DNA from: a virus
Lineage: Duplodnaviria; Caudoviricetes
Direction: 5' to 3' (one strand)
IMG/VR virus record: IMGVR_UViG_3300032266_000578
Span: 1-39,755 of that record
DNA length: 39,755 nt
The notes beneath the pieces were generated by a model. The model was not told where the DNA came from. It searched no databases and saw nothing but the letters and a program-made list of their open reading frames with translations. This document shows positions 1-39,755 of the stretch, piece by piece. Every line of letters starts with the position of its first letter. The stretch's first letter is position 1. Both the position numbers and the translations under genes were made by a program.

Positions 1-2
1 CC

Positions 3-2042
3 AGAAGCATCAGTATGAGGAGGCAGGTTCATGCCTAATTGCTTCTCAATTTCTACTCTGTATCCAAACCCTAGGTGTTCATTAATATGCGCTTGCATTG
101 ATGCTTGCAAAACTTGTGCTTGTGGTGATTGACCTAAGACTTGTAAAACTTTCGGGTCTTGCATTGAAGTGGTATGAACAATAATATGGGCTTCGTGGTC
201 TTGATAAGCAAATGCTTTAACGGGTTTGCCCATTAAAATATTTTGATTTTCTGTTACAGGGTCTTGCGGTTTTTGATCTTCAGACATAGGCACAAGTTTG
301 TGCGCTTCTTTAATACCCAGCACTTCAAGCATTTGACGATGCAACAACGGCATGTTGTAGAACTGAGGGCTTGTCTGTGCCAGTTGTAAAACAGCTTGAT
401 ATTGCACAATCTTCTGTGCCATTGTTGATGCATTTGGGTCTGATACCGGAATGACATCAATATTTTTATAATCAGATTTCTTAGCCTTACGACTACCTTC
501 TTCAGGTTCGTAGTCATAATCACTAGGTGCATTTTCAGCAATAATATTTTTAAGAAGTTTTAACTCTTGTTTTAAAGAGAAATGAATCCTAGCTTGGACT
601 GCGCTCATTACTTTCAGGGTGCGTTCAAGAATTGCTAACGTTGTTCCAACAGGGGCTTGGCTAGACATGTCTGATGTTTGAAGATCAGCGGTGTTAGCAA
701 AACGGCGTCCGTCTTCTACAATCTGACCAAGAAGTGCCATTAACACTTGGCTTGGTTCTTTGTATGGCAGCGGCATGATGTTGTCTTTCATCGTGCCTGA
801 AGCAACATCTACGTCTCTAAATTCACCCGGAGCAATTGGAGTGTCATCTCCTTTAATTCTTAATCCTCTTGTTTTAAAGCCGCCGGGAAGATTAGACAAA
901 GTACCAGCATCAACCAACTGCCGAATAATAGAAGTGCCAGACTTGGCAAAAGCACCGATAAGATGAATAAGCCCAAAACAATAAAAACCAAAGCCCGGTA
1001 TATAGCCATAATGGACAAAGTGCTGGCGCTTAATAAACTTCTTATCTTCTGGTTTCCAATTGCGGCGAATTGATAAAACTTTGCTTGTGCCTTTTTCAAT
1101 AGTGACGACATAAGGCAAAGCTATGCCTGTGGCTTCGCCGTCTTCCTCATGCTCAAAGCCGGGCAGGTCTAGGTCTACATGCATTTCTAAAAGCTTGTAG
1201 CGACTATCGGCTGTGGCTCTAAAACCTAGTTTTTCAGCAATCTTCTTTTCAACTTCGTCTAAACTATTCTCAGGATCGCCTAAATCAATATCTAGATAAA
1301 ACCCAGCCACTTGCAGTTTGCGAAGTTCATTTTCGTTCTTACGCATGACATGGGTTACACGTTCGGCTGATGCTAAGTCAGTAGCTCCGTAAGGCACAAC
1401 TACATCTTCTGCTGGAACAAACAGAGCTACCTGCCTGTTTAAACTGGGGTCTGCATAGACCTTTCGAAAGGCGTTTCCAGAAAGCCCTAAACCCCAGATC
1501 AAACGTTCTGTCTCAGGACGGTACTCTGGCATTTGCTCTGTTAATTGATAGTTCATGTCCTCTTGAACGCGCAACGCAGCTTCTTTTTTTTCCTGCGTTT
1601 CTTTGCCAATAATCTTAGTTTTGACCGGACCAGCAGCAGGAAACAAAGACATTACTGTTTCTGCTTGAAACTTAACTAAAGCTTCTGCCATGAGTGGATG
1701 ATAGATTCCACAAGCACCTTCCCAAGGCTCAGAACGTTCTTCAATCTTTAGCCCAAGAAGTTCTAACCCATCGACATAGGTTTGAATCCAATCTTTTCTT
1801 GAGGCAATGTCATCTTCAAAATCAGAGATTAAATCACTTGCTAGAAGAGATAATGCAGAGTCATCCAGTTCTTCTGCTAGGTTTTTAGAAAAATCATTAT
1901 CTTCAGGAATGATCTCAATTTCCATCCCACCCATATTTACTGTTACTGATTCTGGGTCTTCAATTTCAATTTCAATTGCAGGCTCTTCCATTAATGCTTC
2001 TAAACCAACGGGAGCTTCGTACAATGATTTTTCGATAGCCAT
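3..2042 (-). CDS. Phage portal protein (3' end runs off the window; at least 680 aa)
   Basis: Missing from the ORF track, presumably because no stop lies inside the window. Translating the two ends by hand gives MAIEKSLYEAPVGLEALMEEPAIEIEIEDPESV...SRKDWIQTYVDGLELLGLKIEERSEPWEGACGIYHPLMAEALVKFQAET from ATG at 2042, and YRVEIEKQLGMNLPPHTDAS in the same frame at the edge. It lies directly downstream of TerL and resembles phage portals. Confidence 0.85.
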   Translation of the reverse strand, partial: MAIEKSLYEAPVGLEALMEEPAIEIEIEDPESVTVNMGGMEIEIIPEDNDFSKNLAEELDDSALSLLASDLISDFEDDIASRKDWIQTYVDGLELLGLKIEERSEPWEGACGIYHPLMAEALVKFQAETVMSLFPAAGPVKTKIIGKETQEKKEAALRVQEDMNYQLTEQMPEYRPETERLIWGLGLSGNAFRKVYADPSLNRQVALFVPAEDVVVPYGATDLASAERVTHVMRKNENELRKLQVAGFYLDIDLGDPENSLDEVEKKIAEKLGFRATADSRYKLLEMHVDLDLPGFEHEEDGEATGIALPYVVTIEKGTSKVLSIRRNWKPEDKKFIKRQHFVHYGYIPGFGFYCFGLIHLIGAFAKSGTSIIRQLVDAGTLSNLPGGFKTRGLRIKGDDTPIAPGEFRDVDVASGTMKDNIMPLPYKEPSQVLMALLGQIVEDGRRFANTADLQTSDMSSQAPVGTTLAILERTLKVMSAVQARIHFSLKQELKLLKNIIAENAPSDYDYEPEEGSRKAKKSDYKNIDVIPVSDPNASTMAQKIVQYQAVLQLAQTSPQFYNMPLLHRQMLEVLGIKEAHKLVPMSEDQKPQDPVTENQNILMGKPVKAFAYQDHEAHIIVHTTSMQDPKVLQVLGQSPQAQVLQASMQAHINEHLGFGYRVEIEKQLGMNLPPHTDAS

Positions 2043-2050
2043 AATGTCTC

Positions 2051-3553
2051 TCAATAATATGCGGTTCTGCGTTTAATCACAGGTTCATCGTCTGCATCGC
2101 TTGTTAATCTAACAAAGCCGCCTTTACGAAATCTAAGTAATGCTTGTGAGGTTGAGTCCACAATATCGTCATGCTCGCCGTTTGGAAATGCTGCACACTC
2201 TTCCATCACTTCTTCTGCCCATCTTGTTGCAGGACACCATACAAAGCCTGACGCAAACATATCAGATATAGCGTTTACACGGGCTATCTTATCAGAGCCT
2301 TTACTCGGTGTATATTCTTGTAAAGGAATTCCTAGTTGTCGCAGCTCATAAATCAATGGCGCACCAGCAGCTTTCTTTTCAATAATTAAGGTGTCTGGCT
2401 CCCATTCCATATACATTTCTTTAGCCTTTTGTTTAAGCTCAGGAAATTCCATGCGTTCTTTAAACGCATCTAACAGAATGATATTGGCTACATCACGACC
2501 ATCAGCGTTGACCTTGTAGAACACGCCCCAAGTCGTACAGGCTGAATAATCTGCACGATTGTTTTTTTCAAAAGCAGTATCCCAAGATTGAATAATGTAG
2601 TCACAAAAAGGAGGTTCTTCATCTTCCCAAATCTTCCACATTTCTCTTTTAATGATTGCGCCCTCTTCGGACGTCGGATTCTGCTGGTATTGTGCCTCCC
2701 ATTTACTAACGGGGATTTCAGCTTTAATGGCTTCTAATTCTTTTTTAGACCAAAACTCTTCCCATAGCGGGTTACCAGAAGGAAGTAGAGCAGGAAATTC
2801 TATGACTTCCCATTCATCACCATCGCGCTTCATTGAATTGGCTAAGATTTGACCTGTTAAGTCTTTCTTAGACCAACGTGTCATTACAATAATAATAGAC
2901 CCGCCCGGCTGAAGACGCTGACGAGGTCCTGAGCCGTACCATTCAAAGACACGGTCATAGACTTCAGGATTGCCTTGCATGGCTTCTTGCTCGCTGTGCG
3001 GGTCGTCAATGATTAATACATCAGCGCCTTTACCCGTCACAGCGCCGCCAACACCAATAGCAAAGTAATCACCGCCTGCGTGAGTATTCCAACGTCCTGC
3101 GGCTTTTGAATCACTAGAAAGCTTTGTAGGAAATATTTCTTGATAGCCCTCTGTGTTGACTAAGTTTCTAACCTTACGTCCAAATCCAACGGCTAGTTCT
3201 GCGGTGTGTGCGGTCTGGATAATCTTTTTTTCTGGAAACTTTCCAAGAAACCATGCTGGAAACAAGAACGAAGCAAACTCTGACTTAGTGTGTCGTGGTG
3301 GCATGTTGATGATAAGTCTTTTTAGCTCTCCATTTGCTACACGCTCAAAAGCATCTGCCATGATCTTGTGATGACGACCAGATATAAACGATGCCCACAT
3401 TTCTCCAACAAACGGCATAAAGTTTTCTTTACACCTTTCAATCTTATCTGCTTTAAGTAACTGTGTTATCTGGTCTATGTGCGGTGAGTCTTTAGGCAAT
3501 ACATCTAACAGCTTGATGTACTTAGCCACTTCTTCTCGCGTGAGCAGGCTCAT
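2051..3553 (-). CDS. terL: Terminase large subunit
   Basis: Walker A region IINMPPRHTKSE, Walker B VLIIDDP, coupling motif VMTRW, RNase H-like nuclease motifs SWDTAF and HDDIVDS; next to the portal. Confidence 0.95.
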   Translation of the reverse strand: MSLLTREEVAKYIKLLDVLPKDSPHIDQITQLLKADKIERCKENFMPFVGEMWASFISGRHHKIMADAFERVANGELKRLIINMPPRHTKSEFASFLFPAWFLGKFPEKKIIQTAHTAELAVGFGRKVRNLVNTEGYQEIFPTKLSSDSKAAGRWNTHAGGDYFAIGVGGAVTGKGADVLIIDDPHSEQEAMQGNPEVYDRVFEWYGSGPRQRLQPGGSIIIVMTRWSKKDLTGQILANSMKRDGDEWEVIEFPALLPSGNPLWEEFWSKKELEAIKAEIPVSKWEAQYQQNPTSEEGAIIKREMWKIWEDEEPPFCDYIIQSWDTAFEKNNRADYSACTTWGVFYKVNADGRDVANIILLDAFKERMEFPELKQKAKEMYMEWEPDTLIIEKKAAGAPLIYELRQLGIPLQEYTPSKGSDKIARVNAISDMFASGFVWCPATRWAEEVMEECAAFPNGEHDDIVDSTSQALLRFRKGGFVRLTSDADDEPVIKRRTAYY

Positions 3554-3587
3554 GCTTTCGCCTTTCCATACACAACTTCGTTGTTTC

Positions 3588-3818
3588 TCATAGCTTGGCT
3601 ATCCTCTTGGCAGACGCATCAACTACTTTCATAGATCGTACCATTCTAGGTTGAACACTAAGATATCCTTGTTTTCTTAACTTGTGTACATACTTATGAA
3701 TATTACTTTTACTCTTAGTGCCAATAGCGTCAGCAATGTTTTTGTACGAAGGTGCATACCCTTTCATCTGAATGTAAAGGGTAATGAATTCAAAAACTAC
3801 TTTTTGCTTAGGTGTCAC
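3588..3818 (-). CDS. LexA-type DNA-binding (winged HTH) domain-only protein
   Basis: MTPKQKVVFEFI...GYAPSYKNIADAIGTKSKSNIHKYVHKLRKQGYL follows the LexA N-terminal domain pattern; 76 aa, with no peptidase/autocleavage domain. Confidence 0.8.
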   Translation of the reverse strand: MTPKQKVVFEFITLYIQMKGYAPSYKNIADAIGTKSKSNIHKYVHKLRKQGYLSVQPRMVRSMKVVDASAKRIAKL

Positions 3819-4008
3819 TTTATTTTAAAAATATATATACCGGGGGGGTGAACAAAAGGATAACACATGGGGGGGTATTCTACATGAGAGTTTAAACAAG
3901 GGAAAGGAGAACAGATAATAGGGGTAGGTGATGGGATGTGTGGATTAGAGTGTAGTGGACTGACCGGGCTGACGGTCGAATAGCGGGGGTGCGGGTACGG
4001 TGGGTCGG

Positions 4009-4202
4009 CAGTCTGTCGAATCGACAACCAGACTGGCTAAGTCTACCTGAGACTAAGTCTAACTTGCTAGTACATCATCCTAGTACATCAGCATTACTTG
4101 TACCGGATACGTTTAAACATTCATGTGTAAACGGTCAACGTGTAAACGGTGCGACAGTCAGTGTCTCACCTGTGTCTCACCACCTGTTCCTGACCTGTTC
4201 TC
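4009..4202. repeat. Hairpin followed by five consecutive short direct-repeat doublets
   Basis: Hairpin CAGTCTG..CAGACTG at 4009-4035; CTAAGTCTA at 4037/4053, CTAGTACATCA at 4067/4080, GTGTAAACGGT at 4125/4140, GTGTCTCACC at 4161/4172, ACCTGTTC at 4182/4193. Confidence 0.85.
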
Positions 4203-4218
4203 ACGCAGGCAAGCTGCC

Positions 4219-4779
4219 TCAGTGTTTAAACGATTCGTCATCCAACAGTGCGAGATGTTGTGACAATTGTTTTTTGAGGTCTTCGGGTGACTGCTTGATG
4301 ACAGTACTCTCCACTCTGTCTGTAAACATTCCCACTGACTTCCCCAGTAGCTCCAACGCTTTCAACTTGCCTGACTCCGTCTTGAAGTCATTAGCGTGTT
4401 CTAGCAGTCTTGCCTTGATATGAGCCTCTGTTGCTGCCTTACTGGCGAGGATGACGCTCTCCTGACGTTCTAGCTTACGTTCCAACAGCACCGCTATTTT
4501 CGGATTATTGAGTAACCTGTTCGCTTCAACGCTGATTGTCTGAGGTGTTGAATTCTCAGCCCCGTATGCCTTTCGATAAGCATCGCTATACGTCAAGCCC
4601 TTTGACACTGCTTCAACGAATGCCTGTTGTCGTGCTGTCAGTCCACTGTGTTTAGGCTTTGCCTTTGTCATGTCTTTACTGCCCTTGGTGCGGTTAGTCT
4701 CTTCCCCCTGTACCGCTGCTCGCAAAAGCTCGCTAATTGCTGCGGGGTTTTCCTTGCTAAGTAATTCTTTGTCCATCAT
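4219..4779 (-). CDS. terS: Terminase small subunit
   Basis: LTARQQAFVEAVSKGLTYSDAYRKAYG...ANRLLNNPKIAVLL...KLKALELLGKSVGMF is a typical TerS HTH plus oligomerisation segment. Start moved to ATG 4779, which follows GGAG; the track starts at TTG 4803. Confidence 0.8.
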   Translation of the reverse strand: MMDKELLSKENPAAISELLRAAVQGEETNRTKGSKDMTKAKPKHSGLTARQQAFVEAVSKGLTYSDAYRKAYGAENSTPQTISVEANRLLNNPKIAVLLERKLERQESVILASKAATEAHIKARLLEHANDFKTESGKLKALELLGKSVGMFTDRVESTVIKQSPEDLKKQLSQHLALLDDESFKH

Positions 4780-4808
4780 CTCGCTCCGAATGCGTGTAAA
4801 CAACCCTT

Positions 4809-4837
4809 AGTCTATCACTGTGTTTATTCCCAGTAAA
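4809..4837 (-). promoter_or_regulatory. Sigma70-type promoter for the terS operon
   Basis: Minus strand TTTACT (4837-4832), N17, TAGACT (4814-4809), with a TGn extended -10; 30 bp upstream of the terS ATG. Confidence 0.55.
4818..4833. promoter_or_regulatory. Putative SOS (LexA) box, gamma/beta-proteobacterial type
   Basis: aCTGTGTTTATTCCCAGt is CTG-N10-CAG, one mismatch from CTGT-N8-ACAG; it covers the spacer of the terS promoter. Confidence 0.55.
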
Positions 4838-4838
4838 G

Positions 4839-5011
4839 TTATCCACAAGTTATCCACAATTACCCCTAAACATTCCTGAGATTATTTATCGAGGTAGGTA
4901 AGGGGGTAGTGACCATACCCCCCTTGCGCCGCTCCTAGGGGTGTTTAAACGCGTTTAAACGCTATAACGGTTTTCCTTAGTTGTGGATAACTACCCCTTT
5001 TCTGTGGATAA
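4839..5011. promoter_or_regulatory. Cluster of four perfect DnaA boxes
   Basis: TTATCCACA at 4839-4847 and 4850-4858; the inverse TGTGGATAA at 4982-4990 and 5003-5011. Confidence 0.8.
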
Positions 5012-5246
5012 CTCTGTTTTTACCAAGACTACCTTAGTGAAAAACACCTGTTTTTGACTGATTTCCCAAGGTCAAATATTGCTTAGTCTTACTGCGTTTG
5101 CCTTAGCATTTCACCCCAGTGAGGTGATGCTGCGTATCCCTTAGCCACTACCTCATTACAATTAGTTCTCCTTGATGCATCCAGTGAACCCCCTCAGAGA
5201 CCGCTTGTTGCATGGCTACAACAACAACGCAAAAGATTTATTCTGA

Positions 5247-5275
5247 CTTGCACCTTTTGTTTAAACCTGTAGAAT
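5247..5275 (+). promoter_or_regulatory. Early sigma70-type promoter
   Basis: CTTGCA-N17-TAGAAT upstream of the rightward early operon; the same architecture recurs at 15782-15754 on the minus strand. GTTTAAAC lies in the spacer. Confidence 0.6.
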
Positions 5276-5469
5276 TCGTTCTGTGGTTTCGTTCTTTTCA
5301 GGTTGTAGAGTCACTCCCATTCACTGACTCAATGCCTGCCTCTTACACCCCATCCCTAGGTGCTGACTCAATAGGGACTCCGACTAACACGTTGCGGAGT
5401 TAAAAAAAGTACTGAGGGCATCACGAAAAGTCCCATACGCCTAGCGTCTACCGTGAGGTATGCGCTAGA

Positions 5470-5520
5470 GAAAGTTAACCGCCAACGCCTTGTATCAGGG
5501 TGTTGGCTGATTACCTTTCC
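5470..5520 (+). other. Long stem-loop with internal loop before an RBS (RNase III-site-like)
   Basis: GAAAG..AACC-GCCAACGCCT/AGGGTGTTGGC-TGATT..CTTTC followed by GGAGCAATACC-ATG. Confidence 0.5.
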
Positions 5521-5535
5521 CATAGGAGCAATACC

Positions 5536-5829
5536 ATGAAACTAAACGACTACTACTACTTCACTGTCGGTTCTCACTTCCTGAGTGCCATCATCAATGC
5601 CGACTGTTCGGGTTTGGATGATTCAGATGAACGCGCACTGAATGACTTCATTGCAAACCTGCCTCCCGCCGCTGTTGGCGGCACTTGGGATGTTGAAGAT
5701 TACGAAACTCACTTCAACCGTTGCGAAGTCACCGACCTGCACTCTGACTGCGTGAATGTCAGTCTGCACTTTTACAACCCTGAGTTGGTAGTGCCACGCT
5801 CAGGTGACGAAGAGAACCTGCTTTATTGA
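5536..5829 (+). CDS. Hypothetical early protein (97 aa, acidic)
   Basis: ATG 5536 follows AGGAG; ORF track frame 5500..5829. Confidence 0.75.
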   Translation: MKLNDYYYFTVGSHFLSAIINADCSGLDDSDERALNDFIANLPPAAVGGTWDVEDYETHFNRCEVTDLHSDCVNVSLHFYNPELVVPRSGDEENLLY

Positions 5830-5877
5830 GAGTAAACCGACAGGGTTTTATGAGAACCCTGTCTGATTCACTTTCAA
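5826..5877 (+). other. Second stem-loop with internal loop before an RBS (RNase III-site-like)
   Basis: TTGAGAGT-AAACC-GACAGGGTT/AACCCTGTC-TGATTC-ACTTTCAA followed by GGAGCAATACCT-ATG. Confidence 0.5.
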
Positions 5878-5895
5878 CCCACTGGAGCAATACCT

Positions 5896-6105
5896 ATGAC
5901 GCACCAAGAGCATTACGACACATTCAAACGCCGTCACCACGGCAAGCCCACTGTCTCACTGGACTTTGCACTGCACGACTGCTATGCCGCACTGAAATGC
6001 CATGCAGACAAGCCTGTCACTGACCCCTACGTTGTCAAACTGTGGGCTGAGATTGACGTTATCCGTGACTTGTTTTTGCTACGCACCAAAAAGGCTAAAG
6101 CATGA
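5896..6105 (+). CDS. Hypothetical early protein (69 aa)
   Basis: GGAG RBS; ATGA overlap with the next gene. Confidence 0.7.
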   Translation: MTHQEHYDTFKRRHHGKPTVSLDFALHDCYAALKCHADKPVTDPYVVKLWAEIDVIRDLFLLRTKKAKA

Positions 6106-6188
6106 ATGACCTTGTGAACGGCATTATTGACGTTGCCATTGGCTGCGTCTTCTTTTCTTTTCTTTTCTTTCTGTTGGGGGTTTTATGA
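6102..6188 (+). CDS. Small hydrophobic peptide (28 aa)
   Basis: MNDLVNGIIDVAIGCVFFSFLFFLLGVL; ATGA overlaps at both ends and it fills the gap exactly. Confidence 0.5.
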   Translation: MNDLVNGIIDVAIGCVFFSFLFFLLGVL

Positions 6189-6754
6189 ACACGACACGTG
6201 AGCAGTGGTTAGCTGCTTTGATCGAAGAACTGCGCGGCATTTTTGCGGTACACGGGCATCCGTTGCCTGAGCGTATCCGTCCTACCTGCGGGTTTCCGTC
6301 CTCCAAAGCACGTTCAAAGGACAAGCACATTGGCGAACATTGGTCACCCGCTGCGAGTGATGATGACACGCATGAGGTGTCTGTTTCCCCTGTAGTCAGT
6401 GACCCGTACGAGGTCGCAGGTATCCTGACGCACGAGTTGTGCCATGCCGCGACCAACGGTGACGGGCATCGGGGCAGGTTTCCTGATCTAGCCCGTAAGT
6501 TGTGGCTAGAGGGCATTCCGACTCATGCCTGTGCGGGGGATGCATTCCGGCTGCACTTTAAGGAAATTGTCGAGTCCTTGGGCGAGTATCCTCACGCCGC
6601 TCTGAACGTTGGCAGAGTGCTTACCCCGCAAAGTACCCGTATGTTGAAAGCGTCTTGCCACTGTGGTTACACCGTGCGCCTGACCAAGAAGTGGGCTGAT
6701 GCGGGTTTGCCCTGCTGCCCGTTGCATCACCTTGACCGTCTTACCCTTTCCTGA
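6185..6754 (+). CDS. SprT-like zinc metallopeptidase with C-terminal Zn ribbon
   Basis: HExxH (LTHELCHAA), downstream GH..F, and a C-terminal CHCGY...CCPLH. Confidence 0.75.
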   Translation: MNTTREQWLAALIEELRGIFAVHGHPLPERIRPTCGFPSSKARSKDKHIGEHWSPAASDDDTHEVSVSPVVSDPYEVAGILTHELCHAATNGDGHRGRFPDLARKLWLEGIPTHACAGDAFRLHFKEIVESLGEYPHAALNVGRVLTPQSTRMLKASCHCGYTVRLTKKWADAGLPCCPLHHLDRLTLS

Positions 6755-6791
6755 CCTGTTCTCTCCCCTAAAATTTTGAGGCTAATCAAAA

Positions 6792-8186
6792 ATGAACAAA
6801 GAACTCGCACTACTCCCGCTTGCCCGTTTAAACGCTGCTTTGGTTGCCCTTGGCATTGAGCGTGTCACTGACAAGGCTGCTGCCATCCCCGTCCTGTCAG
6901 ACGCCATTGACCGTGGGTTGATCACCCTTGCCGCGATCAAGTCATCTACTCCCCCTGCTCCCGCCCCTGCTCCAGAGGGCGAGATTCTATCCTCTGACTT
7001 CATTACCCTGCGATCTGAACTGCGATTAGGTCTCGACTTACTGAAAAGTAAAGTAGATGCTGACCGCGCCAACGCGAGTCGTGACCTTGCGATCCTGTCT
7101 GCCGAACTGCGGGATGCCGCACCTGTAGACGTCACCGCCTCTGTGCGTGATGCTGTTGCTGAAATCCTCGCGCCGTTCAAAGCCACTGCGACCCCTGCGA
7201 CACTGGCTGCTGTTGCGGCGTCTGCTCCTGCGGGGCGTGTCAGGGCTGACAAGCTGTTCGACACCACTTGCTACACGGCTGACGGTGAGTTAGTCAATTT
7301 CGGTAGCTTGGAGGTTTCTGTCTGGGGTGATGCTGATGCCCCTACCCGTCTGGATGACTATGTCTTTGACGCCCGTTATCTGCATGAGGCACTGACCGCC
7401 ATTGGTCAAAAGCTGCCCCTGAACTGTTGGTTAGCAGGGGAACGTGGCACGGGGAAAACAGAGTTTGTCACCCAATTAGCTGCGCGGCTTGGTCGCAAGT
7501 TGTACCGTATCAACTTCGACGAGGCTATCGAGCGCCTCGATTTTATCGGCGGCAACATTGTCGAAGAGGGGTCTGTAGTCTGGAAGGCAGGGGTACTGGC
7601 TCAGGCTATGCAACACGCAGGGGCGCTGATTCTGCTAGACGAGATCAGCTTTGCACGGGCGCAGTCTATTGCGGTCTTGCAGTCCTTGTGTGAACCCTCT
7701 GTGCATAGGGGCGTGATGATCAATGAAACGGGCATCAAAATACCCGTGCATCCCTCTGTCGCGTTCTTCGTTGCAGACAACACGAACGGGTACGGTGATG
7801 CGTCAGGCAATTTCACTGGTACACGCGATCAGAACAGCGCATTTATTGATCGCTTTTCGTACACCTTTGAGTTTAACTATCTGCCCCCTGCTGACGAAGC
7901 AAAATTGATTTCAGACCGCACTGGCTTGAACGCTGATGCGGCGCGTGTCATTGTGAAGTTTGCGGGTGTTGCCCGTGAAAAGAGCAAGGCAGGGATGCTC
8001 ACTCAGCCGCCCTCACTGCGTCAGTTGTTTGCATGGGCGAATGCGGTGCGTGACGGTATCCCTGTCAAAAACGCTTTCGAGTCTTCTGTCGTTCGTAAGT
8101 ACCCCGCTGACTGCTCTGCCGAGTTGCTCGCTGTTTTCACTGCAACCGTTGACGTTGTGAAATTCAAATCATTTTTAAGGAAATAA
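6792..8186 (+). CDS. MoxR-family AAA+ ATPase (CobS/CbbQ/NorQ-like)
   Basis: Walker A GERGTGKT, Walker B ILLDEI, sensor ADNTNG, AFIDRF arginine finger, PSLRQL; followed by vWA partner genes. Confidence 0.9.
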   Translation: MNKELALLPLARLNAALVALGIERVTDKAAAIPVLSDAIDRGLITLAAIKSSTPPAPAPAPEGEILSSDFITLRSELRLGLDLLKSKVDADRANASRDLAILSAELRDAAPVDVTASVRDAVAEILAPFKATATPATLAAVAASAPAGRVRADKLFDTTCYTADGELVNFGSLEVSVWGDADAPTRLDDYVFDARYLHEALTAIGQKLPLNCWLAGERGTGKTEFVTQLAARLGRKLYRINFDEAIERLDFIGGNIVEEGSVVWKAGVLAQAMQHAGALILLDEISFARAQSIAVLQSLCEPSVHRGVMINETGIKIPVHPSVAFFVADNTNGYGDASGNFTGTRDQNSAFIDRFSYTFEFNYLPPADEAKLISDRTGLNADAARVIVKFAGVAREKSKAGMLTQPPSLRQLFAWANAVRDGIPVKNAFESSVVRKYPADCSAELLAVFTATVDVVKFKSFLRK

Positions 8187-8187
8187 T

Positions 8188-9282
8188 ATGAAAGGGTTTA
8201 TCGCTAAGGCGGCTCTGACCGCCCTGTTGGAAAAGGTCTGGTTGTCTTCGGGCAATGCCATCAACAAACTCGAAGTCAAGTTTGCCGGACGCACTGCGGG
8301 TATCCGCTTCAACCGTGATGACGGTCTGTCTGCTACCGTCATCCTCCCTGCCATTGACGAGGTCGCTGAGGTTACTCAGGGCTTCTTTAATGACCTGATC
8401 GGATACGTCCTGCACGAGCTTGGTCATGCATGGTTCACTGACAACGCACCTTGGGATGACGCTGTTGCCGCGCATGGCAAGGTTCTGGGCGGTATCGTCA
8501 ACGCACTGGAGGACGTTCGCGAAGAAGACGCAGTCATTCGCTCAGGCTATGCAGACAACGCACGGGCGCTGTTCGTGCAGCTTTGCAACAACGTGTTCAA
8601 GGACGGGTTCGACAACACGATGATTGAGAACGTGGCGGCGGTGATCGCAGTCGAAGGTCGCCGTTTAAACGACTATGCCCTGACCGTACCTGACCTGTTC
8701 TCTGGGTGTCCGTGGGCAGAGGAAATTGCAGACGCACTGTCTGATGCGCGGTTTGCAAAAACCACCGCTGACGTTGTCACTGTCGCTGTTGCCTTGTGGC
8801 TCAAAATAAAGCCTGAAGAAGAGGGCAGTGACGAGGAGGGCGAAAAGCCTCACGGCAACCCCAAGCCGGATGACGAGGGCGACGAAAGTGATCAGCCTGA
8901 TGGTGACAAACCCACTGACAAACCCACTGACAAACCCACTGACAAACCCTCAGACGAGCCTGACGAAAAGCCAGAGGGTGACGAGGGCGAAGAGGGTGAG
9001 GGCAAAGACGGCAAAGACGGTGACAAGCCTGACGGTGACAAGCCCTCCGACAAGCCCTCCGACAAGCCCAGTGACAAGCCCTCAGATAAGACTGACGAGG
9101 ATGGCGATAAGCCGAAAGGCAAACCGCAGCCACGGGGTGCGGGGGGTTCGGGTGAGGGCGCTATCCAAAACATCGAAGCGGGTAACTTGATCGAGGCGCA
9201 AGCCCGTGACGCATCACCCGCTCATGTCTTCAAGCTCCCGCTCCGCACTAAAACTATTGTTGGCAAATTTGACTGGAGGTAA
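8188..9282 (+). CDS. CobT N-terminal-like metallopeptidase-fold protein with acidic repeat tail
   Basis: GYVLHELGHAWFT...VNALEDVREE (HExxH plus NxxED), then a D/E/K/P/G-rich low-complexity tail. Confidence 0.8.
   Translation: MKGFIAKAALTALLEKVWLSSGNAINKLEVKFAGRTAGIRFNRDDGLSATVILPAIDEVAEVTQGFFNDLIGYVLHELGHAWFTDNAPWDDAVAAHGKVLGGIVNALEDVREEDAVIRSGYADNARALFVQLCNNVFKDGFDNTMIENVAAVIAVEGRRLNDYALTVPDLFSGCPWAEEIADALSDARFAKTTADVVTVAVALWLKIKPEEEGSDEEGEKPHGNPKPDDEGDESDQPDGDKPTDKPTDKPTDKPSDEPDEKPEGDEGEEGEGKDGKDGDKPDGDKPSDKPSDKPSDKPSDKTDEDGDKPKGKPQPRGAGGSGEGAIQNIEAGNLIEAQARDASPAHVFKLPLRTKTIVGKFDWR
8905..9090 (+). repeat. 12-bp coding tandem repeats (DKPT/DKPS), two blocks
   Basis: GACAAACCCACT x3 plus a variant from 8905; GACAAGCCCTCC x2 plus two variants from 9037. 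Confidence 0.9.
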
Positions 9283-9284
9283 TT

Positions 9285-10112
9285 ATGTCCTATGTACAAG
9301 AGCTTTATTCGCGCATGAAATTTACCGCGAACCGCGAACGCTGCCGCGAATTTTTTGAGGAGCAGATGACCTCTCCTCCCAAAGCGGTTGGTGCTACCCG
9401 TGCAGCGCTGTCGCAGATGCTGCGCTCCATCGACCTAGTCGGTTGGAGTCGCAACGAGGAGTCAGGACGCCTTGATCGCAAAGCGTTCACCCGTCTGGCT
9501 GCGGGTGCTACAACCGTGTTCTCGCGCCGTGATATGAAGTCAGCCGACAAGTCGGCGGTCACCATCTTAGTTGACTGCTCCGGTTCTATGTCGGGCGAGG
9601 TCATGGCGATCACTGCTCAGGTATCGATTCAGCTTGCCAAGATGCTAGAACAAGCGCGGGTCAACACGGCGGTGATCGGCTTCACTGGCTCTGAGCCTGA
9701 TGACTGGAAAGACGACGACACGAAAACCGACGAGCAGGTGCTAGTCACCGTGCCGTTTAAAAATCGTGGCGAGTCTCTCCGTGCTGCTGCTGAGAAGATG
9801 GGCGCTATTCGCGACTGTGCGTCATCCGGTAACCCTGACTATGCCGCCCTGATGTACGCCATCGAAGAGATCGCCACGCAGCCTGAACAGCGCAAGGTGA
9901 TCTTCTTTCTGACCGACACGGGGTCGTATGACCGCGCTCACATGAAACAGGCGCAGCTTTTTGCTGACCGTTTGGGCGTGACGCTTATTGCAATTGGTAT
10001 CGGGGCGCGTGTTGAGAAGCTGTTTAAACACGGTGCTGACGTTTACAACCTGTCTGACCTTGGCGGCAAGACATTCACCGCTTTACTGCGCACCCTGCGG
10101 TCTAAAGATTAA
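9285..10112 (+). CDS. von Willebrand factor A domain protein (CobT C-terminal-like)
   Basis: SGRLDRKAF motif, MIDAS ILVDCSGSM, FFLTD, IAIGIG; own GGAGGT RBS. Confidence 0.9.
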   Translation: MSYVQELYSRMKFTANRERCREFFEEQMTSPPKAVGATRAALSQMLRSIDLVGWSRNEESGRLDRKAFTRLAAGATTVFSRRDMKSADKSAVTILVDCSGSMSGEVMAITAQVSIQLAKMLEQARVNTAVIGFTGSEPDDWKDDDTKTDEQVLVTVPFKNRGESLRAAAEKMGAIRDCASSGNPDYAALMYAIEEIATQPEQRKVIFFLTDTGSYDRAHMKQAQLFADRLGVTLIAIGIGARVEKLFKHGADVYNLSDLGGKTFTALLRTLRSKD

Positions 10113-10118
10113 TCAACC

Positions 10119-10134
10119 GCCCCCTACGGGGGGC
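10119..10134 (+). other. GC hairpin with UNCG tetraloop
   Basis: GCCCCC-TACG-GGGGGC right after the vWA stop; no U tract. Confidence 0.55.
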
Positions 10135-10141
10135 AAAGGAC

Positions 10142-10360
10142 ATGATGATGGACGAGAACATATTGGACGCGCATGACGCGCTGCTAGACAAGGTCGGTGA
10201 CGCACTGGACGGGCATGACTTGAATGACGTCATGCCTGTGTTGGCGTTTTTGATCACCCGTTGCGCGGTTGATAGCGGCAACGGCAAGGAGCATTTTCTT
10301 GGCTACATGACCAAGATTGCCAACACTTTGTTTGAACACCCCACAAAAACTTTACAGTGA
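10142..10360 (+). CDS. Hypothetical protein (72 aa)
   Basis: AAGGA RBS; operon position. Confidence 0.7.
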   Translation: MMMDENILDAHDALLDKVGDALDGHDLNDVMPVLAFLITRCAVDSGNGKEHFLGYMTKIANTLFEHPTKTLQ

Positions 10361-10367
10361 GAACGCT

Positions 10368-10658
10368 ATGACATACACCGTGGCAGTGCTGCTTGAAGAC
10401 CGCGCTTTCGGAGGACATGAGGAGGGCGGTTGGTATTACGATTACGGATACCCCTGTGAGGTGCGTATAGCCCCTCAGAGGCGTTTTAAAACCTATGCCA
10501 AGGCTCAGGGTTACCTTAACCGGATCGCGCCTGTAATCGACCGCCTGAACCGTGACCGCCCGTCAATCTCTTCTGTGCTTTCAGAGGGGCGTTATCGCGC
10601 TTACATCTTCGGCGGTAAGCCCTGCGGCTACCCTGACCGTCAACCCCATTATTGCTGA
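10368..10658 (+). CDS. Hypothetical phage protein (DRAFGGHEEGGWYY motif)
   Basis: ATG 10368 in track frame 10317..10658; the motif resembles a common phage early-gene family. Confidence 0.75.
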   Translation: MTYTVAVLLEDRAFGGHEEGGWYYDYGYPCEVRIAPQRRFKTYAKAQGYLNRIAPVIDRLNRDRPSISSVLSEGRYRAYIFGGKPCGYPDRQPHYC

Positions 10659-10679
10659 CCAGTTCCCTAGAGGCTAATC

Positions 10680-10859
10680 ATGAAAATTTACGTTGAAGTT
10701 AAAAGTAACTATGGCTCACAAGCAGTCTACCCTGTGTGCAATACGTCCAAGCTATTCTGCGAGTTAGCGCGGCAACGCACGTTAACTCCGGACGCCATCC
10801 GGACTATCAAGGCTCTTGGCTATTCAATCGAAGTTATTCAACCTACGGTGACGCTATGA
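10680..10859 (+). CDS. Small phage protein (59 aa)
   Basis: Hand translation MKIYVEVKSNYGSQAVYPVCNTSKLFCELARQRTLTPDAIRTIKALGYSIEVIQPTVTL; GAGG RBS; ATGA overlap with the next gene. Confidence 0.75.
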   Translation: MKIYVEVKSNYGSQAVYPVCNTSKLFCELARQRTLTPDAIRTIKALGYSIEVIQPTVTL

Positions 10860-11113
10860 CTGAAATCAAAGACAAAGTGCAGACGTTCGCGCTCAACACT
10901 TGGCTATCTGACTACCCGTCCGACATGACCTATGAGCAAATTGTCGAGGCTCTGAACAAGGACGCTTGGACTGATCGTGACAACACTTGGAAAGAGGCGG
11001 GAATTGTACTGTCTTTTATTATTGAAAACCTGCACGGCGAGTACGCAGCCCTGAGAATCAGGGAGACGTTTAAACGGGCAATGGGTTTAATTGGGGAGGT
11101 GCAGCGTGGCTAG
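10856..11113 (+). CDS. Hypothetical protein (85 aa)
   Basis: MTEIKDKVQ start coupled to the upstream stop. FALNTWLSDYPSDMTYEQI resembles FAMGCCLSEYPDDWTYDQV of 11306..11545. Confidence 0.7.
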   Translation: MTEIKDKVQTFALNTWLSDYPSDMTYEQIVEALNKDAWTDRDNTWKEAGIVLSFIIENLHGEYAALRIRETFKRAMGLIGEVQRG

Positions 11114-11309
11114 TCACATTGCTATCGGGCATGACGAATCGGGCGGGGTTCACATTTATAAATTTGCCAGTAAGCGCGAGGCAAGCGAGTTCGTGCGTCA
11201 GGTCAAGGAGTTGGCAGATATATTTTGGGAGCAGTTTATTATGGAAACATCTAGTGTGCATGAGGCACTGGAATCGATTAAAAAATATAACGAAGAGGTG
11301 AAACCATGA
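11106..11309 (+). CDS. Hypothetical protein (67 aa)
   Basis: GTG start after GGAGG; overlaps its neighbours. Confidence 0.65.
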   Translation: MASHIAIGHDESGGVHIYKFASKREASEFVRQVKELADIFWEQFIMETSSVHEALESIKKYNEEVKP

Positions 11310-11545
11310 CTAACCTAGAACAAGCACAACGATTTGCTATGGGGTGCTGCCTGAGCGAATACCCCGATGACTGGACTTACGATCAGGTCTGCGAGGAACT
11401 CGAAAAGGAGGAGCCTGAAGAGGATGACGAGGGCGAGTGTGTGGTGACAGTGTGGCATCCCTTTGAGTACGCTGACGTACTGGAAATCATGGATGGTTTT
11501 GTCGAAAATGTTTTACGTCTCTTGGATGAAAAGGATAAAAAATGA
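11306..11545 (+). CDS. Highly acidic small protein (79 aa)
   Basis: GAGGTG RBS; D/E-rich sequence. Confidence 0.7.
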   Translation: MTNLEQAQRFAMGCCLSEYPDDWTYDQVCEELEKEEPEEDDEGECVVTVWHPFEYADVLEIMDGFVENVLRLLDEKDKK

Positions 11546-11712
11546 AAGCTTATTTCCGCAAGGCAACCGTTGTCGGACACGGGGGGATGTCATGCCCCTG
11601 CTGCGCTCCGAAGTCGGGTAACAAGTACGGGGCTGCTGCCCGTACCGTCATCAAGCGTCAAGCCAAGCGTTGGCTCAGTCGTTTGGTTAATCAGTTAAAC
11701 AAGGGGGAGTGA
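11542..11712 (+). CDS. Small basic protein with CPCC motif (56 aa)
   Basis: Hand translation MKAYFRKATVVGHGGMSCPCCAPKSGNKYGAAARTVIKRQAKRWLSRLVNQLNKGE; AAGGA RBS; coupled at both ends. Confidence 0.65.
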   Translation: MKAYFRKATVVGHGGMSCPCCAPKSGNKYGAAARTVIKRQAKRWLSRLVNQLNKGE

Positions 11713-11945
11713 TGCTTAAAATCAAAGAAGGGCGCAAGAGCGTTTCGCGCAACGGGGTGCGTATTCGCCCTGCCAAGCCTAAAATTCAGGCGGTCAACCT
11801 CCACAAGTGGGCAGACAGGTTGGTGCTTGCGCATTACGACCTGATCGGCGTCTGCATCCCGTTCTGGGCGCGTATGGCGCAGCATCAGACCAAGACAGTG
11901 CCACGCACTTGGTTTCATTTCAACGTAAGGGGGCAGTATGAATAA
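11709..11945 (+). CDS. Hypothetical protein (78 aa)
   Basis: GGGGGAG RBS; operon position. Confidence 0.6.
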   Translation: MMLKIKEGRKSVSRNGVRIRPAKPKIQAVNLHKWADRLVLAHYDLIGVCIPFWARMAQHQTKTVPRTWFHFNVRGQYE

Positions 11946-12111
11946 CGTGCTAATGGAAATTCGGGTGATCACTACACCCAACGGTTGGCGGGTCGAGCAG
12001 AACGGCAATTACATTGCCGATGATGCGGGTAACACGCACTGGGATGACCTGTCAGATGCGCTTGCAGCCCTGCGTAAGGGCTTGGAACTTTTAGACTTTG
12101 AGGATAAATGA
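11938..12111 (+). CDS. Hypothetical protein (57 aa)
   Basis: Hand translation MNNVLMEIRVITTPNGWRVEQNGNYIADDAGNTHWDDLSDALAALRKGLELLDFEDK; fills the gap and is coupled to the next gene. Confidence 0.6.
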   Translation: MNNVLMEIRVITTPNGWRVEQNGNYIADDAGNTHWDDLSDALAALRKGLELLDFEDK

Positions 12112-12332
12112 TGAGTAAAGACTTGCGTGAAGCGGCACATAAGGCGCTGACTGCGCTGAAAAGAATCAAGGGATACGGGGCTATCTATCGATTCAAAGAT
12201 AGTGAACAAAGCCCGTATGCTCAGGTGTGCGAGGCGGTTACAACCCTTGAAGAGGTGCTATACGACCCCTGTTGGTACAAGTATGTTTCGGACGAAGAAC
12301 TGTTGAACGAAGTCAATCTCAGAAAGCTTTAA
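12108..12332 (+). CDS. Hypothetical protein (74 aa)
   Basis: GAGGA RBS; last gene before the terminator. Confidence 0.7.
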   Translation: MMSKDLREAAHKALTALKRIKGYGAIYRFKDSEQSPYAQVCEAVTTLEEVLYDPCWYKYVSDEELLNEVNLRKL

Positions 12333-12335
12333 ATG

Positions 12336-12371
12336 AACCCCCCTGTCCTCGCGGATCGGGGGGTTTTTTTT
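12336..12371 (+). terminator. Intrinsic terminator of the early operon
   Basis: AACCCCCC-TGTCCTCGCGGATC-GGGGGG followed by T8. Confidence 0.85.
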
Positions 12372-12429
12372 CGTCCAAAATTCGGTGTGTACGCCAACCC
12401 GAATTAAGTACTTCGCATTTACTGCGTAG

Positions 12430-12489
12430 GTTTAAACGTTGAACAATTTAAACCAGCCTAACTCCTGGAAAGATGTTCAACGTTTAAAC
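12430..12489. repeat. Perfect 16-bp inverted repeat with GTTTAAAC at both outer ends
   Basis: GTTTAAACGTTGAACA (12430-12445) and TGTTCAACGTTTAAAC (12474-12489), 28-nt spacer. Confidence 0.9.
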
Positions 12490-12600
12490 GGGCTTTGTTT
12501 GACCCGGGGTGTGGGACTGAAGCCCGGAAGGTATTTATACTCTGTTTAAACATCTTACGGTCTCCGCTGGGAGACCGCTGGGAACTGGTCAGGCAAGTTG

Positions 12601-14253
12601 TCAAAATGAATCCGGTGTTTCAAAGTATGTGCCTGTCGTTTTGTTATACGACAACGCCGTTTCACCCTGAGTGCCAATCCATCTGTACCTGCACTTCCAC
12701 ACTGCAATCTGTACCTCTGTTTTAAGTCTATGCACTGTGATACCGCAATCAGCTTTAGCCCACCAAGCCATCGACCCGCTGATCGACATACCGTCCGGTC
12801 TTGGTAAGTCCATGCCTGACCTTGTGATCTTAGACGGGTGCGCTACGAACCAGACATGGACTCCGTAGGCTTTGGCGAATGCCTGTACCCTTGTCAGCAT
12901 ATTGCTGATGAACTCTGTCTCTGAGGCTTTGTCTTTGTTATCAATGTAATTGTAGGGGTCGATCACAAGCCCTCTTATCCCCATCCTGATCACGGCGATC
13001 TTAGCCCGTGCAAGTATTGAATCAATGGTCGCGGGTTCTACGGACTCCGAATCTAAAAATATAAAATGATTCTCTACCCATTCAAACGACTCTTTTTTCT
13101 GAGTCTCAGTCATTCTGCTTGAACCCTCAAAGAACCGTTTTTCCTCCTTGATTTCCATCAAGCGGGAGATATGGACTTCGGGCTGATTCTCAAAGGAGCA
13201 GATGGCAAACTTCCAATCATGCTTTCGAGCCAAGTTGACCATCATCTGATCTACAAAGTTACTCTTGCCAGAACTCGGGTATCCGGTCACCACCGTTAAC
13301 TGTCCTTGTGCGATGGTGTAAATCTGATCCACGTTGGCGTATCCGGTGCTTGTACCTTTGCCGTTCCCCTTCGACCACAGATCGTTTAAACGTTCATGAT
13401 ACTTACTCGGGGCGGACAATCCGGCGACGGGGTAAGGCTGTGCGTCATTGATGATTCTTTGTACCTCTTCCGCGCCCTTGTCTAGAAAAGCTTCGTTCAG
13501 GTCTTTATGATCGAACTTGGCTACCCTGCAACGGTCTTTGCCAATCCGTCTAGCTAACTCCTCTGCTAGGGCTTGCCCTGCGGTGTCGGTGTCTGTGGCA
13601 ATGATGACATAAGGGGCAGCTTGCAGAATGTCGTTGGCTGACCACACAAAGGCAAACTTCTTGTCTTCTGAGGCTTCGATCTTGCCATCACGGACTTTCA
13701 TTGGTGCGCCTGATGGTACGCTGAGACCGTTTTTAATCCCGCATTCGATCAAGGTCAGTGCATCGATCTCGCCTTCAACAATAACGATTGGTAGGCTCGT
13801 ATCCACTGCATCGATACCGAAAAAATCTTGTGCGCCTCCTGCATCCTGAATAAAGTCTTTGCTCTCAATACTGCGATACTTGGCGGCAACAAGCTTGCCA
13901 TTTTTGTGATAAGGGAATGCAATTGCATCTGAAACCTTTTCTAATTTGTTGAACCACTTCTCTGCTGAAAACACTCCAACTGAGTCTGCTGTTTCCGGTG
14001 ATATGCCCCGTGTCTTTAAAAATTCATAATGCTTACTTTGCATTGCACCCACGGCGATAGGTTTGATCATTGGGATCACGTTACTCTCCGGTTTTTTGTC
14101 ATAAGGGATAAGACCGCTTGCATCACAGTGATGGCAGTGATAGACCCATCCCTTGTCACCACGGGTGAGTACGCAATCTTTTGAGTTGGATTTTTTACGC
14201 TCTGATGAGCAATCTGGACAGGCAATCCTGCCCTCTTCAAGCTGTGCTTGCAT
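12601..14253 (-). CDS. Primase-helicase (T7 gp4/Twinkle-like)
   Basis: Zn finger CPDC..CHHC, TOPRIM IVEGEIDAL and IATDTDTAG, SF4 helicase Walker A GYPSSGKS, LVIDPYN, FVAHP, KCR. Confidence 0.92.
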   Translation of the reverse strand: MQAQLEEGRIACPDCSSERKKSNSKDCVLTRGDKGWVYHCHHCDASGLIPYDKKPESNVIPMIKPIAVGAMQSKHYEFLKTRGISPETADSVGVFSAEKWFNKLEKVSDAIAFPYHKNGKLVAAKYRSIESKDFIQDAGGAQDFFGIDAVDTSLPIVIVEGEIDALTLIECGIKNGLSVPSGAPMKVRDGKIEASEDKKFAFVWSANDILQAAPYVIIATDTDTAGQALAEELARRIGKDRCRVAKFDHKDLNEAFLDKGAEEVQRIINDAQPYPVAGLSAPSKYHERLNDLWSKGNGKGTSTGYANVDQIYTIAQGQLTVVTGYPSSGKSNFVDQMMVNLARKHDWKFAICSFENQPEVHISRLMEIKEEKRFFEGSSRMTETQKKESFEWVENHFIFLDSESVEPATIDSILARAKIAVIRMGIRGLVIDPYNYIDNKDKASETEFISNMLTRVQAFAKAYGVHVWFVAHPSKITRSGMDLPRPDGMSISGSMAWWAKADCGITVHRLKTEVQIAVWKCRYRWIGTQGETALSYNKTTGTYFETPDSF

Positions 14254-14269
14254 TTAGCCTCCTGCGGGT

Positions 14270-14548
14270 TTACTTCTTGGGTTTGTTGACCTTGACCGTG
14301 TGGTCAGAGTTTCTTGTAAAGCTTCGATTGGCACTAGGAGTTTTGAGTTTTAGATTGCTTTTGGCATTCGTTCCACCCTTGGACAAAGGCTTGACATGAT
14401 CAATGTCTTTTCCTGTCCGGTCTACACCCGCTTTGTCAAAGGCATAACGCGCTCGTTCACGCGCATTACGCTTTGGCTGCTCCCCACGGGCAAGCTGTTG
14501 TTGGTACTCTTTTTTAAGCGGTCTGTCCGCTTTGTTCTTGTATGGCAT
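14270..14548 (-). CDS. HNH endonuclease
   Basis: DIDHVKPLSKGGTNAKSNL..ANRS; probable start MPYKNK at 14548. Confidence 0.8.
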   Translation of the reverse strand: MPYKNKADRPLKKEYQQQLARGEQPKRNARERARYAFDKAGVDRTGKDIDHVKPLSKGGTNAKSNLKLKTPSANRSFTRNSDHTVKVNKPKK

Positions 14549-14750
14549 CGGACTCTCTTTCAAATATACGAGGTTCTGTAATCCAGTAACCCCCTGCGTT
14601 CTTTTCCATGAGTTTACTCGCCATTTCATCAGGAGTCATGCATCTTCTGTCCACGCCGTATTGACCATGACGGTGTTTTTCAAACGCACTGTTAGAGTTA
14701 AAGTATTCCTTACACTCCATGCACTGATTTTTAGATTGACCGACTCTCAT
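14514..14750 (-). CDS. Phage zinc-binding protein (CxxC..FxxHR..C, FDXHR-like)
   Basis: CMECKEYFNSNSAFEKHRHG..RRC; GGAG RBS before ATG 14750. Confidence 0.7.
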   Translation of the reverse strand: MRVGQSKNQCMECKEYFNSNSAFEKHRHGQYGVDRRCMTPDEMASKLMEKNAGGYWITEPRIFERESDAIQEQSGQTA

Positions 14751-14859
14751 GTTGACTCCATATAAACAAAGGCACAAAGCTTTTAGTTAACAATCTGTTG
14801 AAGCCTCAACGGGTGGTCAACACAAGCACTTTTAAAAACAGGGTAAAACTTAAAGACAA

Positions 14860-15030
14860 TAAACCTCACCCGTTTACACGGGGTTCTCCTTTCGGAGTGA
14901 TGCTCTCGTTTATCTAAGCTAGTCCGAAGACTTGGGTTTTACACAGGCTGTTTAGACCTCTCGCCCCATGCGCTACGTTTATCTGAGTCTGTCGCATCTA
15001 CATCATCAAGGGGTGGGTTATGCCCCCGTT
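14860..15030 (-). ncRNA. Candidate structured RNA upstream of the replication genes
   Basis: On the minus strand: AGTC-TTCG-GACT and CTCC-GAAA-GGAG tetraloop hairpins, a CCCG..CGGG hairpin, ATGCG/CGCAT and TGATG/CATCA stems, and AGATAAACG twice. The track lists no ORF here. Confidence 0.5.
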
Positions 15031-15039
15031 TTTGTAACT

Positions 15040-15582
15040 TTATATAACTATTTCTACATTTTCTTTTGGCAAGATCAAGCCAAAATCGTTAATAAACAGA
15101 CTGTTAGTCATAAAACGATAAATATTTATTTTACGCTTGCTTGATTCTTTCCAAGTGTTCTTATGGCTGATGCCTTTACGATCACCGACTCGCACCCAAC
15201 CCATTTGTTTCCAAAAGAAGTTAGATGGCAAGTCATCCGCACAACCGCAAGCAAAATCATCTATTCCACGCAAGTTACCATGAGCAATCCCTGCACTTAA
15301 CAAAGCTTTACCACGCTCAATAAGCCTTGCGTCTGCTTGTATGCAGATTTGATTCACCTTTGAGGGATTGCCATAAGAAAACATCACAAACCCTACTAAA
15401 TCATTGTTTTCAGAGCATACAAAAAGCTGATCATTACAAGTCGGACTCCATCTTTTACCGGTTTTAATTCCGGTAATAGCCGATTCATACGCCATCTTAG
15501 GAATGAACCCCAAACACATACTTTCTTTATTGGCTAAAGAGACAATGTAAGGTATGTCTAAAAGGGTCGCTTTCCTAATCAT
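15040..15582 (-). CDS. GNAT-family acetyltransferase
   Basis: MIRKATLLDI N-terminus, LVGFV strand, QICIQADARLIERGKALL acetyl-CoA loop, SNFFWKQMGW motif B. Confidence 0.8.
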   Translation of the reverse strand: MIRKATLLDIPYIVSLANKESMCLGFIPKMAYESAITGIKTGKRWSPTCNDQLFVCSENNDLVGFVMFSYGNPSKVNQICIQADARLIERGKALLSAGIAHGNLRGIDDFACGCADDLPSNFFWKQMGWVRVGDRKGISHKNTWKESSKRKINIYRFMTNSLFINDFGLILPKENVEIVI

Positions 15583-15604
15583 TTCTGACCTAAGTTTTGA
15601 ACGT

Positions 15605-15747
15605 AAAAAAGCCCTAATAAGGAGGCTTTAGGCTTGGTTGCCACAAGGCTAGATGGAATGGCATCTAACCATGTACTGACGAAGCCACCTTATTAGGGCG
15701 TTCTGTTGTTCCATTCAACTACTGACGGGTTACCAAGCCATCAGATA
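15605..15747 (-). ncRNA. C4/CI-like antisense RNA and attenuator leader
   Basis: Perfect 12-bp stem GCCCTAATAAGG/CCTTATTAGGGC followed by U6. Inner hairpin loop CCATTC and segment ACCAAGCC are complementary to GAATGG and GGCTTGGT in the upstream leader. Confidence 0.6.
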
Positions 15748-15753
15748 AAGACT

Positions 15754-15782
15754 ATTCTATACATTATTTTAAAAATTGCAAG
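15754..15782 (-). promoter_or_regulatory. Leftward sigma70-type promoter
   Basis: CTTGCA-N17-TAGAAT on the minus strand, just upstream of the C4-like leader. Confidence 0.6.
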
Positions 15783-15796
15783 CGGTGCGTTATAAT
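15768..15796 (+). promoter_or_regulatory. Rightward promoter for the candidate sRNA
   Basis: Perfect TATAAT at 15791-15796 with TTTAAA 17 bp upstream; overlaps the leftward promoter. Confidence 0.5.
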
Positions 15797-15800
15797 TAAA

Positions 15801-15893
15801 GTGTTCCTCGTTCAGGGAATCACTTGATTAGCCTCCAGTGCAGACCTCCCTCGGTCGGTAAAGCCACCCTTAAAACGGTGGCTTTATTTTTTT
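15801..15893 (+). ncRNA. Candidate trans-acting anti-Shine-Dalgarno small RNA (about 90 nt)
   Basis: Lies between TATAAT and an intrinsic terminator. Loop TGATTAGCCTCC (CACT/AGTG stem) is complementary to several phage RBSs; a second C-rich hairpin is GACC-TCCCTC-GGTC. Confidence 0.55.
15859..15893 (+). terminator. Intrinsic terminator
   Basis: TAAAGCCACC-CTTAAAAC-GGTGGCTTTA followed by T7; the U tract is on the + strand although both flanking CDSs are on the - strand. Confidence 0.8.
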
Positions 15894-15921
15894 CTGTGCG
15901 CTTAACTCTGGCTTTTTTCTC

Positions 15922-16275
15922 TTAACTCCGGAGTGTTTCTACAACGATCTCACACCTTGGGTTCTCTTTGTCTAGGTGATGATATATATGTTTTTCCTTC
16001 ACCTGACGGTCATTTTTATAAGCTACGTCCTGTAGCAAGTCCAATATCAATGATTCGTCTAAGTCCGGTCTTCGACTGGCGTACCAGATATGTATCGTCA
16101 CGCACAAATCGCCTTCTAGCAGCTCGCCAGAGACAGCTTGCTGTTTAAACGACTCTGAGTAGTTTAGTGCCTTGGTTGATTTAATTAATCGGGATATGCC
16201 ACCGTAACGCACAATTTTTCTGCTGTTGCTTTTTGATGCCGGTTCACCAAATATTTTGAATGAAAGCGCTTGCAT
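15922..16275 (-). CDS. rusA: RusA-like Holliday junction resolvase
   Basis: GEPASKSN N-terminus, RPDLD..ILDLLQ..YKNDRQV acidic catalytic pattern, DKENPRCEI C-terminus. Confidence 0.8.
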   Translation of the reverse strand: MQALSFKIFGEPASKSNSRKIVRYGGISRLIKSTKALNYSESFKQQAVSGELLEGDLCVTIHIWYASRRPDLDESLILDLLQDVAYKNDRQVKEKHIYHHLDKENPRCEIVVETLRS

Positions 16276-16322
16276 TATGTTTTTCCTTGCGTTAGTATTA
16301 TGTTTCCTACTCGGAGGCTATT

Positions 16323-17270
16323 ATGAAAATCACCAATAAGTTTGGGTTGCCTGAACCCTTTGTCGCCCTTGCGTCAACAAGCTTTTACAGTAAAGGCAAA
16401 GCTGATTACTCTGTCACAGAGATCATATCACCACCACGCATACAGCGGCTGCGTCAGAGGCATTATGCTGAATTAACGGAAGATGTCAGCGACAGGACTT
16501 GGTCTTTAATGGGTACGTTAGCCCATCATTTCTTAGAGCAGCATAAAGTCAAAGACCATATTAATGAACAGCGTTTATTTGTTGAAGTTGATGGCGTTAC
16601 CCTGTCAGGTGCAATTGACTTGCAAAAAGAGACAGAGGGAACGGTTCATATTACCGACTACAAGTTCACCTCTGCTTGGGCGTTACGAGCAGACAAAATT
16701 GAGTGGATTCAGCAACAGAATATCTACGCATGGCTAGTCTATAAAATTACAGGCAAGAAAGTCCCCGTCTCGCGTCTTTGTGAGATAACGGGCAAACAGG
16801 TCTCAGGCTTACGCATCTGCGCGTTTATCCGTGACTGGAATCGCAGACAAGCTATGACTGATCCTACCTATCCACAGGCAAGCTCACAGATGGTAGACAT
16901 CCCTGTGTGGGATTTTGACAAGACCGAAGCTTACGTCAAAGAGCGCGTAGAACTTCATCGTGAGGCAAAGGTAGCTGCTGATTGGGAAATGGAGTTACCC
17001 CCCTGTACTGAGGATGACCGTTGGATTCGGGAGACAAAGTATGCCGTACTTAAAGAGGGTCGCAAGACCGCTGTTCGGGTTTTGGATACAGAATCAGAAG
17101 CGGCTGCGTTCATTATGGAAATGCCTGAGAAAGACAGAAAGATTGTCTCCATCAGCGTCCGCAAAGGCGAAGCAGTCCGTTGCACAGGAAACTTCTGCGG
17201 CGTTGCCAAGTGGTGTACACAATTTAAAAAGGAGCAGGAAGATGCAATCGTACAGCCTACCGTGGAATAA
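16323..17270 (+). CDS. PD-(D/E)XK exonuclease (Cas4/RecB-like)
   Basis: GTLAHHFLE, LSGAIDL, ITDYK, QQNIY, and a C-terminal RC..FC..WC cysteine cluster; upstream of ERF. Confidence 0.85.
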   Translation: MKITNKFGLPEPFVALASTSFYSKGKADYSVTEIISPPRIQRLRQRHYAELTEDVSDRTWSLMGTLAHHFLEQHKVKDHINEQRLFVEVDGVTLSGAIDLQKETEGTVHITDYKFTSAWALRADKIEWIQQQNIYAWLVYKITGKKVPVSRLCEITGKQVSGLRICAFIRDWNRRQAMTDPTYPQASSQMVDIPVWDFDKTEAYVKERVELHREAKVAADWEMELPPCTEDDRWIRETKYAVLKEGRKTAVRVLDTESEAAAFIMEMPEKDRKIVSISVRKGEAVRCTGNFCGVAKWCTQFKKEQEDAIVQPTVE

Positions 17271-17619
17271 ACCACTGGATGAAATTGAGCCATTAGCTCG
17301 AAACACTGACCCTGAAACCTCGCATGAGGCAGCAGCAGATGTGGCGTTTAGAGCGTCAGCGCACAGGCTTTTAGCCATGCAAGCCTTAGACCGCTATGGT
17401 GCGCTAACAGACTATGAATTGGCAGCGCGAACGGGCTTACAGCAAAACAGCATTGGTAAGCGCCGCAAGGATTGCCAAGATGCAGGAATGGTCGAAAGAC
17501 TGCTTGACGCCGACGGCAATAGCATTAAACGACCCGCACCATCAGGCAGCAAAGCCTTGGTGTGGACATTGACAGAGAAAGGGAGAAGTTACTTGAGGGA
17601 ATTAAATGCACAAGCCTGA
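17242..17619 (+). CDS. Winged-HTH DNA-binding protein (ARxTDPxTSH type)
   Basis: LARNTDPETSHEAA..LTDYELA..SIGKRR..W; AGGAAG before ATG 17242. Confidence 0.7.
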   Translation: MQSYSLPWNKPLDEIEPLARNTDPETSHEAAADVAFRASAHRLLAMQALDRYGALTDYELAARTGLQQNSIGKRRKDCQDAGMVERLLDADGNSIKRPAPSGSKALVWTLTEKGRSYLRELNAQA

Positions 17620-17761
17620 AAGACAGCCCAATGAATCTTTCGCAGATTACAAGATACGCAGAAAGATGGCTAAGGATTTAGTCAAAGTGGCAAAGACCGG
17701 ACAGATGACAAGTTTTCAAACAAAGTTAGTAGAAGCGTTTAAACGAGGAGAAGTTAAATGA
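17606..17761 (+). CDS. Small basic protein (51 aa)
   Basis: Hand translation MHKPERQPNESFADYKIRRKMAKDLVKVAKTGQMTSFQTKLVEAFKRGEVK; GAGGGA RBS. Confidence 0.6.
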   Translation: MHKPERQPNESFADYKIRRKMAKDLVKVAKTGQMTSFQTKLVEAFKRGEVK

Positions 17762-17940
17762 TTAGTCAGGGAAAAAATAAAGATGAACTGATTTTAGAGT
17801 TTATGGTGGCGTTAGCACCTAAGATTTTTGATAGCGATGCTTTTGACGAAGAAATAACCGCAGAAATGATTGTAGAGGCTGCGGATTTGTTGGCAACGGA
17901 ATTTTTAGAAAATTTTAGCAAATTTGGAGAAGTGAAATGA
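17758..17940 (+). CDS. Hypothetical protein, paralogue of 18055..18258
   Basis: GAGGAG RBS; ELILEFMVALAP..ADLLATEFLE. Confidence 0.7.
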   Translation: MISQGKNKDELILEFMVALAPKIFDSDAFDEEITAEMIVEAADLLATEFLENFSKFGEVK

Positions 17941-18065
17941 TGCCACCATTACCCAGTGATCTGCGTGAAATAGTCTTGTTTGGCATACAAGATATTCAGG
18001 AGCGGTTAAACAAGTTGGAAGAGATGTTGTGTCTTAGCGATGAGGAAGAAGAGAATGAAGACTAG
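17937..18065 (+). CDS. Small acidic protein (42 aa)
   Basis: MMPPLPSDLREIVLFGIQDIQERLNKLEEMLCLSDEEEENED; GGAG RBS; coupled start. Confidence 0.5.
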   Translation: MMPPLPSDLREIVLFGIQDIQERLNKLEEMLCLSDEEEENED

Positions 18066-18258
18066 ACAAGAGTTAATTTTAGATTTTATGTTGGCACTTG
18101 CGCCTACTTATTTAACGATACATGGTGAGGCGTGTGAGCGTTGGAACGAATCGTATGGCAGGACTGACGAGGGACGGTGCGATGATTGTCCGACAGCGGC
18201 GGAGAGTGTTTTGGATTTAGCAGCAGATTTAGCCGATGAATATTTGGAGAGAATGTAA
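18055..18258 (+). CDS. Hypothetical protein, paralogue of 17758..17940
   Basis: ELILDFMLALAP..AADLADEYLE. Confidence 0.7.
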   Translation: MKTRQELILDFMLALAPTYLTIHGEACERWNESYGRTDEGRCDDCPTAAESVLDLAADLADEYLERM

Positions 18259-18884
18259 TGAAAGTGTTTAAAAAGCTACAACAGGCACGGGTAACCCTGC
18301 TTGACGCAAACCTGAAGAAATCAGGCAAGAACAAATTTGCAGGGTTTGAGTATTTTGAGTTGGGTGACTTTATGCCGACCATTAACAAGATTTTCTTGGA
18401 TATTGGTCTGTGCGGTGTCGTACATTTCACTGCTGACTATGCGGTCTTGACAATCTATGACGCAGACTCAGAGGCAGCAGAATGTATCGACTTCCGCAGC
18501 CCGATGGTCTTTGCATCTAACCCCAAGGGTCAAGCTATTCAAGACTTGGGTTCAACACATACCTATCTGAGACGCTACCTGTGGCTCTTGGCAATGGATA
18601 TCGTTGAATCTGATACCGTGGATGCCCTACCACAGAAAGACGCGCCTAAACCTGCTGCGGCTCCAAAGGTTATTGAAACGAAGAAGGAAGTAGACCCTGC
18701 TCAACAAGCTTTCTTTGTTGACAAGGCAATCGAAGAGGGCAAGCAGTGCGAATCATTGGCTAACCTTTCAAGTCTGTGGAAAAACAACCAGAAACAGATT
18801 GATGAAATTAAGTCAACAAACAAGAACGAATTTACCCGCTTGCAAACGGCTTTTGCAGATATTAAATCATCTTTTCAGGAGTAG
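18258..18884 (+). CDS. erf: ERF-family single-strand annealing protein
   Basis: KSGKNKF..Y.EL and QDLGSTHTYLRRYLW match the ERF GSxxTYxRRY signature. Confidence 0.85.
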   Translation: MKVFKKLQQARVTLLDANLKKSGKNKFAGFEYFELGDFMPTINKIFLDIGLCGVVHFTADYAVLTIYDADSEAAECIDFRSPMVFASNPKGQAIQDLGSTHTYLRRYLWLLAMDIVESDTVDALPQKDAPKPAAAPKVIETKKEVDPAQQAFFVDKAIEEGKQCESLANLSSLWKNNQKQIDEIKSTNKNEFTRLQTAFADIKSSFQE

Positions 18885-18886
18885 TT

Positions 18887-19171
18887 ATGGCTTACGACAA
18901 ACCATTTGAAAACAAAGCACCCTACGGCAGTCTGTTTGCAGCCAAGGCAAAGACAAATCCCAAAGCACCGGATTACTACGGTGATGTGGTGATTGATGTG
19001 AGCCAATTTGATATTGTGGACGGCACAATTAAGATTTCTTTGAGCGGTTGGAAGAAACAATTGACCAATGGCTCAGGCACGTTCCTTAGTCTGCAAGCAA
19101 GCAAACCGTTTGTGAAGGGGGAGCAACGTCAATCTGCTCCCGCCGACATGGACGACGATATCCCTTTCTAG
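18887..19171 (+). CDS. Small ssDNA-binding-like protein with SSB-type acidic tail
   Basis: GSLF..K..PKAPDYYG..LSGWKK..FLSL, ending in DDDIPF; follows ERF. Confidence 0.75.
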   Translation: MAYDKPFENKAPYGSLFAAKAKTNPKAPDYYGDVVIDVSQFDIVDGTIKISLSGWKKQLTNGSGTFLSLQASKPFVKGEQRQSAPADMDDDIPF

Positions 19172-19181
19172 GAGTTTAAAC

Positions 19182-19436
19182 ATGGTTACCAAAAAAGCAG
19201 TCAAGAAAACCGTTATGAAGCGTATTCCTAAAACATCAGAAGCGATTGTTCCGGAGGGGCTTTCTTTGGCTAAACGGCTTGAAGAAAGTGAAGCCAAACT
19301 TGAAAAAGCAATGATGGGACTTAACTTTGCAAAAGTAGCCGTAGACATGATGAAAGATCACTACGAAGAACTTGGCAACGCTTACGAAAAAGCTCTTAAA
19401 CATATTGCAAAACTTGAAAAGAAACTGGAGAAATAA
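19182..19436 (+). CDS. Coiled-coil hypothetical protein
   Basis: AGGAG RBS; heptad pattern. Confidence 0.65.
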   Translation: MVTKKAVKKTVMKRIPKTSEAIVPEGLSLAKRLEESEAKLEKAMMGLNFAKVAVDMMKDHYEELGNAYEKALKHIAKLEKKLEK

Positions 19437-19825
19437 TGGCTCTCAATTTTGAAGCAGTTAAGGTCTCGCTTAAACAAGACCGCACTGGCTTCATCTTGAC
19501 GCTAAATATCCATCCTGACGAAATCCCCGAAGAATTATTGCGGGATTTTGTCGGGGCTAGGTACGGCGTTGCGATGGTCAGGATCAATGACGATGAATCC
19601 CCCGTGGATTACCTCGTTAAGAAGGCGGGGATGCTTTGTAGAACGCGAGATTTTCAAGTGTGGCTACAAGATACCGGACACATTGAAAAACCCAGTGAAA
19701 CGGCAGCAGCCCGTGCCGTCTGTGATATTTGCGGAGTCTCGTCTCGTTCAGAGCTTAGTAGCAACACGCTGTTTAAACAAATGGTAGACGAATATGAAGC
19801 ATGGAAAAAAACTCAGCCCTTCTAA
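19436..19825 (+). CDS. Hypothetical phage protein (129 aa)
   Basis: GGAG RBS; C-terminal FQVWL..AARAVCDICGVSSRSEL. Confidence 0.75.
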   Translation: MALNFEAVKVSLKQDRTGFILTLNIHPDEIPEELLRDFVGARYGVAMVRINDDESPVDYLVKKAGMLCRTRDFQVWLQDTGHIEKPSETAAARAVCDICGVSSRSELSSNTLFKQMVDEYEAWKKTQPF

Positions 19826-20111
19826 GTTACACGCAGTGATGATTTACTTGAAACCTGTTGATGCTGACAGGTTGACAAGGTTTGCCAAGAATAACAATGC
19901 ATCCAAGTCTCAAATTGCCCGCGAGGGTATTGAAATGAGGATGGACTTAAACCCAAATCAATTTAATGCGGGCTTCAATGAAGGTTTAAACGCTGTTGTT
20001 GAGGTGATTAACAAAGACCCGTTGTTTGGATTTAGGTTTCCGTCGGGTCAAACCGGATCAGCATATGTCATTAACCTGTTTCAACACTTATTCAGGAAGA
20101 TTGATGAATAA
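19794..20111 (+). CDS. Ribbon-helix-helix-like DNA-binding protein
   Basis: VMIYL..DADRLTRFAK..SKSQIAREGIE fits the RHH/CopG pattern. Confidence 0.6.
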   Translation: MKHGKKLSPSKLHAVMIYLKPVDADRLTRFAKNNNASKSQIAREGIEMRMDLNPNQFNAGFNEGLNAVVEVINKDPLFGFRFPSGQTGSAYVINLFQHLFRKIDE

Positions 20112-20295
20112 TGAAGACCTACGGGATTTGTTTGCTGCGTTTGCCATGATATCTAAAGCTTGGATTCCTCCTGATTTACAGGCTCATGCTAGAAATTGTT
20201 ACGCGATAGCAGACGCAATGATTGAGGCTAAGTATGCACAGGAGGAAGAGGGAATAGCTTCTGTCGTTAAACGCACAAGGAAAAAAAATGTCTGA
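20104..20295 (+). CDS. Small phage protein (LRDxFAxxAM..YxxADAM type)
   Basis: DLRDLFAAFAM..CYAIADAMIEA; AGGAAG RBS. Confidence 0.7.
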   Translation: MNNEDLRDLFAAFAMISKAWIPPDLQAHARNCYAIADAMIEAKYAQEEEGIASVVKRTRKKNV

Positions 20296-20363
20296 ATACC
20301 AAAGAGGCTACGCACAAGGTTTTGAAGACGGATGTAATTTTATGAAAACAACCGAGGTGAACA

Positions 20364-20594
20364 ATGAGCAAAGTAAAGATAGGAATAAATTACGAGCCGA
20401 AGTGGTTCGAGAAGAGGCAGACAAGCGGGTGGTACAGCGGGAAGAACCCTCCACTTGATTATGACGCTATGCAATTACAAAGCTGCTTGTTAGGTACGGG
20501 CGTAGCAAAGCTTTGGAAAACACAGTTAGTTATTTTTGCCGTGTGTACAGTCATCACTCTGTACTTTTCATGGTGCTATGGGGTGTTCGCATGA
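20364..20594 (+). CDS. Hypothetical protein with C-terminal transmembrane helix
   Basis: GAGGTG RBS; LVIFAVCTVITLYFSWCYGVFA. Confidence 0.6.
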   Translation: MSKVKIGINYEPKWFEKRQTSGWYSGKNPPLDYDAMQLQSCLLGTGVAKLWKTQLVIFAVCTVITLYFSWCYGVFA

Positions 20595-21412
20595 AGACTG
20601 ATGAAGCACTTCTTGATAGACTTGAAACAATGATTTTGTTAGCTCTTGACGGTAACAAAAATACGCCATTTGTTGGGGCAACAAAAATGCGAATGTCTGG
20701 TGGTTATTTTGAACAATTTGATCAAGGAGATTTATTAAATTTTAATAATAAAATGCCAAATTCGTTTTATACATTTGACATGACCGATGAAAGTCGTTTG
20801 TATACAACCGATTCTAGTCTGTTGTTAAGCAATCCAATTGAAATATTGGGGAATGAATCTGAAATAGCATTAATTAACGAACATGGTTTGCGTTGGACGG
20901 CGTACAAAAAAATTAACAAACGCCCAAAAGGCGTAGTCTGTTTAGGCAAACCCGTTGCTTGGTATGAGGCACATACTAAATTTATACAACCTACGGGTAA
21001 CAGTCTTTACATTAAGCGGGTTTTGCCTTTAGATGCAAAAGGTAATCCGCTTGCTGCTATGGTTAATAATCATGTTGTTTGCACCCCAAACATAGAAGGT
21101 AAATATTTAACTATTGCCGCATCTTTAATAGAAGATGCACATAGACCTAACACTATGCTTGCTGAAGTTAAAGACGGAGTATCTATAAAATTTCCTGTTC
21201 CAATTAATAACTACAAAGCTCTGTTTGCAGGGCGGGAAGAGCCGCTTACGCCTAGTGGTCGCAGAAAGGCAATTGTGCATTGGGTTGCACAACATTTAAG
21301 ACAAGGGAAAAACGATACCGCCACAGTAAAGCAACACATTCGTGGTGTGCAAGACATATGCGTAGGCGGAGTAAACATAACAATTACCCCTAACGACAAG
21401 GTGTTTGAATGA
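20591..21412 (+). CDS. Hypothetical protein (273 aa, AT-rich gene)
   Basis: Long ORF with an ATGA-coupled start at 20591; C-terminal HWVAQHLR..VKQHIRG. Confidence 0.75.
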   Translation: MKTDEALLDRLETMILLALDGNKNTPFVGATKMRMSGGYFEQFDQGDLLNFNNKMPNSFYTFDMTDESRLYTTDSSLLLSNPIEILGNESEIALINEHGLRWTAYKKINKRPKGVVCLGKPVAWYEAHTKFIQPTGNSLYIKRVLPLDAKGNPLAAMVNNHVVCTPNIEGKYLTIAASLIEDAHRPNTMLAEVKDGVSIKFPVPINNYKALFAGREEPLTPSGRRKAIVHWVAQHLRQGKNDTATVKQHIRGVQDICVGGVNITITPNDKVFE

Positions 21413-21488
21413 ATACATCAAGCGAAGTGATGTGGTGGGTCGCGTATTTTTATTTGGCGCTTGTTTTGATTATATGGATGTGGAAATA

Positions 21489-22376
21489 ATGTTCATCAAA
21501 TATCAACACGTTGAGCGGTACGGCAACACGGAAGTCTCAGGCATTGAGATGGGCGAGTGCTACGTATTCCCAAAGCTCGATGGTACGAACGGCTCTGTGT
21601 GGGCAGAGGGCGGGGTTGTGTGTGCAGGGTCACGCAATCGGGTACTGGCTATTGATGATGACAACGCAGGGTTTTTTGCTGCGATCAGTAACGACCTACG
21701 CATTAGCACCTACCTGATCGAGTTCCCGCATCACACGCTGTACGGTGAGTGGTTAGTGCCTCATTCGCTCAAGACGTACCGCGAGGATGCGTGGCGTAGG
21801 TTTTACATCTTTGATGTGTATGACCGAGCCACAGAGACGCTGCTGCGCTATGAGGACTACCGTGTGCATATGGAACGCCACGGTTTGGATTACCTTGCGC
21901 CACTGGCTATCATCAAAAACGGTTCAGCCGATATGTTTGTGACCATGCTTGAGAAGAACGTACACCTGATTCAAGATGGCATGGGTGCGGGTGAGGGAAT
22001 TGTGTTGAAAAACTACGATTACCTTAACTGTTTCGGTAAACAAATTTGGGCAAAGATTGTCACCAATGAATTTAAAGAAAAGCATCACAAAGAAATGGGT
22101 GCGCCTATCGTTGGGTGCGAGATCATCGAACAGAAGATCACTGACAAGTACGTGACCCAAGCCTTGGTGGATAAGGTGCAAGCAAAGATTGCATTAGAGC
22201 GTGACGGGTGGACTTCACGGTACATCCCACAGCTATTGGGTACGGTGTTCTATGACTTGGTGCGCGAAGATATGTGGGAGATCATTAAGGAACATAAGAA
22301 CCCACGCATCGACTTTCGTGCCTTGCATATGTTTACCGTGGGTCGCATTAAACAACTACGTTCTGATTTATTTTAA
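21489..22376 (+). CDS. ATP-dependent RNA ligase (Rnl2-like nucleotidyltransferase)
   Basis: Motif I KLDGTN, GSRNR, motif III LYGEW, IIIa FYIFDV, IV EGIVLK, V WAKIV; no obvious OB domain. Probable start ATG 21489. Confidence 0.85.
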   Translation: MFIKYQHVERYGNTEVSGIEMGECYVFPKLDGTNGSVWAEGGVVCAGSRNRVLAIDDDNAGFFAAISNDLRISTYLIEFPHHTLYGEWLVPHSLKTYREDAWRRFYIFDVYDRATETLLRYEDYRVHMERHGLDYLAPLAIIKNGSADMFVTMLEKNVHLIQDGMGAGEGIVLKNYDYLNCFGKQIWAKIVTNEFKEKHHKEMGAPIVGCEIIEQKITDKYVTQALVDKVQAKIALERDGWTSRYIPQLLGTVFYDLVREDMWEIIKEHKNPRIDFRALHMFTVGRIKQLRSDLF

Positions 22377-22386
22377 GGAATGCGAA

Positions 22387-22692
22387 ATGAAACACAAACA
22401 CTACGATTGCATTGTTGCGTGGGCTGACGGGGCTGAAATTCAATGGTTGTCCATTCTAACCGGACATTGGGAAGATGTTGATATGAATGGTAAAAATTGG
22501 CACGAGCATTACAAATACCGCATCAAGCCAGAGCCAACGCCTGATGTTGTTAAGATTTTTTATTTGGAGTCGCACCCATTTTTAGGGTTGCGTTTTTCAG
22601 AAGAGATCAATCCTATTAAGGATAAAACAAAACGGATTAGCTGCACGTTCGACAGCACAACAGGCAAGTTGAAAGCAGTGGAGATGGTATGA
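22387..22692 (+). CDS. Hypothetical phage protein (AWADGAEIQ..YRIKP type)
   Basis: AAGGA RBS; motif recurrent in phage small proteins. Confidence 0.75.
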   Translation: MKHKHYDCIVAWADGAEIQWLSILTGHWEDVDMNGKNWHEHYKYRIKPEPTPDVVKIFYLESHPFLGLRFSEEINPIKDKTKRISCTFDSTTGKLKAVEMV

Positions 22693-22820
22693 AACTTATT
22701 TTAAACATTGGCGGGTTTGCGGTTATTTATCTTGGCGGAAACTCACTAGAGATTAGTGATTATGTAACTGTCATGGCGGGTGCGCTCTGTGTGTACGTTA
22801 GTGGAGTTTTATCATCATGA
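22689..22820 (+). CDS. Small membrane peptide (43 aa)
   Basis: MKLILNIGGFAVIYLGGNSLEISDYVTVMAGALCVYVSGVLSS; ATGA-coupled at both ends. Confidence 0.5.
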   Translation: MKLILNIGGFAVIYLGGNSLEISDYVTVMAGALCVYVSGVLSS

Positions 22821-22987
22821 CCACACCAATCACATCAAAGCAACTTGCAGCACACATCTTGAAGATACTTGAAGACGTTGTGGCTGACTACCCTGAAGAC
22901 GAGCGTGAAGAGGCTAAGGTAGCGATTCTGAACGCATATTCAGGTCAGGTGTTTGCCATGCCAATGCGAATGGGAGATAACGCATGA
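22817..22987 (+). CDS. Hypothetical protein (56 aa)
   Basis: MTTPITSKQLAAHILKILEDVVADYPEDEREEAKVAILNAYSGQVFAMPMRMGDNA; GGAG RBS; coupled. Confidence 0.55.
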   Translation: MTTPITSKQLAAHILKILEDVVADYPEDEREEAKVAILNAYSGQVFAMPMRMGDNA

Positions 22988-23211
22988 AACAAGTACCCAT
23001 TAAATTTCCGTCAGGATTTGAAGACACGCTTGACACGCCAACTGTTATTCAGCTTGGTCGATTGATTCTAGGTGACACGGTATGTCGTTTGTACTTTGCT
23101 GAAGATGGCAAGATGCACATGTACTGTGGTCGTGGCGCACAAGAGTTTATTAAGTTTGCGCCTGAGCCTACTGACGACATTTTGATGTACGGTTTTGGAG
23201 GTAAGAAATGA
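22984..23211 (+). CDS. Hypothetical protein (75 aa)
   Basis: GGGAG RBS; coupled. Confidence 0.6.
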   Translation: MKQVPIKFPSGFEDTLDTPTVIQLGRLILGDTVCRLYFAEDGKMHMYCGRGAQEFIKFAPEPTDDILMYGFGGKK

Positions 23212-23480
23212 ACAAACGATTAAAAGAGTTTGCGGTGCAAGCGGGGTTGGAAGAACTTGGCGACAGTGATTGGTGTTCATTAAATCACCCTGATGTACGG
23301 GCTGAACACCTTGAACGCTTTGCCAACCTTGTGCGCCAAGATTATTTGCGTGAACTGAAAGCGTTGAAACCTGTGGCGTGGATGATGCCTGAGTACGGCG
23401 ATGTGTTGCCAGCAAGTGAAGCTGATGGTACAGGAATATACAACATACCACTTTTCGCACTAAACGAGGTGACGAAATGA
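23208..23480 (+). CDS. Hypothetical protein (90 aa, PVAW motif)
   Basis: GGAGGT RBS; coupled. Confidence 0.7.
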   Translation: MNKRLKEFAVQAGLEELGDSDWCSLNHPDVRAEHLERFANLVRQDYLRELKALKPVAWMMPEYGDVLPASEADGTGIYNIPLFALNEVTK

Positions 23481-23809
23481 AAGACCGAGAATTGTTAGAA
23501 CTTGCGGCTAAAGCTGCGGGGTATGAAAAGATTGAATATAACGACTTAAAAGGCTCAATGCTAGACATTCGATATGGTCGTGATGAAGCCATATGGAATG
23601 GCGAGGACTATTGGAATCCGTTGGTTGATGACTGCGAAGCTCTGCGACTGGCGGTGAAATTGACTCTTGGAGTTGTGTTTAACGGAGAAGAAGCTTGTGT
23701 GTGGCTTTTTGATATTGAATCAATTGAGCCAGTAACTAACGATGATCCCTACGCAGCAACACGCAGAGCAATTGTGAAGGCAGCGGCAGAGATTGGTAAA
23801 TCTATTTAA
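23477..23809 (+). CDS. Phage protein (ELLELAAKAAG..WNPL..ATRRAIV type, ABA-sandwich-like)
   Basis: GAGGTG RBS; recognisable family motifs. Confidence 0.75.
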   Translation: MKDRELLELAAKAAGYEKIEYNDLKGSMLDIRYGRDEAIWNGEDYWNPLVDDCEALRLAVKLTLGVVFNGEEACVWLFDIESIEPVTNDDPYAATRRAIVKAAAEIGKSI

Positions 23810-23822
23810 CCAAGGGGATGAA

Positions 23823-24026
23823 ATGACTAACGACCAAGCAAGAGAATTTGAACGTGAGTACAACGAACTGACCAAATCAGGCAGAGTTTTGTACGAGCAG
23901 TTAGAAACAATGACTAAGCGATGCAATGCAATACTAGAGCAAGTCAGAGAGGCTAACGTTCAATTCGATGAGATTGCGCTGTTGTTTGGATGTGAGTTGC
24001 AAATTGAGGTGCAAAATGAAAATTAA
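23823..24026 (+). CDS. Hypothetical coiled-coil protein (67 aa)
   Basis: AGGGGA RBS. Confidence 0.6.
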   Translation: MTNDQAREFEREYNELTKSGRVLYEQLETMTKRCNAILEQVREANVQFDEIALLFGCELQIEVQNEN

Positions 24027-24231
24027 ATCAGCACTTAACTTGCAAGGTGAGGTTGTATCAGTAACAACGACTCCTACTATGATTACGCTCATTAAAGGCG
24101 AGCAGTTTAATGCAGAGATGGATGATACAACGGGTGTGATTGTTGATGGTAAGCCTATGACTCTTGCAGCCGCTCGCCGCAAGTGGATACATGACGCACT
24201 AGATAACTGGATTGACGGGGTGGAGGAATGA
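24016..24231 (+). CDS. Hypothetical protein (71 aa)
   Basis: GAGGTG RBS. Confidence 0.6.
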   Translation: MKIKSALNLQGEVVSVTTTPTMITLIKGEQFNAEMDDTTGVIVDGKPMTLAAARRKWIHDALDNWIDGVEE

Positions 24232-24491
24232 CTGACCGACCAGTAAGGCGTATCAGTATAGAAACGTACAACTTCCTCAGCAATTGTTGGGACAAAGAAT
24301 TGTTTTTTGAATTGCCAATAGAGCAAGAAATGGTAAGAGATATTATTACGGTTTTTGTGGGTTTGGGAACAGCAAATGAGCGCGAGTTAATTGAAAAGGA
24401 GAAGCACAGAGAATTGTTAGACGAGTTAAATTTAAAGACACAGTTTAAACATCAAGAATACACAATGACTTTAGGAGAAAAGAATGACTGA
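24228..24491 (+). CDS. Hypothetical protein (87 aa)
   Basis: GGAGG RBS; coupled. Confidence 0.6.
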   Translation: MTDRPVRRISIETYNFLSNCWDKELFFELPIEQEMVRDIITVFVGLGTANERELIEKEKHRELLDELNLKTQFKHQEYTMTLGEKND

Positions 24492-24786
24492 AGATAATTT
24501 AGACAAGGAATTCTATGACCTTGGTAAGAAGATGTTTGACCATATGCAAGTAATCAAAGCGAGGACAAAAACTATGACTGAAGAAGATGAAGCTTTTAAC
24601 GAGATCGAACGCGCACAGAAGTGGCGGGTCGAGGACACCATACGCCGCGCAGCACAAGAGAGTGCGTTGAATTTCATAACGGATACTGACGCAATCGAAC
24701 TAGGTTTGATGACGTTACGCAAGGCGTACGAGATTGGTTATCGTGCGGGAATGTATGCAGAGCAGAGGAAACATGGACAAAACTGA
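24484..24786 (+). CDS. Hypothetical protein (100 aa)
   Basis: AGGAG RBS. Confidence 0.65.
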   Translation: MTEDNLDKEFYDLGKKMFDHMQVIKARTKTMTEEDEAFNEIERAQKWRVEDTIRRAAQESALNFITDTDAIELGLMTLRKAYEIGYRAGMYAEQRKHGQN

Positions 24787-25099
24787 GATACCAAAATTTA
24801 CAACTGTCAAAGGCTCAACCGTAGCAAAGGTTTTGAGGAAAACTGAACGGGCTACGGAAAAAATGTTAGTTCAGCTAACAGGTAAACCGATTAAGTCTGT
24901 GTTGTCTACGCTCAGGACTTTGCATAACCGCAGCAAGGTGCATATAGGTGCGTACAAGATGAACAAACGCAACCAAGCACTGAGAGTGTGGTACTGGGGC
25001 GATGGTGATGATGCGCGAGCGCCAAGTACCGCTGAACATAAAAATGGTTTTATCCCCCGCCTCGATGAGGCAGCAGCATGGCTAAGGAATCCGACATGA
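24773..25099 (+). CDS. Putative HTH DNA-binding protein (108 aa)
   Basis: GAGGA RBS; basic HTH-like segment, VHIGAY..WYWGDGDDA. Confidence 0.6.
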   Translation: MDKTEIPKFTTVKGSTVAKVLRKTERATEKMLVQLTGKPIKSVLSTLRTLHNRSKVHIGAYKMNKRNQALRVWYWGDGDDARAPSTAEHKNGFIPRLDEAAAWLRNPT

Positions 25100-25401
25100 A
25101 TGGCGAACAACTAGGCAATCACATTAAAAAACTTGTAGACAACTACAAGGAACGCGAAAACATTGACAAGATTGGCGAAACAATACGCGCTAATGGGCAG
25201 CAAGTGGGCGGCGCACACTACGCAGTCAAAGCAATTCAGCCGTGGGATTTTATAATTGCTAATAATATCGGATACTTAGAGGGAAATATCATAAAATACA
25301 TTAGCAGATGGAAAGACAAAGGCGGCGTAGAAGACCTAAAGAAGGCTCAACATTACTTACAAAAGCTGATTGAAACCCATGACAAAGAAAGAGTGGTTTA
25401 A
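25096..25401 (+). CDS. DUF3310 family protein (T7 gp1.7-like, putative nucleotide kinase)
   Basis: QVGGAHY..IQPWDFI..GYLEGNIIKYISRWKDKGGVEDLKKAQHYL. Confidence 0.9.
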   Translation: MNGEQLGNHIKKLVDNYKERENIDKIGETIRANGQQVGGAHYAVKAIQPWDFIIANNIGYLEGNIIKYISRWKDKGGVEDLKKAQHYLQKLIETHDKERVV

Positions 25402-25663
25402 GTTAATTCAAAACATGGGGTGTATTGTATGTTTAAACGAAGGGCTGGGTGTCTCACCAAGTGACATACACCATGTTTTAAGAAACAGTAGAAGGATTGA
25501 TGATTTACATACAATCCCTCTCTGCCCTTTGCATCATCGGTCTGGACACAATACAGAAGAATATGTGTCTAGACATCCGTGGAAAACAGAGTTTGAACGC
25601 CGGTACGGAACCGAGATGGAGCTGTACCAGCAGACCAAAGACCGTTTAAACGTTACCGACTAA
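25379..25663 (+). CDS. Ref-like (recombination enhancement) HNH nuclease
   Basis: MGCIVC..IHH..IPLCPLHHR..H..FERRYGTEMEL, similar to the P1 Ref pattern. Confidence 0.75.
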   Translation: MTKKEWFKLIQNMGCIVCLNEGLGVSPSDIHHVLRNSRRIDDLHTIPLCPLHHRSGHNTEEYVSRHPWKTEFERRYGTEMELYQQTKDRLNVTD

Positions 25664-28600
25664 TGCCTGCTCGCTCTGCCACTTCGTAGCCTTTCTTTGC
25701 GGTTTGACTTAGCAATCTTTGAAGCTCGTTGATTCGAGACTGCTTGTCATCCGCGCTCATTTCTCCGCTGTTTTCTACACGACGAATCTCTGTCTTAATC
25801 TTGCCAAGCTGTTCACCAATTCTTCTAAAAACCGGAGCAGCAAGCAATTGTTTTTTCTTGTCCTCGTCATTTAAATACTCACGAGCGCGATCAAACAAAC
25901 CTTCTTTCTTCAAGCTTGCAAACATATTGGTCATTTCTTTGGCGTTATGTTCCAGCGTATAGAAATCAGACACAGCCTTGCTAACTTTGGGGTCGGTCAT
26001 AAACGCTTTTGCGCCCAACTGTGCCTCAATGTTCTTGGTTGGTTTATCAGAACCAAGCAAGTCGCTCGTTACCATCAAGAATGTGCCACCAAGTTCAGCA
26101 AAATAACCCTTGATTAAAGCGTCAATCTTGGCGGGAGATAGCCCAACCTTCTCCAATCCGGCTTCGCTTGCGGCTTTAGCAAAATCACTGGCATTACGAC
26201 CTCGTTCAACGACAGGTTTACCTTGATCGCTCATTCCTTCGATTGGATTGCCGGTAAAGAACGAATGATTAGTAATTGACTCAAGAGCCGGTTTAAACGC
26301 TTGTGGTATGGGTATGCCACCTCCGGGGAGGTTATGAACGATGCCTTCTAAGTAAGACTTGCCAACCTCTTTGCCTGTGCTTGTGCCTGTGTAATATCTC
26401 CATGCCGCTTCGGGAATGGTTTTAAACAAAAATCCAACCTCAAATGGCACGGGAATCTTAACAAATGACTTGCGACCATCCGGCGTTGTTGTGGGGAACA
26501 ACCAATTCCCATCCTTCACATAGTCGGGGAGGTCTTTGTACTCGTCATCATCGGTGTACATTGCTGCATAAAGCGTAGACATCAACGCCATGACCGCAGC
26601 GCGTTTGGCAAAGATAATCTGTGCCTTTCTTTTCTCAGCAGGGGGTAACCCATAGCCCGTAGCGGCGCGATAGACCGTGTCCAAGCTTGTGATGGCGGCT
26701 TGAAAGAACGGGATTGAATGACGCAGGGTATTCAAAGCCTGAGAATTGCCACGCACACCAAAGTTAATGGATTCCCTTGCTCTAAACACGGCAAAGTTGA
26801 TCGCCTCTTCTTCATTCATGCCTTTCTTTAACGCTTCTTTCTTGGCGCTATCAAAAATAGCAACGCGAGTTGCCGCATCAGATGCTTCATGTATCTGCAT
26901 GACTCTATGCAAGGCAGAAGAAATCATCTGGGGAGTCTTTTTCTCTTTTCCAAGTTGACCGATGTACTCGTTTAAATCAACCGTACTATCCACCGCACCA
27001 ATCACACCACGTTCTGCAAGAATCTTAGCCGAGGCGGAAGACTTGTTAAGAACTTTGACAAACCCGACCAGTGAATTAAATGGTGTAACAATCTGATTGT
27101 TGGTCAACGATGCATGAATAGGATCACGAATAAGCTGCTTAATCCAGAACATAGGATTAACCAACGCACCAAAACGCAGAACCTTGGTCGTGGCTGAGAT
27201 AGCTTTCATAATTGGACCAAGCTCGTAGTTCAGCATTTGGAACGCAGCAATATCGTTTGGATTCTCTGCAATGACGTTAACAATCTTGCCATCTTCTTTG
27301 TATCGAAGATTGATATTAGGATCATTAGGATTGTCTACAGTCTTAGCCAAGCCAAAGCCTTGTAGTTGTTCAGTGGCAACCTTACGAGTTTGGTTTTCAT
27401 ACGCCACAGCAATTGTCATGGCGTACTGCTTCTGCAAGTTTTCCCAGATGTTGCGGTCAATATCCGCACCTTCTAGCTTGTAGTTCTTAGCCACGTTCTT
27501 AGCACTTGAACCACGGAAGAATGCTTCTGCCAAGTCTTCCCGCGCTTTAAACAACGGGACGTAGAATTTCTTGTCGCGGTATTTTTGTGCTTGTTCTTTG
27601 GAGATAACGCCAGTGTCTTCGCTTAGGTCAGTCAAAGCATTGTTAATGTCTTTCCAAATGCCAAAGATTTCCTTTAACTCAGGCACGTTTTGAAGTTGTG
27701 CTTCCGCCCATTGAATCTGTGCGTCATCGACTTGTTTCTCGCGGTTTTTGCCAGCAAGCTCTTTGCCTTCTTTCCGCATCTGATCAATTTTAGTTTTAGC
27801 AGAGGCAATAGCAGAGACATCTTGACCGCCAGCCTTAACAGCAGCGTTTAAACGAACCTCAAGAGCGTCTGCATCAGCAATGAGCTTTTGACCTTCTGCG
27901 TTCATCGCGGCGTCTTCTTGCTTAATGTCTGCACCACGCAACGCCCTAGCAACTTCAGCGACAAAACCACGACCGCCTTTTAGCTTAGATGCTTTGACAT
28001 AAGGATTTGAATCAAGCTTGTCGGCAAGAATAATGCTACGCGCCATGTTTGATTCTGTGCGCTTGATTACTATCGAACCGTCACTGTTTAAAATAGGAAC
28101 GCCCGACTGCAAGCCAACGGTCATAATGTTAATGCTGTTTGACTGAGTATGACGCAGCATATCAGCGCGTAGCTTGTTGTTGGCAAACTGCGACATTCCT
28201 TGTGCAGCCAAGGTATGACCAAGGCTTGAGGTGTCATCTACAAAGCCATTACGCAGATTAGTGAAGAATCCGTCCTCACGCACAGCCTTAATAGCGTTCG
28301 TTGCAGCAGCGGTAACCTGTTGACCCGCAGATTGATTTGGAACAAGTTTAGTGTGGACTGCTGGCGGCACGTTATTGGTTAGTGAATAACGAATGTCACC
28401 TGTATCACGACTAAACGCACCAGTGTTACCAATGGCAGATTTAAGCTGATTTGGGTCATAGACGGCTAGGTTTTTAGTGCCGTTTTCTTTAATGTAAAAC
28501 GCATCAAATCCCGCTGCTTTAATGGCATCTTGAACAAGTTTGTTTTCAATGTCTTCCCAATTGCCCGCCTCAAGAGAGTTTTGTATTTGAGCAACATAAG

Positions 28601-31600
28601 AACCACCTTTGTATTGATTGTTACCGTTAATCTTCTTTGACTCCGTAACAATCCTATCTATGTGATCAGGGTTTTGAAAGTCAAAAGGTTTTTCAGCGCG
28701 AACAAAAACAGGCATGATGTTAGCGCGAGAAGGTAACGCATCTTTAAGTAATTGATTAATCTCTTCTTCAATGGTTGAAGGAATTAAATTAAATGTAGAA
28801 TCAGCAGAATATTTAATATACGCTTGCAAATTGTCCTTTTCAAACTTGGACAGTTTCTTATTTTTTGTGGCAAGCTGCAATGCTTTATATAATAACGCCA
28901 CTTTTTCTTCTTCAGACATGCTATTAAACGATTCCTTTATCATAAAGTTTTCGCTTAAATCGGTAAATTCCTCTGCAAAAAGTGGTTTGGGCGTTACAAA
29001 AATAGCACCGGCTTGCTTACCGCGAAACTCAGTAATATCACGAGCAGTGCCGTGGTACATAACTTTAGGATCGCCGTTCATATCGACGATGGCACTCTTC
29101 CCAAACCAACGTTTAAACGCATCTGTTGTTGTTTGTTTTAACAACGCAGGCGGAGTTCTAAGAGATGCTTTACCTTCTAGCTTTGTGTAATGGACTTCAC
29201 CTACAGTACCTTCATACTTAGCTTCGATGTCGTTGTTTAAAACAACCATCATTCCGTAATCAGGCACGGCATAGCCATCATAGCCATTGTCGATGACAAA
29301 ACTTTCAAATGCATTGCTGTCGCCTTGAGCTTTTTTGTAAAACTCAGACATGGTCTTCCCCGGACCTAGGATGTTGTCAAACTTCTGCGTGTAAACGTGG
29401 TTGCCCACACCAGACTCACGCATAGGCATCGTGCCGTTTGCGCGTGGGATGTAAAAATATATGCGTTTACCAATTCGCGGGTCTTGCGCTTGAGCCAACC
29501 TCTTAGCTTCAGCGCCTTTTAATCCCGTGCCGTAGTAACCACCGGAGAGGATGTTGGTTTTAGTTTTGCCGTAATGAGAGCCTGCGTAGCTTACTGCGTC
29601 TTCTTTTCTGTCATTAAAAGAGATGCCTGCCCCGCCGCTGTCGCTGGGTCGAAGGGCAAGTTGTTCAGGTCTAAGGGAGAATCTTGGTTTAGCTCCCGAC
29701 TCTTCGACGGCTTGTCTTGCGATGGTGACGAAGGATTCACGAAAATTGTTGAGTTTCTCTTGTATATTGGGTTGGTCACCTCTGCGAACTTGAATCCCTG
29801 TGGCAATAGCTGATCCAGTTCCTTTTTCGTTCCAATCATTGTAGTTGTACTCCGAGTTTGCACCAAAAACTTCTTTAGAAGATATGCTGGCAATCTTTTC
29901 AGCTTCAACTATAAAAGCTTCTAGCTTTTGTTTAAAAGTTTTATCGTTGGTCAAGAATGGCTTGCCATCCTCTCCCCTGTAATTAATTAAAATTAATTCA
30001 TTGCCATTTAACTTTGAATATCCAACATCATTGCCAAGCAAATTTTGTAAAATTTTGAAAAGTTTTTTTTCTTGACCTTCTTTTAGTTTGTCAGAAAACT
30101 GAATGCTATACCCAAGCTGACCTTTTTTAATTAAATTAGGGTCGGCTCTAAAATAAGGCGTTGCATCTTGCTGAAAAACATACGACATTGCATAAGATAA
30201 ATCACGAGCGTCTTTTTCTGCTTGATAAATATTACTGTTTGCCATTTGCACAATAAGATTTGGCGAGATTGAATTTGCATACCCACCAGTTCCTGATGTA
30301 ATTTTTAATATGCTTTTAATTCCAAGACTTTTTGCCATGTCTTGAATAAATTTACTGTTTAATATCTGATTGTTTAATTTATTTTTTTGTTGATAGTTTA
30401 GCTCTGTAACTTGCTGCATCTCTCCAACGGCACTGGGTATTACTTCGCCAGTAATAACCTGAGTTTCAGATTTAATATCTTTTTGGTTAAAAAATTTATT
30501 TTTAGTTTCTGTTTTATTAAATGGAGTTTCTCCACCAATAAAAGTTTTCCGCCTAATAGTGTTTAGGAATCCTTGCCTTTTTTCTTCCGTGCTAACTTTG
30601 CCAGATTTTCTGCCAGACTCTTGAGTTTCGAGTCGCTTAGAGATTCCAGCCATGCGTTGTGCCGCTCTTGATCCTTGTTTAGCGGCTCCGGAAATTCGTT
30701 CTGCATCATAACCCTCTTCTTTTAGGTGTTTAGCCATTGCACCGGCGTAGTCTTGGCTAGTTACCCTTAAAGCAACGCCAAGTGATTTATATAACTCTTG
30801 TTCAGGATACCAAATTAACGCTTGTAATGAAGCAGGCGGGATGTCCTTGCCGTATAACTTGGCAACATTTTCTCGCACCATTGCAACAATGTCGCGCAAG
30901 TTTCTACGCTGAGAACCGTTTGATGGGGCATCAATAGAAGCATCTACAGAATCAATAATTGTTTCTGCTGCGGCAACAAGTTCAGTTTTGATTCGATTCT
31001 TTGCGTTAAAAGCTTCTCTGTTATTTTTAAAATCTTTTTCATGCATAGAAGAAACTTTTCTTGCTAACGCAATAGCACCTTCGTCGCTTTGCATGGCATC
31101 AGAAATATCTTGTGCGTCAAAATCACTGGCGTACACGCCGTTGTTGCCAGTTTGTTTAAACGAGTCTCTAAGTCTTAATACTTGATTTTTAAACTTTTCT
31201 GGCTCAAATGCTTTTAGCTTGCCAGTTATGCGACCAATTAATCGCATAAACCACATGTCCATTGTGACAGGCTCAAAGTTGCCACTTAGATTTGAGTAAA
31301 ATCCAAAGCCAATTTTAGGACCAAAAATAGAAGAGCCTAATACTTTTTCATCAGCAAGCTCACCGCCAACATCTAACCCTGCCGCTTGAAGCTCGCCAAT
31401 TGTGTATTCTGTTTCTAAGAATTTACGCAATTCGCTTTCGCCTAAAATATCAAGCATATTGTTGGCAAGTTTGTAATTAGAAACCATTTGACCTTGGTCT
31501 TTTCCTTGACCAATCTCAGGAAATCTTCCTGTTTTTTGATACTGCTCGTATACATAATCAGCAAATTTAATATTAGCTTCTACGTTCATTCCTTGCGAGC

Positions 31601-34600
31601 TGATTGCCATTGCAATCTTAAAAGCCATCTGTTTGTTTGGGTTTTCTAAAAGCTCAGGATGTTTTAATGCAGCGATTGACATAGTTTTGTCAATTACAGA
31701 GTCGTACCAGTCTAAAGCTTTGCCGCCAGAACGAATTGCAGCCATAGCTTCTGCTGTAATAAGTTTTGCAATAAGTTTTTTGTCTTCTTCTTTATTTTCA
31801 TCCAGAACAGGAACGCCAGATTCCATTCTTCTTTGAACCAAATAATCCAAAACATCTTTCTTAAAACCAATGTCTTGATTTAAAAATGCATCTACTCCAG
31901 TATCTCCTGTTTGCAGTGGCAAAGAAGTAGCTGCAAATTCTGATTCAGTTAATTCCGATTCTTTGGCAGCTTGTTTAATAGTTGCAGAATTGCCTGTCTT
32001 GGTTTTCATTGCATAAGCCGGAGCAGTTCTAGGCTGAACACCCTCACGACCCGCAGTCATCCTGCCGCTTTCAATATTGCTAAAGATACTTTTAGCTAAG
32101 AACAACTGTTCTGCGTCAGTAACTCCGTTGCCCATAAAGAATTCACGGATAGCCGTAAACACATTGTTTAAACGGCGCATTAGGTTGGCAATTAATCCTG
32201 ACGGCGGCTTGGTCTCTGTGTAAAAACGAAAGGCTTGTGCGATAGCTTCTTCAGCCATGTACTCGTCAAAAGTTTGATTGGTGTCACCGTCTTGGTCAAA
32301 CTGTGCTTTGTACTGTGCTTGTAACTCAGGGCTATAGAATTGGTTAATCCATTTCTTCTTAGCCATGTCTGTTAAGACTTTCCACTCCCCATTGGTAAAC
32401 GCACCAAGTTCTTTTAAGGCGTGGATAACTTCATGGCGCATAACACCCATTGGATTGTTTGAATCCAAGGCAAGCGTGATAACGTTTTTAAAATACATGC
32501 CCTCTGCGCCGTTGCTGATAGCATCAACAAGGCGTAGACCCATCTTCTCAAGACCAAAGCGTTTTAAAACCGGCAAAAGTTTTTTTCTCACCTCGTCAGC
32601 CATAGCTTTGGCTTCAGGCGTAGGTGTAGCGTCAGACAAAGAATATTTTGCTATCTCAATTTTGGGAGTATCAGTACGTTGTTGAAACGGAAGTTGTTCG
32701 TATCGACCGTCTTCTGACACCTCAAGCTTACCGGCATACTGAGAGGCTTGTGGAGCGTTACTGCGCTGACCAAACTGTTCGGGTGATGTTCTAGCTGCGG
32801 TTCGTGTTGATGGTGCAACAGGAGCGGTTCTGCCTTCAGGGTTTAAAAATTTGCTTGTAAATTCTGCCGAAGCTTGTTTTGGTGCTGCCTCTGGAACGCC
32901 AAATTGTTCAAAGAATTCAGGACCGTACATCTCTTTAAGATGTTTTCTTTTCTCTTTATCAAACGCAGCCTCTACCTCTAACAAGCGTTTGCTTTTAGTG
33001 TTTAAAGCTACGTCTTTATCTGCCGCAATCTCAGCAACGCTGTCATAGGGTATGCCAAGACCTTGATCCCGAATCATACGGGCTTCTTCAGGCGTAGCTA
33101 CACCGTTGCGGTTAACAATATTTTCTTCAATACTGCGGCGTAACTTTTGGTATGTTTCAACAAAGGGTGCAAGCTCGGCAGAAGGTACATTTGCTAACAA
33201 TTCTTCGCCACGCTTGCCTGCCAAGGTTTTTAAATCTTTCTGAGCAAGATACTCATTGTTCATGTTTTCAGCGTCTGCTGATTCAATGCGTCTCTGAGCC
33301 TCTGCCTGCGACACTACAGGCGTTTCAATTGGCGGGGCAACATAAGGTTGCTCCATCGTGCGTTGTTCGATTGCAAAGCGCCCCCCCATTGTTGGGTGAG
33401 GAACGATGGCAAGACTTGCAGGGTCTTCACCTTTTGCAATAAGGTCTTCTTTAAGCACTGCTAGGCGTTGACGCGCAGCACGAGGAACCATTGGGTTAGG
33501 GTCAATCATGACAGCGCGAGGTGTACCACGCACCTGACCTGTTCCTCCCACTGTAGATGCAGAAGCCTCTAAGCGCCTACGGTCAAATTCAAATGGTTCA
33601 TTCTGTGCTTGTGCTAACTGTTCTGATTGAGCGTCAACAAGTTTTCGACGCTCTTCATTTGGTATTACAGCCGGAGCAGTGTAAGGCACAGATTGTGCGG
33701 GTGACACAGGAAGAGGCTGTCTTTGATCCGTATACCCAAGTTCTTGTGCAGCGCGATCAAAAGCAGCTTGTTGTGCGGCAATACGACCTTCTTCCGTCAT
33801 TCGGGGACGAGGCGTACCAACAGTGTTTAAATCTTGTGTAGCCATCCGCTGGGCTTGTTCCCGGACGCCTTCTGCACCGGGAGTCAGCAAATCAGCCGCA
33901 GTGTAGCCAGACTCAGCGTTTACACCTGTTGCACGGTCAATGCCTTCTTGCGTTGAGTATGCCTGCGGAATTACAGTGGGTGTAAATGGCTCTTGAATCG
34001 GAGGTGCAATTTGTTGGTCAGCAGGTGGTTCGACAACAGGTTGTTCGAGTGTGGCAGTCTGGCGTTTTAAAGCGCCCGTAGCAGCACCCATTCCAAAACC
34101 GGCAGCGCCTTCCATTGTTCCTGCGCTATACACACCACGCATAGTAGGTACGTTATAGCCTTCACGCTGCAAAGCTATGTTCTGAGAAGCTTGTTCTGTG
34201 CCACCTTGCAAGAATTCTGTGCCTGCCTCTGGTAATCCAGTGGCAACAGCCCTTCCTAGGATGCCACGTTGAGCAACTTTTTCGCTAATCTTTTTAGAAA
34301 GTCCGGGGATTAGAGCTTTTTCAATACCTGTTGTTCCTGCAATCCCGCCTAACAACGTGTTGGCTAAAATTAAATCAAGGTTCTTGCCACCGTATTCTTG
34401 CGCCTTTGTAGCAGCTTGTTCAATAAGCTCTTTAGGCAAATTCTCTTTGCTAAGTTCTTCAGTAACGGCGTCATAAATAGAGCTTTTGCCTGTACCTGCG
34501 CCCATTGCTGCGCCAGTTAAAGCACCTGCCGCTCGTGCGCCAATCTTTAAACCCGCACCGGCTAAACCACCAGCAAGCGTTGGAATAACTGTACCAAATG

Positions 34601-35006
34601 CCTGCGCCATTAAATCTACAGGAGCTACTGTAAAGGCGTTTAAACCGGCTTTAATCTGTTCAAGGACGCCTTTATCTTCGGCTTCCTTCATAATTCTGGA
34701 TATTTCTTTCTGATCGTTTTTTGCCTGAGCAGACAACAAATCACCAACGTAGTCTTCTACACCACGCAGGTTTTTAGAAATAGTATTGTTAGCACCAAAA
34801 ACATCAGTCAGCATACGAACACCGCTGACTACACCTTTAGTAACGTTTAAAGGTATGTCAGCAGCTTGACGCAAGGCGCTTTCTTTTTCTGGCTTTTGAT
34901 TTAATTGAGATTGAATTGCAGCATATGCTTGAGCATCAGTTAGTTCTGTTGGTGAATCAACTTCATATGTTCCTTTGCCGGGAACGTCAATCTCATATTT
35001 TGGCAT
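25653..35006 (-). CDS. Giant polyvalent virion/ejection protein (3117 aa)
   Basis: Gly/Ala-rich N-terminus; HExxH peptidase (RHEVIHAL..EEAIA); WYD..GPKIG.FY.NL..VTMDMW..QALIW domain; HYG..GTG..GAE domain; ART-PolyVal-like FKRWFG..YHGT..AIFVT..GFDA..PNQLKSAIGN; C-terminal LPD38-like YKDLPDYVKDGNW..KIPVPFEVG. Confidence 0.85.
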   Translation of the reverse strand: MPKYEIDVPGKGTYEVDSPTELTDAQAYAAIQSQLNQKPEKESALRQAADIPLNVTKGVVSGVRMLTDVFGANNTISKNLRGVEDYVGDLLSAQAKNDQKEISRIMKEAEDKGVLEQIKAGLNAFTVAPVDLMAQAFGTVIPTLAGGLAGAGLKIGARAAGALTGAAMGAGTGKSSIYDAVTEELSKENLPKELIEQAATKAQEYGGKNLDLILANTLLGGIAGTTGIEKALIPGLSKKISEKVAQRGILGRAVATGLPEAGTEFLQGGTEQASQNIALQREGYNVPTMRGVYSAGTMEGAAGFGMGAATGALKRQTATLEQPVVEPPADQQIAPPIQEPFTPTVIPQAYSTQEGIDRATGVNAESGYTAADLLTPGAEGVREQAQRMATQDLNTVGTPRPRMTEEGRIAAQQAAFDRAAQELGYTDQRQPLPVSPAQSVPYTAPAVIPNEERRKLVDAQSEQLAQAQNEPFEFDRRRLEASASTVGGTGQVRGTPRAVMIDPNPMVPRAARQRLAVLKEDLIAKGEDPASLAIVPHPTMGGRFAIEQRTMEQPYVAPPIETPVVSQAEAQRRIESADAENMNNEYLAQKDLKTLAGKRGEELLANVPSAELAPFVETYQKLRRSIEENIVNRNGVATPEEARMIRDQGLGIPYDSVAEIAADKDVALNTKSKRLLEVEAAFDKEKRKHLKEMYGPEFFEQFGVPEAAPKQASAEFTSKFLNPEGRTAPVAPSTRTAARTSPEQFGQRSNAPQASQYAGKLEVSEDGRYEQLPFQQRTDTPKIEIAKYSLSDATPTPEAKAMADEVRKKLLPVLKRFGLEKMGLRLVDAISNGAEGMYFKNVITLALDSNNPMGVMRHEVIHALKELGAFTNGEWKVLTDMAKKKWINQFYSPELQAQYKAQFDQDGDTNQTFDEYMAEEAIAQAFRFYTETKPPSGLIANLMRRLNNVFTAIREFFMGNGVTDAEQLFLAKSIFSNIESGRMTAGREGVQPRTAPAYAMKTKTGNSATIKQAAKESELTESEFAATSLPLQTGDTGVDAFLNQDIGFKKDVLDYLVQRRMESGVPVLDENKEEDKKLIAKLITAEAMAAIRSGGKALDWYDSVIDKTMSIAALKHPELLENPNKQMAFKIAMAISSQGMNVEANIKFADYVYEQYQKTGRFPEIGQGKDQGQMVSNYKLANNMLDILGESELRKFLETEYTIGELQAAGLDVGGELADEKVLGSSIFGPKIGFGFYSNLSGNFEPVTMDMWFMRLIGRITGKLKAFEPEKFKNQVLRLRDSFKQTGNNGVYASDFDAQDISDAMQSDEGAIALARKVSSMHEKDFKNNREAFNAKNRIKTELVAAAETIIDSVDASIDAPSNGSQRRNLRDIVAMVRENVAKLYGKDIPPASLQALIWYPEQELYKSLGVALRVTSQDYAGAMAKHLKEEGYDAERISGAAKQGSRAAQRMAGISKRLETQESGRKSGKVSTEEKRQGFLNTIRRKTFIGGETPFNKTETKNKFFNQKDIKSETQVITGEVIPSAVGEMQQVTELNYQQKNKLNNQILNSKFIQDMAKSLGIKSILKITSGTGGYANSISPNLIVQMANSNIYQAEKDARDLSYAMSYVFQQDATPYFRADPNLIKKGQLGYSIQFSDKLKEGQEKKLFKILQNLLGNDVGYSKLNGNELILINYRGEDGKPFLTNDKTFKQKLEAFIVEAEKIASISSKEVFGANSEYNYNDWNEKGTGSAIATGIQVRRGDQPNIQEKLNNFRESFVTIARQAVEESGAKPRFSLRPEQLALRPSDSGGAGISFNDRKEDAVSYAGSHYGKTKTNILSGGYYGTGLKGAEAKRLAQAQDPRIGKRIYFYIPRANGTMPMRESGVGNHVYTQKFDNILGPGKTMSEFYKKAQGDSNAFESFVIDNGYDGYAVPDYGMMVVLNNDIEAKYEGTVGEVHYTKLEGKASLRTPPALLKQTTTDAFKRWFGKSAIVDMNGDPKVMYHGTARDITEFRGKQAGAIFVTPKPLFAEEFTDLSENFMIKESFNSMSEEEKVALLYKALQLATKNKKLSKFEKDNLQAYIKYSADSTFNLIPSTIEEEINQLLKDALPSRANIMPVFVRAEKPFDFQNPDHIDRIVTESKKINGNNQYKGGSYVAQIQNSLEAGNWEDIENKLVQDAIKAAGFDAFYIKENGTKNLAVYDPNQLKSAIGNTGAFSRDTGDIRYSLTNNVPPAVHTKLVPNQSAGQQVTAAATNAIKAVREDGFFTNLRNGFVDDTSSLGHTLAAQGMSQFANNKLRADMLRHTQSNSINIMTVGLQSGVPILNSDGSIVIKRTESNMARSIILADKLDSNPYVKASKLKGGRGFVAEVARALRGADIKQEDAAMNAEGQKLIADADALEVRLNAAVKAGGQDVSAIASAKTKIDQMRKEGKELAGKNREKQVDDAQIQWAEAQLQNVPELKEIFGIWKDINNALTDLSEDTGVISKEQAQKYRDKKFYVPLFKAREDLAEAFFRGSSAKNVAKNYKLEGADIDRNIWENLQKQYAMTIAVAYENQTRKVATEQLQGFGLAKTVDNPNDPNINLRYKEDGKIVNVIAENPNDIAAFQMLNYELGPIMKAISATTKVLRFGALVNPMFWIKQLIRDPIHASLTNNQIVTPFNSLVGFVKVLNKSSASAKILAERGVIGAVDSTVDLNEYIGQLGKEKKTPQMISSALHRVMQIHEASDAATRVAIFDSAKKEALKKGMNEEEAINFAVFRARESINFGVRGNSQALNTLRHSIPFFQAAITSLDTVYRAATGYGLPPAEKRKAQIIFAKRAAVMALMSTLYAAMYTDDDEYKDLPDYVKDGNWLFPTTTPDGRKSFVKIPVPFEVGFLFKTIPEAAWRYYTGTSTGKEVGKSYLEGIVHNLPGGGIPIPQAFKPALESITNHSFFTGNPIEGMSDQGKPVVERGRNASDFAKAASEAGLEKVGLSPAKIDALIKGYFAELGGTFLMVTSDLLGSDKPTKNIEAQLGAKAFMTDPKVSKAVSDFYTLEHNAKEMTNMFASLKKEGLFDRAREYLNDEDKKKQLLAAPVFRRIGEQLGKIKTEIRRVENSGEMSADDKQSRINELQRLLSQTAKKGYEVAERAGISR

Positions 35007-37243
35007 TATTTCACCTTGCGTACAGTAACTCCGCTTGGCGCAGATGTTGCTGAATATTCATAATTGGGCATTGTGTAATCTAGGTCATACAATGATTTTT
35101 GCAAAGCACCCAACCTAGTATGGTATTTTTTTAAATCATTATCTTCTGCTTTTGCTTTGGCTACAGCTTGATTATATTTTTCCATTTGACCCGGTTCAAA
35201 TTGACCAAATGCGTCCATTTTAAACAAGCCTTTAATATTGTCTTCAATTTGTTTTTCACGCCTGCTGATTCCCGCACTAACATTGTCTTCAGTTCTAATC
35301 ATCAACGCTTTATCTTGTTGCGTTAAAGTATCGGCGCGTCCTTCTGCTCTGTCTGCAATAACATCTGCGCGACCCGCAGCGCGATCAGCTAAAGCAGCAC
35401 GTTGATAGTCATCCATGCTTTGATAACGTTGTGCGCTTAACAATCCTTTATTAAGAGCTGCATTCTCAGCAGCACGTTGTTTAGCAGAAGCCCCATAATT
35501 TGCAATCCCAGCAGAAGCGCCCTGACCAATATTAGCCAGTGCATTAGGTGACGTGCCTGCCATCATGCCAAGACCTGCTTGCAGGATAGCCATGTACTTG
35601 TCTTCCTGCTTTTGGCGTTTTAACTCTTCGCGTTGATTCATAATGTCTTCGCGGATTAAATCGTATTCGCTCTTGCGGCGTTCGCCAGCGGGTGGTTTAG
35701 TGGTTGAGCCAGTGGTTAAGCCAGTGGTTGAGCCAGCACTTGCACCATTGTCGGCAGTTGGTGTGGAGTTTGTTTTAAATTTTGGAGCGGGGTAACGCCG
35801 TAACAAACGATCTGCTTCTGTAGTGTCATCCGCAAAAGGTGTGTTTTTAGCAGATGCGCTACCAAGAAAATCCAAAGGACTTTGTGGATTTCCACTTGTC
35901 TCTCCAAGAAAATCAGATGGATGATAATTTTGCACTGAAGGCATAGCTGACGGGGCGTTTGGCGTAAAACCCACTCGACTTACATCTTGTTGCGGGAAAA
36001 AATCTGTTTCTGGCATTCCAATAACTGAAGGCTTAATACTTCTTTGCTGTCTAAATATGCCAGTTGCTGCGCCAGCAGGCGTAATCATTCCGGGAATGTT
36101 TCTTGTGCCGCGCCCAGAGCCTTCCTCTAAATTATCTTTATATGGTTCGTTAGAAGGAGTGGTATCTTCTTCTGAATAAACTTCGCCGGTGTAATTGCCC
36201 ATTGCGTCGTACCCGGGAACGCTGCCTGTTTTTCCACTAAAACTAGGCATCCCACCTTTGTTTAAACGAGCAATTCCACCTTCAGCCAAAGACACTTGAC
36301 CCTCACCCATTTTTTCACGCAATGAACTCATAACCTGACCAACTGTTTTGCCACGCAGATTTGGGTTTTGTTGCATAATAATTGGAACAAATTTTTCGCT
36401 ATTAAACATTCTTAAACCCTGTTCAATAGGCATGTCTGACGTTGCGTTTTTAAGCATAGCTGTTACGCCCGGTCCAAAATAATGAGCGGCATACACCTCA
36501 TCATAGTTTGGATTTCTACCTAGTTGACGTTTTAATGTCTCTGCGTTTTGACGAATAAACTTTCCACCTAAATCTGCATTTTTAACGGGATCAGATTGCT
36601 CCCCGGGCTTGCCACCCATTCCCGCCCAAGTAGACGGAATAAATTGAAATAAGCCCTCTGCACTACTTGCTGAGTTTTTAGCGCGAGGATTGTGACCACT
36701 TTCGCTGCCAGAAATTCGCTGTAATAATTCAGGTGGAAGCCCATATTTATTAGCAGCTTCATTTACAACACCTCTAATTCCACCCTCTACATTAGGAGTG
36801 CTATTAATGTTTGCAGAAGATGCAACAGGCGCGGCATTTGTTGACGTATTAAGTGCAACGCTTGGTCTTCCACCGCCGTGTTCTGCTGCGTTTAAACGAT
36901 CTTCAATAACTTGTGCATATTCTGCTTCGTCTTGCTGATCTTCATAAGCTTCTTGATCAAAATCTTCAGCATCTCCGCCATCTGCAAAAGACACAATACC
37001 GCCATCATTCATAGACTGAGTCGGAAGATTGCTTGGCATTTGATCAATACCAGAGGCTTCTGCCATAACTTGCTGTGCAATAGGAGGTTCTTGCGGCGCT
37101 TGTACGGGTTGCTTGGCTTGCTTAATTTTTTCTTGCATAAGCGGAATGCCAATATAAGCAGGAACTGTGCCGTTTTTTATAGATTGCTGAAGTTGAGCAA
37201 CACTAAGTTTGCTTGCATCCGCCATTAAGCTAACTGGGTTCAT
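35006..37243 (-). CDS. Virion ejection protein with SLT lytic transglycosylase domain
   Basis: SESG.NP.AKN..SSAEGLFQFIPSTW and YAAHYFG lysozyme-like motifs; coiled-coil C-terminus. Confidence 0.85.
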   Translation of the reverse strand: MNPVSLMADASKLSVAQLQQSIKNGTVPAYIGIPLMQEKIKQAKQPVQAPQEPPIAQQVMAEASGIDQMPSNLPTQSMNDGGIVSFADGGDAEDFDQEAYEDQQDEAEYAQVIEDRLNAAEHGGGRPSVALNTSTNAAPVASSANINSTPNVEGGIRGVVNEAANKYGLPPELLQRISGSESGHNPRAKNSASSAEGLFQFIPSTWAGMGGKPGEQSDPVKNADLGGKFIRQNAETLKRQLGRNPNYDEVYAAHYFGPGVTAMLKNATSDMPIEQGLRMFNSEKFVPIIMQQNPNLRGKTVGQVMSSLREKMGEGQVSLAEGGIARLNKGGMPSFSGKTGSVPGYDAMGNYTGEVYSEEDTTPSNEPYKDNLEEGSGRGTRNIPGMITPAGAATGIFRQQRSIKPSVIGMPETDFFPQQDVSRVGFTPNAPSAMPSVQNYHPSDFLGETSGNPQSPLDFLGSASAKNTPFADDTTEADRLLRRYPAPKFKTNSTPTADNGASAGSTTGLTTGSTTKPPAGERRKSEYDLIREDIMNQREELKRQKQEDKYMAILQAGLGMMAGTSPNALANIGQGASAGIANYGASAKQRAAENAALNKGLLSAQRYQSMDDYQRAALADRAAGRADVIADRAEGRADTLTQQDKALMIRTEDNVSAGISRREKQIEDNIKGLFKMDAFGQFEPGQMEKYNQAVAKAKAEDNDLKKYHTRLGALQKSLYDLDYTMPNYEYSATSAPSGVTVRKVK

Positions 37244-38457
37244 TGGTAGTCCTTCATAGCGTTATAAATGCCAAGGGTATCAAGCCCATCACCTGCAACC
37301 CCACCATCAGCCATGCTCTTTTCTTTAATATGACCGCCACCCGCTTTGGTTGCCATGTTGTACATACCATACGCGCCAATACCAGCCGTGCCTAGACCGG
37401 CGGCTTGAGAGATCATGCTTGGGTTCTGGTACATAGATGTTGACTGTTGAGTCAACGGCAGACCGCGCAACAAGTCAGACATAAAGCCAATTTGTTGATA
37501 CGGGTAGTTAAGCTGCGCTTGATACTGTTGGTATGCAGTATCCAAACCTTTTTGTTGCAATCCTTGCTGTTGTGTACCTGCTGACAACATAGCTTGGTTG
37601 GCTGCTTGCTCTTGCCCAAACTGAGTTTGTCCTAACTGACCTAAAGTGCTTGCAGACGCACCTGCTTGCCCTAATCCTTGCAACCCATACTGACCCGCAC
37701 CCACAGCACCTTGAACGCCTTGTTGCCCTGCTTGTAAGCCTTGAAGCCCAAGATTAGCCCCAAATTGTTGAGCTTGATTAGCTTTATCAAAAGCTGTGCT
37801 GTAGCCCTGTCCAATCATCTGGTTCATGGCAAGGTTTTTATTGCGCTGATTCTCTGCTGCCATTAACGCTTCACGGCTACCACCAAACGCACCTGAGCGC
37901 GAGGCGTTGCCCATCTGCTGAGTGCCAGTAATGTCGTATTGACGTTGCACTTCTTGGAGAGCAGGCTGAAGCGAAGCTTGCAAGTACGGGTTCATGTACG
38001 CTTGAGATGCGTATGGATTAGTTGCTTGCTGTGCGTACTGATCCCCTGCACCCGCTGCCATTGCACCATACCCTAACGATGCATTTTGAAGCTGTGCTGC
38101 TGTGCCTTGCGTACCAAGACCGTATCGACCTGTTTGATATGCTATGTTTGACGCGTCAGCTATCTGAGGAGCTAGTTGCTGATTTCCCACGTTTTTAAAC
38201 GCTTGGTTCTGCATTGGGGTAAATTGTGCAACTTGCTGTCCCTGATACGGCTGATACGGGTTTTGGTTGATATCAGTGACCGCAGCGGCTTTACCTAATG
38301 TGTTTTCCACATAAGGTTTTGCATATTCAGGAATATTAGTGTTTTGAACGGTTGTTGAGGTTGGTTGTGAACTACTTCCTCCACCTTGAGGCATAATTTT
38401 CCCACCGACTTTAAGAAAAGCCCGTTCGGGTAACATATCCAAATGGTTATATCTCAT
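37240..38457 (-). CDS. Gln/Gly/Ala-rich DNA ejection (pilot-type) protein
   Basis: YMNPY, GAFGGSR and low-complexity Q/G/A composition typical of podovirus internal proteins. Confidence 0.7.
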   Translation of the reverse strand: MRYNHLDMLPERAFLKVGGKIMPQGGGSSSQPTSTTVQNTNIPEYAKPYVENTLGKAAAVTDINQNPYQPYQGQQVAQFTPMQNQAFKNVGNQQLAPQIADASNIAYQTGRYGLGTQGTAAQLQNASLGYGAMAAGAGDQYAQQATNPYASQAYMNPYLQASLQPALQEVQRQYDITGTQQMGNASRSGAFGGSREALMAAENQRNKNLAMNQMIGQGYSTAFDKANQAQQFGANLGLQGLQAGQQGVQGAVGAGQYGLQGLGQAGASASTLGQLGQTQFGQEQAANQAMLSAGTQQQGLQQKGLDTAYQQYQAQLNYPYQQIGFMSDLLRGLPLTQQSTSMYQNPSMISQAAGLGTAGIGAYGMYNMATKAGGGHIKEKSMADGGVAGDGLDTLGIYNAMKDYQ

Positions 38458-38864
38458 AGCACAACCTCAACAATTTTGTATTTTTCAACGAACCCAAAGC
38501 GTTGCCATAATCTAGCAACAGCATCATTAACTGCACCTTCTATAGACGTAGCCCCAAAGCCTTGTAAAACTTGGCACATCTGTTTAAACGACTCTTTGCT
38601 GACAATTAACCTACCACCAATGTAAGTAATAAACGCTACACGATGGTTAGGTCGGTTAAACAAATTGACCGTTGCTGCACCAATAATCTTGTCATCTTCT
38701 ACTGCAACCAACAATATCCACTGACCGCTGGTTACATAAGCCTGAACCTGCTCTAACGTATAGTCCTTATCGCCAGTCTGCTGTTCAATTGCTGCTTTTA
38801 AAAACCCCGAAACAGCACCCCAAGTTTGATTGACATACTGTATCGGAACATGCTGTACCTTCAT
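38454..38864 (-). CDS. Virion-module protein with probable GNAT-like fold
   Basis: IIGAATV..AFITYIGG..ARLWQRFGF; sits before the ejection genes, like T7 gp13-type genes. Confidence 0.6.
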   Translation of the reverse strand: MKVQHVPIQYVNQTWGAVSGFLKAAIEQQTGDKDYTLEQVQAYVTSGQWILLVAVEDDKIIGAATVNLFNRPNHRVAFITYIGGRLIVSKESFKQMCQVLQGFGATSIEGAVNDAVARLWQRFGFVEKYKIVEVVL

Positions 38865-39754
38865 GCGGGTAAGTATTTATCTGACTTAGAGTTAACAGCA
38901 ACTTTACCTTTACCAACAGTCTTACGCCTGTTTTTTTGAATACGATCCATCATGGCATACAGTCTTTTAGCACCGGCATCTGTAGACCCATTTCCCAGTT
39001 CAGAAACAATCCGAGCAGGAATGACAAACTCACCATCAGCAAGACGAGCAGGCTGACGGCTACCAATTTGAGCAGGAATATCATCGCTGACACCATCGCC
39101 GGGTCCTCTTAATAGTTGCCCACCATCAGAATAACCGCCTAACTGACCACCCATAGCGTAATTCATCACGCCACCATCAGCATGTGCAACGCCTTGCATT
39201 GGGTATTGTGGACCTTGGTTTAGCCCAGAAATACCATTAAAATTACGGTTGCCATCATCAGGAGATGCGTAGTAATCACCAATACCGCCACCCATTGCAT
39301 AGTGCCGCATAAGAGCTTGGATATTTCCGCCAAGGGCGTAGTGTCGGTGAATTAAACCACCACGTTTTTCGCCATCACCGCCTCCATCACCCCCGCTGCT
39401 TCCGCCTTCACCTTCGCCCTCGCCATCAGAAGCAACTCCTTCCGAATCGCTTGAGTCAGAAGAATCAGTACTTGAATCGGTACTTGAATCGGTACTTGAA
39501 TCGGTACTTGAGTCGGTACTTGAATCGGTACTTGAGTCGGTACTTGAATCGGTGCTGCTATCTTCGGTGCTGCTATCTTCGGTGCTGCTATCTTCGGTGC
39601 TGTCGTCTTCGGTGCTGTTGTCAACAGTATCTTGTCCTATTACGCCGGGAGATTGACCCTCCTCACCGCCACCACCGGGAGGTGGTCCGGGATAGTATCC
39701 TGCATTACCACCACCACCACCACCACCACCACCACCCCCGCCAGAACGGAAGAA
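38861..39754 (-). CDS. Virion protein with Gly/Ser/Asp repeats and GPGDGxSD motif (5' end outside the window; at least 297 aa)
   Basis: The track ORF 38861..39310 continues upstream in frame to the window edge: FFRS-poly(G)-NAGYYPGPPPGG..(STEDS)n(STDS)n..KRGGLIHRHYALGGNIQALMRHYAMGG..GPGDGVSDDIPA..RLADGEFVIPA. Confidence 0.8.
   Translation of the reverse strand, partial: FFRSGGGGGGGGGGGGNAGYYPGPPPGGGGEEGQSPGVIGQDTVDNSTEDDSTEDSSTEDSSTEDSSTDSSTDSSTDSSTDSSTDSSTDSSTDSSTDSSDSSDSEGVASDGEGEGEGGSSGGDGGGDGEKRGGLIHRHYALGGNIQALMRHYAMGGGIGDYYASPDDGNRNFNGISGLNQGPQYPMQGVAHADGGVMNYAMGGQLGGYSDGGQLLRGPGDGVSDDIPAQIGSRQPARLADGEFVIPARIVSELGNGSTDAGAKRLYAMMDRIQKNRRKTVGKGKVAVNSKSDKYLPA
39463..39735 (-). repeat. Coding tandem repeats (12-bp about x7, 15-bp about x4, GGT run)
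   Basis: On the + strand: TCGGTACTTGAR units at about 39463-39552, CTTCGGTGCTGCTAT units at about 39549-39620, and (CCA)n at about 39708-39735. Confidence 0.9.
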
Positions 39755-39755
39755 C

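Follow-up and report, generated by a model that had tools for sequence, protein, structure and literature searches.

HIP1 of cyanobacteria, GCGATCGC, is an octameric palindrome with a GATC/CGATCG methylation core that is over-represented on cellular chromosomes, and it has been reported to occur once per 1131 bp (PMC6604393). In cluster A mycobacteriophages such as L5 and TipsytheTRex, more than 20 sites are spread over the genome and served by one phage reader, a repressor with an HTH and a Stoperator domain; some of these sites lie in promoters, the system has demonstrated repression and superinfection immunity, and the site itself is an asymmetric 13-mer that is oriented with transcription and occupies short intergenic spaces (PMC9283540). 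In SPRTN, Wss1 and SprT a small zinc-binding domain comes after the HExxH zincin; that of SPRTN binds unpaired bases and DNA junctions (PMC7534798; PDB 6MDX). In ArdC of R388, a mobile-element protein, a DNA-binding domain is joined to a zincin whose protease is dispensable for the known function; the domain binds ssDNA and has been likened to Rad4 BHD2, and ArdC is not known to have a sequence-specific site array (PMC7213743). Cluster AZ Arthrobacter phages are temperate, with a repressor that has not been identified, and encode SprT-like proteases (Lizalica gp46, Maureen gp49) for which a SPRTN-like function is predicted; of these phages, Liebe is reported to form clear plaques and Maureen turbid ones (bioRxiv 10.1101/2025.05.26.655371).

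Abundance and position of the word

The DNA analysed here is a stretch of 39,755 nucleotides from a Caudoviricetes phage (IMG/VR record IMGVR_UViG_3300032266_000578), referred to as the window at its full length. The palindrome GTTTAAAC is iterated along it, and the features of the array are as follows.

1437..38589, no strand: the array itself, 32 exact copies of GTTTAAAC (consensus YGTTTAAACR); sites begin at 1437, 3890, 4111, 4224, 4943, 4953, 5259, 6826, 8663, 10022, 11068, 12430, 12482, 12544, 13384, 16143, 17737, 19174, 19771, 19984, 24443, 25431, 25644, 26291, 27846, 29111, 31154, 32166, 34638, 36260, 36890 and 38582
4839..5011, no strand: origin-like region, DnaA-box matches around the tandem sites 4943 and 4953
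5248..5275, plus strand: weak promoter-like stretch 5' of the early operon, whose spacer holds site 5259, a putative operator
6826..6833, no strand: GTTTAAAC site within the CobS-like gene (codon 12), 72 bp past the stop of the SprT-ribbon gene
12430..12551, no strand: three-site cluster at the convergent junction of the early operon and the primase-helicase gene
19174..19181, no strand: site in the spacer that separates the ribosome-binding site from the start codon of the ORF at 19182

An earlier note on this DNA, made from the sequence alone, had reported at least 32 copies where about one is expected by chance, and both figures were reproduced: 32 exact copies in 39.8 kb, from 1437 to 38582–38589, or 1 per 1.2 kb, against 0.8–1.2 under Markov models of orders 0–2. 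Models of orders 1–6 trained with the sites masked expect 1.0–2.3 copies. Without masking, orders 5 and 6 expect 11 and 24, and these were rejected as circular because GTTTAAAC supplies most of its own sub-words; the excess thus survives the high-order test that the note had called for once the sites are masked. It also survives the codon-preserving test, where 1000 synonymous shuffles within each gene gave 2.25 ± 1.5 copies (maximum 9) against 23 genic sites. In the window genes, 23 of the 32 peptide opportunities for GTTTAAAC are taken, compared with 0–3 of 12–15 in five gene-less relatives. The signal is therefore at the DNA level, as the note had held, and the word is kept by selection even where amino acids pay for it.

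The composition of the sites also agrees with what had been described: 11 of the 32 form the 10-bp palindrome CGTTTAAACG, the YGTTTAAACR flank bias gives pyrimidine flanks in 55 of 64 half-sites, and both stop-free frames are used (12 x-Leu-Asn, 11 x-Phe-Lys-x) on both coding strands. The phage is otherwise palindrome-averse, with 0 copies of GGCC and 24 of the 64 six-base palindromes absent; CGATCG has 0 copies in the window.

As regards position, the tandem pair 4943/4953 does lie between DnaA-box matches (TTATCCACA at 4839 and 4850; TGTGGATAA at 4982 and 5003), and in aligned relatives 4943 is conserved in 8 of 8 and 4953 in 4 of 8. The three sites at 12430–12551 are present, and site 19174 sits between AGGA and the ATG at 19182. 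The early promoter spacer claimed for site 5259 is less certain: a by-eye match, TTGCAC-16 nt-TAGAAT, can be found, but a consensus scan made no promoter call; the site is retained in 3 of 3 aligned relatives. Of the 32 sites, 9 are intergenic against 7% non-coding DNA (p = 2.5e-4); enrichment within 80 bp upstream of the window's start codons was not found (6 of 32, p = 0.13). Eleven sites are deep within long genes, and the virion-gene span 25653–39755 holds nine.

A candidate reader

The earlier note took the word for the site of a DNA-binding protein, and the sequence evidence makes such a mark the most likely explanation, but the proteins it named fail: RHH, wHTH, HNH, GNAT-15040 and the polyvalent protein have no tblastn homologue in 15 cultured SprT-bearing phages and plasmids, and the relative G015 keeps the wHTH, HNH and polyvalent genes yet is without the GTTTAAAC array. 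The gene that tracks GTTTAAAC, missing from those candidates, is the third gene of the rightward early operon and encodes an SprT-like zincin with a zinc ribbon.

6185..6754, plus strand: likely reader, SprT-like zincin with C-terminal zinc ribbon (SprT-ribbon gene), 189 aa, PHROG 6361
6431..6469, plus strand: zincin metal site H83-E84-x-x-H87 with H95, intact in this phage
6617..6733, plus strand: zinc ribbon, residues ~145–183, predicted beta-hairpin and short helix, with the basic arm Q149-K155 (Q-x-T-R-M-L-K), C158, C160, G161-Y162, R165, W170 and C178
6792..10112, plus strand: CobS-like MoxR AAA+, CobT-N-like and VWA genes, co-transcribed with the SprT-ribbon gene

Among units with the canonical ribbon arm, most of them from one clade, 109 of 111 are word-enriched, against 1 of 6 without the arm. 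GTTTAAAC or GTGTAAAC, an asymmetric one-letter variant of it, ranks first or second of all 8-mers in Percival, Reedo, Stuff, R5C, Mica, Venkman and a Magnetospira plasmid. The word is absent where the arm is altered (AvGardian, Armstrong), from CN2, which has no ribbon match, and from six gene-less terminase relatives. In the opposite direction, from word to gene, 6 of the 9 enriched contigs have the ribbon and none of the 49 others does; the relatives G011, G026 and G030, with the word and no gene match, say nothing on this point, since their contigs stop at the position of the gene. A stand-alone ribbon locus has only 3 sites in 17.5 kb. The word is carried by phages of the podo, sipho and myo types, by plasmids and by chromosomal elements. 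Its phages infect Actinomycetota as well as alpha-, beta- and gammaproteobacteria; for Microbacterium foliorum, one phage has the word and two do not. Five gene-carrying bacterial genomes hold 7–19 copies of GTTTAAAC in 4–8.4 Mb against 30–82 for the reversed control, and these cluster on the gene-bearing elements; for instance, 11 of 14 copies in Novosphingobium are on the single 28-kb contig with the SprT-ribbon gene. Unrelated phages, plasmids and integrative elements thus share the association of GTTTAAAC or its variant with an intact ribbon.

Structurally, the model of all 189 residues comprises the zincin (about 1–143) and the C-terminal ribbon and nothing else. The best fold match of the zincin is SPRTN (6mdx_A, Z 8.0, rmsd 3.1, 97 aligned residues), a middling Z with which selecase (7.5) and abylysin (7.3) tie; Foldseek gave E 0.017–0.035 at best, and a Pfam search at E 0.01 matched nothing in the window protein, SprT-like PF10263 included, a family precomputed on 3 of the 120 homologues listed. 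The ribbon is predicted to be of a four-ligand type, with a best structural Z of 3.4 and an Atlas lead to PF17283 at 0.77; a fold search with the ribbon alone returned nothing informative, and longer ribbon fusions were not found with a single query, the best 120 of 1710 profile matches spanning 97–213 aa. Records matching the window protein include 164 from cultured phages and 74 from plasmids. H87 and H95 are invariant across 114 homologues. By pattern search HExxH is retained in 99 of 117 units; it is degenerate in 15, in about four lineages of a quick tree, and every one of these is still word-enriched. The CobS-like, CobT-N-like and VWA genes are possibly accessory to the reader; they are absent from unrelated word-bearing elements.

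Sites at the gene of the candidate reader

A site lies within about 105 bp upstream of the SprT-ribbon gene in 9 of 11 scored elements against 0.76 expected, and when ep3, a weakly enriched element (4 sites against 0.7 expected), is counted too, in 10 of 12 unrelated elements; several of these sites fall at +1 or in the promoter spacer. Over all 114 units, sites directly upstream of the gene show no excess (25 against 19.7 expected), and a strict promoter test in the clade gave 4 of 16 against 2.1. Many relatives have a site within the SprT-ribbon gene rather than in the CobS-like gene. Thirty clade-side matches carry a site at +390–420 of the SprT-ribbon gene. Five alphaproteobacterial plasmids have one inside the gene, and 14 related integrative-element loci have only two sites apiece, one of them within the gene.

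Arm and word also switch together. Three plasmids with the arm Q-[TS]-[RK]-R-H-I-K contain solely GTGTACAC, to which all 16 of their 16 matches to GTKTAMAC belong. A site stands directly 5' of the SprT-ribbon gene in these three, and their six sister plasmids have no GTGTACAC (0 of 26); the three may represent one evolutionary event. The choice of GTTTAAAC or GTGTAAAC tracks GC content and zincin clade. A search for ribbon residues that set this choice found none; the top columns lay in the zincin, where clade and GC act as confounders.

Proposed function and alternatives

The GTTTAAAC copies are likely binding sites of the SprT-ribbon protein, which on present sequence evidence is probably an autoregulated genome-wide repressor, apparently of a type undescribed so far and common to unrelated phages and plasmids. 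The ribbon with its basic arm would very probably read the word; a palindrome would probably take two ribbons, one for each GT(T/G)T half-site. With moderate confidence, promoter sites would be operators, that of the SprT-ribbon gene itself included, and intragenic sites would act as orientation-free roadblocks like mycobacteriophage stoperators; together these would damp the element's own transcription, and perhaps origin firing, in the lysogenic, carrier or freshly transferred state. More tentatively, the zincin domain might serve oligomerisation and, as an optional self-cleavage switch, relieve repression, in which case a lineage without the metal site would not be inducible.

Genetic observations bear on this repressor. 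In clear-plaque Liebe the SprT-ribbon gene is frameshifted, although three further positions differ from Maureen and the plaque report is second-hand. Against it, most of the clade shows no integrase: of 17 near-complete clade records, 3 have a tyrosine recombinase and 0 a serine recombinase. The window has neither, and matches to either were not found in Stuff, R5C or Venkman, all with dense arrays. Roadblocks in virion genes look costly for a lytic phage, which counts against repression. Sites are evenly spaced in Percival (p = 0.004) and Stuff (p = 0.008), which fits a coverage function equally well; even spacing was rejected as a general rule (24 genomes combined, p = 0.24).

A possible but less favoured explanation is that the ribbon docks an SPRTN-like protease, or a trap that is catalytically dead, at roughly one position per kb of the element's DNA as a guard that removes or blocks host proteins loading on incoming DNA (restriction or SMC-type defence complexes, xenogeneic silencers, covalent adducts), with promoter sites merely tuning the protein's own level. 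The zincin's best fold match, SPRTN, is a DNA-dependent protease, and the conservation of HExxH by pattern suits such a role, as do the dense arrays in phages without an integrase match, the sites deep in long genes of the window and the even spacing in two actinophages. In addition, the gene is early here and, in a plasmid-like contig of Acidisphaera, points away from mobC/relaxase; the scarcity of the word on host chromosomes suits a self mark; and ArdC, which binds DNA and counters restriction although its zincin need not be active for this, is a precedent (PMC7213743). However, the protease motif has been lost repeatedly with the array retained; two sites, of which one is in or before the gene, are all that some plasmids and integrative elements have, too few to shield the element; the even spacing is not general, and the clear-plaque frameshift points to lysogeny. 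A combination of both functions is likewise possible but less probable than repression: a sequence-addressed SPRTN-like protease that would silence the element and strip host defence or silencing proteins from that DNA only, the eight bases being a self address, written along the DNA of phages, plasmids and integrative elements, at which a ribbon with a retunable arm parks the protease.

It is unlikely that the ribbon protein is a structural coat (nucleoid, partition, packaging or ejection) with secondary effects on transcription. Dispersed sites, a tandem pair at the origin-like region and parA or rep genes adjoining the SprT-ribbon gene in several plasmids would suit it, but phages of the podo, sipho and myo types, plasmids and chromosomal elements share the word although their life cycles are unrelated, and relatives have large site-poor stretches, such as the 14.7-kb gap in Venkman.

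That the phage mirrors a host-wide HIP1-like word, or the site of a host protein or methyltransferase, is very improbable. The density is like that of HIP1 (PMC6604393), but the five gene-carrying genomes fall below the reversed control, the host range of the word-bearing phages is broad, and Microbacterium foliorum phages differ in carrying it; this explanation was dropped, the word tracking the gene in cultured elements and being scarce on chromosomes. Hardly any credence attaches to a hitch-hiking SprT gene with another phage protein (RHH, wHTH, HNH, GNAT, polyvalent, CobS/VWA) as reader: these genes are widespread in the clade and CobS-VWA was lost along with SprT in G015, but none was detected in the unrelated word-bearing phages and plasmids, all of which have the SprT-ribbon gene, and the arm-word co-switch and own-promoter sites point to that gene. 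Finally, codon use or an abundance of TTTAAA could have produced the word incidentally, and the unmasked expectations of 11–24 copies and 40 TTTAAA outside the sites might speak for this; it is refuted by the shuffles, the masked models and the use of peptide opportunities in the window and in gene-less relatives.

Significance

These results propose a candidate binding word and a testable function for a widespread family of hypothetical proteins. For cluster AZ Arthrobacter phages, whose immunity repressor has been missing, they put forward a concrete candidate together with its operator; they also show mobile elements iterating a palindrome rarely held by host chromosomes. If the ribbon binds as proposed, it would be a small DNA-binding domain of a new kind, sequence-specific and naturally able to switch specificity, and would indicate that zinc domains of the SPRTN type can turn into sequence readers. 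If the protease is addressed by the word, the system would be a self/non-self mark without base modification, with a compact 45-residue reader of an 8–10-bp word. Among the literature matches listed, many of them primer sequences, none links GTTTAAAC to a phage protein. The main text of the AZ preprint has 0 matches to TAAAC, GTTTA or operator and names no binding word; its Fig. S3 and unshown repeat data could bear on novelty.

Comparison with known systems

The likeness to HIP1 suggested in the earlier note extends to density and palindromy: both words are octameric palindromes at about one per 1.1–1.2 kb that lie in coding DNA and are kept by selection (PMC6604393). It ends there, since GTTTAAAC has no GATC core, is scarce on the five chromosomes and is confined to mobile elements marked by one gene, its candidate cis-encoded reader.

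As in cluster A mycobacteriophages, more than 20 genome-wide sites would be served by one phage reader, with some sites at putative promoters and lysogeny as a candidate role (PMC9283540). Unlike the cluster A site, the word here is an 8–10-bp palindrome or near-palindrome with 23 of 32 copies intragenic, and even the asymmetric GTGTAAAC is not tied to one orientation (Stuff has 13 one way and 19 the other); the putative reader has a zincin and a zinc ribbon in place of HTH and Stoperator domains, and the word system extends to plasmids, integrative elements and integrase-less phages.

The window protein shares with SPRTN, Wss1 and SprT the HExxH site, a third ligand and an SprT protease fold, followed by a predicted zinc ribbon, but this zinc domain would recognise a fixed double-stranded word rather than unpaired bases or junctions (PMC7534798), and the protease motif is dispensable for the array. 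ArdC shares the pairing of DNA binding with a zincin on a mobile element (PMC7213743); here the putative DNA-binding part is the C-terminal zinc ribbon, an ArdC-type ssDNA-binding domain is lacking, and mobC/relaxase stands beside the SprT-ribbon gene in some elements only. The cluster AZ phages, with their SprT-like proteases, carry the word in its GTGTAAAC form.

Enrichment and Conservation of the Word

All 32 copies of the palindromic word GTTTAAAC claimed by the earlier note were found in the window at the places it gave, and 11 of them extend to CGTTTAAACG. About 1 copy is expected under low-order models and 1.0–2.3 under order 1–6 models with the sites masked; the excess survives both these masked models and a codon-preserving shuffle (23 genic copies versus 2.25 in synonymous shuffles), and as an observation it is confirmed. 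Of the peptide opportunities for the word, 23/32 are taken up, and peptide places permitting the word occur about twice as often as in shuffled proteins (17 vs. 8.1; 15 vs. 5.7); therefore, the word bends protein sequence. Positional conservation in related phages, proposed earlier as a check, was observed at 80–90% nucleotide identity, where 74 of 91 aligned sites in 14 related loci are kept against 21.7 expected; at 70–80% identity the sites turn over, with 45 kept, 54 lost and 62 present only in the relative, and the loci behind these counts overlap and are not independent. Palindromes are otherwise avoided in the window (GGCC has 0 copies, with about 100 expected, and 24/64 six-base palindromes are absent), which amounts to strong restriction-site avoidance; the GGCC count among related loci ranges from 0 to over 160, a variation that may track hosts.

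Gene Content of the Phage

The window record is linear, 39,755 bases long and estimated to be 65% complete, and carries portal, terminase, primase-helicase and recombination genes together with ejection proteins, one of them a polyvalent protein of 3117 aa. The nearest terminases are those of 023Pt_psg01, DSL-LC04 and pelagiphage HTVC027P (54–58% identity), and no match to a DNA polymerase was found in the window. The features concerned are as follows:

4190, 6751 and 8690: short direct repeat CTGACCTGTTCTC; the copy at 6751 lies right at the stop codon of the SprT-ribbon gene
4839–5011: four DnaA-box matches beside terS
6185–6754 (+): SprT-like zincin plus zinc ribbon gene
6792–10112: CobS-like MoxR AAA+, CobT-N and VWA genes, directly after the SprT-ribbon gene and lost together with it in the relative G015
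21405–22376 (+): RNA ligase gene, and next to it one for a 299-aa protein without family match; tblastn found neither in the 37 compared records
25653–35006 (−): polyvalent protein with ART-PolyVal and LPD38 domains; 6 of the sites lie inside

Clusters of DnaA-box matches near the early operon also occur in many complete relatives and, with those of the window, suggest host-initiated replication. The RNA ligase and its neighbour are a probable accessory insertion, and in the CobT-N protein PD/PT repeats make up a long acidic linker.

A Gene That Tracks the Word

Most of 160 same-clade loci show enrichment of the word, some having shifted to GTGTAAAC, ATTTAAAC or ATGTAAAC. All 8-mers were counted in the window and 37 whole or nearly whole records, some lacking up to 6 kb at one end; among these, 15 cultured phages and plasmids were chosen for having the SprT gene. 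GTGTAAAC is the top-ranked 8-mer in Percival (14 vs. 0.3 expected), Reedo (27 vs. 0.8) and Stuff (42 vs. 2.0); GTTTAAAC takes first or second place in R5C (17 copies), Mica (7), Venkman (34) and a Magnetospira plasmid (18), fourth in a Sphingobium plasmid and ninth in Persinger (4 copies each), and is weakly enriched in ep3 (4 vs. 0.7). Where the protein is altered, the word counts are 0 in AvGardian and Armstrong (changed arm) and 1 in CN2 (no ribbon match). The first two (W05 and W09) are Microbacterium phages that have the SprT gene and no GTKTAAAC; Armstrong has another repeated word around CTATTGTA (6 vs. 0.1). Neither the SprT gene nor the word occurs in G015 or in five terminase relatives that are cultured or annotated; G015 keeps the primase-to-terS interval, minus SprT-CobS-VWA, and retains the wHTH, HNH and polyvalent genes. 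In G011, G026 and G030, the word is present and a gene match is absent, the contigs stopping at the gene's place.

Among 117 distinct gene-bearing units, most from one clade and none from loci <8 kb, enrichment (p < 1e-4 on the best-scoring of four words) is seen in 109/111 with the canonical ribbon arm versus 1/6 without it. In the reverse direction, viral contigs with two copies within 30 bp yielded 124 loci; in the 59 that were scored (≥8 kb), the ribbon occurs in 7/10 enriched loci (6/9 contigs) versus 0/49 others (Fisher p = 2e-6), the three misses being 10–13-kb fragments and several matches same-clade contigs. Locus L099, with 3 GTTTAAAC in 17.5 kb, encodes the ribbon by itself, in an ORF of about 49 aa that lacks the zincin domain (10993–11133, −).

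The predicted structure of the SprT-ribbon protein is confident (pLDDT 91). The top fold match of its N-terminal domain is SPRTN (Z 8.0), tied with selecase and abylysin; the zinc ribbon searched alone gave no clear fold match.

Candidate Reader of the Word

The earlier note had named other window proteins as candidates, and none stands, as no window gene besides SprT-ribbon was found common to unrelated word-bearing elements. Since its gene also has upstream sites of its own and its arm changes with the word, the SprT-ribbon protein is, from these sequence comparisons, very probably what binds the word. Of 11 unrelated elements scored, 9 (0.76 expected) have a site no further than about 105 bp upstream of the gene, and so does ep3; the position is often +1 or the promoter spacer, and in an AT-rich phage locus the site falls inside a TTGACA-17-TATACT promoter. 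Elements without an upstream site often have one within the gene instead. In the window's clade, where the gene is internal to an operon, upstream sites show no excess (25/114 units vs. 19.7 expected), and 30 site matches lie at +390–420 inside the gene. Plasmids of Ralstonia, Pseudomonas viciae and Paraburkholderia with the arm Q-[TS]-[RK]-R-H-I-K use GTGTACAC only (16/16), a copy standing just ahead of the gene in all three, and 0/26 matches in six sister plasmids are GTGTACAC; this co-change (3/3 vs. 0/6 plasmids, p = 0.012) is possibly one event.

Host Chromosomes and Integrative Elements

The word is very probably not a host-wide one like HIP1 of cyanobacteria, the nearest analogue in the earlier note: five bacterial genomes that have the gene, there on plasmid-like or integrative elements, contain 7–19 copies of the word per 4–8.4 Mb, fewer than of its reversed control. 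In Novosphingobium, 11/14 copies lie on the single 28-kb contig bearing the gene. Fourteen related alphaproteobacterial loci have exactly two sites each in up to 20 kb, one 1.1–1.4 kb upstream of the SprT gene and the other inside it; the one annotated locus among them, in Methylocapsa, encodes an integrase, a relaxase, MobC and a coupling protein. The small integrative mobilisable element of loci L498–L514 (Methylocapsa, Methylocella, Mesorhizobium and MAGs) carries integrase, a toxin–antitoxin pair, relaxase, MobC, SprT-ribbon and coupling protein, with exactly two GTTTAAAC per copy and up to four copies per genome.

Possible Mechanism

Fifteen units that retain ribbon and word, in four groups on a quick tree, have a degenerate HExxH; therefore binding, not cutting, appears to be the constant. 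Three pattern misses were set aside from this count (one motif-bearing in the alignment, one frameshifted, one a stand-alone ribbon). It has been reported, in a preprint (bioRxiv 10.1101/2025.05.26.655371), that the cluster AZ Arthrobacter phages are temperate, with the repressor not identified, and that Liebe, whose SprT gene has one inserted base, forms clear plaques and Maureen turbid ones. The insertion was confirmed in the Liebe sequence, where a GTTTACAC site lies just upstream of the gene. The clear plaques, together with the sites located both at the gene and within it, favour an autoregulated repressor, towards which we lean with modest confidence. Such a repressor would block initiation at promoter sites and act like a stoperator in either direction at intragenic ones; that the zincin might serve as a switch through self-cleavage is a guess prompted by the autocleavage of SPRTN (PMC7534798), and the DnaA boxes might allow, speculatively, a carrier state without integration.

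Several observations count against a repressor and make a guard, directed to the element's DNA by the same putative reader and acting against host proteins, a serious rival. Integrases are rare in the clade, with tyrosine recombinase genes in 3/17 near-complete relatives (G001, G003 and G016; the first two have the SprT-ribbon protein with intact HExxH), and none was detected in the window, Stuff, R5C or Venkman; 9 window sites lie within virion genes; and site spacing is even in two actinophages, although not generally. ArdC of plasmid R388 is a partial precedent for such a guard (PMC7213743).

Comparison with Known Systems

No description of the word–protein pairing was found in the literature searched, and the word is unnamed in the main text, as searched, of the AZ preprint, an AZ paper and the Venkman preprint. 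The cluster A stoperator system of mycobacteriophages (PMC9283540) works in a way like that proposed here, but its characteristic site and protein are not those seen here; density is the sole feature shared with HIP1 (PMC6604393). SPRTN reads DNA structure rather than sequence, whereas the SprT-like protein here is a candidate reader of a sequence word.

Follow-up and report, generated by a model that had tools for sequence, protein, structure and literature searches.

Phage small RNAs whose targets are known mostly regulate a single neighbouring gene or the host, and the antisense RNAs that control plasmid copy number, CopA among them, are encoded in cis and fully complementary to one target. 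As described in the cited passages, the C4 RNA of phages P1 and P7 is a three-stem product of RNase P, and base pairing of its loops with phage mRNA leaves the ribosome-binding site (RBS) partly occluded; it acts on its own icd-ant operon, beside the C1 protein, and its specificity resides in a few bases (PMC5320573, PMC8198154). SviR, encoded by the Vibrio cholerae satellite PLE, is portrayed in the quoted parts of its report as a conserved mobile-element RNA that pairs in trans with the 5' untranslated regions of several of its own element's operons, lowers a translational fusion and also targets the helper phage; a shared, covarying RBS signature is not reported in those parts (10.1101/2022.04.08.487710). 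Excerpted accounts describe Sar of P22 and OOP and aQ of lambda as pairing RNAs that reduce the expression of genes of their own phage, each being antisense to one regulatory gene (PMC12197685), and RNAII of pMV158 as a small RNA that inhibits translation of a replication protein (PMC4485353).

The phage RNA predicted here resembles C4 in being short, in probably acting through loop-mediated RBS occlusion and in drawing its specificity from few bases. In contrast to C4, it is predicted to have its own promoter and terminator, does not match the Rfam C4 family and has unlinked targets in three transcription units; it forms a stand-alone unit, and no antirepressor was found among the 38 window proteins scanned. 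Like SviR, it would pair in trans with several operons of its own element, and like Sar, OOP, aQ and RNAII it would lower gene expression by pairing, but a seed of 9–13 nt addresses several distant enzyme genes. Compared with the plasmid copy-control RNAs, it is trans-acting, short-seeded and multi-target: it is not encoded opposite a target, the putative targets lie 0.5–9 kb away and the longest match is 12 nt rather than a long, full complementarity. Its predicted features are those of a trans-encoded small RNA: a dedicated promoter and terminator, the lack of a conserved ORF, and a short seed complementary to unlinked mRNAs that shows compensatory change. Our search of the open-access literature turned up no description of this RNA, nor of any phage small RNA that covaries with several RBSs of its own phage. 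The seed strings are absent from the six supplement files of PMC10690425 that were searched, although files 1, 2 and 4 may list this RNA as a candidate, and 10.64898/2026.09.22.753630 contains no passage on Shine-Dalgarno (SD) sequences or small RNAs.

The window, by which we mean the whole stretch of DNA analysed, is a complete virus record of 39,755 bases. Domain scans identified terminase subunits, a CbbQ/CobS-like AAA+ ATPase with a VWA partner, a primase-helicase, RusA, Erf, SSB, large virion proteins and a PD-(D/E)XK exonuclease, the last of which had wrongly been labelled a Cas4-like nuclease. We found no cultured relatives above 34% primase identity; the species-genome collection held four primase relatives, all on MAG contigs, two of them labelled betaproteobacterial. 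An acetyltransferase-like gene at 15040–15582 (minus strand) is an insertion relative to the close relative L001. The features discussed below are collected in Table 1.

Table 1. Features of the predicted RNA unit, its putative target sites and neighbouring elements (positions are those of the window).
Feature	Position	Strand	Basis or remark
Predicted sigma70-type promoter of the RNA	15768..15796	+	weak -35 TTTAAA, -10 TATAAT
-10 box TATAAT	15791-15796	+	
Predicted small RNA, about 91 nt	15803..15893	+	start inferred from -10 box; fold z -3.9
Stem-loop P1 with seed	15821..15840	+	folding
Seed, antisense to extended SD signature	15824..15836	+	complementarity and covariation
Hairpin P2, GACC/GGTC stem, variable loop	15843..15856	+	folding
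Predicted intrinsic terminator	15857..15893	+	terminator prediction (call spans 15857-15888)
RBS of primase-helicase gene (12601-14253)	14254..14262	-	9 nt match; class match 61/62
RBS of CbbQ/CobS-like AAA+ ATPase gene (6792-8186)	6778..6789	+	12 nt; class match 36/36
Looser: RBS of PD-(D/E)XK exonuclease gene (16323-17270)	16313..16320	+	8 nt; class match 34/53
Lineage-specific candidate: RBS of 59-aa ORF	10670..10680	+	11 nt
Weak candidate: RBS of 28-aa peptide	6092..6098	+	7 nt, -13.1 kcal/mol
Divergent structured leader or RNA with terminator (earlier C4-like RNA)	15603..15747	-	z -5.2
Stand-alone LexA DNA-binding-domain protein, 76 aa	3588-3818	-	domain scan; 5/5 genomes

The sequence-only reading had proposed a stand-alone plus-strand unit here, with a TATAAT box, a length of about 90 nt and a strong terminator, and such a unit is present. 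The predicted RNA folds into a 5' hairpin, the seed stem-loop, the GACC/GGTC hairpin and the terminator, which is predicted for the plus strand alone. TTGAC(A/T/G) is the best-scoring -35 sequence in 22 of 33 representative loci, and two-sided changes are seen in 7 of 9 terminator pairs; on a plain alignment, RNAalifold recovered the terminator alone and not the two upstream stems. No relevant Rfam family was detected in the window (E up to 1) or in five relatives (gathering score). That a hairpin presents the seed was borne out in part: seed flanks beat shuffled flanks in folding in 25 of 30 loci, a count uncorrected for kinship, whereas in the window the seed hairpin is isoenergetic with the open form and the effect by itself is not significant. 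A second C-rich loop had also been noted, and a P2 hairpin does follow the seed stem-loop, but relatives do not conserve its C-rich loop and often have AGTA there, so we rejected it as a second seed. We likewise rejected a U-turn motif, because the U that is invariant in one alignment (A2) changes with the target in L174 and L175, and a minus-strand leader peptide, which is not conserved among the 33 representative loci. Two runs guessed to be RNA (word shares 0.05–0.06) yielded only short contigs, covering 15595–15736 and a 37-nt piece of the terminator, and are evidence neither way. On the rusA strand of this region (15803–15922) the terminator has no U-tract, the antisense side never exceeding 4 T of 8 in any of the 64 loci; rusA transcripts could therefore read through and give a full-length antisense to the predicted RNA.

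All five complementary sites reported earlier lie where they had been placed, with matches of 12, 11, 9, 8 and 7 nt, although the claimed extension of pairing into CTAATCA holds at the AAA+ and 10680 sites and is not reached at the other three. They are the top five of 57 curated window starts (three of which are mis-set), the next best being 6 nt. A CCUCC stretch of any kind matches many RBSs, and the antisense site leads into a start codon in 16 of 33 loci, so that the seed might be fortuitous, a generic anti-SD sequence, or the remnant of an RBS with a minus-strand mini-ORF. However, random seeds that keep the GGAGG core gave p of about 0.005 for four matches of at least 8 nt and about 0.0003 for the top-four sum, and the mini-ORFs range from 2 to 39 aa and are absent from 17 of 33 loci. 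Together with the covariation and co-absence of seed and RBS described below, these results already largely refute that explanation, to which we give almost no credence. The sites at 10680 and 6102 are not kept on those genes in the close relative L002 and are lineage-specific; in L002 the 10680 motif instead precedes a different inserted ORF.

Conservation was assessed in loci collected via RusA (14), via primase alignment (the best 80 of 418) and from genomes (4). From the RusA set we dropped ten loci that were duplicate contigs or lacked a primase, and we further excluded loci without rusA or a full primase, leaving 76 rows including the window, with 71 different primases. The RNA unit lies downstream of rusA, on the opposite strand, in 64 of the 76 loci. 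The 12 RNA-negative loci were assigned by eye, and a model built from 33 copies (R1) found no full-length match in them; because this model missed two true divergent copies, L174 and L175, absence here means unseen by eye or model within the fetched span. The same model gave one full-length match in each of five near-complete genomes, and the RNA was found in at least 4 of 115 further loci of marine-type and sister-clade origin. RNA and primase-RBS core were both present in 62 loci and both missing in 12, in which the primase RBS lacks the motif; the two remaining loci (L069 and L095) have the RNA with a coreless primase RBS. A phylogeny-aware test of this presence association gave p of 0.25–0.5. 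We disregarded matches of 12–16 nt at the outermost end of the span examined, where the primase start overlaps itself.

Covariation between loop and target RBSs had been named beforehand as the decisive observation, and it is present. Of 64 primase RBSs, 62 have the core, and 61 of these 62 fall into the seed class of their own locus. Agreement is 36 of 36 for the AAA+ RBS (the core being missing, by script, in 3 of 39) and, more loosely, 34 of 53 for the exonuclease RBS, where 19 of 53 are mismatched and the core is missing in 10 of 63. Collapsing the loci at 80% primase identity left 17/18, 13/13 and 10/13 agreements for primase, AAA+ and exonuclease, with permutation p at most 0.0005, although the permutation ignores the tree. 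The main variable base agrees in 31/31, 20/20 and 16/24 cases, respectively, against 10.9, 8.1 and 8.2 expected, and flanking positions also covary above chance, uncorrected, at primase position +11 and AAA+ position -1. Control RBSs rarely carry the class motif (erf 1/25, ssb 0/28, vwa 0/19, rusA 0/32), and the GC ranges of the seed classes overlap.

The changes can also be followed on an IQ-TREE tree of 36 rows, from which L069, L095 and the RNA-less loci were left out. Eleven seed changes over five positions, seven of them at one position, were all accompanied by a matching change in the primase RBS, as shown by identical joint and RBS counts at every position; five primase RBS changes occurred without a seed change. 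Independent-pair sign tests never went the wrong way, with 3, 2 and 2 pairs on starred branches, but do not reach 0.05 because independent pairs are too few. Rare seed variants are followed as well, by the primase and exonuclease sites in L077 and by all three sites in the L022 clade. As a held-out check, four of four new RNA-bearing loci matched the primase RBS over 9–14 nt, and L174 and L175 carry a previously unseen seed variant that the primase RBS matches. There is thus strong comparative support for a conserved anti-RBS RNA gene whose predicted product pairs with at least two, and probably three, unlinked early-gene start sites. What the covariation shows, on comparative grounds, is support for this pairing, not its sign or purpose.

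In all five near-complete relatives (5/5) the genome's own version of the motif stands before the AAA+ and primase genes and, by crude ORF calls and among the matches listed, in most of them also before several small early ORFs. Portal, capsid and other virion genes are without the motif among the matches listed, save one tail-fibre gene in G002. The predicted targets are early, replication and recombination genes. The RBS of the ORF at 6185–6754 carries the motif of the RNA's class in 5 of 20 relatives.

A shared reader of another kind would likewise yield covariation. The motif could be the site of a phage protein, either a DNA operator or the target of an RNA-binding repressor, the copy at the RNA locus being a site or decoy on the rusA strand and all copies following the protein's specificity; the phage does encode several DNA-binding proteins, the terminator is weak on its antisense side and rusA transcripts may cross the site. 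However, promoter and U-tract polarity put the transcript on the complementary strand, the targets are in sense at the SD, the single antisense copy falls within the predicted loop, and the covariation spans at least seven positions, flanks included. The sole class exception among 62 primase sites (L040) is, moreover, compatible with G-U pairing. We consider a protein site quite improbable.

The reading we favour, and think probable, is that a trans-acting antisense RNA of about 90 nt masks the SD regions of early genes in three transcription units, limiting their dose or timing. In such a model, host sigma70 would transcribe the RNA from early infection. Pairing would start at the loop, and the seed would anneal to the extended SD signature of the primase-helicase, AAA+ ATPase and exonuclease genes and block ribosome loading on early mRNAs. 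Blocked loading is what the complementary, co-changing seed and SD signature suggest, and RBS occlusion is described, in the cited passage, as the standard outcome of such pairing (PMC5861419). The predicted duplex, at -18 to -19 kcal/mol, is stronger than that of a generic anti-SD probe (-6 to -10 kcal/mol), which we take as a proxy for ribosome pairing energy; because it also covers the GGAGG core, repression of the targets is likely. The proposal that one small RNA silences three operons thus stands for pairing with RBSs in three transcription units, from which we infer the repression itself. With a host-type promoter, output of the RNA would begin early and scale with the number of phage genomes. 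The simplest role would then be to cap early and replication proteins: through delayed negative feedback the RNA would restrain how much, or for how long, replication, recombination and early proteins are made while the genome multiplies, comparable to the plasmid antisense RNAs that limit Rep translation.

The sign of regulation is not readable from covariation, and the RNA could pair yet activate or stabilise mRNAs, or act mainly on host mRNAs with the same SD variant. Precedents appear in the cited extracts, in which PreS acts on host dnaN (PMC12197685) and SviR alters transcript processing of its own element (10.1101/2022.04.08.487710). Still, the duplex covers the SD core and reaches the start codon, and covariation with phage genes indicates phage targets, which makes activation or host targeting very improbable.

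A repressing RNA might instead serve mainly immunity, maintaining a lysogenic or carrier state and blocking superinfection by related phages as a substitute for CI; seed classes would then correspond to immunity groups. The RNA sits between divergent replication and recombination units, the CI/LexA peptidase domain (PF00717, Peptidase_S24) is found in 0/5 near-complete genomes, and an integrase is present in 4/10 records, or 4/7 at 90% completeness or more. For C4 of P1 and P7, a few bases set immunity specificity, as the cited passage puts it (PMC5320573). Against this, the RNA is kept in three near-complete genomes without an integrase, no integrated copy or host junction was evident in 22 integrase loci of at least 4 kb among 51 fetched, and only the four MAG-borne primase relatives came from the species-genome collection. 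A 7-nt core is common to most seed classes, which would therefore carry little immunity specificity. The LexA DNA-binding domain (PF01726) is present in 5/5 near-complete genomes, and the proposed C4-like partner is not conserved. Immunity as the main function is accordingly unlikely. No tRNA genes were found in the five genomes or in 42 integrase loci, and the LexA-domain gene, which carries no other domain, lies directly before the terminase large subunit gene.

An RNA-only switch, with the C4-like RNA encoded back to back as partner and no need of CI, had been envisaged for this locus. The evidence does not support it: there is the LexA-type protein just mentioned, and the partner is neither Rfam C4 nor conserved. 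The back-to-back RNA matches no Rfam family, C4 or other; outside the window only the closest relative carries it, most relatives having another element or none at that place. On this comparison the putative RNA is a neighbour, not a conserved partner. Its 18-bp closing stem could compete with its own terminator, and it lies upstream of the primase unit; L002, L003 and L091 have unrelated structures in its place.

Several RNA-less loci among L057, L053 and L062–L070 carry another anti-SD stretch before a terminator, just downstream of rusA and on the rusA strand. Its matches in L057 are 11 nt at the RBS of the 6185-type gene and 9 nt each at those of the AAA+ gene and a small ORF, and the stretch in L068 fits a shared ACTGGAG signature; it is possibly a second, swappable anti-RBS RNA derived from the rusA 3' end. 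A complement of 13–14 nt to the locus's own primase RBS, on the same strand and at most 3.5 kb upstream, occurs in the distant relatives L279–L282 and L285 (43–44% primase identity). A bolder proposal, which we regard as rather doubtful, is that the early genes bear a private SD address read by one master-repressor RNA, whose 9–13 nt seed, not CI, would set lysogeny or superinfection immunity, with seed variants, and the second swappable anti-RBS RNA in lineages that no longer have the first, defining the immunity groups.

Eleven times on the tree, one RNA has changed jointly with at least two unlinked RBSs of the phage, and the natural cognate and non-cognate seed-RBS pairs make the interaction testable with reporters without culturing the phage. 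If repression holds, the locus would represent an early-gene regulon without a protein regulator, present across a widespread group of uncultured phages. It might then explain how replication is limited in phages without a CI-type peptidase repressor, and would supply a compact orthogonal set of RNA-RBS parts.

Two further repeats were observed in the window. Four perfect TTATCCACA boxes, which we take to be the DnaA-box consensus, lie at 4839–5011 as two inverted pairs against 0.41 expected; they are not kept in G003–G005. The palindrome GTTTAAAC occurs 32 times against 1.08 expected, in coding and non-coding DNA alike, with one copy falling within a candidate early promoter's spacer near 5259, and each of the five relatives G001–G005 carries 29–47 copies.
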